A DNA stretch of 64,000 nt. Origin: a virus. The stretch is taken from IMG/VR virus record IMGVR_UViG_3300038415_000126, positions 34,514 through 98,513 of that record; one strand, 5' to 3'. The notes beneath the pieces are model-generated. The model had not been told where the DNA came from. It did not search any database and saw only the letters and a program-made list of their open reading frames with translations. Below are positions 1 through 64,000 of this stretch, piece after piece. Each line of letters opens with the position of its first letter. Position 1 is the stretch's first letter. The translations under genes were made by a program, and so were the position numbers.

Positions 1-443
1 TCAAGTGTTTCCCGACAGAAGTGGTCTGACATTCGATGTTCGTTGACTACGGAAAATCCACCATAGGTGAACGATGCGGGGGCAACACCATTCAAGATGT
101 CCTGAATGCAGGCTCGGTACTTGTCTAGATTCTGCAAGAAATCTTCAAGAGGGGTCTTCCTAGCGAGAACCTCCTCGACCATGTGATCCGTCACATAATC
201 ATCAGCAAGCCGATCAAGGCGCTCTGGGCAACACACTTTGACCCATTCGACAAAAGGTCTCTTCTTGCTGGGTTTTAGGCCACCCAGTACCTTGATCCCC
301 TTTTCGTCAAGGGGAGACTTGAGCTTCTTGGCATTCTGATACTTCTTGTTGAAGGCCTCAACTTCTTTGACGGCCGCGTCCCAAAGCGACACTTCAGCGG
401 TCTTGTATCGGGCTGCTACCCGTAGCGTGATAGGGTCAGTCAT
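1..443 (-). CDS. Partial protein with N-terminal DPIxxRVAARY tag (runs off window edge)
   Basis: Manual translation from ATG at 443: MTDPITLRVAARYKTAEV..., open to position 1; ATGA overlap with the stop of the upstream gene. Confidence 0.8.
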   Translation of the reverse strand, partial: MTDPITLRVAARYKTAEVSLWDAAVKEVEAFNKKYQNAKKLKSPLDEKGIKVLGGLKPSKKRPFVEWVKVCCPERLDRLADDYVTDHMVEEVLARKTPLEDFLQNLDKYRACIQDILNGVAPASFTYGGFSVVNEHRMSDHFCRETL

Positions 444-1684
444 TTTCCCACCAAAGTCTCAAATGGCTCGACCAATGCTCTCGGGAGCCTGTCAAGACAG
501 TAGAATGCGAACATCTCAGCGAAGTTCTCACTAGGTCCACCCTTCTTGGCATAGTTCGTCACAAAGCCTTTGAAGTCGGGTTGAGTGAGGTCACGAGTCT
601 TCTCACCTTTCATAGACAACCAACCATCAAGATCGATCTTGTAGTTGGTCCCTGGCTTGGATTCGGTGACCATGTGCACTACCCATGAACCTCGCCCATT
701 GGGTATGGTCTGAGTCACCTGGAACGTCTTGCCCTTGTTGACCACAGTATCACCGATAGCGGGAAGTAAGGCCTTAGTTTCGGATAGACCCTTACCATCC
801 TCTTGGTTTTCGATCACACGGTACAATTGTTTAATGTCCCAATCACGACCCTTCATGAACTGGTGTTGATAGCGATGTCCTAACTCATGGATAGTGGTTT
901 TCAGGATGTCCGGGGAGGCTTTTGCGTCAGCTCGAACGAACATCTCATCAGAGTTAAAAAGGTAGAAAGCATAGGCGTTACGCATCAGCTTGTTGGTGAC
1001 CTGGATGTCTCCGTAGCAGACCTTGCCGAAGCCCTTCGACTTCAGATGTGCTTGAGCCTTCTGGGCCAAGTCAGTAATTGTATCCATGACCTTACCAGGG
1101 AAGCCCCCAGTATTGACCAGTGTGAAGTCACCCACCTTGATTCGAGTTGCCCCCTCACCCCCTTCTGAGTGAGCCTTACCAGTCCCAACGGCCAGTATCG
1201 CAACCGCAAGATGGCCCTTGAGTTGAGCCATCCGCTTCTCGTAGATGTCAAACTTTTCGAGGTCTCTTTCAATCCCACGTTGCTTAATCCTCGGAAGGCC
1301 AACACTGGCATAAACGAGCGCCGCCTTCTCGACTTTCTTCCTCAGGGGTTCTGGTAGGACCTTTTCCTGCAAGATTGAGAGGAACAACGGATCAAGAACC
1401 CCATTGGCAAGACCTTCAAACCCTTTCGTTGCCTTGAACCAAGCCTTGTAAGCTAGATCCTCAGCTTCAATGTATCCAGGCCACTTTCGTTCCCATGTAT
1501 GGGGGCCAACCTTTTCAGCTTCGAGGTACTCGTTGATGACTTTCCGGGCTTTAGCAATATCCTGCTCGGGGATCTCCAATAACGCGACCCCAGCTATGAA
1601 CTTGTGCAGTAAGGCATTAGGGTCACCTACTGCCTTAGCCCGCAGGTACCTAGCTGCTACTCGGAGGCTGATCGGGTCTATCAC
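440..1684 (-). CDS. Zincin metallopeptidase-domain protein (HExxH) with N-terminal RVAARY tag; possibly virion-associated
   Basis: TIHELGHRY and downstream NYAKKGGPSENFAEMF. Start reassigned to GTG 1684 (MIDPISLRVAARYL) by tag alignment and the TCTAT-N18 motif. Confidence 0.7.
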   Translation of the reverse strand: MIDPISLRVAARYLRAKAVGDPNALLHKFIAGVALLEIPEQDIAKARKVINEYLEAEKVGPHTWERKWPGYIEAEDLAYKAWFKATKGFEGLANGVLDPLFLSILQEKVLPEPLRKKVEKAALVYASVGLPRIKQRGIERDLEKFDIYEKRMAQLKGHLAVAILAVGTGKAHSEGGEGATRIKVGDFTLVNTGGFPGKVMDTITDLAQKAQAHLKSKGFGKVCYGDIQVTNKLMRNAYAFYLFNSDEMFVRADAKASPDILKTTIHELGHRYQHQFMKGRDWDIKQLYRVIENQEDGKGLSETKALLPAIGDTVVNKGKTFQVTQTIPNGRGSWVVHMVTESKPGTNYKIDLDGWLSMKGEKTRDLTQPDFKGFVTNYAKKGGPSENFAEMFAFYCLDRLPRALVEPFETLVGK

Positions 1685-3695
1685 CCTTGAGGTCGGACAT
1701 AGATAGAATCTCGACACACTGCTCGATGATCCTGCGTACTTGACCAGCAAGGGCGGCCTCAAGAGCGGCATCGACCATCTCTACTGCTTGATCTAAGGTC
1801 ACCTTGTCGCTACGGATCACTTCGACCAGATCAACGATAGCTTGCCTCTTTCGAGCCGCGTCCACATTCACTTCCTCTTTGCCCATCCGTCGATTAGGCC
1901 AACGGCTTCTTTAGTCGAACTGATCTTGCGAGCGAAGTTGAGGCGAGCCTTCCGCTCTGTTGAGCCTTCCGCTTCGAACCTGTTCTTGTAAACTGAAACC
2001 GTGATAGTCCAAACACCCCGATGCGAGATGCAGATGAACGGATCACCCGGCTTGTCCTCGTTCATCCAGACATTGTGGAGGTTTTCGCTAGGCTTAAGCG
2101 TGAACCCCAAGAATCTCTTGACACCGGCGGTTAACTTCGGCATACCGCTGCATATTACAAGGGAATCGAAGGAATGACAAGAGCACAACTGAAGGTATTG
2201 GCGAAGGTTCTGGATCAGTCGGCCGATGAGTTCAGCAACCATGGATGCAACGACTTGAACCTGAACAAGCTTGGGCTGACCCCCGACGAGCTTGAGAGCT
2301 TCAAAGCGGAGTTCACCATGTGCATGAAGAGCGATGACCCCTATTACGAGAGGACCGGAAATTGTGTCGAGGACTGGCTCGTTATGCGATACCTGAGCAA
2401 CTTGGCCTTGAGCGAAGCAACTACTTCGAAGTGACCCTCTCTTGCTTGCTGGCAGTCCTTCTCCCCGACCTTGGGATCCACCGGACATCCATCTTTAGCT
2501 CTGGCCAAGCACCAGGTACATGGAGCCAATGAAATGGCTGAACCGTCGGCATCGGTTACTTCGAGCATCCGCCCGCAAGCAGAACAACTGTAATCGGTTG
2601 ACATGAGGGAGATCTACACCAGGATTTGGAACTCCAAGGACACAAGAATCCCCTCAAGTCGCTTGTGGTCGTCCATCTCGTACCAGTACTCAAAGAAGAA
2701 TCGGTCAAATAGCTCTTCGGCCTCGGACTGTGACTTGTTGGTTTGGATGGCGAAAGCCCACATATGCGGTCTTTCATCGTCGGGCTTCACGATGACTGGC
2801 TCGTGGAAGTACTCGTCGAGCTTGATGAGCACCTCGCGCCCAACCTCGCGCAGGTTCTCTGGTAACTTCTGGACCTCATCTTCGATCATCAGCTGACCTT
2901 TTCCCCTTTGAGGACCCGCTCGAAGGTCCTGGTAGCCCAATCGAGAGCTTCACGAGCTGTCATCACGTAGAACTCTTGCCCACAGGTGGCGCACTTCTTG
3001 GAGTACATCTTGGTCCTGAGCGACAAGGTGTCGACCAAGGTACCCTTCACACTCTAGGCAAACGTAGCCCAAGTAATGGCGAAGTGGCTCATCACCTGGA
3101 ACTACTTGATGCCCAGTGTCAAGCACATGCTGATGGCAGTCTCGAACGAACTTGACTGGGTCATCATAGTCCATGCGATGACCAGTACACCAGTACTCTA
3201 GCTTAGTTCGACCATCAGGATGTACCTGGCCTCATCTGGGTTGAAGCCCAGCATGAGGAACACATTGGTTAGTTCGAACAGGTCGATACCGATCTTCTTC
3301 GGACCGATAGGGTCAAACGAGGTCATCTTGTTGGTCCCCTCCTCGGCCACAATGGCTCCAAAGACCCATTTGCGCCGATCCGTGTTCCACTCCCGAGGTC
3401 CTTTCCACTGGTACTTGGATAGCTTGGCGTAGGCTGCATCCCCAGACATCCCGTGTTTTAGAGCAAAGGCGACCAGCAGAGGGGAGTGGACCATCCGTGC
3501 GACCTCTTCCACGTGAGAGCCGCAGCAAGGACAGAAGGATCTATCTGGGACTATCTGGTGCTGAGAGTTCGACCGACATTCGAACTTCGTCCCATCCGCG
3601 ACCCGGAGTAGCTCCTCAGTCAGCTCGAACCCGTAGAGAACCTTAGCGTAAGCCGATGCGCTCATGGTTTTGATTCCCCAGTCATTTTTTTGATG

Positions 3696-4289
3696 TCACC
3701 CAGCGCCTTGTTCGTCCTCTTCAATGACCGCCGCGAGATGAACATCGCTATTAGTGACAGGATCATCGCCAGGACGTTCACACAGGCCAGGATCAGCTGC
3801 AGTCTTTCGTGGGTCATTGGCTTCAGGTACACCAGGGGGCCTCGCTCTGTCAACCATCTCGTACAGGTCGTACAGGTCCCGCGCGATAGCCCGTAGTGCG
3901 CAGACAGCCGGACTGAACCTCTCCGGTTCAGTCAAGATGCTGAAGAAGTTGTCATATTCGATGATTGACCGCTTGATTCGAACTAGCTCATGCCAGGGAT
4001 CGGTCTTCGTCCCAATCAAGCTCCTCAGGCTGTTGCACTGATCAACCCCCGGCCTAGCCAGGGAGCGAGCCCAAGTGTTCCGGCCCTCGACCGTGAAAAA
4101 GTACCTAGTCAGTAGTTCCCGTCTCTCTTCTATGGGGATGGCTTCCCCGTCCCTTGACATCTCCTGCAGCCGGGTTACCGTCAGGTCGAGGTACCATTGG
4201 ACGCGAGCCCGGTGACCAGCATCCTCGACATCCTCCTCCTGAGTGACATCTTGGAGCTTATCCAGGTACCATTCCAGATCGACGGCCAT
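3696..4289 (-). CDS. Hypothetical protein, family A (WY..YFFTxEGR..LA.S..RP)
   Basis: Paralogous to 14549-15082 and 15091-15624. Confidence 0.7.
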   Translation of the reverse strand: MAVDLEWYLDKLQDVTQEEDVEDAGHRARVQWYLDLTVTRLQEMSRDGEAIPIEERRELLTRYFFTVEGRNTWARSLARPGVDQCNSLRSLIGTKTDPWHELVRIKRSIIEYDNFFSILTEPERFSPAVCALRAIARDLYDLYEMVDRARPPGVPEANDPRKTAADPGLCERPGDDPVTNSDVHLAAVIEEDEQGAG

Positions 4290-4291
4290 CG

Positions 4292-4900
4292 CTAGATCAC
4301 CCACGGACGTTCGTACCGTGATACCCGAGGGGGCCTAGGCTCACTTATCACACCCAAGCTCTTAGGTACCCATAGATCAGGGATGTCAGAGTAATGCATC
4401 GGAGTGCAGTGGAACTCAGGCTCGGGCTCGACCGTTGAATAGCCAAGGACCAGACTATACGACTTGCTATCGGCCAATGAAGCCTTGACTCCCGGCCTAG
4501 TAACAATGAACAAGGTCCCGCCAGGTATCAAAATCCCCTTGTCACCGAGGAATCTGGTGAGTTGATTTACCCGATTCCCCATAGTCCTCATTGGATCAAA
4601 CACACGCCCATTGTTCTTGAACCATCTGTCAGTGATCTTCAGAACAGGTAGAGTCAGCTTCAATGGCTCACTCAATGTCACGTGGTCCTGGCGCTCAAAG
4701 TGGAACTCAAACCGACCATTCTCAGTTTTATCCCACTTAGTATGCCACTTCTCACAAGTATCTTCCCAATTGACCAGTAGCCCACCCACTCCAACTGAAA
4801 CAACAGTATAGCTAGCAGCGGCCCGAGAGTACGGGACGACGCGCAAACCATCCAAGTTCTCCGAGGTCTCGTACCACTTGAGGTGGGTGGGTAAGGGCAT
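4292..4900 (-). CDS. Hypothetical protein with C-terminal tag PRVSRYERPWVI
   Basis: ORF end; start taken at ATG 4900. Confidence 0.75.
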   Translation of the reverse strand: MPLPTHLKWYETSENLDGLRVVPYSRAAASYTVVSVGVGGLLVNWEDTCEKWHTKWDKTENGRFEFHFERQDHVTLSEPLKLTLPVLKITDRWFKNNGRVFDPMRTMGNRVNQLTRFLGDKGILIPGGTLFIVTRPGVKASLADSKSYSLVLGYSTVEPEPEFHCTPMHYSDIPDLWVPKSLGVISEPRPPRVSRYERPWVI

Positions 4901-5934
4901 CGCGTGGTCGTACCATGGTGCGACAATTGTTGTCAATTGACGTGACTTGGGTGTAAACTACCGCCCCATGGATGACGATACTGACGAAGGCTTTCTGCTC
5001 TATGTGGACCTGCACTCGGAGACCGATCTAGCCTTGTTCAGCCGAGAAGACGTTGTACGACTTTTGAGGCTAGCCTGTGTCCCTCCAGGCTCCTGGTTCA
5101 TACCGAACAGGACCTTCCTCAGCGTTCACTCCGATGTTGCTCGTCCCCTCATCAAGCGAGCCAGAAGACATCTCAAGCGACTGAAGACTCCACAGTTGGA
5201 ACTCCCATTCGACTCATGCCGGGGCGCCGAGGACTACCTGCTATCCGAATGAGCCATTAAAGGCGAACGGCCCACGTGTCAGATGGGCCGCTCAAGCCTT
5301 GGTTACTCGCAAGGTTCCAATCCCTAGCGACTGATGATGGCTGGTCTGATCCTCAGTTCCCCCGTTTGCCCTGATCTTGAATTACTTCAGGAGGTAGCGT
5401 ATAGGGGAACTGGAAACCAAACGAGTGATAGGAGCATAATCAAATGCCCTGACACTGTCTAGTTCCTTTTGAAAAATCCAGTTGCTTTTGGGGCCGGATC
5501 AGCTGTCAAAGGGACAACAACGCCAACCACTGGCATCCCATCAATCTCTGATGGGATGCCCGGAGGAACCTGGCCCACACTCACGAAGTTAGCAATTAGG
5601 GTAAACCCATCATGGGAAACACCCACGTAGTCAAAGCCCGGTAGACCCATTTGTCGGAGCACATTGGTCAGCTGCTCCCTTCGAGTACCGATCTCACCTG
5701 GGTTGAAGAACCGTCGAAGCTCCTCACCAGGCTCAATCCGATACGCCGGATGATCCGACCCCATCTCAACGTACCATGCCGGCGGAGAGGGCTCGCGCAT
5801 GACTACTCCGGGCTCTGGGTAGACTCGACGAACATACCAATGGTTCCCACGCGGGTCGACGTAGTCACCACATTCTGGCCGATCCTCTTGAAACACGAGG
5901 AAGGTCCAGGTTACTAGTTCAGGGTTCGAGACGA

Positions 5935-7116
5935 TCATGTAGAAAACCGTTCAAGCAACAGTTGCTCAACAACGGCAGGGGTAGACCCCAGTAAGTCAGA
6001 GAGAGCCCCAATACTGAGAATCTCACGAGGTATCAGACGAAGCAAGCCCGATAACATCTGGGCTAATACCCCCATTGACAACCCAACTTTAGGATGGATC
6101 TTGAGGTACTCCTGACGGATCTCTCCCATGTCGCTCTCACTGAGGGCCCCTTTCGCGAATAATCGTTCGTACTCACGAAGCTTCCTCACATCAGCGATGT
6201 TGTTCAAAGAGGTGTCTGCAAGCTCCATGAGTGACTTTTCGATGATCCCACTGTTCAGCTTGAGGGAGAGAACCTTTAAGCAGAGATCGTCGTTGTTCCC
6301 ATGAAGAATGACGAGACGTATCCGGCCCTCATCGTCCAGGTACTGCGCCTTCAACTGCGCCTTGACCTCTTCAATCCGGACCCGAGCTTTGGCTCTCTCC
6401 TCTTCGTTCACCTCAACAGGGGGGCGGGTGCTCAAGGGGGCCAGTTGGTAGTACTGCGCCCAGGTACTATTCTCGATTGATAGTCTGTTGAGCGTTACAT
6501 CAGGCATGTAAACCACTGTATTACGTGCTTCAACAAGAGCCTCTTGCTCAACCCGGGCTTGCTCTTCAGGGCTGCGATGGGTAACCAGATTCTGGATTCC
6601 TCGTAGATCTGGACCAGAAACCCTCGGAACCGAGTTCCAAATGTGGGGTAACAAGTCCTCGTAGGGCATGTGAACCCCTGAATCGAGGTTATAGGGGTCG
6701 AGCCCAATCCCAAATATGGACTCATCCGACAGATCGCTGATACTACCAAGGGACGAGGATACCTGAGTGACCGTATCAATGGGGATCTCTTCTTGCCCCT
6801 CTATGACGGGCTTGCCACCACGAGGATTGAACACGAACCTGACGTCTGGTGAAAGTAAAGTACCCTTGCTTGAGTTGATTTGCCTCAGAAACTCCATCGC
6901 ACTCAAGTACTTAGATCGAACGTCTGAAGGTAACCGGCTCACGAACTCATCATGCGTAATCCCATCCTCGGCCTCTAATTGGGTGGATTCAGCCTTCTCA
7001 ATCAACTCCTCAAAGCTATGCTCACGAAGACTCGCCAGTTGCTTCGCTTGGGTATGAAACTTCTTGCTGCTTACCGCAACTTCAAAGGACCACTTGCTTC
7101 TATTTGCAGGCTCCAT
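5935..7116 (-). CDS. Hypothetical protein (~393 aa)
   Basis: Long ORF; ATG 7116 preceded by GGAGG. Confidence 0.7.
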   Translation of the reverse strand: MEPANRSKWSFEVAVSSKKFHTQAKQLASLREHSFEELIEKAESTQLEAEDGITHDEFVSRLPSDVRSKYLSAMEFLRQINSSKGTLLSPDVRFVFNPRGGKPVIEGQEEIPIDTVTQVSSSLGSISDLSDESIFGIGLDPYNLDSGVHMPYEDLLPHIWNSVPRVSGPDLRGIQNLVTHRSPEEQARVEQEALVEARNTVVYMPDVTLNRLSIENSTWAQYYQLAPLSTRPPVEVNEEERAKARVRIEEVKAQLKAQYLDDEGRIRLVILHGNNDDLCLKVLSLKLNSGIIEKSLMELADTSLNNIADVRKLREYERLFAKGALSESDMGEIRQEYLKIHPKVGLSMGVLAQMLSGLLRLIPREILSIGALSDLLGSTPAVVEQLLLERFST

Positions 7117-8229
7117 ATTTCCTCCACTTCCTTCAACTCCCACATACGCTCGATGTGTCAGCCACCAATAGGACCCAACCAGGGTTCGCCAACGTCCTTC
7201 AATTCCCACATACTCTGTCACTAACCATGGTTCAGCTCCACTCTGATTCGAGCGTGAGGACCTTTTGAGCCAGCAAGGTGATCGCCCGCTTCGTCTCCTC
7301 AGGGAGACCATCCGGAGGCGCCTCAGGTAGACTTGGGTCCAAGTCACGAGCCTCCAGCCACGCCCGAGGGAACTCGATAGCCCGGATCTTGTCCAGCTCG
7401 GTACCGTGAGAGCTTACCGGTTGTCCTGAGACGTCTCTAACCCTTCGATTGCCTTTTGACATCGCTCTTGGACCTCTTCAGTGTTACAGATATTGACTAT
7501 GATGTCCTCATCTACTGGGATTCGAAAGATCTGACCACTCGATGTCCTAACATCAATATAGGCTCGTGTAGTACCGCTCACTGGGGCAGTGTAGATCACC
7601 CGATCAGACCCAGATTCCTTCACGGATGCAATTTCACGATCAATGTGGTAGCCAACCACATCAAGTACAGCAAGGGCTCCTGGTAGCAATGGGGTTTCAC
7701 TCGGTACTGTCTCTTCTGGCATGGTACCTCCGGTTACACCGCCCGAAGCGGATTATCGGTCCCTGTTCTGCTTAGCCATCTCAGCCATAGTGTTCACAGT
7801 ACACTCAAGCGTGTCTGTCAGCTGCTTTATCTCGCGTTCTTGTACATCGAGTCGTCGTTCAACTGCGTCAAACTCGCGTCGATACCCACGTGCTAACAGG
7901 ACACTACTGGCCATGAATAGCAAGTAGATTGACGTCCATAGTGTATCTCTTCGCGTAAAGCTCACGATTCCACCTTATCCAGGGTTAGAAGTTCTTCACA
8001 TTGGTGACTGTCTCTTGGGCCTTGCAAGCAGAGCATCCAACGGAAACAATATCACCACACCCAGTAGGAGTGAACTTCACGTAGAAGTTGGTATCGAAGA
8101 GCATTCCAACCACATTCGATGGCTTGCAAGCCTTCCGGTGCTCATCAATCCAATCCTTGATCTTCTCAGCTTCCTCTGGGGTCGCCTCGAACTTGAAGGC
8201 ATGGTTCTCGAACCAACGCTTGTCCATCA

Positions 8230-8487
8230 TCACCACCGAACCGTGCAGGCCTTCATGACAAGCCCGCAACATACGACACCGGGGACCCGCTTCAAACCAA
8301 TTGGATTGGTCGCCTCGAACTCAGTGGCCGACCAATCACCCATGCACGCAAAGAAGCCATGCCCGCGGGTCTGCACCTCTGTGAAACCACTGTACCTGAG
8401 GGCTCTCTGAGTATCAGCCTCGTTCGTCCAGGGGAGACACCAGGCAATCATAAAGAGTAGAGAAATCACGTTGATGATGAGTTTCAT
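8230..8487 (-). CDS. Small Cys-containing membrane-anchored phage protein
   Basis: Hydrophobic N-terminus; GFFAC...ATEFEATNP...GVVCCG...CTVR pattern common in phages. Confidence 0.6.
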   Translation of the reverse strand: MKLIINVISLLFMIAWCLPWTNEADTQRALRYSGFTEVQTRGHGFFACMGDWSATEFEATNPIGLKRVPGVVCCGLVMKACTVRW

Positions 8488-8508
8488 GCCAACTTGTTAC
8501 ACCAAGAG

Positions 8509-8538
8509 GTTGAGTTTTGACCCCTCTCGCGCGTAATA
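8509..8538 (+). promoter_or_regulatory. Class I promoter-like motif (GTTGAG-N15-CGCGTAATA)
   Basis: ATG 8545 lies 6 nt downstream. Confidence 0.8.
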
Positions 8539-8544
8539 TTAGTC

Positions 8545-8847
8545 ATGAACACTGAACGACGCTCCCTCTTTGCTTGCGGGGTTGAACTGGTACTCGAAAA
8601 CGGCAAGGTCACTATCCCCGGCAAGAGCAACGACGGCCCTCCCCGCCAAGAGTACGCCGACAAGCTCGCCACTATGACCGAAGACGAGTTCTTCGAGGCC
8701 TGCAAGAAGTACATCTGGCTCTCGGCCTATGCCAGCAACAACCCAAGGTCTGACTATCACTGGCAGAATGATGCTTGTACCCTTGAGGGCTGGCGCCGGA
8801 ACCGTGATGACATCTACCAGAAGGCCTGGAACGAGGTTGCAAGGTAA
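8545..8847 (+). CDS. Hypothetical protein, leaderless
   Basis: ORF directly after class I motif. Confidence 0.75.
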   Translation: MNTERRSLFACGVELVLENGKVTIPGKSNDGPPRQEYADKLATMTEDEFFEACKKYIWLSAYASNNPRSDYHWQNDACTLEGWRRNRDDIYQKAWNEVAR

Positions 8848-8866
8848 TCCCTGGTTGGATCACCAT

Positions 8867-9382
8867 TTAGATCACCCAAGCCCGATTGTACCGCGATACT
8901 CGACGAACCTGTGGCTCATCAGGGAGCCTAACCTCGACCTGAAGAGGGACAGCAAACTGTGGGGTCAACCACAAGTGACTCGCGAGGCTTGCAGGGAGCT
9001 CCTTCATCCCCTGAATAGGGGTTAGCTCGTTGGTCAGACTCGCATATGCGAGGCCCAAATACACAACAGCATAGCCCCTATCCTCACGATGAATCCAGTA
9101 GGCCCCGTAGAAGTTCCCGTCTCTGAACCCGTACTCATTATCAGAGGCCGCATAGTCAACCATGTCCTGAGCACCCCTTGTGAGTTGTTCAAACAGAGGG
9201 TCAGCCCACTCACTGATGAGGGTGACAATCGCTATGTCATGCGTTAGGAACCATGCCTCAACGCCTGCATTCCGGTTGTCATAGTCCTTGTAGTTCAGGC
9301 AGACAATCGGAGTCGAAGTGGTGTGGAACCCAGCCGGTGCATCTGTTGGGACTTCGAACCAGCGAATCGCCTTTGAGATCAT
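8867..9382 (-). CDS. Hypothetical protein with C-terminal tag RRVSRYNRAWVI
   Basis: ORF end; coupled downstream of the kinase gene. Confidence 0.75.
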   Translation of the reverse strand: MISKAIRWFEVPTDAPAGFHTTSTPIVCLNYKDYDNRNAGVEAWFLTHDIAIVTLISEWADPLFEQLTRGAQDMVDYAASDNEYGFRDGNFYGAYWIHREDRGYAVVYLGLAYASLTNELTPIQGMKELPASLASHLWLTPQFAVPLQVEVRLPDEPQVRRVSRYNRAWVI

Positions 9383-9852
9383 ACCAAGACACTAGCCTTG
9401 AGGAAGGTCTTCTCCGGACCCCACACGACCTCGTACAGCTCGTCAAAGCCTTCCGCCAGGGTTGGGGCAACGAACAACTTTGCCTTCGCTAGAATGCCCA
9501 CACGAGGTATCAAAGCCTTCCCGACCCTCCGTGAGTTGCGATCTAGTGACTGCTGGGTAGAGCACCTAAAGTGATACCCCACAACCCAGGCAGAGTACTC
9601 CCGGCCGATTTGTATCAGCTCAGACCGCTCTTCCAACGTCACATTCGTGTTGTCCACAACCACTGAGCGCCCAGCACTCAGATCTTCTCGGATGAGTTGC
9701 GCCTGCCGAGCCGACTTGGACACCCCGCTCTTCCGGTCTCGACCCATCATGTCCTTGCTCACGACACTATGCTTCGGGTACTCCGCCATCCGGAATGTAC
9801 TCTTCCCCGATGCTTGTAGGCCCACAAGTATGACTAGGTCCATTGAATTCAC
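9379..9852 (-). CDS. P-loop kinase (AAA_33 / polynucleotide kinase-like)
   Basis: Walker A GLQASGKST, VVVDNTN motif, adjacent to Thg1-like gene. Confidence 0.9.
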   Translation of the reverse strand: MNSMDLVILVGLQASGKSTFRMAEYPKHSVVSKDMMGRDRKSGVSKSARQAQLIREDLSAGRSVVVDNTNVTLEERSELIQIGREYSAWVVGYHFRCSTQQSLDRNSRRVGKALIPRVGILAKAKLFVAPTLAEGFDELYEVVWGPEKTFLKASVLV

Positions 9853-10619
9853 TCATCCGATCTAAGCACACCCAGACCGAGACACAACTTAGTCACGAGA
9901 CTAGCATATTCTGGCCCACGAGGGAGGTCTCGGTTTACATAGACCCTTCTCCTCAAAGCCATACTCGTCTCGTTCTTCTTGGGGTTGAACCCGTTCTTCT
10001 CGAAGTTCTCCCAGTAAATCCCGCAACCCCGCTTTTGCCATGCAGGAACGTTATTGAAGTTGATCCCGTGCTTGTGCAAGAGCTCGTTCTTCTCACTGAA
10101 GGTCTTGCCCTCAAGAGCTTTCGTCGCTTCCAAGGCGCTCTTGCCCTTGCCTCGAAGCGTCCAGTAGCACCACCCATTGAGGCAGCACCGGGAAGCATCC
10201 GACTGCCTCCATCTGAAGTAGTCGACCACGTCATCATTCGAAACCCCAACCCACACGCGACTATCAAAGTGAGCCGGATAACTCAGTTTGACTGAGAAAA
10301 TAGAACTTGCCACGCCCGCGGACACCGAAACCAGCTTCTCGATCTCTCGACCGAATAAGTCGGTATCACGGGGTAAGAGAACGCTGATCTCATCCGACTC
10401 CGTGAAGGCGTAGAGCCCACCCAGCTCGACTAGTAGGGCAAGAGCCGTCGCCACCATGTAGTCGTGGAACTTGTGGTCAAAGGGGTGCTCAAACACCTTG
10501 GTCAATCGAGTGAAGCTCCGTCCATCAACGCGAATAACCATCCAAGCACCGGGAAGGGCCGCCATCGAGTGGTAACACTCAAGTCGTCGCATCCTGTCTT
10601 CAAGGCTATCGGACTTCAT
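9849..10619 (-). CDS. thg1: tRNA(His) guanylyltransferase Thg1-like protein
   Basis: IRVDGRSF, ESDEIS, FDSR, YFRWRQ, KNELL..GINFN..PAWQKRG motifs. Confidence 0.93.
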   Translation of the reverse strand: MKSDSLEDRMRRLECYHSMAALPGAWMVIRVDGRSFTRLTKVFEHPFDHKFHDYMVATALALLVELGGLYAFTESDEISVLLPRDTDLFGREIEKLVSVSAGVASSIFSVKLSYPAHFDSRVWVGVSNDDVVDYFRWRQSDASRCCLNGWCYWTLRGKGKSALEATKALEGKTFSEKNELLHKHGINFNNVPAWQKRGCGIYWENFEKNGFNPKKNETSMALRRRVYVNRDLPRGPEYASLVTKLCLGLGVLRSDE

Positions 10620-11064
10620 GCTGTCGCAGCTTTCTTCAATCGGTTCAGAGCCTGAACTTCATTCCTATCATAAAGGGCTGTTCTCCGGATACCAATCAAC
10701 TCACGCTCCGGGGTCACCAAGACGAGGTTCAGGCAGGTCATGTGGTAGTAGATCGCAATGATCCCATGAGGGACCTTCTGCAGAGCTTCCAAGACCGTGT
10801 TGTTTGGGTCAGTGGGCCAGTTCTCATGGGTCCAAACTTCATCGGTCAGCTGCTCGTGATCCATGGTGGGGAACTCATCCGTTTCGAGTATCTCACCTGT
10901 AGGTGAGCGGAAGCGACGAGTTGGGAAGAGCCCCTGCTTGATAGCTTCTTCCTGCGGAACCTCCTTCAGTCGATGCCCTAGAAGCCTCTCATGGTCGCGC
11001 TCCGCGAGGTAGGGAACACCAATGCGCTTTGCTAAGTCTGCAACGAACTTGGACATGAGTTATC

Positions 11065-11316
11065 TCAACTTTGGAGAACCTCAGTCGGCTCTACCCTCAA
11101 GGAGACCAACTGGGGAGCACCATCTTCCAGGTGGCGTGTGAACTCATACTCCCGAGACGACCTAGGGTTCCTGAAATCAGCGGTATGCATAAATCCAGTG
11201 ACCTCTAAACCTAACTTAGTACCACCAGCGATGGCGGCATCGTCCGCTGTTTGCGCTTCAACTACTAGTGTCTGACAATCGCTACGCCCTTTAGGCCCCG
11301 TAACCAAGAACATCAT
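11065..11316 (-). CDS. Hypothetical protein, paralog of 12031-12276
   Basis: Shared VTGP...T.VEA.T.D.AA..G..LG.EV.G....DFR. Confidence 0.7.
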   Translation of the reverse strand: MMFLVTGPKGRSDCQTLVVEAQTADDAAIAGGTKLGLEVTGFMHTADFRNPRSSREYEFTRHLEDGAPQLVSLRVEPTEVLQS

Positions 11317-12030
11317 GACTTCTTCTCCTCAACGGGCCAGATAATGTACGGACCTTGACCCGAGGTCTGAATTACGAACCATCCTGTCTCCGGATGATGA
11401 ACTATCGCTGTTGGAACCCCATCACCAGACTCACTCTCAAAGAGTTGAACAGCTTCTGGTGGCGCCCCGGCATAGTCAGTTACAATGAAGGTCTCAAGCT
11501 CCCCAGCACTTGGTCGCCTCACGACTTCTGGTCATCGCCCACCGTGATCAGGTGAGTGACCTTCCCCGAGGAGTCATAGGGCCCGTCCGCAATCCGGACT
11601 GCTTCAGCCTTGCACTCATGATCATGAGACAAAGCCCGCGCCCAGCCCTCGGCCCCAGCATCATTGCCACGATACGTGTGAACCTCTTGTTTACCTGTAT
11701 ACTTGTCCCTGTATCGAATCTCGTAGCTCATGACTTCTTCTCCAACTTCTTGATCTTCTTCACTACCCGGTCATACCGCCTCTGAAGCTCCAACATGTCG
11801 TCCCAGGCCGCTTGATTTGCTGCCTCGCTCCCGAGGTCGTCCGTTGACTGAAGGGCCGCTACCCCATCGTGAAGCTGATCCCGTAACGTCTGAAGCTCAC
11901 CCAAGTCAGTGGGGAGATCCGTCCCCAGCTCAAGTGCTTCTTGCCCATCCTTCAACCGCCGCTTGTCTACTGCTGATGGCATACTTCATTTGTGTCCGGT
12001 ATGGCTACCAAATTCCCATTATTGTCAACC

Positions 12031-12276
12031 TTAATCAACCTTGCCGGCGTGATCTTGTAGTACTCGTAGCATTGGGTAACGTCTGTCGAGCGGATGTATT
12101 GGTAATCCCTCGTGGTCTCTGAAGTCATCTATCTGGGCGTGACCCCCTACCTCAACCCCGAGTGCAACTCCCGCACCAAGAGCGGCAGCATCACTGGTCG
12201 GCGCTTCGACGAGTATCGTCCGTTGTTCCTTCGAGTTAGTGGGCCCGGTCACTACGAATATCATGGCGACAGCCAT
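12031..12276 (-). CDS. Hypothetical protein, paralog of 11065-11316
   Basis: Same shared motif as 11065-11316. Confidence 0.7.
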   Translation of the reverse strand: MAVAMIFVVTGPTNSKEQRTILVEAPTSDAAALGAGVALGVEVGGHAQIDDFRDHEGLPIHPLDRRYPMLRVLQDHAGKVD

Positions 12277-13244
12277 ACCAGAAAGAGTTGCAATAAGTCA
12301 AGCTGGACAAGGGCCCGAATTGCGTGCTACTCTGATACTCATGCCCAATGTAACACTAGAATTGACCGAAAGTGAGGCTCGAATCGTCGTGAGGGCCCTG
12401 GATATTGCGGTATCTTACATCAACAGTGGAGAGCCGTTCGATGGCATACTTGAGGAGTTTGATCTCACGCCTGAGGAGACCGAAGCCTTTCGAACCAAGA
12501 TGCAAGCCCGAAAGGACGCCTTCGATCGACGACTCAGTGCTATGCCAGGTTATGGTGAGGTTACCAATGAGCCCATCGATTGGCCCCCAACCGACGAGGC
12601 CATCATCGAGTTCGTGTCCGGAGTCATTGAACAGCAACTACCCCAAGGTTGAGTATGCGCGAGGTCAAGGTCTAGTCGGAGGCGAACCTTGACCCCATTA
12701 TCGGGCCAGAGCTCTTCCGGTGTTCCTACTGGGTTGTTCGGTCTTGGAATCTCCAAAGCTCGGGTCCGAACCGCTCACCCAGTTACACCAGAGATAATCC
12801 ACAAACCCATGAAAGGGCCACATGCCCCTGAATCAAGAATCCCTGACCATTGAAGAGATCAACCTGATGCCCATGGAAGCTCTGACACTCAGAGACTTGG
12901 TGAGCATGCAATCCACCAGACTCCCTTACTCGAACTACACATACCTGCAAGCCTCGTCAGGGTTCCCCAAAGAGGAACGTGAACGTGTCTTGACCAAGTT
13001 CGGTAACGAGAACGATGCCCGGTGGTACTGGATCTGGATCCGTCGAGGTCTCGACCCAGATAAAGCCATGCGCAAAGTATGCGCGGACGACATCAATAAC
13101 AAGCAACAGATTCTACGGACCAAGATCCTCATGAAGCGGAACAAGCGCAAGCAACCTAAATTCAAGCCCATCGAGGTATTGCCGGCCCACCCATCCTGTC
13201 ACCAAAGACATCCAATCCACTCCTGTGGCCAAGAATAGGTCCCC

Positions 13245-13529
13245 ATGCCCCCTAAGACCAAACCACCCTGCGAGAGACGGAACCGCACTGTAGCCATCCT
13301 CTTGACCGAGGGAGAGATGAACGATCTCGACCAGTTGGTCGCTGAACAGAATAGGGCCATCAGATCCCTCGGCATATCCAACGTCATCACCAGGGCGAAC
13401 TTCATTCGAAACCTGGTCCACAAGGAGATAGCCACGCTCCACGAACGTCCTCTACCAGAGCCAGAACCTGATCCGGCGCCCTCGGCCCCGAAACTGAGAA
13501 AAGAAGAAGTGATTCAGTTCGAGACCTAG
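13245..13529 (+). CDS. Ribbon-helix-helix-like DNA-binding protein
   Basis: RTVAILLTEGEMNDLDQL...TRANFIRNLV pattern. Confidence 0.6.
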   Translation: MPPKTKPPCERRNRTVAILLTEGEMNDLDQLVAEQNRAIRSLGISNVITRANFIRNLVHKEIATLHERPLPEPEPDPAPSAPKLRKEEVIQFET

Positions 13530-13562
13530 GCCACATACTTCATCTATGCTGTCCTAACTACT

Positions 13563-14249
13563 ATGAGCACTGATCCGATCATCAAGGAGCTGGTCGAACG
13601 CGCCGAGCACATGCCCTCCCAAGGGGAGAACTGGCCAGCCTTCATTGATGCCCTCCGAGAGTCTGACTACGATGTCACGGGCCCTATCTATCAAGGGGGT
13701 CCTGGAAGCCTCACCAGAAGCATCTCAATCGCCCTCGGCCCTAAAAAGGACGAGAAGGTCAGTCTGACTCGGTTATTCCAAGAGTGGGATGATTACTACA
13801 AGCGCGACCAAGCCAAAAGGGTAAGGCAGCGCTACCTCGACTCGACCGTGGAAGTCATCTACCTCGACAAGAATGGTCGACTCAAGAAGCCTGAGCATAT
13901 CCCCAAAGAGGATGCCCACACTCCGTGGAAGCCCGGTTGCCACATCCAAGAGGAGGGGGCCCATGTCGAAGGCCGAGGATGGGACAACGACCAAGGAGCC
14001 ACCTTCGTCCTGAAGACCACCCCGATTGGGACCGAGACGCCTACGGGAACCATTGTGGGTAAGCGCAAGCTGAGTGGGACCGTCCAGTACCTCATCAAGC
14101 CCCGTAGTGGCCCAGCTGAGAAGAAGTACCTCGCGCGCCTCGAACTCGAATCACTCCAAACTCAGCTCAGAATCAACCTGGACTACATGAGCCCTGAGGA
14201 CATCCAGAAGACCCACGAGAGAATCGAAGTGCTCAAGCACAAGGTGTGA
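13563..14249 (+). CDS. Hypothetical protein
   Basis: 228 aa ORF; N-terminus MSTDPII weakly resembles the N-terminal tag. Confidence 0.7.
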   Translation: MSTDPIIKELVERAEHMPSQGENWPAFIDALRESDYDVTGPIYQGGPGSLTRSISIALGPKKDEKVSLTRLFQEWDDYYKRDQAKRVRQRYLDSTVEVIYLDKNGRLKKPEHIPKEDAHTPWKPGCHIQEEGAHVEGRGWDNDQGATFVLKTTPIGTETPTGTIVGKRKLSGTVQYLIKPRSGPAEKKYLARLELESLQTQLRINLDYMSPEDIQKTHERIEVLKHKV

Positions 14250-14548
14250 GGTAGCTAGTATGAACAGCGAGAGGCCCGCTTCGCTTGCTTCTCGCCTCTT
14301 TCCTTGAGCAGTTTTGCTAGATAGGACGTGCAATCTTTGCCGTAACTCGGTTTGCTCTTGCTCTTTTGGAACCCCTGGACGCTCTGAAACTCCCTCATGA
14401 ACTCATCAGGTTGAGCAATATAGCGACGCATCCACTCATTGAAGGCCCATTGCAGGTCACGAACGGTAAATATTGCGTCGGATACTGGGGTTGTTTTGAT
14501 CCTGGGTACCTTCGGCGCAGCTGTCCTTTTCACGGTCATGGCTACCAC

Positions 14549-15082
14549 CTACACCGATGGAGAGGACGTGTCGAGGGGTAATCGATCAGCCTCCGTCAGC
14601 GCCGTCCCCTGAATCACTTCGGATAGATCAAGCCCGTCACTCGCCTTCAAGGCATCCTTGTACAACGTGAACATATCCTGAATTATTGACCTGATCTCGA
14701 AGAAAGGCCCGGAAAACTGCTCTTCTTCAGGCATAACACTGATGAGGTTTTCATGATCAATGATAAGATCCTTGATCCCCTCAAGTACCCCACCCCACGA
14801 CCAATCAAGGCTCTCAGTGTGGGTATCGACTAGCTTCCGATAGTAGTTGTACCGAGCCAAACTCGGCCGAACCATACTCTGAATTAGCTTCTCCCGCCCC
14901 TGCTTAGTGAACAAGTAGTCAGAGTAAATCTTCCTCTTGACTTTATCCCAATGATCAGATGACCCAGGTTGCTTTTGCTTAGCTATAGTCAGCTCGATGT
15001 ACCACCAAATTCTATCCTCATTGGATATATTGCGAGGTTCGACAGGGCTCTCTACGGCTGATAGGGCGCTCTCAGTTGACAT
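14549..15082 (-). CDS. Hypothetical protein, family A
   Basis: KRKIYSDYLFTKQGREKLIQSMVRP; GGTGTA motif 9 nt upstream. Confidence 0.75.
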   Translation of the reverse strand: MSTESALSAVESPVEPRNISNEDRIWWYIELTIAKQKQPGSSDHWDKVKRKIYSDYLFTKQGREKLIQSMVRPSLARYNYYRKLVDTHTESLDWSWGGVLEGIKDLIIDHENLISVMPEEEQFSGPFFEIRSIIQDMFTLYKDALKASDGLDLSEVIQGTALTEADRLPLDTSSPSV

Positions 15083-15090
15083 AAAGCAAG

Positions 15091-15624
15091 CTACACCGGA
15101 GGTCCATCTTCGTCACTTGTCTGGGTCACCAGAAGCGGGGTCCCAACCCCAGGGATCTCCTCGTAAGGATCAAGCCCAGAAACCACTTCAATCACTTCCT
15201 CCAACAACGCGATTAGCCGTACCAAACCCGCCCGTACCTCGCATACAGCTGGAATGAACCGCTCACCGTCAGGGTAGATGCTGATGAAGTTCTCGTACTC
15301 GACAATCGCTTCTTGAAGGCCCTTCAACACCCGGTTCCAAGTCCAGTCTATCGGCTGAGCCCGGGTATCTAGGATCTCCCGGTAGTACTTGTACCGTACC
15401 TGTACCGGCTGAATCATCGACTGCGCGAACTTGTTCCGCCCATCTCGATTGAACAAGTACGCTGAGTAGATCTCGCGCTTCTGATCCGCTGTGATGTGCG
15501 ACGGCCCACCCTGCGAGATGACCCAGTTGATATACCACTTGATCCGAGCCCGTATGCCCGAGTCGTTGCAGTCGTCTTCTAGGGCCTCTATCTGCTTAAG
15601 ATATCACTCGACAATGAGAGGCAT
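15091..15624 (-). pseudogene. Family A paralog interrupted by in-frame TGA at codon 7
   Basis: MPLIVE*YLKQ aligns with MAVDLEWYLDK of 3696-4289; TGA at 15604-15606 replaces TGG. Confidence 0.7.
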
Positions 15625-16788
15625 GGTCAACCTTATTCGAGTACAGTGGCGATGTCCCTGAGCAGCTCCTCACCCTTGGCCGTCAGCCACGAGCACCGGA
15701 TAGTCGCCCCATGCTCGATGTAGTCTTGGTTGGTCGCCCACGACAGGAAGAACATCACCGGCAGGTCGTCATGGTTGGTAGTAGCCCACGTGGACTGCCC
15801 AACATGGAGCCGAAACATCTCGACGATGTACCGAAGGATTGCATCCGAGTCCCCGCAGTCACATAGAGGTAAGACACCTTGCTTGAGGTAGGCAGCTCGG
15901 GTCGCCCAAGCTACTCCATTTTCATCGTAGAACCCGTCATCACGGTCATAGACCAGCTTCTCAAGCATGACTGCCCTCTTCATCCCATGGCGCATAGTCA
16001 GACATCAGGACCGTCACCCCATGGGCGCCACACTCAATCGACACAGACCAAGCCCCCTCCACGTCCCCAAGCGTTATCTCCGTGGCCCTTGGATACGCCA
16101 CGTAGACCCGCCCTTCCCACCCAATAGCCACATAGTGATACCTCAGGCATTGATGCTCACAGGAACGATTAGGCGCCCGGATCTCGAACCGATGAGTCCC
16201 ACACTCCTCTTCAATAGGGAGTTCAGGCATCCGTTGGTTCATCTCCTCAAGATCTCTGAACCCATCAAACCGGCCCGAGAATACCCCACACTCAGGATGC
16301 CCCTCGCCCGTGAAACTATCCCCACAATCCAGCTCCACGACAAGCCGACGAGGGTACTGAACCGGGTCAATGACGAACCTGCCCGCAAGTTGAATCAGCA
16401 TTTACTTGATCCGTCCTATTACACCCCGACCACCAACCGTCGTGTGAGTCACCGTCTGGTCCCGGGCTATCTCCGGCGGCTGTGGCTCATCACAGAAAGG
16501 TGACGTCGCAAACGGATACTCCGGGACCGGGTCGTGAGTCGGCTGGGAGAGCTCCTCGGTGTCTTTCTCGTTGTCCATGGTCCAACTTACACCGAGGACC
16601 AGCCGTCTATCGGCTCCGTCACATACCGAACTACCTGATACACCCTCATCCGATACCCGCACTTGAGACACACCCAGGAACCCTTGAGGATAACCTCCTC
16701 CTCAGGTCTATTGGTCGGGTTCTTCCCACATTGTGGACACTTCGGATGCAAAGTGTTTGAGCAGCTCTGACGTGTATGCACTTGGAAC

Positions 16789-17352
16789 CTAGAACCGTGT
16801 CAATTGGAACTCACTCGGCGCCTGGTCCCGAGTCAGGTTCTCCTCACCCTCCGCCACGATGACAAACGTTTGCTGAGGTATCAAACGAGACGTGTGAACC
16901 GTCGCCCCCCAAATCTTGCCCTGTATCCCTTGTACCAAGGCTGAACTATCAGCTTCATGCTCGAAGATGTCATGACACAACTTGCGGAGATCCGCGCAAT
17001 TGTAGGCGTTCACCCAAATGTCGGTTACCTTCTTGTCCATCCTGTTCTTATTGACGAACGCAATCGAGAGGATATCCCGTGTTAAACAGGACGGTCGTTG
17101 AACCGCAAGCTCCACCTGTTCAACTGCCTCCAGCAATAGGTCGAAAGCCTTGTCACGAGCCGGATTGGCATGAACTTCTTGAGCTACTTCATTGGCCAAA
17201 GCCAGAAACTTACCCCTGATCCTATTGATGACTACAACCTGCTCATCCGTCAGAGCATTCTTCGGACCCAAGTAATGCGACATCTCTAAGTACGGCATAC
17301 AAACCCTTTCCAAACCACCTACACCGGGGATCAGAACCGTGTGGATACCCAT
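16789..17352 (-). CDS. Putative Acb2/Tad1-like hairpin fused to a major-capsid-like fragment
   Basis: N-half LTDEQ...IRGKFLALANEV...ARDKAFDLLLEAV; C-half VNAYNCADLRK...GIQGKIWGATVHTSRLIP; motif recognition only. Confidence 0.5.
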   Translation of the reverse strand: MGIHTVLIPGVGGLERVCMPYLEMSHYLGPKNALTDEQVVVINRIRGKFLALANEVAQEVHANPARDKAFDLLLEAVEQVELAVQRPSCLTRDILSIAFVNKNRMDKKVTDIWVNAYNCADLRKLCHDIFEHEADSSALVQGIQGKIWGATVHTSRLIPQQTFVIVAEGEENLTRDQAPSEFQLTRF

Positions 17353-17645
17353 GACCCACGATCCTCATCCGGGATCTCGATGTCACTCAAAAAAGTGCTT
17401 TCAGCGTCGGTGAAGAGGTTCTGTCCAGGAACCCCATACAACTGGTTGTATATCTCGGTGGCATGATCAAAGATCTTCCGCTCCTCAAGTGTCACCCCTT
17501 CTGAAGGTGTCTTTTTCTCCTTGGGCATCATCGCGAATAGCTGGTCAAAACAGGAGTACCACTCCAGAATCAACTTCGCTCGCTCTCGACCTAGTATTCT
17601 CGACCCCTGAGCTTGATTGTCCATACCACAAGTACACCGATGGGG

Positions 17646-18065
17646 TTAGATCACCGGATCCCGGTTGTATCTCGAAATCCGTACCCCAATATATCGTTCA
17701 GGCTCCGTAACTTGAACCGGCTCAACAGTATCCCCTGAATACCGAATAGTCACAACTGGCTCAAGCCGACTGGTTAGGTTTTCATACCAACCCGTAGCCT
17801 CTGGAAATGTGACTTCAACAGAACAAGGCCCAAACCCACTCTCCATCGTGAACCCAAATCGATTGAACCCCGTGAGTCGAGTCCCACCTATCCAAACTCG
17901 ACCCACAGATCTTGGACTCCCGTCACTATAGCCATACTCACCCTCAAGTACCTGCATCACAACAACTAAGTCGTTCGGCCCCAACTCGTGATAACCCCCA
18001 CGTAAGCCCCCACGCCCCTTGACCACAAACACTACGTCACTGTCATCCACTTCAATGGTAGGCAT
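17646..18065 (-). CDS. Hypothetical protein with C-terminal tag VRISRYNRDPVI
   Basis: ORF end. Confidence 0.75.
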   Translation of the reverse strand: MPTIEVDDSDVVFVVKGRGGLRGGYHELGPNDLVVVMQVLEGEYGYSDGSPRSVGRVWIGGTRLTGFNRFGFTMESGFGPCSVEVTFPEATGWYENLTSRLEPVVTIRYSGDTVEPVQVTEPERYIGVRISRYNRDPVI

Positions 18066-18066
18066 G

Positions 18067-18390
18067 TCAGATCACCGGCGACCTATCGTATCGACTCACT
18101 CAATGGATTGATGGGACTACCTCAGGGCTTGAACCCGTAACCGAGTACCCGAGCTGACTCACTAACCCACTAGGCCATTGAAGGGTAACTGTCCAAAGCT
18201 CAAGGTTACCGCGACCATAAACAACCTGAGTCGCTGCCACCATCATAGCTTGAAGATCTGACATACCAGGGTCAAGAGCAGAAAGTATCGAGTTCCACAG
18301 GTCCTCTGTCTCTTGGACATCGAGACCAGTAATTCTAGTCACCCGTACAGGGTTACCACCTTCACTAGCTTTTAGTGTTACTTCAATCAT
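18067..18390 (-). CDS. Hypothetical protein whose tag VSRYDRSPVI lies beyond an in-frame TGA
   Basis: ...PSIH*VSRYDRSPVI*; TGA at 18100-18102 sits where the tag has Arg (CGA). Confidence 0.65.
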
Positions 18391-18659
18391 ATTACCGGCT
18401 CCCGGTTGTACCGTGATACACGAATCATCGGCGTCCAGTCCAAACAATCGTCATGCGTGTTCGCCCGATACAACCGAATTACCGGGACCTTATTGGGATC
18501 CCCTGGCTTCTTCCACTCCCAGAGGATACCAACCGAATGCCCACGAAGGCAAGTCCCCTCCCACCCAAAGTCAGGGGACCGCTCTACCTCATCTCCAGTA
18601 GCCCCTCGACTCGGATACGTGGTCGGACACCACCGACAACCATCACAGGGGCGTGGCAT
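18387..18659 (-). CDS. Four-Cys family B protein with tag IRVSRYNREPVI
   Basis: CDGC...WEGTCLRG...C; paralog of 20448, 20760, 53224, 53451. Confidence 0.75.
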   Translation of the reverse strand: MPRPCDGCRWCPTTYPSRGATGDEVERSPDFGWEGTCLRGHSVGILWEWKKPGDPNKVPVIRLYRANTHDDCLDWTPMIRVSRYNREPVI

Positions 18660-19116
18660 CCGGGTCCGGCTCCCGTGTCCCCAACGACCAAAGCGACACT
18701 ATTCCCTCCAAGTACCACTCAACTTGATCCGCTGAGGCATCAATGATACCCAACCCACCCCTTCGAAACGGGCTTATAGTGATGTGAGCACAATACGAGG
18801 ACACCTTCCCGCAGATCTCACGAAAACTCTCCTCAAACTGACTATCGACCGAGTCAATAGTCAGTACCGTCACATGAGTCGAGCGCTCACCAATGAACAA
18901 CACATTGTGCAGTAGAAGACGCACATAGAGCTGCTCAGCTACCCAAAGGATCCGCTGATCATGGTCTTCATCCCAGATAACAGCGAAGTCGTGAAACTTC
19001 ATCCGCGGAACCCAAACCAACGCCCGTAGAACAGAGTAATGCGCCCCCTTGCCAAAATGGTCCGCCGGAGAGGGTTCATCGTACACGGTACTAAAAAACT
19101 CAGAGTATCTGTTCAT
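18643..19116 (-). CDS. Hypothetical protein
   Basis: 157 aa ORF in an operon. Confidence 0.7.
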   Translation of the reverse strand: MNRYSEFFSTVYDEPSPADHFGKGAHYSVLRALVWVPRMKFHDFAVIWDEDHDQRILWVAEQLYVRLLLHNVLFIGERSTHVTVLTIDSVDSQFEESFREICGKVSSYCAHITISPFRRGGLGIIDASADQVEWYLEGIVSLWSLGTREPDPDATPL

Positions 19117-19674
19117 GTAGGTGAGGATCCGATATAACTAGGCGAAATCAGGCCTGTATCAGAGCCTCATACGCTACTTGCTCGAATAATGCAACACGGG
19201 CTCCCCGAGAGTCGATTAGGGATACCCCTGCCTTGAAACCCAGACGGTCTAGCTCCTGAACCAAGGACCAGGATGGGCCCACCACCTTGGAGAGCGCTTC
19301 CACTACCGACTCCGCTCGAACCCCATCAACCGTGTCCCCAGGCTCCCCTACGCCCGCCCCAGGTAGACTAGGAGCCAAGTCCCACCACCATAGAGGGTCC
19401 CAGTCGTCGATGTGAGCATGGTCCTCAAACGAGGTCGTGATCATCCACGCATTCTTCGTCTCAACCTGCCCCTGCCCAACCCGATAGTTCACCCCTCCAG
19501 TAGGCCTGAGAATCAGTATGTTCGCTCGCTTGTTGATGTGATACCGAGGATCTTCGTTATGCCACATGAGGAGGGACTACACCGTGGATCGATTCTATGA
19601 CCCAATCCCCCCATGGTGGAATAGATACAATCGGCCAGAACGTTAGTGTCAGTTTAGTGTATACTTTTGAAGCC

Positions 19675-20445
19675 ATGCCAGAGGGTACCTTAGAGCAAGT
19701 CATTAGAAGAGTCAGAAGTCTCTACGACTTGGCTGATAACACGACCGAGCATGAGGCTTCCACTGCTATCGGGGCTGCCGAACGACTCATGCAGAAGTAT
19801 AGATTGACCCAGGTCGATCTCCTCCAGACCTACACTGTGGCGACCGAGATACCCTCTGAATGTGAATACCCAATTGAGTTTGCAGGTAGAATCCACCGCT
19901 GGAAGGGTCTGCTCATCCTGGACCTCGCCAAACAATACGGGTGCTCAATCTACTACCATACCCGCCGCCCGAAGGTAGGACCTAAACGAATTGAGGTTAG
20001 AGTAGTTGGCCTACCCTCTGATGTAGCCATGCTCAGGATACAGTACGACAGCATCAAACAACAGGTCAACAATCTCACTCGAATTAACACTAGAGGCCAG
20101 GGGATAAGAAACGCAGACAGTTACCGAAAAGGCCTCACAGACTCGATTCGCAGGGAACTGAAGGAACTAACTAATCAACTCAAACAAGAGTCATCGACTA
20201 CCGCCATAGTGTTGCTTGATAGCAGGCTTCCTAAAGCCAAGAAAGCCAGGGATGAGTTACACCCAGATCTGACCGATAGATGTACCTCGTTTTCAGAACC
20301 AGCTTCAAATGCCTACATCCAGGGTTGGACTGACGGTGACAAGATCCACCTCGGTCGTGAACTTCCAGATCAATCTAAACCTGGTGAACCAGTAGGGTAC
20401 CTTAGCTCCGATAGCCACTCTATGACTGAACCGCCTTCGGAGTAA
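19675..20445 (+). CDS. DUF2786-family protein
   Basis: IRRVRSLYDLA...EHEASTA...AERLMQKY at N-terminus; SYRKG and AY..G..DG at C-terminus. Confidence 0.8.
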   Translation: MPEGTLEQVIRRVRSLYDLADNTTEHEASTAIGAAERLMQKYRLTQVDLLQTYTVATEIPSECEYPIEFAGRIHRWKGLLILDLAKQYGCSIYYHTRRPKVGPKRIEVRVVGLPSDVAMLRIQYDSIKQQVNNLTRINTRGQGIRNADSYRKGLTDSIRRELKELTNQLKQESSTTAIVLLDSRLPKAKKARDELHPDLTDRCTSFSEPASNAYIQGWTDGDKIHLGRELPDQSKPGEPVGYLSSDSHSMTEPPSE

Positions 20446-20447
20446 CG

Positions 20448-20756
20448 TCAGATCACCGGCTTGCGAGCATACCTTGAAACCCGTGGCCCAAGGTATGGCT
20501 CCTCCCAGTCAGAACATATCATGGCTGGAGATCGATACAAGTGAATGGCCCTTTGATGGTCTATACCCCCAGTCTCATCAAGGTCAAAGCTCCAGGACAC
20601 CAACACCTCGTACCCACGAGCACAAGTCCCCCTCCAAGTATAAATCGAATCCGGCTCCCGACCTATCGCATCCACCCCAACAACACCCCTCCCAGGATAC
20701 ATCGAAGGACTGAATCGACACTTGTCACACGGTGCTGGCATCGGATCAGTTGGCAT
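20448..20756 (-). CDS. Four-Cys family B protein with tag PRVSRYARKPVI
   Basis: CDKC...WRGTCARG...C. Confidence 0.8.
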   Translation of the reverse strand: MPTDPMPAPCDKCRFSPSMYPGRGVVGVDAIGREPDSIYTWRGTCARGYEVLVSWSFDLDETGGIDHQRAIHLYRSPAMICSDWEEPYLGPRVSRYARKPVI

Positions 20757-20759
20757 AGA

Positions 20760-21065
20760 TCAAATCACAGGCTCCCTTGAGTAACGACTAACCCTCGGCC
20801 CGTCATATGGCTCTTCCCGGTCACCACACTCAGTCCAAAACGGTAACCGAAACATGTAAATGACCCGCTCATGATCCTCATTCCAAACCCATGTTATCGA
20901 CACCGAATGACCCCTACTACATGAATTTTCCCAGTCAAAGCCCCCATCTGACACCTGATCAACTCGCTCACCAAGATAGCCCTTCCCAGGATAGGTAGCA
21001 GGACTGTACCGACACCCGTCACAAGGTTGCAGCATGGATGAGTTGCTCATGAAAAACTTTGACAC
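20760..21065 (-). CDS. Four-Cys family B protein with tag PRVSRYSREPVI
   Basis: CDGC...WENSCSRG...C. Confidence 0.8.
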   Translation of the reverse strand: MSKFFMSNSSMLQPCDGCRYSPATYPGKGYLGERVDQVSDGGFDWENSCSRGHSVSITWVWNEDHERVIYMFRLPFWTECGDREEPYDGPRVSRYSREPVI

Positions 21066-21068
21066 CGG

Positions 21069-21641
21069 TCAATCCTCGGCCTCAAACTCCATCCCGTCCA
21101 GCCATGACATATCGTCAGAGCCCGTAGACGAAGTATCAACCTCAGCTGAAGACTCAACCAGCCTGCTCAAAGCCTCCGTCACCAAAGAATCCCAGGTGAG
21201 ATTCGTTCCCTCCATCACAGATAGAATCACTGACCTGTTGCACTTCAACCACAGGTCACTTGGTATGGAAGCGCATACCTTCCTTGGTGGCTCAGTTGGT
21301 GTGGCTCGCTCCCGTACTGTAACCCGAATGACCTCAGGGACAAGTTGACCAATCTCACTTGGAACACCAAGCCCATTGACCGGTAACTCGTCAGGGACAA
21401 CACATCCAGCTGCTATCCAATACCGTACAGGTTCAGCGCTGAACCACTCGCCTCGGAACCGGTGTTCGTGGAAGAGCATGTGGAGGGTTCTTTCAAGGTT
21501 GGGTCCACCAGGGATGAAGGTCAACAGCTTGAGCTGATAGGGAAAGCACCCTTGTAGGTCAGACACCCTCCGGGCTACGTCTGTCGTCACCCCTATCTTG
21601 ATGATGCCTGCCCCAATAGCTTACACGAAGTACACATACAT
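21069..21641 (-). pseudogene. T5orf172/GIY-YIG domain plus RHH-like C-terminus, in-frame TAA at codon 7
   Basis: MYVYFV*AIGAGIIKIGVT...ERTLH..F...RFRGEWF; paralog 32315 has YFVQA, so CAA>TAA at 21621-21623. Confidence 0.75.
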
Positions 21642-21652
21642 GGGCCTGTCAG

Positions 21653-22003
21653 TCATCGCCCGTCCTCCTCAAAACTGTCTGCCCTAGCCAATAGGTCTGC
21701 CCACTCGTCGCTACCAACCTCCAAAGGCTTGGGTGAAGATCCACCCTCAACTGCCCCTACCAGGATGAGACCTGCCTCGTCGTCACTACTCTCAGAGTGT
21801 TGATCTGGCTCCTGAGAACCAGTCAGTGAGGGTGATACCTCTTGGCCCTTGAGCTTGGCAGCTACTAGAAGCCGTATCCACTCCGATATAGTTCTTTCTT
21901 CTGCACGGGCGCGGAGCGCCATTGCTTGATAAAGGCTCTCCGTGAACCTGACTTTTGCTACCCTAGAGCGTATTTCAGCCACTTCATCGGTAGTATACAC
22001 CAA
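21653..22003 (-). CDS. Ribbon-helix-helix protein with acidic tail
   Basis: VAKVRFTESLYQAMALRARAEERTISEWIRLLV. Confidence 0.7.
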   Translation of the reverse strand: MVYTTDEVAEIRSRVAKVRFTESLYQAMALRARAEERTISEWIRLLVAAKLKGQEVSPSLTGSQEPDQHSESSDDEAGLILVGAVEGGSSPKPLEVGSDEWADLLARADSFEEDGR

Positions 22004-22022
22004 GAGGCCCTCTAGGGTGACA

Positions 22023-22166
22023 ATGTAGTTTTTCGTGGTCCCCCTACATGTAGTTTTTCGTGGTCCCCCTACATGTAGTTTTTCGTGGTCCCCCTACATG
22101 TAGTTTTTCGTGGTCCCCCTACATGTAGTTTTTCGTGGTCCCCCTACATGTAGTTTTTCGTGGTCC
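22023..22166. repeat. Tandem 25-bp repeat ATGTAGTTTTTCGTGGTCCCCCTAC, 5 full copies plus 1 partial
   Basis: Units start at 22023, 22048, 22073, 22098, 22123, 22148; no spacers. Confidence 0.97.
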
Positions 22167-22610
22167 ACTCAAACGGACCACGCTGGACCACGGTTGCCTA
22201 CCCCGCAAATACCAAACCCACCCGGTCCGAAATTCTAAAATAACCAATCATTCACAATTAACCCACAATTCAATGCGCTTCCGCGCGCTGATATGTTGTG
22301 TGTTTCCATACTCCAATCGAACCAGCACACACTTTCACTGCAGTTCACCGTGTGTTTCGTGTGGCCTGCTTAGATTCACAGTAAAACACACAACGAATGA
22401 CATCGCGCCTCCGGCGCCCTGTGTTTCACTGTGAAAAGTATCATGGTAGGATACACGCACCTGAACGAGGCGCGAAGCGACAGGTTGGGGTGGGTGGGTT
22501 CATGGATAACCCTGAATGGCTCCCTCGACGTTCTAGTATGTAGGCAGAGGAGCGGTTCAGAGCTATAGGTCTGAGAGGGGTAGATGCGCACATGATGGTT
22601 AGAGGATGCG

Positions 22611-22630
22611 TTCGTAGCTATAGCTACGAA
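22611..22630. repeat. Perfect 20-bp palindrome TTCGTAGCTATAGCTACGAA
   Basis: Read directly; near copies at 30521-30542 and 30575-30596. Confidence 0.9.
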
Positions 22631-22725
22631 GCTAGTGCTTGCACACATGGTGAGCTAAAGTATCGTTGAAACCTGTATACAAGTATGAACCGATACTATG
22701 CTTACACGTAGAAAGTATAAAGTTG

Positions 22726-22755
22726 GTTGAGTTCTTGGGTGGCCTACGCGTAATA
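22726..22755 (+). promoter_or_regulatory. Class I promoter-like motif
   Basis: GTTGAG-N15-CGCGTAATA; ATG 22763 lies 7 nt downstream. Confidence 0.8.
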
Positions 22756-22762
22756 GTAGGGT

Positions 22763-23089
22763 ATGGCAACCCCAAAGATAAACTTAGTCTCCGAAGTAGT
22801 AGTTCGACGCAGGGATGGGAAGCTCTACCTGATGAATACTCGGGCTACTGGGTGGCAGTTTAGCTCTATCCCCATAAACAGTGAGAAGATCCTGCTGAGG
22901 GTCTTTAACGTTCAACTGGGGGAGTGGACTCGTGACGAATACTCGGAGTACTGTCCGGTGCACAGTCTACCACGCTCGGAGTTACCGACACTCCATGACG
23001 ATGAGAAGCCAGCCTCAGAGATGAAAGTGCTTTGGGAGATCGCGGATGTTGGGGCTGAGTACAGTCATGGGTTCCGAAGGAAGCCATGA
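22763..23089 (+). CDS. Hypothetical protein, paralog of the N-terminus of 23196-23879
   Basis: Shared LYLMN...GW...NV.LG.WTRDEYSEYCPV. Confidence 0.8.
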   Translation: MATPKINLVSEVVVRRRDGKLYLMNTRATGWQFSSIPINSEKILLRVFNVQLGEWTRDEYSEYCPVHSLPRSELPTLHDDEKPASEMKVLWEIADVGAEYSHGFRRKP

Positions 23090-23195
23090 GGGTCAGTACC
23101 GTACTCAAGTAAAACTTGTTCAGTAGAGGGTTAATCCACTAGGGGTGAAACTCAAAACTTGTTCAGCAGTACGATAATCCAATGAGGGTGAAGAC

Positions 23196-23879
23196 ATGGC
23201 AAAGCAAAACTTGTTCAGCAATACAGTAATCCGTCGGGACGGTACCGGTGGGGACCTATACCTGATGAACCGGTTGGAGGGTGGTTGGCGCTCTCTAGCT
23301 GTCCCGGTGGCGAGTGAGGAGGCGCTCTTGGCCAAGTACAATGTACGGCTGGGGGCATGGACCCGAGACGAGTACTCGGAGTACTGTCCTGTGCTCTGCC
23401 TGGGGAGAGAAGAGCTGAGCACCATTCCCCCGCCAGCCCCTGACATGAAGCCGGTGGTCATTGTTGACGGGCTCAACGTGCTCAAGGGTTACAGCCTCAT
23501 GGGTGATGGGGTGATCTCAGAGAATGAGGCGTTCGAAGCCATCGTGCGGACCAATGCCGGCCCAACTCTCATGGACGACAGCTACAAGTCTGGCCCGGTC
23601 CTAGTCGATGACGGGACCACCAAGAAGGTACATGACCTGTTGGACGCGCATCCGGAGCTGGTTGAGATAGGATCTGGAGGGCAGCCGTTCATGGTCGGTG
23701 ACGGTATCACCCATGAGACCGTACGTGAGCTGGCCCGTGGTAGGGCTGGGTACAGCTCTGCTCTTGGCCCTAGCACGCTACCGGTTGACCCCTATGAAGT
23801 GCTTCTTGAGGAGGGTCTGCGAAAGGTTATCCAGCTCCATGAGCTCGTTGACACAGCTGAACGTGAGAAGAAGCCGTGA
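23196..23879 (+). CDS. Hypothetical protein (WTRDEYSEYCPV domain plus extension)
   Basis: Paralogy with 22763-23089. Confidence 0.8.
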   Translation: MAKQNLFSNTVIRRDGTGGDLYLMNRLEGGWRSLAVPVASEEALLAKYNVRLGAWTRDEYSEYCPVLCLGREELSTIPPPAPDMKPVVIVDGLNVLKGYSLMGDGVISENEAFEAIVRTNAGPTLMDDSYKSGPVLVDDGTTKKVHDLLDAHPELVEIGSGGQPFMVGDGITHETVRELARGRAGYSSALGPSTLPVDPYEVLLEEGLRKVIQLHELVDTAEREKKP

Positions 23880-24781
23880 CGTTCAAGGACGAATCAGACC
23901 TCATCGACCCTCGTGGGCAGGTACCGGTGGACGACCAAAGCGAGGTCGAAGAAGAGGCGGAAGAAGACCAATCACTCATTCCAACACTCCCATGCCCTGC
24001 TGGGGACCCAACACGACCCACACTACCTAGCATTGAAGTCAGCACAACACGGCAGAACAAGACTGCGCTAACCAATGAGATTGTAAGACTTCAACAGGTG
24101 TTAGTACACGGCTATCAGAACAAGGCGGCTTCAAAAGAACGTATGAATATATGGGTAAACCTAGGGATCTGTAAGTCCCTACTCAAGAACCTGAAACAAA
24201 TGGAAAGCCGAAGAAAACCACGTCAGTGAGGATGTCATGAAGTTCGTCATCGCTCATCGGGAGGTGTCAGGTGTCTACCTCTGCTACCAAGAGGGTCTCA
24301 ACCCGTACTGGGGACCGCGCGAGCTGGCGCGGGAGTACTCAGCTGAGGCGATTGCCGAGCTCACCAAGGTCTTCCCTCAGTGGAAGTACCTTCTTGGGGT
24401 CAGCCATGAGGAGGCTTCGATTCAGGTGGACCAGAGCCCCGATACGGTCCCTCCCAAGGGTGGCTGCAGGCTTTGAAGGGTTTGAAGAACACAGAGCCCT
24501 ATGGTAAGTGAGCGTAATCACTAACTTCAGCAGGCTTTAGCTTGCAATGGGTGCAGGCTTTGGCTATGCTGGTTCTTGCGGGCTGGCCCTCTTGTTTCTT
24601 CTGCCGATTCTGCTATCCCCACTTTCATCGTCGCGGAGGGTCAGCCCGTACTACAATAGAGAGTGGGACTGAGATGGCAATGGATGCCACCATTGCGATG
24701 AGGGCTGCCTTCCGGTTACCGCCCATGAGGTAGCTGATGACCATGGATGTGAGTCCGAAGAGGAGGGCTTTGGTGACCATG

Positions 24782-24991
24782 CTAGAGCTTGATTCCAAGT
24801 AGGGGGTCAAACTTGTACCCTTGGGCTTCTTCCGGGTTGGGACTGGGTGTCACTGGCGCCCCAAGATTGCCCAAACACCCCTGCTCAACGAGCTTTGAGA
24901 CCGAAACAAAGGGGTGCTTACTCTTTTGGTCAATGATCCAAGCTTTGAGTTGCGGGGTCAATGTAACGCAAATAGTAGGAACTTTTGCCAT
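24782..24991 (-). CDS. Small RHH-like regulator
   Basis: TICVTLTPQLKAWI...SVSKLVEQG; upstream TTGACT-N17-TAAAGT overlapped by inverted GTACGGTA/TACCGTAC. Confidence 0.6.
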   Translation of the reverse strand: MAKVPTICVTLTPQLKAWIIDQKSKHPFVSVSKLVEQGCLGNLGAPVTPSPNPEEAQGYKFDPLLGIKL

Positions 24992-25939
24992 TGTACGGTA
25001 TCAACGTACTACTTTAGTACCGTACTAAGGTAAAGTCAAGTTCATGGGGTGACCACGTTACCCGCCCATGGACGTCACATCATAGGTGCGCCATCGCCGG
25101 AGGATGTCCTGGTGGTCAGGTCCGTCTATCTCGTCGCTTGGTTGGTCTGCCACGGTAGCCTGGCTGCTCAAGAGGAGCTGGACCACGGAGGTCAGCTCGA
25201 TGGGTAGCAGGGGCTTATTGGCGGCGGCCATGGGCGCCCCAACCCTCACGGTCGTATGGGCGCTCTTCGCTAGGCCCATCACCTCTACGACGTAAGTGTA
25301 GCAGCCCATGGTAGGGTCTTCCTCGAACTCGGTTATGACCCGGGCGCGCAAGTAGCCTGTGACATCAAGTCGAGTGATCATCCTGTGTGCTTTCTGTGAG
25401 TGAGGAAGGCAAGGAACACTAGGGCTGCCAATAACCCAATACTACCGCTCCCGATGATGTACCACGGGTATGGGACATCGGTCACGATGACCTGGGTCAC
25501 ATGCTGAATCGAACCATCGGATCGTACCCGATAGATGCCCGGCTCAAGCTTGCACGTGCAGTCGTTCATCTCGTGTTGTTATCCCCCGAGTAGACTCGGT
25601 AGCCTAGGGCCTTGAGGGCTCCCGTCACGGTAGCGATGTCATGCGCGTGTTGGCGCGGCCCTCGGGGGATCAGTGTCGGGACGTAGTCGTACTCCTTGCA
25701 AGCATTGACCAACTGTTCGAACGTGGTGAAGGCGGTCACGCGCGAGGTAGCCGCATCGAGGGTGACGGTATCAGTGGCCATGACCGTCCATGTCCTGGAG
25801 GGTGTCGAGGACCAGCTCTTGGATGCCCTTCAGAGCGCCCTCCTCGGTCTTGTCGAGCCAGCTCAGGCTGGGGAACTTGAGGTAGGTCCCAACGAACGCC
25901 TGGTCCTCCTCAGACCATTCAACGCGGTAGTATCGAGTG

Positions 25940-26199
25940 TCAGCTTCCATCGAACTTCTTTCCCTCAAGGAGGGTGATCTGCTTCTTCAAGGATCTGATC
26001 TTGGCCGCTCTCATGACTTCAGCTCTCCCTAGGGCCTCTTCCTTGGTGTCCCACCAGTCTCCCTTGTGGAAGTAGGCGCGGTTGTCATTGTCCACGGCTG
26101 AACCAGCACTGAACCCATCCAACACCCTGACCTCGGTCTCGTACACCCCTTGGTGAGAGCGTACTTGGTGATCCATACTCGACGAATCTCAGTTGCCAC
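25940..26199 (-). pseudogene. Phage hypothetical protein with 1-nt frameshift
   Basis: VWITKYALTKG continues as GVYETEV...KIRSLKKQI in another frame; break at C4 run 26146-26149. Confidence 0.65.
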
Positions 26200-26375
26200 T
26201 ATTCGACTCCGTATTCGGTAGGATCCTCGCCCCGGTACCACTCATCGAAGGTCATACCCTCACGGTTCAAGGCCGGTTGAGCCCGACGCTTCTCAGAGAG
26301 GTTGAAATTGAACAGCTCCGAGAGAGTCATCGTGCTCAAGTCGGGGTCACCATGAGTGGTACTGCTGGGGGTCAT
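26199..26375 (-). CDS. 58-aa leaderless protein absent from the ORF track
   Basis: MTPSSTTHGDPD...EYGVE*; ATG 6 nt after class I motif. Confidence 0.6.
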   Translation of the reverse strand: MTPSSTTHGDPDLSTMTLSELFNFNLSEKRRAQPALNREGMTFDEWYRGEDPTEYGVE

Positions 26376-26381
26376 GTCTAG

Positions 26382-26410
26382 TATTACGCTTCAGCCTTGG
26401 GTTTCTCAAC
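26382..26410 (-). promoter_or_regulatory. Class I promoter-like motif
   Basis: GTTGAG-N14-AGCGTAATA on minus strand. Confidence 0.7.
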
Positions 26411-28789
26411 CTCAGGCTTCTTCTTTTTAGCCTCCTCCCAGGGCATGACTGGGTAGCTGGCATCGCCCGTATCAACCCCTGCAATCCTCAAAGCATCAAG
26501 CATGCCTGCGAGAATTTCCTTGGCCTCCTGAGTGTATGCCGAATGGATGACTAGAGCATTCCGCACTGACTGTAGCTCTTGCTGGGAGAGGTTCAAGAAC
26601 GTCACCTCGAAACCCTCTTGTGACGTGTGAGAGACTCTGCAGGTGAGGTTGGTAGGCTCAGGCGTCTTCTTGGCAGCTACGGCCGTAGGCGTAGGGTTCT
26701 TCTTCTCAGAGACCGATGGGGGCTCGGGAACGAGCTTGCACCAACTCTCCAGGTTGGCCACGAAGGTGCACCACTCGTGGCTCATCTTCGGCCCCCAGGT
26801 TTCAGAGCTCTGGTCAAGGGTTCTGGCAATCTTGATCAGGGCAATGACCACTTCTAGTACGCCCTTCCGATCTACATCGCGCAAGTTCACATACTCAGGC
26901 GGGTCGCCCTGCTTTGGTGGCGACAGCTTCTCGGCCAGGTACTTGAGCTCGTTCTTCAGTTTCTTGAGGTATTTCACTTTGCGCCTTTCAAGCGGGTTAT
27001 GCGTTCTCCGGTTTTTACTAGTTGGTCTACTGGCAGGTACATCAAGTCGAAAGCTTGGTTCTCCAGGTCCTCGGGCGTCCCTAAAGCCCCAAAAATCAGG
27101 TGACTGATCTGAACGCAAACTGTGGCTTTAGCCTTGAGGTAAACCTCGGTCTCGGTAAGTGGTGGCTCAGCCATCTTCTGTGCTTGAGGAGCTGATTGTA
27201 CCCTGAAAACAAGTTTGGGGATACTCGGGTCGTTTGACTCATCAGCCACTTCTTTCAGCCTTGGTATAAGCAGGCTTGGATGCGCCCCCTCCCAGGCTAA
27301 GTCAGTTGTGTGCATCAATGCTTCCTTAGGATTAGGGCCCAAAAGATCGCAGTGGCCGAGAGAATGTACCACACGACATGGCTTGGAAAGACCTTCTCGG
27401 CCCGATAGGTCACCCCCGCCCCCATCTTGGTCGTGAGCCAGGAGAAGAACCCATCCGCATGTTGCCCCCACGTGTTCGCCCCATGGACGAGGAGCCCAAT
27501 GATGAGGAGTAGGCCCGCTAGGATGATGCAAAGTACTGTAATCATGGTTCTTTCACGTCCCGGATCTCGTAGTAGCTCCCACTCTCATGGTCGAACGAGG
27601 ATACTTCTTGCTTGATTGGGGTTTTCCATACATGAACGTCCGGCCCTAGGAGAACTCGGATGAAGGCTTCGACGGTACTGAGGGAGATTTTGTCTTGTTG
27701 TGGTCCGATGGGCTCAACCACTCGGACATGGGCGCGGCCCTCTGAGAGCTGACCATCGAAGGACATTCGGATGGTCTTGGGTAGCACGCCCTTGTGGTAG
27801 GTCACTCGCACATCAATCTGATTGAGCATAGGTCACCTCAGGAGCTCTGGTGGAACGTCTTCGCACGGTACTCGGAAGGCTGATCGCATCCAATAGCACA
27901 GGCAGATCTTTGGCGCGCGGGGGTCGCGCCGGTACATGGGCGTGTCCCATGACTCTTGGGACCGTTGACTAATGCTCACTAGGAGGATGAAGAGCCCTAC
28001 AGCGACTGTAAGGCCAATCAGCAAGAACAGGATGATCTTGCTTGCCTTGCTGTGCTCTGGCTTAAGGTTTGGGTCTATTGTCATCGTCGACCACACCACT
28101 CGGTCACTGAGCACCATAAGGTGCAACCAACAAGGACCGTGACCCATACCGAGGCGCAGCCCCAATCATATATCGCACGCACTAGAGCCATTCCCCTAAT
28201 TCCTTGTCGAAGTACTTGCGGGTGACCGGGCATACCTTTGACACTAGCTGGCGCACCTTCCCCGGGTCAATCTTATTCAGCGATTCCAGCCCAATAACCA
28301 ACGCTGCCTTCGTCACCCGCCGGTGAGACACCTCCCCGCCTATCGCCTGCCACACCCGATCAACCCCCTCTAACAACCCCTGGGTCGAAGAACACTCAAG
28401 GACCAGCTCCGCCTTGATCCGCCTCTTGTGCGACCGTACCCCCACAGGTGGCTTCTCCCGATAAGGAGCCGCTCCCTCAACCATACTCAAAGCAACCCCC
28501 CGAGGCTTCCCCAAGAGGAGTTTAATCCCCAGTAGTATCGCAGTCTTCGCCACCCTGTGTTTCGTGATGGTACACTTGATCCGACCGTCAGCAACGCCCT
28601 TGGAGGCTTCATAAAGTGAGGTCAGGATCTCAACACTCTCGATGGAATTGCTCAAATCTAGCACGGTGTTCCGGTGAGTTGACAAGATAACATGTTCTCT
28701 TGGGTAGCAGTTACTTAACAAATACAACCACTTAGCATAGGTTTGACCCCACCTCAAGAGGCCTGTTTGCCGATATAACTGAACGCACG

Positions 28790-28834
28790 TGATGCTACAT
28801 GGCTTGCCCACCCGTGGCAAGCCATGTAGCATCA
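28790..28834. repeat. Perfect 19-bp inverted repeat with 7-nt loop
   Basis: TGATGCTACATGGCTTGCC / GGCAAGCCATGTAGCATCA; no 3-prime U tract on either strand. Confidence 0.9.
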
Positions 28835-28994
28835 AAAAGAACGTCGATTAACATAGGGTTATCTAGTTTAGCACCAGACACGCGTCCCTAATGTCCCACA
28901 AGTCCAGTTCAGTCTTATGGCCTATACTGACGCACGGGAGCAGTTACACAGGTTCAAATAGTATCGAGGTCCCTCTTGGTGTACCCTGGATAGT

Positions 28995-29783
28995 ATGACT
29001 ATGAGTCGCAAGATGTTCATCTATCGGGCCAACCGGATACATGGCTCAAGGTATGATTACACCCAGGTCCCAGAGAGGGTCGGCTCGCGAGTAGTCATTA
29101 TATGCAGGGAGCATGGTGGGTTCGAGCGAGGGGTCAAGGAGCACTTCCAGAGGAGAGGATGCCCCGTCTGTGACGCCCGAGATAAGCACAAGTGGGTATT
29201 GTATAAATTTGTGCATGAGGCCCGCAAGGTGCACAAGGATCTCTATAGCTACCCGAGGGTAGGTGAGGCTCAGTTTCCAATGGTGGTGGTCACCTGCAGG
29301 GAGCATGGGGACTTCGAGCAGAGCAAGTACAGCCACCTGAGGGGTAGTGGATGCCCCATCTGTCACCCGCCCTTCTATCGCCAGTCGAGAGTTGCTAACC
29401 GCTGGCTCGACTCCATTGGTCTGCCCAATGACACGAAGCACAGAGAGGTCAAGGGGCTCATTCCTGGTAAGCAGTTCATAGTCGATGGCTTCGATCCGGA
29501 CACCAACACGGTCTATGAGTTCTATGGGGACGCTTACCACGGTAACCCTCGACTCTATGACCCTGGATGCCACAACCCATTGACTGGAACGACCTACGGG
29601 CAACTGAACCAAGAGCGGATTGACAGGGAGCAGCTCCTGCAAGAAGCAGGTTTCAACCTCGTGACCATGTGGGAGTTTGACTTCAAGAACCCACTGGGTG
29701 TTCCGCCTAAGACGCCCGCAACCGCTACCGAGGAAGCACTGAACGAGTTTATCTCGGAGAACGGCCTGGGTGGAAGCCGCTGA
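28995..29783 (+). CDS. Homing-endonuclease-like protein: two DUF723-like Cys/His repeats plus PD-(D/E)XK/Vsr-like nuclease
   Basis: CREHG.F...H...GCP.C twice; VDGFD..TNTVYEFYGDAYHG...MWE. Confidence 0.8.
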   Translation: MTMSRKMFIYRANRIHGSRYDYTQVPERVGSRVVIICREHGGFERGVKEHFQRRGCPVCDARDKHKWVLYKFVHEARKVHKDLYSYPRVGEAQFPMVVVTCREHGDFEQSKYSHLRGSGCPICHPPFYRQSRVANRWLDSIGLPNDTKHREVKGLIPGKQFIVDGFDPDTNTVYEFYGDAYHGNPRLYDPGCHNPLTGTTYGQLNQERIDREQLLQEAGFNLVTMWEFDFKNPLGVPPKTPATATEEALNEFISENGLGGSR

Positions 29784-30078
29784 CTTGTGATACTCTTGGG
29801 AGCATGCTCATACTCGAAACCTACAACTTCCGTCTCGTGCAGGATGGTCCGCGGTCGTATCACTCGGAGCATTGGGAGCATCAGCGTTGGTGGAGGAGCG
29901 GGGTTACCGAGCTGCTTGATACCTATCCTGGGACAGTGGAGCAGGCGATGACAGAGGACTGGGAGGCCATCACGAACCCGAAGGTGGAGACTGTAGAGGA
30001 GCTGAGGGCTAGGTTCGAGGCTGAGTTTGGTGGCGAGGATTGGTTCCCTGGGGTGCTCTGAGGGTGTAGAGTACCTGC

Positions 30079-30483
30079 ATGCCAAGTCAGGTACTCTACA
30101 CGCACTCATTGGATGGGACGCGCTATCAGGTTGAGTCAGAGGCGGGGCGTCAGTACACTGCGTATCTCTTCAATAGCCAACAAGAGGACAACTACAGTGT
30201 TCTAGTACTAGTGAGGGCTAACACACTGGTTGTAGCCCACTGGTCTATATTCAGAAATCAGCATAGGACTGAAGAAGAGCGGTTGGAGTTCATCACTGGG
30301 ACAGTTGACATCATTGATCGTAGGGTTGAGGTCAACCCCGTTGACCCAGAGGAACCGACTGTTGTTCCGACTGTTGTCGAAGAGCCATATGCCGGCCCCC
30401 GCCCGACTCGCTATGAGAAGATCTTGAGCGAGCTACCGGGGTCGCCCGAGGACATCCTGGCCTCGATGGGCCTTCGTTTATAG
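30079..30483 (+). CDS. Hypothetical protein with variant tag EEPYAGPRPTRYEKIL
   Basis: Same EEPYxGPR linker as 20448 and 20760; GGTGTA 10 nt upstream. Confidence 0.75.
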   Translation: MPSQVLYTHSLDGTRYQVESEAGRQYTAYLFNSQQEDNYSVLVLVRANTLVVAHWSIFRNQHRTEEERLEFITGTVDIIDRRVEVNPVDPEEPTVVPTVVEEPYAGPRPTRYEKILSELPGSPEDILASMGLRL

Positions 30484-30631
30484 AACGCTTATACTGTATA
30501 AGCATGTGTGCTATGCCCACGTTCATAGCTATAGCTACGAACCTACGCTCCGCCCACATGTAGTTTTTTGACACGTTCGTAGCTATAGGCGCGAACCTCT
30601 CGCGAAACTACATTGTATCAGATACTTTGAA

Positions 30632-30660
30632 GTTGAGATCCGTCGAGCTGGCGCGTAATA
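30632..30660 (+). promoter_or_regulatory. Class I promoter-like motif not followed by ATG
   Basis: Identical over 34 nt to the copy at 38348. Confidence 0.8.
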
Positions 30661-30689
30661 CTAGGCGCATACTGATTCTCCAATCGGTT

Positions 30690-30732
30690 AGAACCAGCGG
30701 TAACTGTCCAAGGTGGCCGCTGGTTCTTTTTT
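30690..30732 (+). terminator. Intrinsic terminator
   Basis: AGAACCAGCGG/CCGCTGGTTCT stem followed by T tract. Confidence 0.8.
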
Positions 30733-30742
30733 CTTAAGGTAC

Positions 30743-30771
30743 TTGACCGCACACCCGCTCGAAGCTATCAT
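30743..30771 (+). promoter_or_regulatory. Sigma70-type promoter
   Basis: TTGACC-N17-TATCAT. Confidence 0.65.
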
Positions 30772-30776
30772 CCGAC

Positions 30777-31170
30777 CTGCATACGGTCACCCGCCACTCC
30801 TGAACAGTCCTAGTGACTTCCTTCCTGAGTGGGCCTGAGGAGCCCGAAGCAAAGACCAACGAACCTCACTCATCGAACAGGGTTAGTCCCTTCCTTCCTC
30901 TGAGTGGCAAGGCTCGAAGGCAGATGTAGATACCATAACCCAGCTTGGCCTCCGGCGGCCCTGCTAGGTTCTCAGTAAGCTGACGATCTCTGTCCCCTTG
31001 GAATCAGCCCATCCTTCCCCTTAGTGGGTAAACACAGGCCTTGAGAGACGCCCCGAGTCCGAAGCTGAACGAACCGCAGGCCTAGGTAGGATAAAAAGCG
31101 CAATTGCAGCCTGAATCCCGCACCTTCCATGGTGACGCTCGGAGACGGGCTAAAGGTGTATTTAGGCTAC
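30777..31170 (+). ncRNA. Candidate structured ncRNA (~400 nt)
   Basis: No ORF of 60 aa or more; own promoter; several stems; three CCTTCC..AGTGG modules. Confidence 0.45.
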
Positions 31171-31177
31171 TTAGTTA

Positions 31178-31206
31178 GTTGAGATCTGAGCTCCTCGCGC
31201 GTAATA
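31178..31206 (+). promoter_or_regulatory. Class I promoter-like motif
   Basis: Upstream of 31251 with a leader containing an SD-like AGGGGAG. Confidence 0.8.
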
Positions 31207-31800
31207 CTAGGCAAGGCTAGCAATAGCCCACCTCTTTAGGGGAGATCCAGATGAATTCTATACCACATCTACTCAAGTTGCATTGGATACAGGCTAAGAG
31301 CGAGGGGACGCCCGGGGTTACATCCTTCGCTTGCCAGGGGACATGGATCTACAAGATGGATCCGGCTAGCCCGAACATGTACTTCAGGATCCTCATGAAG
31401 GATGCCTTCCGGCCAGAGCCCCTTGATCTGTTCCGGATAGGTGCGACCCACTCCCTGCAGATCACCATGCCCATGCACTGGGAGCCTGTGGATGTATGCG
31501 GCAACCCACTCAGGCCTTCCCAAGCTTCGTGTACCCCCAAAACCCTAATACCACCGGCCATGGTCCCCCCATCAGCCCAGCCGCACAGTATTGATGAGCT
31601 GTTCAACCCGGCCGAACTTCTTAACCTGTAAACCATCAACCCACATAGGAACGCCCATGCTCAAACACTGGCTCAGCCAACTCCGGCTCATGCTTCGAAC
31701 CCTCTTCAACGGGCCCGCTACCTCACGTCGCTCTGTCGTGAGACGTGAGGCGGACGCCAAGGTCCAGACGCCCCTCTAAGACTGTTCGATTACCATGTAA

Positions 31801-31846
31801 GCCAGAGGGCGACACGGCTGTAGAAAGCCCTGTCGCCCTCTGGCTT
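31801..31846 (+). terminator. Strong hairpin, probable terminator
   Basis: GCCAGAGGGCGACA/TGTCGCCCTCTGGC 14-bp stem followed by a short TTT. Confidence 0.65.
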
Positions 31847-32314
31847 TGGCATACTTATTGACATGAGCTCATGTTCAACCCACACCTAACGCCCATTGTG
31901 TGTAGTACTACACGATTACTGTGTAATACACGGGCAATGTGTGTAGTGAATATGCGATATTGAGTATATTGTGGGATAACACACAGTCAACGTACGCGGA
32001 GCGGGTGTTATATGTGTGTTGTGAGTATGTGTGAAGGGTTGTTCATATTCGCTCGATTATCTTTTTCCGGCTAGCCGGAAGGGGTAAAGTGGCGTATTCA
32101 GGTAACGCGCGGAAGTTTCACCGTGGTACGGTATTCCAGGGTCAACTCAGGGCGCCTCCGGCGCGGTGAAAGACATGGAAACATAACGATCAGACCCCCA
32201 CCCCTATGAAAGGGGACCCATCGAGGGCGGGTGTCAGGTCAAAATTTGGCTATGGCGGCTAAATTTTCCTGAAATGAGGTAATTACCAGGGACTTACTAT
32301 GCTACCCCTAACAA

Positions 32315-33124
32315 ATGGTAACAATCCCTGATGGTACATCGACAAGACAGCTCCGACTTGAAGGGATGCGAGCACGGTACCCTGACGTGGAATGCCCTAG
32401 GTGTAGTTATCGTGTTCAGAACCTGATTCGACACTTCAAGCAGAGTCACCCATCACACTTGGAGGAGGTCTACGCTCTTTGCTCGGCCAATGATGACCCA
32501 CAGGTCCTAGCCTTGAACCATAGGGTGTTACAGGAGAGGGCGGAGGTACATCGGACGTGCAAGTGGGATCCCATCATGTGTGTTGTGTACTTCGTTCAAG
32601 CAGGGTTGGCTGGTAGACCAATCAAGATTGGGTATGCTCAGGAGATGTGTCGGAGGGTAGTCCATCTTCAGCTTGGGTGTCCAGAGCCACTGGAGGTGTT
32701 ATTGGCAGTCGGAGGGGGTAGGGAGCTTGAGCAAGAGCTGCACCAGAGGTTTGCCCACCTGAGGATTCATCAGGAGTGGTTCCGCGTCGACCTTGACCTG
32801 ATGACTTGCATTCACGAGATGAGCCAGAACAACCCAACAGTTCCGATCCGCAAGAAAGGGGCAATGAATGTCTGGCCAAGATGGAGAAAACCAAAGCTCA
32901 CGTACGAGGAGTGTCGAGAGGTAGCTCAGCGGCTTGGGGTGACTACGGCGGACCATTGGATAATCTTACATCGGGCCGGGGAATTACCCCACGGAGCGAC
33001 TTGGAATCTTCCTCGAACGTATCCGAACGAGTGGCGGGGTTGGTCGGAGTTTCTTCACGGCAAGTCAGTCTTGCGACCACCGGGGCTGATGGGGCTTGAC
33101 CGAATGTTGAAGCTCCACCGGTGA
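32315..33124 (+). CDS. C2H2-like finger, T5orf172/GIY-YIG domain and integrase-repeat-like unit
   Basis: CPRC...HFKQSH; VYFVQAG...IKIGY...EQELHQRF...EWF; TYEEC...YPNEWRGWSEFL. Confidence 0.8.
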   Translation: MVTIPDGTSTRQLRLEGMRARYPDVECPRCSYRVQNLIRHFKQSHPSHLEEVYALCSANDDPQVLALNHRVLQERAEVHRTCKWDPIMCVVYFVQAGLAGRPIKIGYAQEMCRRVVHLQLGCPEPLEVLLAVGGGRELEQELHQRFAHLRIHQEWFRVDLDLMTCIHEMSQNNPTVPIRKKGAMNVWPRWRKPKLTYEECREVAQRLGVTTADHWIILHRAGELPHGATWNLPRTYPNEWRGWSEFLHGKSVLRPPGLMGLDRMLKLHR

Positions 33125-33128
33125 CAGT

Positions 33129-33928
33129 TCATCCGAGGTTAGCCTTGTGGGCTAGGGCGGCAATTTTGAGGAGGGCTTTGGATTTGATTTGGCTGACGAA
33201 GGGTTGGGAGACGCCCCAAGCGAGGGCGAGGTCGCCGAGGGATTGACCGGAGGCGAGGGCTTCGATGACTTGGCGTTCTCGGTCGGTGAAGGGGATAGAG
33301 TCGACCTGCAGGAGGATGTTTTTGAGGTGGAGGAGGTGTTCTGGGGTAGGGTTGGGGGATTCGAGGGTGACGGAGTCAACGTCGTTGAAGGTTGGTTTTT
33401 TTTGTGGAGCTGACCATTCGGCGGGGGATAGGTGATTCTACACGGATCTCGTCCCAGATTTGGCCACGGATACGGACACGGGCATAGAATTGGAAGGAGG
33501 GTTCATCGCCGGTGAAGCGCCTACAGGCGTCCCACAGGCCGATAGATCCGAAGTGGATGAGTGTTTTGAGGTCGTAGACGTGGTGGACTTTTTTGAAGGT
33601 TTTGGAGGCTTCGGAGGTGACGAGTGGGAAGTTATCTCGGAAGAGTTCTTGGATTTTGGTTTGGGGGGTAGAGGGGATGAAGCTAGGTGGGGTGGGGTGG
33701 GGTGGTGATGGGTCGGATGGGGAAGGGACCGGCGGTGATGGGTCGGCCTTTACGGCGGGCGTGGGATAGGCGCATGGCTTCGGAGCGGGACAGCACTCCT
33801 GGGCCTGTATGGGAGAGGATGGTGTCTCGGTGGAGGCCGGTGAGTTTGGAGATCTGGCGTAGGCTGAAGCCTTGGGATCGGAGGCGGGCGGCTTCTTTGA
33901 GGCGTGAGGGTTTGGCGTAGTTGGCCAC
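33129..33928 (-). pseudogene. HTH-fused sigma28/FliA-like sigma factor with two frameshifts
   Basis: Region 2 LIHFGSIGLWDACRRF...FQFYARVRIRGQIWDEIR; region 4 FTDRERQVI...SLGDLALAWGVSQPFVSQIKSKAL; breaks at (GGTGG)4 33686-33705 and T8 33396-33403. Confidence 0.8.
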
Positions 33929-35288
33929 GGGTTGTCTACTAGTGGCTCTACGAGAGGAGGAATACTCTTGGTGTAACCCTACAGGCGATGAAGGACTTGA
34001 TGGGGCAGACGATTCGAGTGGGGGACAAGGTAGCGTACTCGGTGACATCGTTTGCTGGGTATTTGGGGATAGGGGTAGTGGTGGAAGTGGTACCGGAGAA
34101 GAAAGATGCCTCCAAGCCTGCCGGCGTAGTCCCGTCGAAGTTGAAGGTTGAAGTTACGGCCTCATCGAAGTATGTGGGGGCAAAGCGGGGGAAGGTGATT
34201 ACTCTGGGGAACGATGCGACTCGGGCTCATCATCCCAAGGGACGATTGGACACGGTCTTCGTGTATGAGAGGGCGTACATTCGGTGTAGAAGCTAGTTAT
34301 GGTTACAATACACACATCGAAGAAGCTGAACACAGGCATAACCCTTGAGATCCCCAAGAAGTTTCTTGAGAATCTCTCAGCTGATGGTGTTCAAATGGTG
34401 TTGATTCCATGCAAGCTAGACTCTGGTGAGGCCGGATATGTGTTGAAGGTGGTGGGTGGCTCAATCGATCTTTACAGCGAGGGTGTTCAAAAGGTATTCA
34501 CGATGTGGGTAGGTGCTATGCGCGAAGTGGCCATCGAAGTTTTGACCCCCAAGATGATAGACAAGTTCTTCAATCTATTCGCAATCAAGATGAAGGGTTG
34601 GGAGAAGAAGGCCCAGCGCAAGTTGAAGAGCACTCAATCGAAGGGGTAGATTCTTCATGTACGAGGAAGCTAGCGCCACGGAGGTGGACTAGGGCGACCC
34701 GGGCTAGGGTGAGGATGTCGAGGAGCATGCCTGAGCTGCCATCTGAGCCGAAGATCAATTCGCAGATTTCCTCGGCGTGGGTTCCACCATGGTAGCCAAT
34801 CTCATCTGAGGCCATTTGGATGAGCCTGTCGATGGCTTCTAGGGTGACTTGACGGGGTTGGAAGACAGTCTGCTCGTCCATCTTTCGTTGAAGCCAGTCG
34901 ACGACCTTAGTGTCTAGTCCCTTCTTGATGGCCAGCTCAAGGAGTTGGTCTAGGAGAACTTTGGCTGGTGAGTTTGGCATATTCTACTGCTTGTCGTTAA
35001 GGGCTTCGTGGTTGGCAATCCCCAAAGCCGTAGCCGATATCGACTTCAACTCACAGACTCGAACCGAGGGCTTGGAATTCTCCCAGGTTGAAACCAAGGA
35101 TCTTGCCATGCGGAGTAGGTTGTGAGCGAAGTGCTCGGAAGCAGTCTGGGGTATTGGGTCCATCTCTGGGGTGGGTAATTTTTGACTAAGCCAATCAGCG
35201 GCATCATAGAGTCCGTTCTTGTTGGCCAGTTTGACTAGATCCAACAACTGGTCGGTGACGCTTGCTTGGGAGTTCATTGGGGTTCCAC

Positions 35289-35678
35289 CTACAGGGCGTT
35301 GAAGAATCCTGTTAGGAGGTTGGTGAGTTCGACCTTCTTGTCCAAGGGGAGGGTACCTGAGGTGGCCATGGCGCGGGCGATGGCTTCTTGGAGGTCGGAG
35401 TTGGCTCTCTTGATTTTGGCCGTTTGTTCTACTTCAGCTCGAAGGGCATCGGTCGCGGGAAGGTACCAGGCGGAGTAGAAGTCTCCGTGGCCGAGCATCT
35501 TATTGGTAACCCGGCTCATTCTCTCGTTATCGGAGAAGGTGATTTGGGTTTTGGTGACCTTGGTGACTTCGACTTCTCTGGCCTTGTTGTAGCGGTCCAT
35601 GCGGAACCACTTGTCACCCGGCTTGACGTCCAGCATGGCTTGTTTCTCTTGCTCTCGGATTTCGTCCATAGTTGGCAT
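35289..35678 (-). CDS. SH3-like beta-barrel phage protein, paralog of 44200-44466
   Basis: GDK...EV..VT.T.I......SR.T.K..G.....Y.PAT shared. Confidence 0.65.
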   Translation of the reverse strand: MPTMDEIREQEKQAMLDVKPGDKWFRMDRYNKAREVEVTKVTKTQITFSDNERMSRVTNKMLGHGDFYSAWYLPATDALRAEVEQTAKIKRANSDLQEAIARAMATSGTLPLDKKVELTNLLTGFFNAL

Positions 35679-35913
35679 GATGGGGTTCCTTTTAGATGCG
35701 ACCTAGGGCTTTGAAGAGTATGATGGCTCGTTCCTGGATGGTTTTCCGGAGGGCTTCGATACGGCCTTGGTCGTGAACGAAGTCCATGTGGTTGAGGAGC
35801 TCATCAGGATTCCCCTCTGATTCCAATGCATTAGCGGCGGCCGTCAGCTGGGTTGCCAGGGTTCTAGCATTCTTGATGACCTCTTCTCTTGTGAGTTTCT
35901 TTGCCATACTTGG

Positions 35914-35943
35914 TATTACGCCTGAGGGGGATCAGATCTCAAC
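35914..35943 (-). promoter_or_regulatory. Class I promoter-like motif (left of divergent pair)
   Basis: GTTGAG-N15-GGCGTAATA; ATG 35907 lies 6 nt downstream. Confidence 0.78.
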
Positions 35944-35950
35944 TTAATTG

Positions 35951-35980
35951 GTTGAGTTTCTGATAGGCTGGCGCGTAATA
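35951..35980 (+). promoter_or_regulatory. Class I promoter-like motif (right of divergent pair)
   Basis: ATG 35987 lies 6 nt downstream. Confidence 0.8.
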
Positions 35981-36472
35981 GTAGGCATGGCAAGCAAGAG
36001 TATCAAGTTGGGTCAACGTGTCCAGATCAACAAGATAATCTGGTCGAATGGGCCTGGTTTGGAGCCAACGAAGTGCTGGAGTGGTGGTTATACTCTTGAG
36101 GGGATCGTTGATGGGTTAGCTGTTGTGAAGGCCGAGACTGGGTTATTCGCCGGCTGCTTGGTAAACTACGATATATCTGATGTAAGGGAGGGGTTTTAGG
36201 CATGGCAAGGATAACTCCTTTCTCGGTTGGGCGGCGCTGGTATTGTGACAATTCGACCACGGGTCGTCCGAACTTCACGTTCGTTATCATTGGTCCAGGG
36301 TCTAAGCCTGATGAGAAGCGATGCCGGTTAGAGTATGACGACCCGAGCCGTCTCTCTCACAACCACGAGACCTTCTACTCGCACAAGCACCTCAAGAAGT
36401 ACGCGAAACTTCAGGGGTAACCCGGCCAGACACCTTAGTATTTCTTAGATTAAACACCTCAAACAACAGGGA

Positions 36473-37333
36473 ATGAAACAGATGCTATCTAAGTTCGTGA
36501 TGTTTTTCGTATTATTCATATTTTCATGTTCATCCGTACCCGGGAGTGATGGTTCATCGTCGGAGGGGAGTGTGGGCAAGGTCAAGGCGAACATACAATT
36601 GGCGCCGGGCGTAAGCATTACCCAGGTTTCCTACACGATATCTTGCACACCTACGCCGGTACCGAGTCCAATTGCTACGGGGACTTGGCAGGTACTTACG
36701 GATGTCAATGGGGTACCGAAGGTAGACGGGTCCATTGGTGGGATTGATCTGGGTGATACGTGCACCCTCGTACTTTCGGCGCAAGATTCCTGGGGTCTAG
36801 CTCATGGCAACATCCAGAATTGCAGGGGCGAAGCTGATGGTTTGCCGGTGGATGGTACTGCGATTCAGATGAATCTGGTGTGTACGGACAACAGCGTAGC
36901 GGGACCCAACTCGGGCAATGTTACGGCTGACATCACTGTTCTGCAGGGGGCTCCTTATCAGTGCAGTGGAATTGCGTGGTATCAAAGTGATGAGTACATG
37001 TCCCCTGTCCAGTATGTAGGCAATGCCTTCAATCTGAACATGGCCGTCACGGTACCGACTTCACCTCAGACGGTCACGTGGACTAGCAATGATGGTGCGG
37101 CTTACTGGTACCAAGGGACCACGTATGCCAACGTCTTTACGCTGACTGGGAATCCAGCAACGGATCCGGCTACCTCTATCACTGGTGGGGCAGCTCAGGT
37201 GATGTATTGCTACACTCACGGGGTTTTCACTATTACGTTGACCGTGCAAGATCTGACGTCTGGGTTGTTGATCAATGGGCAGCCTGGGCTATGTCCGGCC
37301 TACTCAAACACGTTCCAGGCTATCTGTAACTAG
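36473..37333 (+). CDS. Secreted lipoprotein-like Cys-rich beta protein resembling Polyangiales proteins
   Basis: Signal peptide ending FSC; GSVGKV...QLAPGVSITQVSYTI; paired Cys. Confidence 0.65.
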   Translation: MKQMLSKFVMFFVLFIFSCSSVPGSDGSSSEGSVGKVKANIQLAPGVSITQVSYTISCTPTPVPSPIATGTWQVLTDVNGVPKVDGSIGGIDLGDTCTLVLSAQDSWGLAHGNIQNCRGEADGLPVDGTAIQMNLVCTDNSVAGPNSGNVTADITVLQGAPYQCSGIAWYQSDEYMSPVQYVGNAFNLNMAVTVPTSPQTVTWTSNDGAAYWYQGTTYANVFTLTGNPATDPATSITGGAAQVMYCYTHGVFTITLTVQDLTSGLLINGQPGLCPAYSNTFQAICN

Positions 37334-38347
37334 TATTTCAGGGTGTTTCCCAACCATGCTCCATGAACCCATGGAGCATGGTTGGGAGGCGGTAAACTGC
37401 GGGGAGAATACCAAGTGAACTACAAGGTACGACGTTGGCATAGGGAGGGTTCGAAGCACAAGCAGGTGGATCAGGTAGTTGAAGCACCGACCCCTGAGGA
37501 TGCAGCCAGGAGTGTAGCTTGGGAGAATGGGGACACGGTGACGCGGGTGTGGGGTCCTTATCTAGGGCTAACGCCACCGGTATTGTTCCTGGTGGGTTGC
37601 AACTCGACTGATGGAAAAGACAATGCCTCTATAGAGGTTTACGAAGAGGAACCACAATGAGCTTGAATCCAACAACAGATCATGGGCAACCGTTTACGGG
37701 GGACCAGAGGGTCATTTTGGAGAAGCGGACTGAGGGAGGGATCCTAGATTTATCGGACCCGCAGCCTCCGCTCAAGGTACGGGGTCGGGATTTGACCCTT
37801 GATGATGTGTATGCTCTCTACTTCAGGGAGCATGCGGAAGCGGGTAGTTGTTCTTGGGGTACGCTTCGGGCGTGGCTCGACTCAAAGAGTTGGGTAGTAC
37901 GGGCGAAGACCTGGTGATTGATATGGCTCGACCAAGTAAAAAACCTGAAGTTCACGAGCTCAATCGGCGCTTGTTCATCAAGTGGTCCCAGGGCATCTTG
38001 TTGGAGAGGGACAAGGATTGCAAGTGCATCGTCCTAGACGGATCGGACTTTGCCAAGCGTTGTGAGGCGGCTACTGAGGCTTTAGAGCGAGGGGCCATCC
38101 TCTACCTGACGGACAACCATGGGAAGCGCATCACGCGGATCACCTCTGATGGTAAGGGGTATGAAGAGGACCTTGTCGAATGAAGAAGTACCGTAAGCTA
38201 TCTGCGAGGGACATTCTACGGTGGGGTGATGAGTACCGGACTCGGGTAGGTGTCTGGATAGAGGTTCATGGTGCGGCGACGGGGTCACTTCATACGGTGG
38301 GTTTGCACCCCTATCCAGGGTTTGAGTATCGGCGTCCAGTAAAATCA

Positions 38348-38376
38348 GTTGAGATCCGTCGAGCTGGCGCGTAATA
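38348..38376 (+). promoter_or_regulatory. Class I promoter-like motif
   Basis: ATG 38382 lies 5 nt downstream. Confidence 0.8.
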
Positions 38377-39024
38377 CTAGTATGATTACTAAGAAGTTGA
38401 CAACGGCTCAAGCACGGACCCTTCAAAACATCATCAAGTTGACTGATGCTGGTTTTCGAAAGTGGTCTTGTGTGACTAACTACAAGCCGGCGATGGCGCT
38501 TCTTGCGCTCGGGTATGTGAAGAGGGTTGGCGATTTAGCTAGCGAGTACCGTATGACCCTAGAGCCTACGGCGGAGGGGCGAGCTGCGGCCGCTGGTTGA
38601 CATGGGCAAGATAGGTGTTGGGGACGGTGTGGTCTATCGGGACAAGGATCTCCGGAAGGAATACGGTGTTTTCACTGTACTTCCCTGTGTTTGCCCCTCG
38701 TGTCGGGACGGGAATACCCTCTTGGTAGATCTGCCCAGCCTGTTTAATGAATATTCGAACCGACATGTTGGTTACGAGATGGTGGAGAAAGCATGACCAA
38801 GGAATCCAACTACCTGGAAGTGAAGAAAGCGGCTCAAGCGCTGGCTGACGAAACTGGGTTTGATGTGGGGATTGAGTTGAACCCGGACTTCATGTACTAC
38901 CGGTCGTTCTTACTTCCTCGCAAGGAGCATCGATGCGGGTTCGAGCTTTACTGCGAAGTGGTTCATTGCACAGATCTTACCAAGTGTCAGGTAGGTCACG
39001 GGCCTTGATTTCTCTCACGATCTA

Positions 39025-39053
39025 GTTGAGTTCAGTCCTTCTCGCGCGTAATA
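39025..39053 (+). promoter_or_regulatory. Class I promoter-like motif
   Basis: ATG 39060 lies 6 nt downstream. Confidence 0.8.
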
Positions 39054-39059
39054 GAAGAC

Positions 39060-39458
39060 ATGACAACCAAAACACGCAAGTCAGACGAGTTCGAGTGGGA
39101 TAGTCGGTACGAGGTATTCGAGTACGTAAACCATGCGTTTGATGTGACGAAGGCCAAGGAATTGATTCGTCAGAAGCCGCGCAAGGTGGGTGTGATGAAC
39201 ATCTCGGGGCTGGTGGGTATCATTGGGAGTCCTCCCGTTGAGGGTGGTCCTATGCATCTTCGTGTTGTCACTATCGACTGGAACAAGGCTCAGTCGGACG
39301 CGGTAGATCTTGAGATACCTTGTATTTTGGTTCCCTGGCGGGACAGTGCGCTTCCTATTGATGGGTGGCATCGGTTGGCCAAGGCCAAGGTGACGGGCAA
39401 GACTGCGCTTCCCTATGTCATTCTGACCAAGAAGGAATTGAAGCAGATACAGTTGTAG
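39060..39458 (+). CDS. ParB/Srx-like N-terminal domain protein
   Basis: PCILV...IDGWHRLAKA motif. Confidence 0.75.
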   Translation: MTTKTRKSDEFEWDSRYEVFEYVNHAFDVTKAKELIRQKPRKVGVMNISGLVGIIGSPPVEGGPMHLRVVTIDWNKAQSDAVDLEIPCILVPWRDSALPIDGWHRLAKAKVTGKTALPYVILTKKELKQIQL

Positions 39459-39508
39459 GCCACGTGTAACCTGGCTTCAGAGAAAAGTACGGGCTGACCT
39501 AAGTTTTA

Positions 39509-39537
39509 GTTGAGTTCCGTCGAGCTGGCGCGTAATA
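39509..39537 (+). promoter_or_regulatory. Class I promoter-like motif
   Basis: ATG 39544 lies 6 nt downstream. Confidence 0.8.
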
Positions 39538-39543
39538 CAGGAC

Positions 39544-40053
39544 ATGATCAGGGTCCTCTTGCCGGTAATAGTAGCACTCCTAGTGCTCGACGTTGTGTTT
39601 AGCGTGGAAGCTGCATCGCTTCCGGCCCCACCCAAAAGCATTTGCAGTCAGCTGCAGAGAAAGGGGATTGTGAAGGATTGTCAAGAGGGGACTCCGTGGG
39701 CCTTCGAGGTGGTGAGGCATGGGTCTCAATGGAAGTTTCACACTACCAATCCTGAGCTCTTTGGGTGCTACCGCATATCTGGGGTTGGTCTGTTTGAGGG
39801 GTGTCACTTTGAGGGCGCAATCACTCAGTTTGCGAGCGTGAAAGACCTCAACGATGCGATTACTCAGATCATCAATGCGCATCACTATGAGAATCTCTAT
39901 CCGCAAGCTGACATAGTAGCGGCTGATACAACTTTAGAGCATCACACGGTCTATGCATTTTCAGAGCATCGGATGCTCATCATGATGCCGAGGACAGAGA
40001 ACTCGATAGCTGTTGAAAGAGAAGTTGAGGGGTTGTTGGGGCCAAGCGATTGA
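39544..40053 (+). CDS. Secreted or periplasmic hypothetical protein
   Basis: N-terminal signal peptide ending VEA. Confidence 0.65.
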   Translation: MIRVLLPVIVALLVLDVVFSVEAASLPAPPKSICSQLQRKGIVKDCQEGTPWAFEVVRHGSQWKFHTTNPELFGCYRISGVGLFEGCHFEGAITQFASVKDLNDAITQIINAHHYENLYPQADIVAADTTLEHHTVYAFSEHRMLIMMPRTENSIAVEREVEGLLGPSD

Positions 40054-40114
40054 GGGTTGTAGTGGGTTAGGGTAATTGACTTATAGAGGCGTACCAGGGT
40101 GTAGGGACTCTGGT

Positions 40115-41128
40115 ATGCCCCGTAAGTTCTTGTACACACTCCATGCGCTGGTTGAGAATTACTCTTCGAATCAAGTAACCCACTTGATGTCTTCGAGTGG
40201 TTTTGATTGGACCGTTGTTGGGAACATCACAGCTGGCCCATCGTCCAACAACCTATCTGCTCTCGCTTCCAACCTTCAGGGGTCTCGGGTACTGTACGCC
40301 AACTACAGTGGTGGTGGGGTTGTTCCACTAGACTATAATGGGTCTACTTGGGTACCGGGAACACTCGTCCCACAGGGAGGGGGAAATTGCGCAGCTGTAG
40401 CGATGTCTGATGACGGGCTCCATGCACTATCAGGGGGAGACTACTCCTCGGGCGTTACTCCCTATAACTTCAATACGGGGACTGGTCTTTGGGAAGCAAG
40501 TTCTGTAGTTAGTATCCCATCAGCACACTTCAATTCAGTGAGCATGACTCGGGATGGGTCTAGAGCGATCACTGTCCCTAAGTGGGACCCCTTTGTTTTT
40601 CCACTAGCCAGGGATCCGGGTACAGGGGATTGGACTGTAGGAAGTGGTATTGGTCTTACTGGGTCCACTGAGAAGTTCTTTTGTAGTGGTATATCCCCTT
40701 CTGGTGATGCAGCAATCGTGGGTAGCTGTTACAACCCATTGGAATCAACAGCGCTTACTTGGAACGGAACTACCTGGGATCATGTTACAATTCCAGTCGT
40801 TCTGAGGAGTGCTTGTTGGCGTCCAGATGGGCTGTCTGCAATCGGTGGGGGTGGTGAGAACGAAGCTGGAGTCATTTGCACAGTCAACTTTGATCCAATT
40901 ACTAAGGCTTTCACTTTGGGTCAAACGCTAACAGGTTTCAACACTATTGTATCGGTTACGGTAGCCAATGATGGGATTGGAGATACTGCATTAGCGGCAG
41001 ACTTCTATGCAAATACAGTGATCCCGCTCACCTATTCACGAATGACAGGGCTTTGGACTGCTGGCTCCCCCATCGTAAGTGGGTTGTTCTCCAACCCATG
41101 GAATATGTTGGTATTCCCGATCTGGTAG
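40115..41128 (+). CDS. Beta-propeller repeat protein
   Basis: ~45-aa repeats with S.DG..A...V.P......G.W; GGTGTA motif upstream. Confidence 0.7.
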   Translation: MPRKFLYTLHALVENYSSNQVTHLMSSSGFDWTVVGNITAGPSSNNLSALASNLQGSRVLYANYSGGGVVPLDYNGSTWVPGTLVPQGGGNCAAVAMSDDGLHALSGGDYSSGVTPYNFNTGTGLWEASSVVSIPSAHFNSVSMTRDGSRAITVPKWDPFVFPLARDPGTGDWTVGSGIGLTGSTEKFFCSGISPSGDAAIVGSCYNPLESTALTWNGTTWDHVTIPVVLRSACWRPDGLSAIGGGGENEAGVICTVNFDPITKAFTLGQTLTGFNTIVSVTVANDGIGDTALAADFYANTVIPLTYSRMTGLWTAGSPIVSGLFSNPWNMLVFPIW

Positions 41129-41131
41129 AAC

Positions 41132-41553
41132 TTAGATCCCGACCATCTCTTTCCACCGGTTCACGATCATCTCTGTGAAAGGGATGCTTGGGGTTCCGTA
41201 GGCTCCTAGCGCCCAGGCGTCATTGACTTCGACGAGGGGGTCTGACCATCGTCGGTGACCCCAAGGTCGAGTGAGTACCCGACGGGGGCTTGGGTGAAGC
41301 GCTGGGTGGCTTGGGTGGCCACATCCATGTTGGGGAAGACGGAGCAGTCGCCCTTGTAGTGACGGCAGGCGAAGACTAACCCCTGATGGACGAGGACGCG
41401 GTATTCGGAGACGAAGTTGACGACTTGGGATTCCCAGATCTGGGTATCGTCTTCGAAGGTGTTCAGGCGGATCAGGTCCTCGATAGTATTAGAGTCGAGG
41501 GGCAAGCCTGTTTCGAGGTTGGCTTGAATGAAGGCTTTTTCTATGCCGAGCAT
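41132..41553 (-). pseudogene. ATP-grasp (DUF4343-like) fragment with frameshift
   Basis: FVSEYRV...HYKGD...YSLDLGVTDDGQT then LVEVNDAWALGAYG in another frame; break at G5 41236-41240. Confidence 0.75.
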
Positions 41554-41558
41554 CGGTT

Positions 41559-41939
41559 CTAGATCACTGGGTCCCGCCCATACCGACTACGCCTATTGGG
41601 CTCATCATCGGGATTCGTTTGGAAGTCGAGTTTGTCCAGAGACTCAAACTCGGCAAGTGTGTAGGATAATTCTAGGATCATGTCCTTGTTTGCCCGGATG
41701 GGCCTCAGCTCGTTAGTCCGGAAGGGCTCCTTGCGCCGGTAACCTTGATAGAATGCCACTCCGTTGAAGAAAAGCTCATCCGCAAACCCAATTCTGATCA
41801 ACGAGGGTTTCCCAACTACGACTTCGATAGCAACCCGGTTACTCACTTCTTTCCCAAAGTCCGTCAGGCTCAAGTACATGGTCTTTGGTTCGGTCTCCCC
41901 AACCGGTATGCAACCGATCACCCTGATTACCTTCGGCAT
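41559..41939 (-). CDS. Hypothetical protein with tag NRRSRYGRDPVI
   Basis: ORF end; GGTGTA 10 nt upstream of ATG 41939. Confidence 0.75.
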   Translation of the reverse strand: MPKVIRVIGCIPVGETEPKTMYLSLTDFGKEVSNRVAIEVVVGKPSLIRIGFADELFFNGVAFYQGYRRKEPFRTNELRPIRANKDMILELSYTLAEFESLDKLDFQTNPDDEPNRRSRYGRDPVI

Positions 41940-42502
41940 AGCACCCCTATACACCTAAACGGATAGTTAGTTGACACCTGGTTTATCCGTTCTCAACTCT
42001 TCTCAACTTGTCTGTGCTATAAACCATACGACCGGACAACTTCCAAAGTATGGTCATGGTGACTTTGGAGGTTAGGTGCAAAAACTAAGTCGCTCAACCC
42101 TTCTGTGCTCGATTGTGCTCTCCTGTGCAGTGCTGTGTCACCGGTATCTAAACCGCTGTCGGCTCTGTCATGGTGACAGTTAGGTTTTGACCAAACAAGA
42201 TTTCGAAGTTCTTATTTTCATAGTTTACCGGATAGGTTTCGCGTAGTAATGCCACGCGTGGTTGGACCGGTTCATGAGGTCAGCCTCGGCTATGGCGGCC
42301 TCGTAGGGTTTGGGTTCTGAGCTGGTCCACCTGGGATCATGCATGTGACCCTTGGGCTCGCAGAAGACTCCGTAGAGGCCCTCGGGGGCAGGTCTGGTTT
42401 CTGGGTTACTTTTGGCTATCTGTTCGGTTTCCATGCTATGAACTTAACACCGGGTGGTTGAAAATGGTATCTCTTTTGATCTATTAGTATCAAGTATCAA
42501 GT

Positions 42503-43843
42503 ATGTCTGCTGATCTGATCCAGAGAGTAGCGTCAAGATTCATCGAAGCTTCCGCGCCTATCGTCGTGAAGGAGGTTGACGGGAGAATTGAAGTCTCTGG
42601 GCCTTACGACAAGATGAAGGACCTGATTCCATATCTACGTGGAAAGTTGGAGTATCGAGGCCAAGATCGTACTTGGTGGGTTCCGAAGGCGAAGATGACC
42701 CCAATGAAGATCAAGAATCTTCAGAAGAGGGTTGATGAGGTTAATGGGAAATTTGGACCAGACCCAGTGAAGGTAGAAGAGCCAGCGGATGCTAAGGCAA
42801 CTCGCATTGAGGAGGCCAAGAAGCTACTCAGCAAGGCGATCCACATGAGGGTTCCTGGACTTACCTTCATCAATATCGCGGGCGATGGGGCTCAGTTGAC
42901 TGGGGCGCTCACTGATTTGAGAGTGCTGATCAACATGTCTGGGGGAGACTATGGCCCAGAGTTCTCGAAGTTCTTCTCACAGAAAATCAAGCCAGTAGAG
43001 TTCGAGAAGCTCCTGGACGCGGTTGAAGATCAGGGTAGGCTTGTGGCCAAATCCCTTGCTGACCTGTCCAGCATCATTCCGCGCAACTTCCCAAACTTGC
43101 AGATTAACGTGGGGACCAACAACGGGAGCTACCTATTCGTAGTAGCTGGAAAGACCTACGACTTCAAGGATGAGATCAAGAAGCTAGTACCGGTGACCTT
43201 CAATGGCCAAGGGAGTTTCTGGTGGGCTCCGGTCCACCAGGTCAAGGAGGCTCAAGTCAAGAAGTTGATTGAGTACCTTGAGGGTGAAGAGCGGGCGCGA
43301 GCTGAGAAGTGGAAGGCTGAAAAGGTAGAGCGGACACCGACACAGAAGGCGAAGAGGCCTAATCGTAGAGGGGATAATTGCTTAACCTGCGGAGCATGGG
43401 TAGGGGCTGGTGAGGGTTATCTTGTAGACCATTGGGACAATGATGAGGATGAGCTAGTCTACAAGGTGGTTCATTCTGATCCTAGTATATGCGCTGAGGT
43501 CAAGGAGAGGGCTAGAATACGTCACGAAGAGGCCAGGACAAAGCGTGAAGCTCAGAGCAACCTGTACAAGCTATGTGCAAAATCAGAGTACTATATGCAA
43601 GGTACAGGGCATCGACCACCAGGTGAGCAGATCTGGATTGACAAGACTGCTCTTGGGTATGGTGGTGGGACTTGGGTAGTCATCGAGCCAGGGGAGAACT
43701 ACTTCTGGTATGTCAAGAACAACGGGGCTGACGGTGACGATTGGTCCCACAACAATGTCGAGACGGGTGGTGCTGGGGCCATTGGGTATCGACTTCCGAT
43801 GACGAATGAAGCGCGCGTGCTCATTGACGTGGCCAAGGAATAG
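42503..43843 (+). CDS. Multidomain protein with N-terminal tag LIQRVASRF and HARP/DUF5710-like repeats
   Basis: Two G.Y..KD.I......WW.P units and a CxxC; TCTAT-N18-ATG. Confidence 0.7.
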   Translation: MSADLIQRVASRFIEASAPIVVKEVDGRIEVSGPYDKMKDLIPYLRGKLEYRGQDRTWWVPKAKMTPMKIKNLQKRVDEVNGKFGPDPVKVEEPADAKATRIEEAKKLLSKAIHMRVPGLTFINIAGDGAQLTGALTDLRVLINMSGGDYGPEFSKFFSQKIKPVEFEKLLDAVEDQGRLVAKSLADLSSIIPRNFPNLQINVGTNNGSYLFVVAGKTYDFKDEIKKLVPVTFNGQGSFWWAPVHQVKEAQVKKLIEYLEGEERARAEKWKAEKVERTPTQKAKRPNRRGDNCLTCGAWVGAGEGYLVDHWDNDEDELVYKVVHSDPSICAEVKERARIRHEEARTKREAQSNLYKLCAKSEYYMQGTGHRPPGEQIWIDKTALGYGGGTWVVIEPGENYFWYVKNNGADGDDWSHNNVETGGAGAIGYRLPMTNEARVLIDVAKE

Positions 43844-43990
43844 TAGAATCACTCATCCGATGGCCAGGCATCCCAGCTGAGGTCGGAGGTGTCTTCCACG
43901 GTACCTGGGATGGGTCCGAGGCCGAGTACACTTCGGATCGCGTTGATGAGATACATGTAGGATTTATCGTATTTGGCAGCCACGGTTTGA

Positions 43991-44197
43991 TTACACCGCG
44001 GGTTTATCGGGCGGGGTTGGGCATCCATTGGCGACGAAGTAGCGGAGGGCCATTCGGAGGACCTCGACCCCATTGGTCCCGGTGCTGATGCAGGCTTCTC
44101 GGAGTAGGTTGGTATCTCGAAGGTTCAGGCCAACGCTGACGTGAGTGGAAAGCCATTCCTCCTTGGGTCGGTTCTTGTACTCTTTTCCTCGGGGCAT
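43991..44197 (-). CDS. Small RHH-like regulator
   Basis: HVSVGL...LLREAC...EVLRMALRYF. Confidence 0.55.
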   Translation of the reverse strand: MPRGKEYKNRPKEEWLSTHVSVGLNLRDTNLLREACISTGTNGVEVLRMALRYFVANGCPTPPDKPAV

Positions 44198-44805
44198 GTC
44201 TACCTGGTCTTGCCTTGGCGCATGCGCTCAGCTCGTTCTAGGTTGGGTTTGGTGGCTGGGAAGTAGCTGGGCATGAAGCGAAGAGCTCCCTTGCTGTAGC
44301 CGGCGATCTTGCCCGTAGTGCGGGACAAGGTCACACCGTTCTCAAGGCGGACCGTAGCGGCTGTAACCTCTATGACGACGTGTTCTCTGATCTCTCGAAC
44401 CAGAAAGCTCAGAAACTTGTCACCTATTTTTGCCCGATTGTATGCGTAAACGTCAGTTGCTTTCATGGCCCTACTGGATCACGGAGTTCTCTCACGAGAT
44501 CTACTACCCCGACCTCTTTGCTGTGGGGTTCGATGAGCTTTTTTTCGACTAGAGAGCCTAGTGCTAGAAGCACCGGGCGTTCTGGGGCTCCAAAGGTGGG
44601 ATCTCTGAAGAGTTGCATCAAGCTCTCATGACGTTGTGGACCTTTGGACAGGAGGATGAGTATCTTGGCTTCAAGGCGGTCATAATACAGGAGCTTGCCC
44701 TTGACGATTTTCAGTTCATCCTTGGTCTCTTGTTCGGTTGGCATCCGAGCAAAGTACCCCAATTTGATTGGAAAAGCGAGTGATTCGTAGTACGGTCCAG
44801 GGCCC

Positions 44806-45192
44806 ATGAGGACGAAGAAGCAGTACGTAGCGGCGATTCAGGAGCTGATGACCGGGGTCCCTCGGGCGTTGATAGAGGAAGTTCTGAAAGCTCAGGAGAG
44901 GGTGGTTCAAAGGGCGTTGAGCACTGGGCCGAAGGTGGGTCGAGTGATAACGGTACCTGGGGTAGTGACGATTTTTTCCACCCCCCAGCCTTGGCGGCCA
45001 GAACGTAGGGCTCGGAACCCGGCGACTGGTAAAATGATGGTGATACCGGCGAAGGCAGCTTCAGTGAAGTTGAAGACGAAAACTCCAGTTTCACTACGTC
45101 GAGCGGCGGGTGAGCGGATCATTGGTGACCCAGAACCAGAAGTTCTAAAGCCTCGAAGGCTATCGCGATATGAGAGGCCGCCGGTGATATGA
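44806..45192 (+). CDS. HU/IHF-family DNA-binding protein with tag RRLSRYERPPVI
   Basis: RRARNPATGKMMVIPAK beta-arm motif. Confidence 0.85.
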   Translation: MRTKKQYVAAIQELMTGVPRALIEEVLKAQERVVQRALSTGPKVGRVITVPGVVTIFSTPQPWRPERRARNPATGKMMVIPAKAASVKLKTKTPVSLRRAAGERIIGDPEPEVLKPRRLSRYERPPVI

Positions 45193-46635
45193 GCAACTTT
45201 AGGACTCCTGGATTAGAGGAAAAGGCCAAGAACTTGGTCAACAAGGTACGCTCACGACTAGTACAACTAGGTGTTGAGGTTGAAGATACATCTTGGGATG
45301 ACCATCATTTGTCGGTCAAGGGGTTCCCGAATTATGTATTGCGTGTCATCGAGGTGGGGGCTTATGGTAGAACCTACCCTAGCTTGCTCAATGCCAAGTT
45401 CAAAGGGCGTTGCATTAACGGCGTTACGGTACTGAGTAGTGACACTGTGGAGGTACCGGAGAGTGCACTAGTGGCTTCTTCTGAAGCTGAGAGACGGTTA
45501 GTTGATCGGTTGGCTCTGTTGGTCAAGGGGAGGTGTGATCACCTATCCACTTACTTGATGAGTATGAATCCTAGTTACCAGGAGCAAGCGGAGCATTTAC
45601 GGAAGGTGTTTTCTGATTATGCTGAGGGGATAACGGTTGGGTCTGGAGGACTTCGTTTGGTGCTTGATGATCTAACGTTGGGTGAGGTGACTACTCTTTT
45701 GAAACACCGGATTCGGATCAAGGGGCTGGTGACTTGAGATGTTGATCTTGAATGTAACGCTTCAGTGTTCAAACTGTGGTTCTGAGTTGGTAACAGAGAC
45801 TACGAATACGGATGGTATCGTCAAGGTGACTCCGTGTTCTTGTCGCGGGGATTGCCCCTTGTGTGGTTTTCTGGTTCAACTCTGTTCAGAAGTTCTTGGA
45901 TTCTATTCTCTTGTTGAATAGCTTGGGCGACGGAACTTTCGCCGGGGTTGACCTCATTCATGACCCGAGTGAGGAGTTCTTCAGTGGTGAGCCCTAGTCC
46001 AAGGTTACGTCGAATTGATTGGGCGACGAGGCTTGGGTTAACCAAGTGGTTCAAGAGTCCAGGTAGAGACCCACTCTCATCTCTTCTGACGAGGGATAGA
46101 AGAGGTCCAATCTCTTGTCGGAGGATGTTCTCGACACCCTCTATGGTGGCGCCTTGGGTGTGGGAGTACTCAGTAACCCGGGAGGTGATGACATCGCCAG
46201 CACGGGTCCACAGAGCAGCAGCTGTGGTTGTTCTTGGAAGGTGTTCCCTCACTTCCCCTAACCAAACCTGACTCCGTAGAATGGCCTGTCGTTCAAACCC
46301 ACACCCCTCTGGCTCAGTACGGTCAGGGATGAACAAGTCAGCATCCCTTCTTGGGAGTTCGAGATTTCGAATGGCAGCATTGTGGTCGAAGCCACCTATC
46401 AAAGAGCTGTTGATTCGGGTTAGCGCTTGGTCGCGGATGATGGCCTCGTGGTCTGATACCCATTGAGGTACTAGTTTTTCCGGTGGCGCGGGATTTGGTG
46501 GCGCAGGTGGGCTCTCCCTCCGGTATGGGCGGACCGTCTTCCAGTAGCGTTCATAGTCGTCGTCAGCCACGGACGGGAGACTACCACCGAGGATCGAAAA
46601 GATCACTTGTTTTCTATTGATGGGGTAGGACAAGT

Positions 46636-47304
46636 ATGTCTGATCCCATTGTTGAAGCGGTAGCGCTTCGGTACAAGAAGGCTGCCGAGAGCTGGCTCAC
46701 TGCAACCACTGATCAGTTACCCATTGAAGATGCAGAGGGGTACGTCAGAGAAGATGTAAAGCTAGCTCGCGGGTACAAGGCTAAGTGCGTGTACCTGGCT
46801 CAGATCTTCAGAAAACTGGCCGAACCACTCGAAGCTCCTCAGATCTCTGTCTACGCAGATCGAATAGAGAAACGAGTCCAGGAGTTAGACCAGCTCATGG
46901 TGCTAGTTCAATCGGGGGAAAAGCTGCTCAAGAAGACTCAGAGAGAATTCGACCAGCTTATCGAGGATCTTGCGGAGAAGGAGACTCAACGGGGTGGGAT
47001 CAAGGACGTTTATGGATTACCAGGTATTGAATCCATCCTCAAGATAGCCGATGAAGCTCGTAAAATTCAGGATCGTTTCACCAAGGAAGACGAGGACGGA
47101 CACATTGATTGGGTGTTGGAGGGGTATATTGGTCCCGAGTCTGGGGTTGGCAAAAAGATAGAGAAAAATGGGTCTAATCTCAGTGAGTGGTTCACAGACA
47201 AGTTCTCGGGTGTATACGCTCTCTATGGTTTCGTGAATTACCTCATCGATAGCAACTACATTCAAGAGCTGGTGGAGGAAGTTCGAGCCAGTAAGGATAC
47301 CTAG
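46636..47304 (+). CDS. Helical protein with N-terminal tag DPIVEAVALRY
   Basis: N-terminus; TCTAT-N18-ATG. Confidence 0.7.
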   Translation: MSDPIVEAVALRYKKAAESWLTATTDQLPIEDAEGYVREDVKLARGYKAKCVYLAQIFRKLAEPLEAPQISVYADRIEKRVQELDQLMVLVQSGEKLLKKTQREFDQLIEDLAEKETQRGGIKDVYGLPGIESILKIADEARKIQDRFTKEDEDGHIDWVLEGYIGPESGVGKKIEKNGSNLSEWFTDKFSGVYALYGFVNYLIDSNYIQELVEEVRASKDT

Positions 47305-48058
47305 ATAGGGGGATTTGGGGTATACCTAACGCATGACGGCCAAGTGCGATGTCTGTGCGATTCCCGAGGGCGAGACGGTTTGCGTCACTTGTGGTAATGG
47401 GCCCCAAGTCGAGATTGGGATGGTGCGGACGCTCTACGAGGTCGGGAGTGGGGGTCCACCGATACCTGGGTTCACGATGATAACGGGTATCCGGGAAGGC
47501 GTTCAAGTCGAGCCGGCTCCTTGTGGCAAGTGTGGTAGGATGACGATCAACCGTATCGAGAGTCCGGATGGGCAGATAGGTTGCTTGGACTGTCTGGGTC
47601 ACTTTATACTTGGCGGGGACCCGCTTCTCGGGGATCTAACGAGCGCACAAAGTGATATTGACAAGTATTAATCTGGATGGGCGTTTCAATTGGGGGCATA
47701 CTCCGGCAGGAGGTAGAGATTTGTTTGGAAGACTAGGATCGTTGTTGAACGATATATCCTCTGGGACCCCGTTGTGTCGTGACAGTGACCAGACGCTTGA
47801 AGCTCGTCATACGAGGTACCCAGATCCTGAGCCAGATCCGGAGCCGGTGAGAGAGCCAGCACCTCCGGATAACACCTGCACTACTTGCGGGGGTACAGGT
47901 AGAGTTGGAGGCGAGAGATCCTGCACGACTATTGGTGGGGCTTGTCCAAGTTGCAGTGGTACAGGAAAGACAGACTGACCTACTCGGTAAGCAAGCCCAC
48001 GTTGGATTTCCACCCCATGGGCCTAACCTCGGGCGATATCGCCCGAGGTTTGTGGGGC

Positions 48059-48298
48059 TTAACCAAAGGTACGGGCGATCTCTTCCCGTACAATGGTCCG
48101 TAGAGTACCGTTGTCCTCTGGGGGTGGTTGGTTGCGCCAGAGTCGATCAATCTCGCTAGTCAGGACAGTGGCCAGGAATTCGGACAAGGTCTGCTGACTG
48201 GAGTTGGCTAGGGTCTTGGCCATCATGTTGATGTCACGTGTAACCCTAGTGTTCACATAAGTCATGGGTACTTCTATCTTTTTTAGCTTCCTTTGCAT
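48059..48298 (-). CDS. RHH-like regulator
   Basis: YVNTRVTRDINMMAKTLA...TLSEFLATVL. Confidence 0.6.
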   Translation of the reverse strand: MQRKLKKIEVPMTYVNTRVTRDINMMAKTLANSSQQTLSEFLATVLTSEIDRLWRNQPPPEDNGTLRTIVREEIARTFG

Positions 48299-48627
48299 GG
48301 GGAGCCTCCTTGAAGTACATCTTGGGCCGGTTTTTGGCGGGTGTCCAGGGTCTCTACCAAAGATTTTCGAATGAATTCCTATAATTAGGACATGATTATC
48401 AGTAGTCTAATTCGGACTGATGATAATGTCTGATCTAAATCTTGAACTTCATTCCTTTTCTGGTGTAGGGAGTCATTAGCCGACGGCTTAGCGGTCGATA
48501 GTCCAGGGGTTGTTGTTCGAACCTTCACCCTGGTGAGGTGTCAAGCTTCCGTGTTCGGTGGGGATATAAGGCCAGAAGTCCGGTAAAAGCCGGGGACTGG
48601 CCTTTTCCTTTTCCACAGGGTAAAACC

Positions 48628-48954
48628 TCATGAGGCGTTAGGAATGACCTGGGTGAAGCGTATCTTGCCTTCCCCAATGAAGTGGGGGTCGAGGATCACC
48701 CTAATATGCTCTGCCTTTGGGACGTCGAAGCTGGTCAAGAACTCCGGGCCATCGTCAACCTGCTTGATTACGTATCTCTGGATATGCAGCCGATCCATCA
48801 TGTCCCTGAGCTTGTCGACGTCGGTGAAGCAAGGCAGGTACAAGTAGTTGGACTCAGGCATTCTCAGGTAGTGGGGTTGGGAACCGTCCCATGGGAAGAC
48901 GGTACCCGTGAGGCTGACTGATTTCAGAGGAGTTCCTACTTGATGCGGTTCCAT
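48628..48954 (-). CDS. SseB-like domain protein
   Basis: YLPCFTD..KL...VILDP pattern. Confidence 0.45.
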   Translation of the reverse strand: MEPHQVGTPLKSVSLTGTVFPWDGSQPHYLRMPESNYLYLPCFTDVDKLRDMMDRLHIQRYVIKQVDDGPEFLTSFDVPKAEHIRVILDPHFIGEGKIRFTQVIPNAS

Positions 48955-49042
48955 ATTATGCTGTGGCTACTTTATTGTGTTACATCAAGCCGAGGAGTTC
49001 CGGATTTCTGCCCTGAGTTAGGTGTAATAGCACCCATCCGGC

Positions 49043-49453
49043 ATGAAAGAAAGATGGTACGATCGGGAGACGAGACGCTTTGGTAAGAACCCGTTAGATA
49101 TCATACGCGGGTATCGAAAAGCATTTGTTGTTTCGTTGGTTGGGAGTAGGTGCTTGTTCTGTGGGTATAACCGGTGCTCGAACAACTTAGTGTTTCATCA
49201 CATCGATGCTTCCAGCAAGTCCTCTTCGTTAGCTATCAAGCATTTCCAAAAGAGGCTTGAGGAGTTGCTCCCTGAGATTCAGAAGTGTGTTATTTGCTGC
49301 CATAATTGTCATGGAGAGATACATGCGGGGCTACTTATAGGGGTAGACGAAAAGTATCAAGTTTTCTTAGAGGCTATCAGGGTACTCGCTGGGAAGAGGT
49401 GGGAGGACTTTGAGTTAGGCTGGAGGAACGTGAAGGCTATGGTTGTGACTTAG
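49043..49453 (+). CDS. HNH endonuclease
   Basis: CLFCGY...FHHID...KCVICCHNCHGEIH. Confidence 0.88.
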   Translation: MKERWYDRETRRFGKNPLDIIRGYRKAFVVSLVGSRCLFCGYNRCSNNLVFHHIDASSKSSSLAIKHFQKRLEELLPEIQKCVICCHNCHGEIHAGLLIGVDEKYQVFLEAIRVLAGKRWEDFELGWRNVKAMVVT

Positions 49454-49544
49454 ACTTTCCGGTTCTTGATCACGGTTCGGGTCCATTCCCAAACACCAGG
49501 GCTGCAAGCATCTCGACTATTGTCCGAGTATCGTAGGGGGGTGG

Positions 49545-50597
49545 TCATGGGTCACCCCAGAATTCTGGTGCGAGTAGCCGGCGACGAGTGGGAAGCGACT
49601 TCACGTGCATCCCCTTACGCACTTTTTCTCGGTCAAGTCTACGTTTTTCTTCTTTGCTGATCTCTTTTTCTTTAGCCCTAGCAAGCCTACGAGCTATCCC
49701 GGCCTCTTCCTTTTCGGCCCTCCTCTTGGCTTTTGCCAGTAACTCAGCTCTTCGCCTCTCCAGCGCGGCCCTCTTCTGTTGTTCTGCGTGGGCTTTGAGT
49801 TCTCGGATCACCTCTTGCTGTTGTTCCCACTTCCATTGGAGGTAGCTATCTCGGTAGGCTTTCTTGGCCTCCTCAATATCCTTCTTGGTGGTGAGTTTGA
49901 GGGACTTCAGCTTCAGCAGTTTGATTCTACGGTCGAGGAGTCCTGGGTCTTTGGTTTCATTCTTCCAGGTACCCATCCAATTGGTAGGGCAGCAATGGGC
50001 TCCGGTGTTCTTGCAGGATTCGCAGATGCGGGTAAGGCAGCGGACGCAACCACAGCCCTTCGTGAATGGGGTCTCACAGTGGTAACAGATCCATCCGGCA
50101 ACGCCCTTTAGCTGGACAAGCCACTGATCTTGCTGTGGGTAATCTGGGTTGACGCTACCTGGTTCCGTTTCATAGGTGCAACAGGGCAGTGAGAACGAAT
50201 CAACCTGAAAGGTATCGAGGTCGAGGGTAGACTCATAGTTGATCCTCTCGTAGTAGTGACCTGGGTAGAGACTTCCGGTCTTTTTGAACCACTTAGCGAG
50301 TAGCGAGGTACGGGACCGCCCAGCTTGGATGCTACTCTCGACGTGTTGGGCATAGAGCCCTCGACGTAGTTCCTGCAGACATCTCTCACAGCAAGTATCT
50401 TGGTCGAGCTTGATTGCACGGACCAGATTAGCCACTGTGCGGTAGGCGCGGCCTCCACAGTCGCAGAGGACTTCCCATTGTCGATAGTGCTGAGAGCCCT
50501 CGATAGAGTCACGAGGTTCCACCTCGGTGACGAGTTCAACGGAGCCTACTCGCAATCCTGGATACAGCTGGGTGCTAGATTGGGGGTCCACCGTCAA
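49545..50597 (-). CDS. Cys-rich zinc-finger protein with basic coiled-coil tail
   Basis: W...CDCG N-terminus and multiple CxxC. Confidence 0.65.
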   Translation of the reverse strand: MTVDPQSSTQLYPGLRVGSVELVTEVEPRDSIEGSQHYRQWEVLCDCGGRAYRTVANLVRAIKLDQDTCCERCLQELRRGLYAQHVESSIQAGRSRTSLLAKWFKKTGSLYPGHYYERINYESTLDLDTFQVDSFSLPCCTYETEPGSVNPDYPQQDQWLVQLKGVAGWICYHCETPFTKGCGCVRCLTRICESCKNTGAHCCPTNWMGTWKNETKDPGLLDRRIKLLKLKSLKLTTKKDIEEAKKAYRDSYLQWKWEQQQEVIRELKAHAEQQKRAALERRRAELLAKAKRRAEKEEAGIARRLARAKEKEISKEEKRRLDREKVRKGMHVKSLPTRRRLLAPEFWGDP

Positions 50598-51337
50598 GCT
50601 TGGTCCTTGGGGGAGTCCGTCTCAGTGGCAGTGAGAGCGACCGGCTTCCCAAGGAGGATGTCTCGGATCGCCCCCTCCAAAGCTTCGTACCCGCGCGACA
50701 GGTTAACCTTCTCATCATCGGTGAAGTCGCGTCCTAGGAGTCGCTGACACCCCTTGCGGGCAAGGTTGGCTAGGTTGGTCAGTAGCTCTTCGACTTCTTG
50801 TTCAGGCATGGGCTTGGGTATTCTGGTTACAACACTGTCAACGTCACAGTCACAGTGACGGAGAGGGACATTGGCGCAGCAATCACTGATCATTACCCCA
50901 CACCTTAGCTCAATACCCAATGAATTTGCAAGTATCAAGATCTTACCGGAAAGTTCGTGCACTGTCTGGAACTTTACGGTACTAGTAGCCGGCGGTGAAA
51001 CAGTACCTCCTGGCCCTCCTCCTGGTGTCTTGCACGCCACATGTGACGTTCCAGAACAGGTCACCGGTTGTCTCATCCGGTAAGTTCTCGTGTTACAACG
51101 GTAATTGCTGCTGGCCGTACCTGCATCACTCCGAGGTGAAGGATCACCACTTCATGCTCTGCACGCATGAAACCCTCCGACCCGATGGTTGGCATAGCGC
51201 TGATTTGTCGCTCAAGACCTACTTTCTTCAACCATAATCGTCTCCCCTAGTATGGATTCCCAGACACTGAAGCATACTTTACAGGGTAATACCTGGGATT
51301 AAGGTGTGACACAAATCGATTTGTCAAGAAAAAAGAT

Positions 51338-51367
51338 GTTGAGATCGGGTACCGGTGGCGCGTAATA
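51338..51367 (+). promoter_or_regulatory. Class I promoter-like motif
   Basis: In-frame ATG 51374 lies 6 nt downstream. Confidence 0.8.
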
Positions 51368-51864
51368 ATGGGCATGGACAGTCAAACCCAGAATATAAAT
51401 GAACAGAACGAACACTCATCCGTACGCCTTGCTGAGGTTATGGTATCGTCAACACCTACGGTACCACCCCCACCTGAAGGCTACTTGTTAGCTCAGGCCG
51501 AGCTTGAACTTCAGCGAGCCAAAGATTCCTTGTTGGTTCGAGCTGAGAAAGCACGGGCACAAGGGGATGTGGTCATCACGGTGCAAGAGAACCCCGAGCT
51601 AATTGAGAGTATCGCAAAGGAGATCGGTATCGACTCTCTCCGGATTACCGTACAAATGGCAGTGATCAACGGCGCTCTTATTCAAGCAGTCTTCGTTGAC
51701 GGTCGGGTTCGACCTGACCGAGCAGCCCGGATAGCTCTCAATAGGCTTAATTGGTCTGGACCCACCTTTGGGAAGATAAGCCTCGAACTCGTCCTGGGGA
51801 TGCACGAGTAACGTATTCGTGGTAGTACTCTTGCAGAATATCAGGGGATACTCTGCTGGACACC

Positions 51865-52173
51865 ATGAGATATCTTTGGCTCGACGACGTACGAAACCCT
51901 CCGGGACCCGATTGGGTCTGGGTGAAGACATCCCTGGATGCCATCAAGGCGCTCCGCGCGGATCACTTCGAGGTCATCTCTCTTGACCATGACCTGGGAG
52001 AGGATGCCGGGACCGGATACGAGGTCCTCCAATACATCGAGGCGGAAGTGGCCAGGAATTCCGAGTACCGTCCGCCGGAGGAGATGATCGTCCACTCGGC
52101 CAACACCGTGGCGCGGGCGAGGATGATTCAGACTGTCGCGAGTATCCAGAGGCTTTTGGATAATAGGAGTTGA
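51865..52173 (+). CDS. Cyclic-phosphate processing receiver (cREC) domain protein
   Basis: LWLDDVR.PP...ISLDHDLGE..GTGY...VHSAN. Confidence 0.85.
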   Translation: MRYLWLDDVRNPPGPDWVWVKTSLDAIKALRADHFEVISLDHDLGEDAGTGYEVLQYIEAEVARNSEYRPPEEMIVHSANTVARARMIQTVASIQRLLDNRS

Positions 52174-52781
52174 CAACTACTTGTACCTCTCATACTTTCG
52201 GTGAGGACGTCACTGAAAGACGAGGAAAGTACATGCAAAGTAAAGAGATCACCGAGACTAACACCAGACATAGAGTATACGGGCGGGGAAAGGGGTTCCC
52301 GAGGATGTACAACGGACATCCTTGCGTACTAGACGCCATCCGAATCATCCTCTCTGGTGGGACCACGAAGGCCAAGGACATTGCTACAGGGTTGCAGGGG
52401 ATGGGTTGCATACCAGGATCTATCCGAGATCCTCTCCACTACGTTTGCAACATCCTGAGCACCAGCGCCAAGAAGGGGTTCATCCGGCGCGAGAAGGTTG
52501 GTTTCTATCAGCTCAGGCCAGGAGACACGAAGCCCGTGCACTGGTTCACGAAGAACCATCACAACCTGAATACGGAGAACGCCATTGTCGTCACCAAGGG
52601 CCCAGCAGTACGAGCGGTGAAGAAGCATCGGTCACCGCCCGCGATTAGAATTGAGGGTACCAACGGGCAGAGCCAGTCTGCTCGACGGCTCCGTGGTAAG
52701 CTCGACTTCTGCTGGCCAGGAACTGAGCGACCCCTCTTCACAGTAAAGTTCGAGATCTACCCGTCTGACCAGTCATTGTGA
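52170..52781 (+). CDS. Winged-helix DNA-binding protein
   Basis: LDAIRIIL...AKDIA..L...YV..ILS...F.R.K.G.Y.L. Confidence 0.55.
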   Translation: MTTTCTSHTFGEDVTERRGKYMQSKEITETNTRHRVYGRGKGFPRMYNGHPCVLDAIRIILSGGTTKAKDIATGLQGMGCIPGSIRDPLHYVCNILSTSAKKGFIRREKVGFYQLRPGDTKPVHWFTKNHHNLNTENAIVVTKGPAVRAVKKHRSPPAIRIEGTNGQSQSARRLRGKLDFCWPGTERPLFTVKFEIYPSDQSL

Positions 52782-53223
52782 CCGAGGGTAGCGCTTGTCT
52801 CGTGTGCTTGAGCTTGGCCATTGGGCTGCAGATTTGTGGTCACTACTTTAACGTGGTGTCAGCCAAGCACACGATGTGGCGATAATTCAGGCATTTACAC
52901 CGGAGTCAATCCAGGGTAATCTGGATTGGCAATGGAGAGTCCAAAGGTACTTACATATTGCTCATTCTCTCGTGGTAGCCAGTGGCTCGGGCTTATCCTT
53001 TTGGAGGGTGAGTTGAATCAGGAGGGGGCGACCCACGAGCTTGTCAGAAGGTTCGAGGGGCTCCGGGGTTTGGGGCTGAAGGTGTCGGTCCGACGAGAAG
53101 ATGAGGTCAAGGCCGGGATCTTCAAACTGATGTGGGATAATCGTGGTCGATGGATCTCGGCCGCCGATGCTCGCACGCTGTTCTTGATGGAATCAAGACC
53201 AACTCGTCAGGAGAGTGTGGAGA

Positions 53224-53449
53224 TCAGATGATGTCTCGCGCGAGCACCTTGTCGTAGCGAGTCACGTGCTTGAACTTGGGGCAAGGCGGCCCCCCCTAGC
53301 GGGTACAAGATCAGCTTGGCCCCATTGTACTGACCCCCGACAGACATCCCTTGGGAACAATCCCCCAACCATCGCTCATAGTCCGTACCGCGCGAGTCCG
53401 TTTTTGGACAGTGAGTGCACAGGTTGCAGTTGTGGACTCGACGGGACAC
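53224..53449 (-). pseudogene. Family B protein with frameshift in a G7 run hiding the variant tag VTRYDKVLARDII
   Basis: Removing one base from C7 at 53290-53296 gives ...GGPPCPKFKHVTRYDKVLARDII*. Confidence 0.7.
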
Positions 53450-53450
53450 T

Positions 53451-53696
53451 TCAGATGATACCCCGCCCCATGATCTTCGTGTACCGATTCACTACGGGAG
53501 GTGGAGGGTCGACTATCTCTTCGTACATTGGACAGTCCTCGATTGTACCATCTGGGGTGAGAATCAAGTAAGCATCGAACATCACGTGGGTGTGGCAGCT
53601 TACCTTGATTCCCTTACCGCAAGTTCCAACCCACTTAGGGCTAATGGCCTCAGGTGAGCCCCAAGGGTGGTACTTGCAGCTGTTGCAAACTGTCAC
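53451..53696 (-). CDS. Family B protein with variant tag VNRYTKIMGRGII
   Basis: CNSC...WVGTCGKG...C. Confidence 0.7.
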   Translation of the reverse strand: MTVCNSCKYHPWGSPEAISPKWVGTCGKGIKVSCHTHVMFDAYLILTPDGTIEDCPMYEEIVDPPPPVVNRYTKIMGRGII

Positions 53697-54115
53697 TTGG
53701 TTACCATGGAGTCCGGAACCCAATCGGATGGGTCAATGATAGGGGCCACAATCTTGTGGTACAAGTCGAGCATCTCATCTTCCAAGGGGATCCTCAATAC
53801 CATAAATTCTTGGGATAAGCGAAATCGAGAGGCCATCGAGTTCCGCATGAGCGCCCAGAACTCATCCATCGAGTTCCTCAGGTTCAGTTTCGCCAGGTAC
53901 CCGGCTGACTGGTACTGGTACAGGTCATCCTTCAGGGCTTCGATAAGTGGGTAGTCATCCTTGGGTAGTCCACTGGGGAGCTCGGCTTCGCTGACGATGC
54001 GTACTTGAACCCAGGCTAACTCTGGACACCACATGGATATTCCGATGGGGTACCATTCAGCGACGTCCTTATGCCGGATCGAGAAGACTGAGTACTTGGC
54101 TGGCATCGAGTCCAA
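53693..54115 (-). CDS. DUF3037-like protein
   Basis: YSVF......E...IGI..W...L..LY..IV.P pattern. Confidence 0.5.
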   Translation of the reverse strand: MDSMPAKYSVFSIRHKDVAEWYPIGISMWCPELAWVQVRIVSEAELPSGLPKDDYPLIEALKDDLYQYQSAGYLAKLNLRNSMDEFWALMRNSMASRFRLSQEFMVLRIPLEDEMLDLYHKIVAPIIDPSDWVPDSMVTK

Positions 54116-55280
54116 GTACTACACTACCTGACCTGATGCTACAACCCAGGGGTCTCATGCTCGCGCTCGGCGATCATCTGTAGGCTGTTTTCCAGGTTCT
54201 GGACGGCTGAGTCCAGTTCCCCCATGACCTCCCCCAGATCGTAAGGAGCCTCATACCAGAAGAATGGATGGTCGTAGCTTAGGTCCTCGGGGGACACTAG
54301 GACCTTGCTGAAGGTTTCAAGGATGGCTTTGATTCGGGCTTCGAGGCTCTTCAGGTTTTCCGTCGGTGTTTCCAATTGGGTCATTCTCCAAGTGATACGA
54401 GCAAAACTGGGTTCCGTCGTAGCCCGTTATCGTCTTTCCCCAGTATTTGCAATAAGGTACCTCACAGACATTCCCTCGGTTAGCGCATGTCAGGCAGGTC
54501 TCCGGTGGTGGGACATACAGCCTAACTACTTGATTGGTATAGCGTTTTAGGGGTGGTTGAGCCCTCGCGCGCAGGAAGTTACCGAACACGTCGAAAAGGA
54601 CGTAGATGACTGGCATGATCCTAACGGTCACGCGGCAGGTTCCTCGGGTGGCTCCCAGCAGCCGGTGATATTGAGGAGTGCGTACGCGAGCTTTGGGAGA
54701 CTCTCATTGGTTGGCTCAACCACGACAAGGTCATCTGGGTCGTTGACCTTGTACTTGTCGCGCCACTGGATGACCACGTTCCAAAGGGCTTTGAGAGCTT
54801 CGGGGGTCGGTTCTGTCCCCTCCTCGAAGTTCAGAGCATGGAAGATTCGAGCACCCCAATCATCCTGTAAGTTGTCGAGTTCCTTCTGGATTGTACTGGC
54901 CAGCTCGAAGATCTTGAGGTGGCGCTGGTCGATACGCTTCTGGAGTTCCTCCTCGGTCAGGGAGATTCCAGATCGCTTGTCTTCGTGAGGGGTTCGGGCA
55001 TTGTCTTCGATGGTCATGGCTTCACCAGCCTTTGGGCAACATCGTTGGCATACTGCGCGAGCCAGCCATTCGTGTAGATGATGTCAGGGTTGGCCTGGTG
55101 GTCCAACATTTTCTCCACTACTCCCGGCGGTAGGTAATCCCTCATGAGGTCGTAGAGGAATCCTACCAACCGGCTGTTGTATTGTATTTCCCCGCTGCGC
55201 TCGCGCATAGATTCAAGGTCTTCGTCGGGCATCTCGACGGATACACCGAAACTTGTACTAATCGACTCCCACCCGACTGA

Positions 55281-55784
55281 CTAGATCACGGGTTTGCGCT
55301 CGTAGCGCGAGATCCGCTTGATGGGCGGTTCCGGGGGCGGAGGTGGGCCTTCATAGATGGGTAAGCTCCACAATCTGCAGTCTACGGCTCGCAACCGACG
55401 ATATCCCTGGTCGAAACGTTCTCTGAAATATGGTTCAAGTAAATGGTTTGAGAAGGCTAGACCCACAGTAACCAAGGTCAAAGTATCTCGAATTGCGTGT
55501 GTCCTGATTACCCCGTAAAGGTGGCTTTCGAGACCCTCCTGAGACCCACACAAGACGAGGGCCTCAAGACGAGATTGGATCTGTTCGAGGATGTTTGGGT
55601 AGTCCTCTCCTACCTCTTCTTGAACCGAGAAAAGTGGAGTGATGACGTGGGACGCGCGCATAACTTCCAGGATGCTCTCGCCATCTTCGCCAATGATCCA
55701 GACTGGCTCACCTACCAATTTGGAGAACATTGGGAGTTCTTGGTCTTGCAGCTGCCACCAGGTGATTGGCCGAGGGCTTGGCAT
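55281..55784 (-). CDS. Hypothetical protein with tag KRISRYERKPVI; paralog of 63125-63596
   Basis: TWWQ....LP.F.K....PV...GE.G..I.EV shared; GGTGTA 8 nt upstream. Confidence 0.75.
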   Translation of the reverse strand: MPSPRPITWWQLQDQELPMFSKLVGEPVWIIGEDGESILEVMRASHVITPLFSVQEEVGEDYPNILEQIQSRLEALVLCGSQEGLESHLYGVIRTHAIRDTLTLVTVGLAFSNHLLEPYFRERFDQGYRRLRAVDCRLWSLPIYEGPPPPPEPPIKRISRYERKPVI

Positions 55785-55814
55785 ACTCAAAGTACACCAG
55801 AAGTCTGATTTAAG

Positions 55815-55843
55815 GTTGAGATCTGAGCACCTCGCGCGTAATA
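55815..55843 (+). promoter_or_regulatory. Class I promoter-like motif
   Basis: ATG 55850 lies 6 nt downstream. Confidence 0.8.
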
Positions 55844-55849
55844 CGTGAT

Positions 55850-56788
55850 ATGGCAAACGAAATCGGTTACAAGAAACTGAAGGACGAAACCTGGGGTCTC
55901 TCTGGAGTCAATCTAGTTCCTGGTACTACGGTTACAGTGACCAAGAAGTCAGGAGAAACCAAACAAGAGGTCGTAGGGGCCATCGTTTGGAAGAACAAGG
56001 CCGATGGTTTCTGTTTTGCCAAGATCGCTACATCGAGCCAAGCTCAGAGTCCAGCACCCAAAGCGGCCCCTAGGGCTCGTACTTCAACCCGAGGTACCTC
56101 GACTCGTCGCAGTCGTAGAAGCGGCAAGAAAGAGGGCGTCCAAGAGGGCAAGTACAGTTCTTCGCGCGAGGGTGATGAGGGTGATGAGGTAGGTCGAGTT
56201 CGCTACCTCAAAAGCCAAGGTGTCCGTATCCCCGTTGTGGTTGTAGGGTACGAAACCGGCTACTGTAACGAAGACGGATTGTCATTTGGACTACCCATGG
56301 ATGAGGGTTACTACACTACTTCGTGGTACCGTGATGCAACCGAAGAAGAAGCCACGGACCTAGCTAGTAGAGAGGCTGCCAAGATCTCGGCCAAGGAAAC
56401 CGCTGCGCGAGCTGCCAAGGAAGCTCTAGAGGCTGCCGAGAAGGCTGCGCGAGCACCACTCGAAGGTCTGATCAGAAGTGACTCTCTTGCTACCCCCAAG
56501 GGTACACGAACCTCAGTGGGTAACTTCAAGAACGATTACAGCCAGAACGTGTCTGTCACCAAGATTGAGTTGGAAGACGGACGAGTGGTCTACCACGAAG
56601 GCGTGTACATGTACGATGACAGCCGAGACTACATCTGGGCCACCCAAGAAGTACTCGCGAGCCTCTATGAGGAACGGTTGGCGGAGCACCCCATCAGTCT
56701 GGAAGAGGCCCAAGAGTACTTGACCAAGTACTCAGGTTGCTGCGGAGCTGACATTTACAAGTACGTTGTAGCTCGGACCACCATCTAA
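55850..56788 (+). CDS. Hypothetical multidomain protein
   Basis: 312 aa ORF, leaderless. Confidence 0.8.
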   Translation: MANEIGYKKLKDETWGLSGVNLVPGTTVTVTKKSGETKQEVVGAIVWKNKADGFCFAKIATSSQAQSPAPKAAPRARTSTRGTSTRRSRRSGKKEGVQEGKYSSSREGDEGDEVGRVRYLKSQGVRIPVVVVGYETGYCNEDGLSFGLPMDEGYYTTSWYRDATEEEATDLASREAAKISAKETAARAAKEALEAAEKAARAPLEGLIRSDSLATPKGTRTSVGNFKNDYSQNVSVTKIELEDGRVVYHEGVYMYDDSRDYIWATQEVLASLYEERLAEHPISLEEAQEYLTKYSGCCGADIYKYVVARTTI

Positions 56789-56803
56789 CCTAACATTTTT
56801 CTT

Positions 56804-56832
56804 GTTGAGAAAGTTGTCTCTCGCGCGTAATA
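56804..56832 (+). promoter_or_regulatory. Class I promoter-like motif
   Basis: ATG 56842 lies 9 nt downstream. Confidence 0.78.
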
Positions 56833-57759
56833 CAGAGTATCATGTCCAAGTACAGCAAACCCGAACTCGAACAACAGGCTAACGAGCTCAACAATCAGAT
56901 TTTAGTTGGGCTGGCCGCGATTGGGATCAAGGCTGAGCTGAATGATTGTACCGATGGGATCAAGATTCCTGAGTATACTTACGACATTGCTAGCGTGCGT
57001 GAGCCAAATGGGGAATCTGGTTTCAGTCGTCAACCTACAGGTAAGCTTGAAGTGGACTTCCGATCAGTCCACATGGGTCGAGGTTGCCTTTGCCATGCCA
57101 AGCGGTTCAAGGCTGATACCAAGGATCTGGTCCAGAAAGTGGTCTCCAGCGTCAAGGAGCGTCGGGAGGCTATCGTCGCCCAAGCTAAGCGTGAACGGGA
57201 AATGGGTAAGGCGCGGAGCGCTCACCAAAAAGTCCTCAAGAGTTTGAGCCTTGATTTCCCTGACTTCAAGGGTAACATCGTGAATCACAGTTCTCAGATC
57301 AACCTGAACTTTCATTGGTTGGATGAGAGCAAGGCGCGAAGGATACTCCTTGCGCTTCGGGCTGCCGGTATCAAGGGTGACCGGGGATTCGGAGAAGATG
57401 ACCCAGAGAACGAGGAGTAACATGGACATTCCAGGCATTGAGTACATCGTGGTCTGCAGAGAAGACCGGAAAGAGGACGGTACTCCCGGTGAGTACACCC
57501 TGGTGACCCGTACCATTTTCCCCACCAAGGAGGCAGCGGACAAGTTCGCTTCCGAGTGTGCGAGCGAGCGACAAGCCCTGGTCGTAGGTGGCCGGTTCAG
57601 CCAGCTACGACATGACTTCGAGGAGAGATTTCCAAAGCCTCTCATGACCGATTGTGCTAAACACGGGCATACTGAAGCTTTTGGGTATGATGCCGGTGTA
57701 ATGTGCAAGGCTTGCTTCATTGGAGCCTCTCGATATGTAGGCATTCCGTGAGATTAACT

Positions 57760-58110
57760 ATCAAACCTAATGCACCCCAGCTCGGTTGGCCGCGAGCTAG
57801 TCAGGTTGTCCCTGACGAACGGAACCGGGCAGGCCACCCGGAAAAAACACCTGTGACCGGAGGTCTCGTAGGCTTGGCTGCGTAGGATGGTATGACCGAG
57901 GGGTTCGCCCCGGTGACGTCGGTACTGACCACCAAGCACCTTTGAACTCTGGCATAATCGCCCGTCAGGTAGGCGATAAGGAGGCAGAATCCAGCCCCTC
58001 GAATCTCGCAGCAATAATTTGACTAGCTACGAGATTGTGTTGCCGATGGTAAAGAGCGGCCCGTCTGGCTTAGTTTAACCTCCATTTTTCTAAGCTGGCG
58101 GGCCGCTCGC
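57760..58110. ncRNA. Candidate structured ncRNA
   Basis: At least 7 hairpins in a 350-nt intergenic gap, including a UUCG tetraloop. Confidence 0.4.
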
Positions 58111-58609
58111 CTAACTTCTCATGCCCCTTGTTACCCGATCAGTGTTGTACCTCAAGGATGGTACGCCTTTCGACCCTTCTGTGGGTCCAGTTGATCTGAG
58201 TACAACTTGGTGGGAGCTCCACGAGATTGAGCTCCCAGAGTGGCTCTCGACCAAGGAGTACTGCAGGAGCTTTATCAAGTGGAAGCACTTCTGGGGCCTC
58301 GGGGGTAACCCAGAGTGGCCTGAAAAATGGCAACGACTCTTGTCTCGGGGTGGTTCTCCGGCGGATAGACTCGCGTGCATCCAGCTACTCAAGACCAAGA
58401 AGTTCAGGAGCAAGTTCCGCAGCGACCTCTGCGCCCAGCTCGTGAAATGGATGAACGAGGAGCGCTACCCGACCCCGTTCTCTCCTAGGCAGTGGGAAAA
58501 GCTGGTCAATAAGTACGTTGTATGGCGGGCCGAGCGCCTAGAATCCGCTCTTCGGCGAGACAAGAGCTACTACGGGGTACCCAAGGACAACTTGGAAATA
58601 CAAATTCTG

Positions 58610-58638
58610 GTTGAGAATTTGAAACCTAGCGCGTAATA
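58610..58638 (+). promoter_or_regulatory. Class I promoter-like motif
   Basis: In-frame ATG 58645 lies 6 nt downstream. Confidence 0.8.
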
Positions 58639-58923
58639 ATGAGTATGGTGGACTCAATAAATCCAGTCATGTCTCCAACCCTTGAGAGTATTGCTCTGAA
58701 AAGAGCTCTTGAGGTTATGACCCGGCTGGTCATGCTGTACAAGCTGAACAGGTTAGCTGTTACTGAGGCATCCAAGCAACGTTACCAGAGCGAGGCGCGC
58801 GAGTGTGTCCTCACCCTGGAGCAGTATTCCAAGAGTACTACGGATACCGGGGTACGCTGGGTTGTCGGGGAAGCACGTGATGTACTGGAACTCATGAAAA
58901 AAGTTGCGTAATCATAGCTTTTG

Positions 58924-58953
58924 GTTGAGATCTAGACCCCCTCCCGCGTAATA
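58924..58953 (+). promoter_or_regulatory. Class I promoter-like motif
   Basis: Short leader with AAGGA before 58977. Confidence 0.78.
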
Positions 58954-59683
58954 TTCTGTGAAAGGACAATGATCCAATGACCCTGACCCCCTCCTACGGA
59001 CGCGACTACAAGTCAGCCAAAGAAGTGAAGGCTGACTGGGATGCCAACAAGGACTTCACGATTGCTGATGTCTTCGGTGGCCAAGCTGGTCGCCAGATCA
59101 ACAAGCAAGATGCTCCCACGGGTACTCACAACATCCGCTACAACAATCTGACCAAAGTCTGCGTCATTACGGTGAGTAAGTAATGTGGAGGTTCGGTTGT
59201 CTTCGCAGGCCTCAACAGAGTCCTGCCCATGTCCAACCCGGGACCTATGCCCCAGGTGAGGTCCCTGAGTATGCCTTCTGTGAGCCAGTTGTCGCAGGTG
59301 TCAATGCCCGCTGGTATATCCGGAAGGTCAACAACACGCTCTACCTCAGTGGTGGCATCGACACCCCTAGCCTATGCGGCCGGGTGAAGCCCTTTGGACA
59401 TGAGCGGGGCGCCATTGGTGGTTGGGACGTCAACGTCAAGATCACTGAGCGCCACCTAGGACATTCCTGCCCGGCTTGCGTCGAGGCTTATCGACTGATT
59501 TCTATACCTGCTGAAAAAGACTAGAGCCTATGGAACCACCCAAGTACAGTAAAGGCTATGAAGAGCACAGCAGCTACTGCACGTGTCCATTCGAGTTTAG
59601 GCAAGAGCATCCAGACCCAAACGAGCACGAAGAAGAGTGTGCTTGTATATGTAAGCGTCCGCCGCCATCTAGTGAAACTTCCG

Positions 59684-59713
59684 GTTGAGATCTACACCCT
59701 CTCGCGCGTAGTA
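59684..59713 (+). promoter_or_regulatory. Class I promoter-like motif (CGCGTAGTA variant)
   Basis: ATG 59720 lies 6 nt downstream. Confidence 0.75.
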
Positions 59714-59719
59714 CTGATC

Positions 59720-60307
59720 ATGACCTTCGAACCCATGGTTAAATACATCCCTCCCGGTCAACGTGGCAGGGTTGAGGTTAGTCACTTTCACATTGGGGAG
59801 TCTGAGTTCCACTCCATGCTACTCAGAGAGGCGGCTACTAGGGGTCGTGAGCAGGCTACGCCCACGGGAGACTACTGCCGGCTGATCATCAATGGGCAGA
59901 CCGTCATGAGCGACACCTACTTGGAGTACTCGACCAACCGCGAGGTGGTCTACCAGGCTCGTGGTGACGTCCTCATCGCCGGGCTTGGCATCGGCTTCAT
60001 CTTGGTCCCCCTGCTTGCCAAGGAGGGTGTGAAGAGCATCACGGTCATTGAGAAACATCAAGAGGTGATTGACTTGGTGGGTCCTCATTTCAGAGACCCA
60101 CGCCTAACTGTAACCCAAGGCGATATCTTCAAGTGGAAGCCCATTAAAGGGTCCACCTACGATGTCATCTACTTCGACATTTGGCCCTGTATTTGTGCTT
60201 CCAACCTCAAGGAAATGACCCGACTTGAGAGACGATTCAGGCCGTTCAAGAGTGAGGGTGGCTGGATGGGCTCGTGGGCAAAGACCCGTTGTAGGAGACC
60301 TAGGTAA
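59720..60307 (+). CDS. Class I SAM-dependent methyltransferase, spermidine synthase-like
   Basis: VLIAGLGIG, TVIEK, GDIF, YDVIYFDIW. Confidence 0.85.
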   Translation: MTFEPMVKYIPPGQRGRVEVSHFHIGESEFHSMLLREAATRGREQATPTGDYCRLIINGQTVMSDTYLEYSTNREVVYQARGDVLIAGLGIGFILVPLLAKEGVKSITVIEKHQEVIDLVGPHFRDPRLTVTQGDIFKWKPIKGSTYDVIYFDIWPCICASNLKEMTRLERRFRPFKSEGGWMGSWAKTRCRRPR

Positions 60308-60906
60308 TCATGAAATGGGACATCGACAAGGCGTTGGAGTCGTACGGTCAACCTGGGGTGCTCATTGAGCACAGTGTTGTTCGAGTGCTGATCCATAGGG
60401 GCCAGTGGAAGAACCACCGGCTCAATCCCAAGCTGACTGATCCGAACCAGGAAAGCGTTCTCGCTTGGAGCCTCGGTGTTGGCCGGTGGGGACATCCCAA
60501 GCTGTTCGTTATGGCTCTGACCCTTCGAGAGGCTCATCTACGGTTGCGCAAAATTATCATGAAGATGGATCAGGAACCGGCCAACCTCTATGGGGTCAGG
60601 TTCAAGCCCAAGCGAAATAAGTTCGAGCGTCGAGAGCGGAAACCCAAGAAGCCGGTTGAGGTTAAACCGACCAAAAAGAAGGCCAAGTGATCCATGGATC
60701 TAGACACATTCATCAAGAAGCTTCAGGACTTGCGAGCCACGGGTGGTAACCTGGACGTGTTCTACTTGGTCCACTCAGACTCAGAGCAGTACCCGGCGGA
60801 CGACGTCAAGATTGTTCAGGCCGATGAGGCTATCGAGGAGAAGATTGGTCTTTCAGAGGGTACCCCGTACGTCCTGATCGAAAGCGAAGCGGTCTGGTGA
60901 TTCCTT

Positions 60907-60936
60907 GTTGAGTTCCTGGGAGGCTGGCGCGTAATA
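60907..60936 (+). promoter_or_regulatory. Class I promoter-like motif
   Basis: ATG 60943 lies 6 nt downstream. Confidence 0.8.
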
Positions 60937-61528
60937 CCTAGTATGACCACTCCGACCACCCCCGAGACCGAGAACAGGACGCCCGAGAACATCAAGTACA
61001 TGCCGATGTTCAACCTGGTTTCTCCGAAGGACAACTGGAAGAAACCCATCAACGCGCTGGTTGACCCGATGGATCTGGTCGAGCTTGGGATCACCAAGCA
61101 GGACTTGTCGGACGCAGTTGAGTTCTTCACGGGTGCGCCTGCTGTCATCGTACGTGAGGGTAACAAGTACCGCGTGACGGCTCCGGGGTACTACATCGTT
61201 GTTGGAGCATGAGGGATGCATCAGGTTGAGACCCCTATTCACTGGCTATGGTTGGCGCGCGGAACGGAGCCTACTATCAATGTGGGCTCTGGCGGAAGTG
61301 CTTTGGTGATGATCGGGGACTTCGAGAAGGACTTCAAAGTGGTTGGGGAGGGACTTCTGAAGGTACCCCTCTTCAAGTTGAGTGTCCGCACTGGTTCGAG
61401 CCCCTCGCTTGAATCGAGGATCGCCGACCATGTCCAGATGACGGTCAAGTGGGCTCGGGCGTTGAAGGCTAGGTGGTCCAGCCTCAACATCTACGGGACC
61501 TTGAAGTCGAAGGGGACCCAAGGGGGGA

Positions 61529-61750
61529 GTGAGTAGCGGAGCTGGCGGGACCCCATTGGTTGACTCTGTCGAGATGGGCTTGGTCTGCGCAAACATACCG
61601 CTGATGAACCATCCGGGCCTGGTTGTTCTAGACCACAGTAGGGTGGACTACCTGAAGCTGCCGCGCTTCTTAGTGGAAGCCATGGCAGAGCTGCCAACTA
61701 CTGAACCAACCCCGCGCGTGAGCCGTTACGACAGGAAGTAGGTCATCTGA
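61529..61750 (+). CDS. Small protein whose tag PRVSRYDRK*VI is split by TAG
   Basis: AGG AAG TAG GTC ATC TGA at 61733-61750. Confidence 0.65.
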
Positions 61751-61830
61751 AGATAGGTTTATGACAACAGTGTCATAAACCTAAGTATCCTAGTGCATTC
61801 GGTGTACTTGGGTTGAACCGAGGACCCCAA

Positions 61831-62913
61831 ATGCACTACCATGATCCAGACAAGAAACGCGCGCATGTAATAGTCTTCTACCGAGACTTCAAGGACTACG
61901 ACGACTATGGGGACTACGGGTACGAAGGTTACGGCCGTTGTCACCGGGGTTTGGGTATCAATGCCCTCATGACCGTCAAGTGTCTGCGTAAAGCCGGCAT
62001 ATGCGCTGACCTGAGTGCAGTCATGCACCTAGAAGATGTCAAGAAGGAGCTTACCAAGCACAACCCCACCCATGCTGTGATTCAAGCATTATGGATCTCA
62101 GCGGAAGACCAAGCAGAGCTTTGCCAAGCATTCCCTAATACCCACTTCATCGTCCGGTGTCACAGCCAGATTGGGTTCCTGCAGGTCGAGCCGAATGCCA
62201 TCAAAATCCTGCGCGACCTTCTATTCATGCAGGAGTTGCAGCTCAATCTTTCGGTCTCGGCCAATACCCATCGATTGAGGGAGTTCCTTGAGCAGACCTA
62301 CAAGAGCCGGGTGGTCTACTTGCCGAACCTCTATGATGTTGAGCGTGTTCGCCGGAAGCGGGACGAGAGCCATGACCATCGAGTCCTGAGAGTCTCTAGC
62401 TTCGGGGCCCATCGACTACTCAAGAATCACACGACGGCCGCGGCTGCTGCCCTGATGATGGCCGAGCGGCGCGGGTCCGACTTGGAGTTCTATGTGAACG
62501 CCGGACGTGAGGAGAACCTTCCGAAGAAGTCGTCAGTGATCTCGTCGTTGAAGGCAATGTTCGACCGGTTGTCGTGGGCCAAGCTCATCGAGAGTCCGTG
62601 GGCGGAGTGGAGCCAGTTCAGAGCAACCGTAGCGCACATGGATCTCTGTATGCAGGTTTCCTTCACGGAGACCTTCAATATCGTGACCGCTGATGCTGTT
62701 GCAGAGGGAGTACCTAGCGTGGTGTCCAGTGCTATCGAGTGGACACCGGAACGATGGCATGCCGAAGTCGACAATGCCGCTGACATCGCTCGGGTAGGGT
62801 CCAGTCTACTCTGGGACACTCATGCTGCTGAAGAGGGGCTTCATGCCCTGGAAAGGTACCTCAAGTGCGGGATCAAGCACTGGTTGGAGTACCTGGACAG
62901 CAACCCCACCTAG
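61831..62913 (+). CDS. GT-B (GT4-like) glycosyltransferase
   Basis: LKNH and DLCMQVSFTETFNIVTADAVAEGVPSVVS signature. Confidence 0.85.
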   Translation: MHYHDPDKKRAHVIVFYRDFKDYDDYGDYGYEGYGRCHRGLGINALMTVKCLRKAGICADLSAVMHLEDVKKELTKHNPTHAVIQALWISAEDQAELCQAFPNTHFIVRCHSQIGFLQVEPNAIKILRDLLFMQELQLNLSVSANTHRLREFLEQTYKSRVVYLPNLYDVERVRRKRDESHDHRVLRVSSFGAHRLLKNHTTAAAAALMMAERRGSDLEFYVNAGREENLPKKSSVISSLKAMFDRLSWAKLIESPWAEWSQFRATVAHMDLCMQVSFTETFNIVTADAVAEGVPSVVSSAIEWTPERWHAEVDNAADIARVGSSLLWDTHAAEEGLHALERYLKCGIKHWLEYLDSNPT

Positions 62914-63124
62914 GGCGGCCCTAGCCGGTTGTAGGAGCCGTCATCGTTGACGGTCCACCTCTGACCCCTCCGAGACTGATGTGGATCCTTGTGATCTTTT
63001 GGTAGATCACAAGGATCCATATAGTAGGTGGCCAAGCACTTGGGGTAGTGCTTGAGACAGAGCAAGCAGAAGACCGTGTAGTACTCGTCGCGACACTCGT
63101 GTTCGGGATGTTCGGGGCATTTCA

Positions 63125-63596
63125 TCAGATCACCCAAGGGCGTTCGTAGCGTGACAATGGGCCAAGCCTAATCTCTCTTGGGAGACCCTTTTCAACACAT
63201 TCCCAGTGATCTAGAACATAGTACTTGGGTTGCCCGGTGTGGCTTATATCCGGTTGGAAGTCAGCAGCGATGAAGACCTGGGAGTACGCAACCCCTAGGA
63301 GAACGTCTTCCTTAGAGTACCGGATGACGCAGTTGAATACACCAGGTACCATGCTCTTAGACTTGGCGCATCGCGCATCCCAGCATCTCCGTGAGTTGGT
63401 AGTTGACCCTGGCGGGTGTAAAGGATGCTCGATTCGTAGCAGATAGTGGGAGTATCACCATAGTTCGGCTGACAACCTCGATGATGGCATCCCCATTCTC
63501 ACCTAACAGGATGACCGGAGATCTGTCCGGTTTCCCAAAGGTGGGTAGGAATCCCTCTTCTATTTGCCACCAGGTGACTACGGCCGATACTACCAT
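63125..63596 (-). pseudogene. Frameshift-split paralog of 55281-55784 with tag PLSRYERPWVI
   Basis: 63357-63596 matches the N-half and 63125-63352 the C-half, in different frames. Confidence 0.65.
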
Positions 63597-64000
63597 GGGA
63601 CTTCGTACCCGAATCCCAGCAATTTCTCAACCAGATTTACGAGCCGGTTCTTGACTTACCCCGAGGCGCGGGCGCGGGGAGAGGTTGTCCAAGTAGAATG
63701 CGTCACAGACCATATCATCCCACTCCTCTTGGGTCAGGCTCTCGTCGAAGGCCTGCAGGAGGCGTAAAGCTTGGCTCGGGGCGTACCCCACTTCCAGTAG
63801 GGTAAGAATGACAGTGGTTCTCTTGAGGAGGTCTCCGCTAAGAAAGTAGCTCCGGACTTGTTGAAGGGAGAACGGGAGCGGCTTGCGGAACTGGATACCA
63901 CTGTCCACGGTATTACCCCACCTTCTGTCGGTCCCAACTTGGATCGCGCTCGGACAGAGCTCGACAACGTATGGTAGCGGCCAGCATGTCCTGGATGTTT

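Follow-up and report, generated by a model that had tools for sequence, protein, structure and literature searches.

An 11-residue C-terminal peptide on small proteins of a huge-phage clade looks like a previously undescribed address label

Introduction

Short terminal sorting signals are central in eukaryotic cells. In phages we know of few and narrow cases of protein sorting by such signals, e.g., the capsid-targeting sequence (CTS) of T4 internal proteins. The T4 CTS and the cargo-loading peptides of encapsulins are short terminal peptides which, placed behind a flexible linker, direct unrelated cargo into a shell of the HK97 fold. Carboxylate-clamp ligands include class II PDZ ligands (phi-x-phi-COOH), the ligands of the DegS and Tsp PDZ domains, the PTS1 signal SKL-COOH and the Hsp70 terminus EEVD-COOH.

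In a 64,000-nucleotide stretch of an IMG/VR virus record (hereafter the window) and in its relatives, about one tenth of the genes end in the 11-residue peptide R-V-S-R-Y-x-R-x-P/W-V-I (hereafter the tag). The carriers are small proteins with many unrelated bodies, apparently including homologues of an anti-defence sponge and of a histone-like protein. The source is an uncultured huge phage with a genome of about 450-500 kb; contigs harbouring orthologues of the carriers are 443-465 kb long. A literature search found no paper describing the tag, and it looks like a previously undescribed address label.

Like the encapsulin cargo peptide, the tag is C-terminal and follows a flexible Pro/Glu-rich linker, in its case on 28 clusters of carriers. 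Its sequence is unrelated to encapsulin peptides and to the T4 CTS, and its carriers are far more numerous (about 10% of genes). The T4 CTS is N-terminal and cut by the prohead protease, while the tag is C-terminal with no such protease site evident; it is not a cleaved N-terminal leader, and the analogy may be a functional one. With PDZ-type and other carboxylate-clamp ligands the tag shares the terminal position, the aliphatic last residue and the conservation of alternate residues, but its conservation spans 11 residues, and 18 in some carriers, compared to three or four in those ligands.

Results and Discussion

Occurrence and form of the tag

The full motif can be written as R-[VIL]-S-R-Y-x-R-x-[PW]-V-I-COOH. 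Its core, RY.R.[PWS][VI]I, occurs 11 times in the six frames of the window, with a stop codon directly after it in 11 of 11 cases and no internal occurrence. The chance expectation is 0.017 for the core anywhere and 0.0007 for the core followed by a stop, and 0 of 200 shuffled windows yielded the latter. Across the three IMG/VR records which contain the tag (G000, G001 and G002) the core was found 50 times in six frames, always directly at a stop and never internally, against about 0.02 expected per window. This disposes of the concern that the motif might be just as frequent inside proteins.

All ten intact tagged ORFs named by the sequence-only reading do close in [ST]RYxRx[PW]VI, and both of the copies it had described as interrupted by a single stop are genuine (Table 1): TGA stands in place of the tag Arg in one, and TAG, a single transition from TGG, in place of W/P in the other. 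Its count of a dozen was too low, as 10 further tagged ORFs are located in the 34.5 kb to the left of the window in the same record. The scan of relatives that it proposed found two related IMG/VR records with 20 and about nine copies. Calling the tag phage-wide is still an extrapolation from about a fifth of the genome.

Table 1. Tagged ORFs of the window, including two broken copies.
Feature	Coordinates	Strand	Length	C-terminus	Remarks
T11 (family A1)	4292..4936	-	202 aa from the likely ATG at 4900	PPRVSRYERPWVI-stop	tag codons 4295-4327
T12	8867..9382	-	171 aa	RRVSRYNRAWVI-stop	
T13	17646..18065	-	139 aa	YIGVRISRYNRDPVI-stop	extended Y-x-G-x-R element
T14, broken copy	18067..18447	-		intact in-frame VSRYDRSPVI-stop (18067-18099) beyond TGA	body ORF 18103-18447; TGA at 18100-18102 in tag Arg position
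T15	18387..18659	-	90 aa	MIRVSRYNREPVI-stop	four-Cys family B
T16	20448..20756	-	102 aa	EEPYLGPRVSRYARKPVI-stop	family B
T17	20760..21065	-	101 aa	EEPYDGPRVSRYSREPVI-stop	family B
T18	41559..41954	-	126-131 aa	DEPNRRSRYGRDPVI-stop	
T19	44806..45192	+	128 aa	RLSRYERPPVI-stop	HU-type domain; linker ...DPEPEVLKPR
T20	55281..55856	-	about 167-191 aa	PPPPPEPPIKRISRYERKPVI-stop	
Broken copy	61529..61750	+		EPTPRVSRYDRK, then TAG	TAG (61739-61741) in W/P position, followed by in-frame V-I-TGA
T21	63125..63352	-	75 aa	RLGPLSRYERPWVI-stop	

Six of the eleven residues are invariant, three arginines and the tyrosine among them, and the x positions are often acidic. The last residue is Ile in 47 of 47 carriers. 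Counting from the C-terminus, every odd position is conserved (I, P/W, R, Y, S, R). At position -3, W (19 carriers) would suit a class II PDZ ligand, while P (27 carriers) is unusual for PDZ ligands. A subset of carriers has an extended tag of 18 residues with the element Y-x-G-P-R.

The tag is retained among orthologues. It is kept in U16 and V08, orthologues of T11 with bodies 51-57% identical, in U14 (54% identical to T12), in the T13 homologue V05 and in five out of five clusters of T18 orthologues from other samples. T12 is the final gene of an operon containing a Thg1-like gene and an AAA_33 kinase gene. By its body, the broken T14 is a member of the tagged family U11/U17/U18/V09.

Selection acts on the peptide

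Each position of the tag uses several synonymous codons. Ser is encoded by both TCN and AGY, Arg by all six codons, Pro and Val by four each and Ile by three; all three stop codons are present, and the sequence 3' of the stop is not conserved. In eight out of nine orthologue pairs the tag had a lower dN than the body: it was 0-0.04 in the tag in five of the nine (0.42 at most) and 0.24-0.54 in the bodies, dS being saturated in tag and body alike. Since all 50 copies are terminal, synonymous codons have turned over and tag dN is lower, the tag is selected as a terminal peptide, which bears out the earlier proposal that selection acts on the peptide and its free C-terminus.

The conservation could alternatively result from translation, either through a nascent-chain element acting at termination or through coupling to the next gene, with GGTGATC serving as a Shine-Dalgarno sequence and TGATG as the stop-start overlap. 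The heptamer GGTGATC can base-pair with the usual 16S rRNA 3' end. Within the tag, Val is most often encoded by GTG and Ile by ATC. The final codons read GGTGATC, often followed by TGATG, and in roughly one tagged gene out of three a start codon overlaps or abuts the stop. However, an overlapping start is absent from two thirds of the copies, and in the convergent pairs U18/U19 and V09/V10 both genes terminate in the tag and lack a downstream cistron. S-R-Y-x-R is not conserved at the nucleotide level, and position -3 holds only P or W, though any NNG codon would preserve GGTG. We therefore regard translation as a most improbable explanation of the tag as a whole. The conservation of P/W-V-I may be reinforced by a constraint at the nucleotide level, as GGTGATC/TGATG resembles a ribosome binding site plus an overlapping start codon.

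Carrier bodies and linker

BLAST sorts the 47 carriers, stripped of their tails, into 28 clusters. T19 has a PF00216 match over residues 3-84 of 128 (30.1 bits against a cut-off of 22.4, E 5.8e-7), which confirms the HU-family carrier recognised earlier; the four-Cys family B was likewise found among the carriers (T15-T17). Two carriers of the relative G001, U02 and U12, match the Tad2-like profile PF11195 with 37.3 and 38.7 bits (cut-off 25) at profile positions 1-71 and 1-73 of 73, also when searched in six frames. The domain spans residues 1-67 of 96 and 1-60 of 84, and is followed by the linker and the tag; the two proteins are putative homologues of anti-defence sponges. The same layout is seen in a carrier with a sub-threshold DUF2158 match (18.9 bits against 22.3). 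Most carriers gave no match in Pfam or PHROGs, and the weak "tail/virion" PHROG matches were dismissed, being confined to a single inserted 60-residue module of V06.

Orphans of 75-220 aa arranged in tandem make up the majority of carriers, and several carriers group into small paralogue families. A shared promoter does not unite them: the leaderless TTGAG...GCGCGTAATA promoter class heads no tagged gene. The claim that carriers come from unrelated families holds, with the predominance of orphans and the small paralogue families as a caveat. Given the tandem arrangement of most of these orphans, the tag has spread partly by gene duplication rather than by transfer of the tag itself.

In the extreme case the tag would not be portable at all, and carriers would descend from one ancestral small protein of which only the C-terminus is still recognisable. 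The size of the orphans and their tandem arrangement agree with this, and so does family A1, for which 22 clusters were found among 1.84 billion representatives, 21 of them ending in the tag, with no untagged relatives anywhere in the search. On the other hand, the 28 clusters have no detectable similarity, and the family A1 HMM matches no other carrier. The HU and Tad2 matches imply different body folds: these domains are complete ahead of the tag (DUF2158, below threshold, precedes it too), and members of these families elsewhere lack the tail. Descent from a single protein is highly improbable.

The tag is, to judge from two sequence comparisons, separable from its body. In the peat strain a nonsense allele removes exactly the tag of T14, while in a strain about 98% identical, from a pond metagenome, plus-strand position 18102 is G, the codon reads CGA (Arg) and the tag is intact. 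Besides, one of the tagged proteins of G001 is partially homologous to an untagged protein of the window.

The Pro/Glu-rich linker reported ahead of the tag is borne out by composition: Pro makes up 14.9% of the 20 preceding residues versus 5.8% of the bodies (2.6-fold), and Glu is enriched 1.65-fold. In the AF2 model of T11 the body (residues 1-185) is folded with confidence and residues 188-202 have pLDDT below 50, so the tail is predicted to be disordered in the single carrier modelled. Foldseek comparison of this model to PDB and BFVD returned nothing at E <0.05, and ESM Atlas gave no lead for T11 or T16. Similarity of T11 to several HK97-fold capsid proteins (VIA-align Z 2.5-4.3, the best 4.3) was too weak to be accepted.

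Distribution

IMG/VR-wide scans at the DNA and peptide levels found the tag only in the three records, and JGI metagenomes contain 33 stretches with it. The clade occurs in samples from peat, pond and landfill. In prokaryote genomes totalling 596 Gb no tag was confirmed, and a census of a 5.8-billion-protein collection yielded only orthologues of known carriers, matches to the tag by itself falling below the E-value limit. The tag is found only in this one clade of huge phages. A blastn search of INPHARED phages with 7.9 kb of the window had no match, none of the three records contains tRNA genes, and no public sequencing run with these sequences is listed as RNA.

A docking peptide and its possible reader

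On balance, we consider the tag to be a portable short linear docking peptide which terminates a disordered Pro/Glu-rich linker on small accessory proteins of this clade. The SSB C-terminal tip (DDDIPF-COOH) and clamp-binding peptides similarly dock to partners from the end of a disordered linker. The SSB tip is of the opposite charge, and the logic of the tag is reversed: many clients and presumably one hub.

One common reader would bind the tag, which would probably lie as an extended strand whose free carboxylate and final Ile occupy a pocket. A strand is proposed because the conserved odd positions would all lie on one face of it, and the groove of the reader is expected to be acidic because the tag has three invariant arginines. 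In 231 kb of sequence from G000, G001 and G002 (13-19% of each genome) no PDZ domain (PF13180, PF17820) was matched. A conserved acidic 139-aa ORF (19148-19567) at the head of a tagged array is a candidate reader, for which AF2 gave an unusable model (pLDDT 57).

The reader could instead be a ClpX-like or Lon-like AAA+ unfoldase or protease, from the phage or the host, with the tag acting as a degron or tether which limits the lifetime of carriers or enables their remodelling. Carriers are small and accessory and may be needed only temporarily. The tag shares basic residues, an aliphatic free C-terminus and a flexible tail with ClpX C-motif 2 (MuA, ...RRKKAI) and SspB (...LRVVK), and an N-terminal motif related to R-V-x-A-R-F, found on the HExxH peptidases here, would suit a ClpX-type reader. 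Nevertheless, with 11 residues, six invariant positions including the Tyr, and P/W, the tag is constrained far beyond known degrons, and its x positions are often acidic. Destroying its own anti-defence sponge and DNA binder would bring the phage no evident benefit. Neither the ClpX zinc finger (PF06689) nor AAA_2 (PF07724) was matched in the 231 kb, which counts for little in fragments of genomes. Overall, this explanation seems rather unlikely.

The HExxH zinc peptidases themselves might recognise the tag as a cleavage site and process the carriers. R-x-x-R-x-x-R resembles a basic cleavage site, each tag-rich fragment encodes two or three paralogous HExxH peptidases, and in G001 one of them directly follows the tagged array U09-U12. 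Their own termini contain look-alikes, N-terminal RVAARY and, close to the C-terminus of several homologues, VVSRY...; these are just four or five residues long and possibly due to chance. VSRYARREWP at the C-terminus of peptidase p1 was rejected as a degenerate tag, as its close orthologues end differently. Members of this peptidase family are spread widely among huge phages (more than 120 contigs, up to 512 kb) while the tag is present in one clade, and a cleavage site alone would not be expected to be strictly terminal. Cleavage is thus quite improbable. The complex predicted for an HExxH peptidase with a 40-residue tagged tail scored 0.00, which counts neither way.

Returning to the docking peptide, its most likely purpose, stated with low confidence, is to recruit the accessory set (anti-defence sponge homologues, the HU-like DNA binder and orphans) to one phage-built assembly. 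Our first guess, by analogy to encapsulins and T4, is the procapsid, so that carriers would be loaded into the virion and travel with the DNA; against this, there is no obvious reason why a Tad2-type sponge should be packaged. The 231 kb contain no genes for the capsid or for other structural proteins. The second guess is a tether to an unfoldase or protease.

More broadly, and quite tentatively, clade-specific terminal "zip codes" may exist in huge phages, with a dedicated phage receptor sorting perhaps a hundred accessory proteins into the procapsid or another compartment. The cargo (anti-defence sponges, DNA binders and host-takeover factors) would then be delivered or concentrated together. 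If true, a bacterial virus would possess a system for sorting proteins in which both the signal and its reader are defined. The tag could suggest a functional class for dozens of orphans together and reveal the organisation of huge-phage accessory proteomes. As it is short and transplantable, the peptide can serve as a bait for the reader or in reporter fusions, and a compact tag-and-reader pair of tools could follow. Candidate end peptides in other huge-phage clades (VxxV[MQH][ED]S-stop, K-T-L-I-stop, N-terminal MNRYDIALGKKPPP, R-V-x-A-R-F) differ from the tag in sequence and in the clades which carry them.

Occurrence and consensus of the C-terminal tag

All ten stops that the sequence-only reading listed in the window close ORFs ending in [ST]RYxRx[PW]VI, and its two broken copies are as it described them. 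Ten further tagged ORFs lie to the left of the window in the same record (G000), 20 were found in the related record G001 (IMGVR_UViG_3300037067_010056, 66,974 bp) and about nine in G002 (IMGVR_UViG_3300031712_000006, 66,340 bp). Six-frame translation of G000, G001 and G002 gave 21, 20 and 9 copies of the core RY.R.[PWS][VI]I, respectively; a stop follows directly in all 50 and none is internal. By chance, 0.017 copies of the core motif are expected at any position of a 64-kb window; among 200 shuffled sequences, not one yielded it with a stop directly after.

The consensus of the 47 full carriers (proteins ending in the tag) is tabulated below. Eight carriers also have a Y-x-G-[PLV]-R element upstream of the tag. 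A ten-codon mini-ORF of G002, M-P-R-Y-E-R-D-P-V-I-stop, located between two tagged genes, probably represents what is left of a carrier that was deleted except for its tag.

Residues of the tag in 47 full carriers, positions counted from the C-terminal end
Position	Residues
-11	R 38/47
-10	V/L/I 34/47
-9	S 41/47, T 4/47
-8	R 47/47
-7	Y 47/47
-6	E 26/47, N 8/47
-5	R 47/47
-4	variable
-3	P 27/47, W 19/47
-2	V 46/47
-1	I 47/47

Carriers, linker and tag loss

The proposal that the tag sits on unrelated bodies was borne out: BLAST comparison of the 47 carriers without their last 13 residues sorted them into 28 clusters (E below 1e-3). T19 of G000 is an HU-type protein (PF00216 at residues 3-84 of 128), while U02 and U12 of G001 are Tad2-like and match the whole PF11195 profile (37-39 bits vs a cut-off of 25). 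These domains are complete before the tail and contradict a common descent of all carriers as the origin of the shared tag. Another G001 carrier, U13, gave a weak DUF2158 match below the cut-off. The HMM of family A1 (carrier T11 of the window with its tagged orthologues U16 and V08) did not match any other carrier. The tag is portable.

The 20 residues preceding the tag form a linker rich in Glu and Pro (14.9% Pro vs 5.8% in the bodies). In the AlphaFold2 model of T11 the body is confident (pLDDT 81, pTM 0.77) and the pLDDT of the tail stays below 50. This model has no clear structural relative; its VIA-align list is weak (Z 2.5-4.3), yet HK97-fold proteins (capsid and encapsulin) are frequent in it.

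The body of the window ORF T14 places it in a family whose other members are tagged. T14 has TGA at a tag Arg codon and an intact tag in frame beyond it; in a pond-metagenome strain (~98% identical) the same codon is CGA (Arg). The partial homologue of tagged U15 (G001) in the window is untagged. As these cases show, the tag is separable from the body and can be lost with the body left intact.

Selection on the peptide

Tag codons vary at every position (Ser TCN and AGY, Arg all six codons, Pro four, Val four, Ile three), all three stop codons are used after the tag, and no conserved nucleotides were found 3' of the tag stop. Among nine orthologue pairs, body dN is 0.24-0.54; tag dN is lower than body dN in eight pairs and only 0-0.04 in five, dS being saturated in tag and body alike. 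In the T11/U16 pair 7 of 11 tag codons differ, six of the seven changes being synonymous. This supports the earlier suggestion that selection acts on the peptide. When the family A1 profile was searched against 1.84 billion representative proteins, 22 clusters matched and 21 of them had the tag at the end, out to members at E about 1e-4; a few members have F in place of the tag Y.

The last codons often read GGTGATC and then TGATG, a Shine-Dalgarno-like sequence with an overlapping start, as would be expected if tag conservation were a translation-level effect. Such an effect cannot explain S-R-Y-x-R, and it leaves unexplained both the limit of position -3 to P or W and the convergent gene pairs, in which the 3' ends of the two tag sequences overlap and no cistron follows. 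In each of these pairs, both genes read their final Ile codon and their stop from the same palindromic TCATATAA.

Distribution and genome size

Across IMG/VR, a scan by DNA pattern recovered multiple tag copies only in G001 and G002, and only these two were confirmed by the IMG/VR peptide scan. In JGI metagenomes 33 stretches encode SRYER[EDK]PVI; the four confirmed are all on G001- or G002-like contigs. Prokaryote species genomes (596 Gb) gave three pattern matches, unconfirmed. No publication on the motif came up in full-text searches.

G000 has 98,513 bp, of which the window takes up positions 34,514-98,513, a GC content of 53% and a CheckV completeness estimate of 19%. Since the sequence of G002 recurs unchanged within JGI scaffold Ga0265338_10000010 (443,068 bp) and contigs of 464,890, 442,082 and 225,778 bp also carry orthologues of window proteins, the G000 genome is that of a huge phage of ~450-500 kb. 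The window is present in public sequencing runs from peat, which is its likely source, and from pond and viral metagenomes, and G001 originates from a landfill leachate well in Southern Ontario (bioRxiv 10.1101/2024.05.30.596742).

Possible function of the tag

The tag is strictly terminal, information-rich and basic, has an aliphatic end and follows a disordered Pro-rich linker on many unrelated small proteins. Because of its terminal position, information content, disordered linker and unrelated carriers, this anatomy is most likely that of a docking signal with one partner as its reader. Counted back from the C-terminus, every odd position is conserved (I, P/W, R, Y, S, R), and variation is seen at -4, -6, -10 and -12, so we infer that the tag may bind as an extended strand, with one face toward a groove of the candidate reader and the carboxylate in a pocket.

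Docking may serve to load the carriers into a phage-built assembly, for which the procapsid is the leading candidate. We rank this purpose first because encapsulin cargo peptides and the capsid-targeting sequence of T4 offer an analogy, and because the carriers are accessory proteins. Accessory proteins of this sort are the kind that phages inject. No structural gene was found within the 231 kb of the three records (under a fifth of each genome). A tether to an unfoldase or protease is ranked second; the same 231 kb contain no PDZ, ClpX or AAA_2 domain.

Ranked third is a processing site for the phage HExxH peptidases, two of which are adjacent in G000. Both start with D-P-I-x-L-R-V-A-A-R-Y, and the N-terminal R-V-x-A-R-[FY] motif is found here on them and on one other large ORF. 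Contigs of huge phages, 140-512 kb in length, carry more than 120 peptidase homologues; many of these homologues keep the N-terminal RVxxR[FY], some have ...VVSRYLH... at the end, and R-V-x-A-R-[FY] is widespread among those of other huge phages. RVxxR[FY] thus looks like a second shared motif, N-terminal and broader than the tag clade.

Gene content and other features

Nearly all genes in G000 are orphans. Recognisable genes encode an RNA ligase, a Thg1-like enzyme, an AAA_33 kinase, a GT4 glycosyltransferase, DUF2786/DUF7168 and the HExxH peptidases. The Thg1/kinase operon ends with tagged T12 as its last gene.

Coordinates of features in the three records
Feature	Coordinates	Strand	Remarks
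Two adjacent HExxH zinc peptidases, 443 and 452 aa	window 440-1771; G000 33598-34956 (left of window edge)	- (window 440-1771)	HELGH/HEFGH + E[DN]FAE
446-aa ORF	window 42503-43843	+	not a peptidase; N-terminus MSADLIQRVASRF
T11, family A1	window 4295-4900	-	modelled carrier
Convergent tagged gene pairs	G001 44385-44392; G002 44369-44376		8-nt overlap
Mini-ORF L038	G002 23043-23072
tRNA-repair-like gene set	window 9379-10619; G000 24238-25176	-; +	Thg1-like enzyme (PF04446/PF14413), AAA_33 kinase, RNA ligase (PF09414)
Acidic paralogue family	window 3696-4304, 14549-15082, 15091-15456	-	pI 4.6-4.9; untagged, kept in all three records, interspersed with tagged genes
Tandem array	window 21998-22191		25-nt unit ATGTAGTTTTTCGTGGTCCCCCTAC, perfect, six to seven copies; intergenic gap adjoining tagged array
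Promoter-like element TTGAG-N14-GCGCGTAATA	window 8508-8557, 22723-22760, 35950-35997, 38347-38380, 39023-39070, 39507-39554, 51337-51386, 55813-55860, 56799-56840, 58605-58646, 59683-59732, 60904-60941

The promoter-like element occurs in 15 copies in the G000 record (13 on the + strand), none of which heads a tagged gene. ATG follows only 5-8 nt after it, implying leaderless mRNAs. Many phage genes, tagged or untagged, have an M-P start (ATGCC...), and the start ATG often shares nucleotides with the TGA before it (TGATGCC), e.g., after window positions 4292, 17646, 20760 and 63125.

Follow-up and report, generated by a model that had tools for sequence, protein, structure and literature searches.

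A stand-alone paralog of the A-domain of phage-G-type major capsid proteins in a megaphage genome fragment

Results

The locus and its gene model

The DNA analyzed here (the window) is a stretch of 64,000 nucleotides, which corresponds to the final 64 kb of the 98.5-kb IMG/VR record IMGVR_UViG_3300038415_000126. This record was rated 19% complete by CheckV which, at a length of 98.5 kb, indicates that it is a piece of a genome of about 500 kb. The open reading frame (ORF) under study, whose product is referred to as P0001, is located on the minus strand at positions 16789-17352 and encodes 187 aa; the residues quoted in the first-pass annotation were present in the ORF list and translation. 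Although the longest ORF reaches position 17352, the most likely coding sequence spans positions 16789-17298 (minus strand; start at M19, stop codon at 16789-16791). Indeed, the closest homologs (P0002, P0005, and P0006) start at the equivalent of M19 and a Shine-Dalgarno-like GGAAAGGG precedes the M19 ATG, so the product is most likely a protein of 169 aa. A model in which the upstream 97-aa ORF (17331-17624) and P0001 together form one frameshifted major capsid protein (MCP) of 280 aa was rejected, as the upstream ORF exhibited no similarity to MCPs and the homologs start at M19.

The P0001 locus is genuine DNA. Besides its probable source, at least six studies yielded metagenomes (peat, pond, and viral) that contain a 3.2-kb stretch around the gene; none of the public runs listed as containing it was an RNA data set. 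Single contigs of a variant with 97.6% identity covered the whole stretch, with no indel. Among the first 40 of the 79 variant sites listed, none was situated inside the P0001 gene. The closest relative, P0002, is 74% identical and was found on a 225-kb contig.

The gene belongs to a long, co-directional run of small genes on the minus strand, without functional annotation, which extends from about position 19567 down to 14255. Pfam and PHROGs searches over the ten neighbors of P0001 returned nothing informative, and no known defense or anti-defense gene was recognized among them. Directly downstream, at positions 16587-16781 (minus strand), we observed a gene for a 64-aa protein with four cysteines of the zinc-ribbon type, for which the zinc-ribbon matches were all sub-threshold.

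Elsewhere in the record, eleven ORFs whose bodies are mostly unrelated were found to share a common C-terminal peptide, R.[ST]RY.R.P[VI]I-COOH. Seven are located in the window, six of them on the minus strand (17649-18071, 18390-18698, 20451-20759, 20763-21068, 41562-41954, and 55284-55907) and one on the plus strand (44791-45189); the other four lie upstream of the window, on the minus strand (G000:C1, positions 13631-13936, 13879-14400, 15958-16266, and 16475-16786). The codons differ synonymously and the DNA following the stop codons is unrelated, which indicates a tag acting at the protein level rather than a DNA repeat. A role of this tag in docking, packaging, or targeting might be envisaged. 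In ten other megaphage genomes, SRYxRxPVI gave no significant match. Other genes of the window included those for a Thg1-like tRNA-His guanylyltransferase (9849-10619, minus strand; PF04446, E = 7.5e-28, and Thg1C), a glycosyltransferase matching the 'GT4-conflict' Pfam model PF20706 (61813-62913, plus strand; 27.1 bits versus a cutoff of 26), a DUF2786+DUF7168 protein (19597-20445, plus strand), and a T5orf172/MUG113 (GIY-YIG-like) protein (32315-33124, plus strand). No tRNA gene was found in the whole 64-kb window.

P0001 corresponds to the A-domain of a major capsid protein

As a single sequence, P0001 matched the MCP of Bacillus phage G (gp27; PDB 6wkk_A) with an E-value of 4.1e-6, aa 68-170 being aligned with MCP residues 132-234. 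A tblastn search also matched it to the 291-aa MCP of a 485-kb uncultured megaphage (E = 5e-9). The profile of a cleaned family alignment, from which MCP fragments had been removed (A8; 30 members including P0001), matched 6wkk_A with an E-value of 5.9e-26. When this alignment was compared, using hhalign, with a profile of 15 full-length megaphage MCPs, a probability of 99.8% was obtained (E = 2.9e-29), with residues 63-171 of P0001 corresponding to MCP residues 129-246. Overall, hhalign probabilities in the comparisons of the family with MCPs ranged from 99.8 to 99.9%. The homology concerns the A-domain of the phage-G type of MCP (phrog_2522 / PF05065), and 18 family members out of 36 matched phrog_2522.

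With the family alignment as input, AF2 modeled P0001 with a pLDDT of 92.5 and a pTM of 0.76; a model built from two sequences only had a pLDDT of 37 and was not usable. The predicted structure is characterized, from the N-terminus to the C-terminus, by a two-helix hairpin (aa 36-59 and 64-85) followed by an alpha/beta domain, the last strand of which is formed by the extreme C-terminus (aa 184-186). In a structure search (VIA), aa 88-187 superposed on the A-domains of HK97-fold capsids and encapsulins, with Z-scores of 8.0-8.9, and the alignments extended to the chain ends of the capsids (to residue 267 out of 268 in 9m66_A, 381 in 3qpr_A, and 340 out of 340 in 7sj5_A). The top Foldseek matches were HK97 capsids and phage G gp27 throughout, and a structure search of the ESM Atlas likewise returned capsid families; a feature search of this atlas yielded no usable match.

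The core of the A-domain, as delimited by sequence, profile, and structure matches, comprises aa 88-171 (16840-17091, minus strand). It carries a motif common to P0001 and megaphage MCPs, V..IWVNA..CADLRK...DIF..E....L.QGIQGKIWGA.V..SRLIP. The C-terminal strand, aa 181-187 ('EFQLTRF'; family consensus 'LVRL'), is encoded at positions 16792-16812 (minus strand) and was identified in both the AF2 model (strand 184-186, pLDDT of about 96) and the VIA alignments. In the MCP, the equivalent element is the last beta-strand, which runs back into the sheet of the A-domain.

P0001 does not possess a complete HK97 fold: the alignment spans only MCP residues ~129-246 and the last strand, the AF2 model exhibits neither an E-loop nor a P-sheet, and the protein is 169 aa long versus about 300 aa for the MCPs. 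Without N-arm, E-loop, and P-domain sheet, all of which it has lost, P0001 is unable to form a shell. P0001 is thus a stand-alone paralog of the A-domain of phage-G-type HK97 MCPs, with a complete sheet that includes the C-terminal strand. The first-pass annotation had likened the C-terminal half to the axial-domain segment of capsid proteins from large uncultured phages, and the profile match to phage G gp27, the hhalign comparison, and the structural superpositions confirm that likeness, at a level far above chance.

The N-terminal hairpin is not recognizable as a nucleotide sponge

The two-helix hairpin (aa 36-85; 17098-17247, minus strand) was defined from the AF2 model. Its second helix (aa 64-85) is already part of the MCP homology, which begins at aa 63-64 in the hhalign comparison. 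Helix 1 and the conserved FGPxxxLTxxQ motif that precedes it had no significant relative, and the N-terminal part alone gave no significant match to MCPs. We considered whether the whole hairpin could be a refolded spine helix of the MCP; comparisons with MCPs did not bear this out, with E-values of 0.68 (aa 19-66) and 0.068 (aa 19-90). The PxxPLTxxQ sequence of P0001 resembles 'PEIPLTQIK' of MCPs, which is a hint only.

The hairpin had initially been read as an Acb2/Tad1-type cyclic-nucleotide sponge fused to a capsid fragment. Some faint echoes of this family were indeed detected. The Pfam model PF24729 scored 13.4 bits against P0001 (E = 0.093), and among 36 family members, four had an E-value below 0.1 (best 0.0089). 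VIA superposed the hairpin on Acb2 homolog 43 (9ptq_A; Z = 7.6, 60 aa, rmsd 2.4) and on T4 Vs.4 (7uq2_A; Z = 7.2), two Acb2/Tad1 hairpin proteins appeared at ranks 45 and 49 of the BFVD structure matches, and a short local motif (kPhTeEkigkvNaIk) was reminiscent of NALTDEQVVVINRIR in T4 Vs.4. All sequence comparisons were sub-threshold, however: the gathering cutoff of PF24729 is 27 bits and was reached by none of the 36 members, the family profile matched 9ptq_A in the PDB with an E-value of 0.64-0.74, below designed helical hairpins, and hhalign of a family alignment (A2) against T4 Vs.4 gave a probability of 0.6% over 16 columns. Moreover, dozens of unrelated hairpins reached Z-scores of 6.8-8.5, so that the structural matches tied with them, and VIA warns that Z-scores below 13 are uninformative for long helices of this sort. 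The hairpin fold appears generic, and a sponge function very improbable. Nor is P0001 a fusion of two known modules, as had been proposed, because helix 2 lies within the MCP homology, which leaves only aa 19-62 with no significant relative.

A diverse and fast-evolving accessory family

In an exhaustive HMMER search, 149 representative clusters had E-values below 1e-3. The same hairpin and A-domain architecture, with a length of about 170 aa and conserved ends, was seen in about 50 of these; in about 80 others, the A-domain was placed behind other N-terminal parts or present as tandem repeats. Members of the hairpin and A-domain family share the FGPxxxLTxxQ motif, the two-helix hairpin, the A-domain motifs, an acidic linker, and a C-terminal 'W.P....LVRL', all of which were found in P0001. 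P0001 aligned from end to end with the 29 other members of alignment A8, in which V109, G142, P159, P179, and L184 are nearly invariant, and the MCP-type motifs RVxxVWMNA, ADLRKFGRD, GIxGxxWGA, and SRxIPxG are kept across the family. Two tandem A-domain modules were also observed in the representative proteins P0014 and P0019, as well as in 316-aa ORFs of two other megaphage records (G013:C1:57250-58068 and G015:C1:173893-174702; loci L110/L117 and L109/L116, respectively).

A locus search of viral and metagenome contigs using P0001 or a two-sequence alignment returned no match. A scan with a degenerate pattern derived from a five-row alignment returned 80 loci, all 80 of which were true MCPs of about 300 aa from very large phages. 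Through these MCP loci, 20 whole megaphage records (126-529 kb) were reached and then searched for short forms of the P0001 type. The MCP of about 300 aa was present in 20 records out of 20, and short forms in about 8. The short forms were located 70-120 kb from the MCP gene and were missing from four of the six records that were at least 90% complete. No conserved gene neighborhood was found around the short forms of six other records. The short forms thus do not follow the pattern of an MCP gene, i.e., one essential copy in the structural module. This agrees with the earlier view that the P0001 gene does not itself encode a capsid protein, as P0001 comprises the A-domain only and a separate MCP was present in all 20 megaphage records.

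The A-domain core is short, and its tree poorly resolved; 30 MCPs out of 31 grouped in one region of it. The MCPs of 12 megaphages were nearly identical, with terminal branches of at most 0.04, versus 0.3-1.3 for the short forms. From these sequence comparisons, the P0001 family appears to be an old, fast-evolving accessory paralog and not a recent pseudogene.

P0001 could alternatively be a functionless, decaying remnant of a duplicated capsid gene, given that it covers the MCP only in part and that MCP-like pieces are scattered over several ORFs of the record (see below). This explanation is largely refuted, and we give it very little credence: the family is large, with dozens of clusters at 50% identity that agree in length, ends, and motifs, AF2 predicts the fold confidently, and the reading frame is intact in both the 74%-identical homolog and the 97.6%-identical, indel-free strain variant.

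Possible pairing of P0001 with an MCP

When P0001 (aa 19-187) was co-folded with a megaphage MCP, a median ipSAE of 0.59 was obtained (0.59, 0.63, and 0.52 in the individual runs), compared with 0.00 for the best control. Contact agreement between runs was at least 89%, and the pLDDT of the partner was at least 82. The mark that was passed is reached by 58 out of 80 solved complexes and by 2 out of 110 mismatched pairs; at values of 0.60 or less, only 7 of the 80 solved complexes are found, together with both mismatches. The alignments supplied were ones built for this analysis, so these benchmark counts hold only roughly, and the MCP used was a stand-in, not the cognate one. Because HK97 capsomers are among the solved structures, the pass may also reflect memory of the likeness. 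The result was graded as weak support, and on this model, binding of P0001 to the MCP is possible.

Such binding is what would be expected from a capsid-associated factor, which docks into or onto MCP capsomers via the normal A-A contacts and acts in assembly. As such a factor, P0001 may be a minor subunit or a decorating one, may cap capsomers, may modulate capsid size or assembly, or may act as a dominant-negative protein against the capsid of a competing, related phage. Besides the co-folding result, the retention of the capsomer-forming motifs speaks for this explanation. The main point against it is that the gene is missing from four out of six complete megaphages that have the same highly conserved MCP, which indicates that genes of the P0001 type are not a required assembly or structural part. 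Furthermore, the gene is distant from the structural module, shows no synteny, and has a much higher rate of evolution than the MCP. A role in capsid docking or assembly is possible, and nearly as likely as the self-mimicry considered in the Discussion.

Other MCP-like segments in the same record

We compared a megaphage MCP with all ORFs of the 98.5-kb record using phmmer. No full MCP was found, the cognate MCP being located outside the record. This search revealed five further MCP-like pieces, each in a separate ORF.

Three of these resemble the N-arm of the MCP. The first (14549-15082, minus strand; 177 aa) contains an N-arm-like segment at aa ~47-81, which corresponds to MCP residues 7-41 (E = 4e-4 by phmmer). 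The second, a paralog, is situated at positions 15091-15603 (minus strand), with an open frame at 15094-15603 and a first canonical start, TTG, at 15456. The third (3696-4304, minus strand; 202 aa) was related to the other two in an all-versus-all blastp comparison, with E-values of 8e-22 and 1e-15 (alignment A5). The first two are adjacent and belong to the same minus-strand array as P0001, from which they lie 1.2-2.2 kb downstream. All are characterized by the motif K.IYS.YLFT..GR.K..QSM..P...RY.YY. In the reciprocal search, the A5 profile matched only the N-arm of the MCP, in 19 of the 20 megaphage records, and no member of the N-arm mimic family was seen in those 20 genomes.

In the second N-arm mimic, a 270-nt patch (15334-15604) contained 30 of the first 40 differences listed (out of 79) from the 97.6%-identical pond and viral-metagenome variant, with only 2 of them in the 99 nt that code for the MCP-like motif (15382-15480). 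The TTG codon at 15456 is situated inside the motif, yet the frame upstream of it aligns with the paralog.

The remaining two pieces resemble the E-loop. The first (55281-55856, minus strand; 191 aa) includes an E-loop-like segment at aa ~35-81, which corresponds to MCP residues 52-98 (E = 6e-6), and ends with the C-terminal tag SRYERKPVI. The second, a short paralog with an open frame of 89 aa (63360-63626, minus strand), matched the ORF at 55284-55907 with an E-value of 3e-9 by blastp and MCP residues 52-93 with an E-value of 7e-3. Their motif is WWQL.D..LP.F.K.....V...GE.GE.ILEV.....VI.PL. Reciprocally, the E-loop mimic matched the E-loop region of the MCP in 20 megaphage records out of 20, as well as one 162-aa homolog (G001:C1:366325-366654).

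The N-arm and the E-loop are the elements by which MCPs lock onto their neighbors, as established for HK97. Proteins that carry one of them could therefore dock on the lattice, which is a further point in favor of a capsid-associated factor.

These segments also bear on another explanation, namely re-use of the A-domain fold as a generic scaffold for a different activity, for instance the binding of a host protein unrelated to capsid sensing, in which case the likeness to the MCP would be purely historical. The module is found with many different N-terminal parts and in tandem repeats, and small A-domain-like proteins also occur in other phage groups (BFVD, ESM Atlas), as generic re-use would predict. 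We nevertheless consider it rather unlikely: RVxxVWMNA, ADLRKFGRD, GIxGxxWGA, and SRxIPxG are conserved beyond what is usually needed to maintain a fold, and the genome also carries mimics of other MCP segments.

Discussion

The fold of P0001 and its parent family were already known, whereas a stand-alone, self-folding A-domain family in megaphages is new to the literature searched. Whatever its function, an A-domain able to fold by itself adds a novel architecture to those of the HK97 fold, and its recognition corrects the likely mis-annotation of genes of the P0001 type as sponges or 'capsid fragments'.

Few triggers of bacterial immunity are as common as capsid proteins. MCPs are frequent triggers of defense systems (PMC13728456). 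The surface that is sensed has recently been assigned to the capsomer-forming face of the A-domain: a 2026 preprint reports that the sensors Avs7/8/10 bind this face of the MCP, and that Lit and CapRel read short MCP motifs. The A-domain motifs of true MCPs are retained throughout the P0001 family, so P0001 probably presents the same capsomer-forming face, as judged from its sequence.

We tentatively favor, at less than even confidence, the explanation that P0001 acts by self-mimicry against capsid sensors, either as a decoy or as a shield; its anti-sensor step is conjecture. By mimicking the capsomer-forming face, P0001 would serve as a counter-measure against host sensors of unassembled capsid protein. 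As a decoy, it would soak up the sensor; as a shield, it would bind MCP that has just been synthesized and cover its capsomer-forming face. Self-mimicry is favored because of the patchy distribution of the family, its fast evolution, and the presence of sibling mimics in the record. A decoy role is plausible for a protein that is accessory and fast-evolving, has N-arm and E-loop siblings, and copies the face reported as the target of Avs7/8/10. The co-folding result, obtained with a stand-in MCP, adds weak support. Several points argue against self-mimicry. A decoy that engages an activating sensor should set it off, unless oligomerization were blocked; the neighboring genes included no recognized defense or anti-defense gene; and the retention of the A-domain motifs could stem from fold stability alone.

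Sensors for short MCP motifs might be countered in a similar manner by the N-arm and E-loop mimics. In its broadest form, self-mimicry would involve a panel of small proteins, each a copy of one MCP element: P0001 for the A-domain, three paralogs for the N-arm, and two for the E-loop. As decoys or shields, these would blind host capsid sensors, both fold sensors of the Avs7/8/10 type and motif sensors of the CapRel/Lit type. We consider such a panel of decoys or shields rather unlikely. If true, the panel would represent a self-mimicry form of anti-defense. Neither a phage-encoded decoy that mimics the MCP nor a genome with separate copies of three MCP elements was found described in the literature searched. 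The P0001 family, which is widespread, is a cheaply testable candidate for the evasion of capsid sensing by very large phages, or for the regulation of giant-capsid assembly.

Comparison with known systems

The closest known relatives of P0001 are the MCP of phage G (gp27; 6WKK, phrog_2522) and the MCPs of about 300 aa from megaphages of 400-530 kb, to which it is homologous over the whole A-domain. Identity to single phage-G-type MCPs is 33-38% over about 80 aa, and the helices and strands, with the C-terminal strand among them, follow one another in the same order. Unlike these proteins, P0001 has no N-arm, E-loop, or P-domain beta-sheet (MCP residues ~1-125 and ~245-280), in place of which it carries a helical hairpin and the conserved N-terminal 'FGPxxxLT' motif. 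It also differs from them in being accessory, distant from the structural module, and fast-evolving.

The vertex protein gp24 of T4 offers a parallel, as it is likewise a capsid-protein paralog kept beside the true MCP (gp23) in a large phage. However, gp24 is a full-length paralog of gp23 with a complete HK97 fold and is a structural subunit of the penton, whereas the P0001 family has kept just the A-domain, and many related genomes can dispense with it.

With the Acb2/Tad1 domain (PF24729; T4 Vs.4, 7UQ2; homolog 43, 9PTQ), P0001 shares two long antiparallel helices of similar length and a similar short motif where helix 1 begins. It differs in falling under every sequence threshold, in a fold match no better than that to unrelated hairpins, and in the attachment of its hairpin to an A-domain of 100 aa. 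Finally, capsid-sensing immunity (Avs7/8/10, CapRel, Lit, and Thoeris ThsB), a possible target of P0001, senses the capsomer face of the A-domain or short MCP motifs, which are the same elements as those copied in the record described here.
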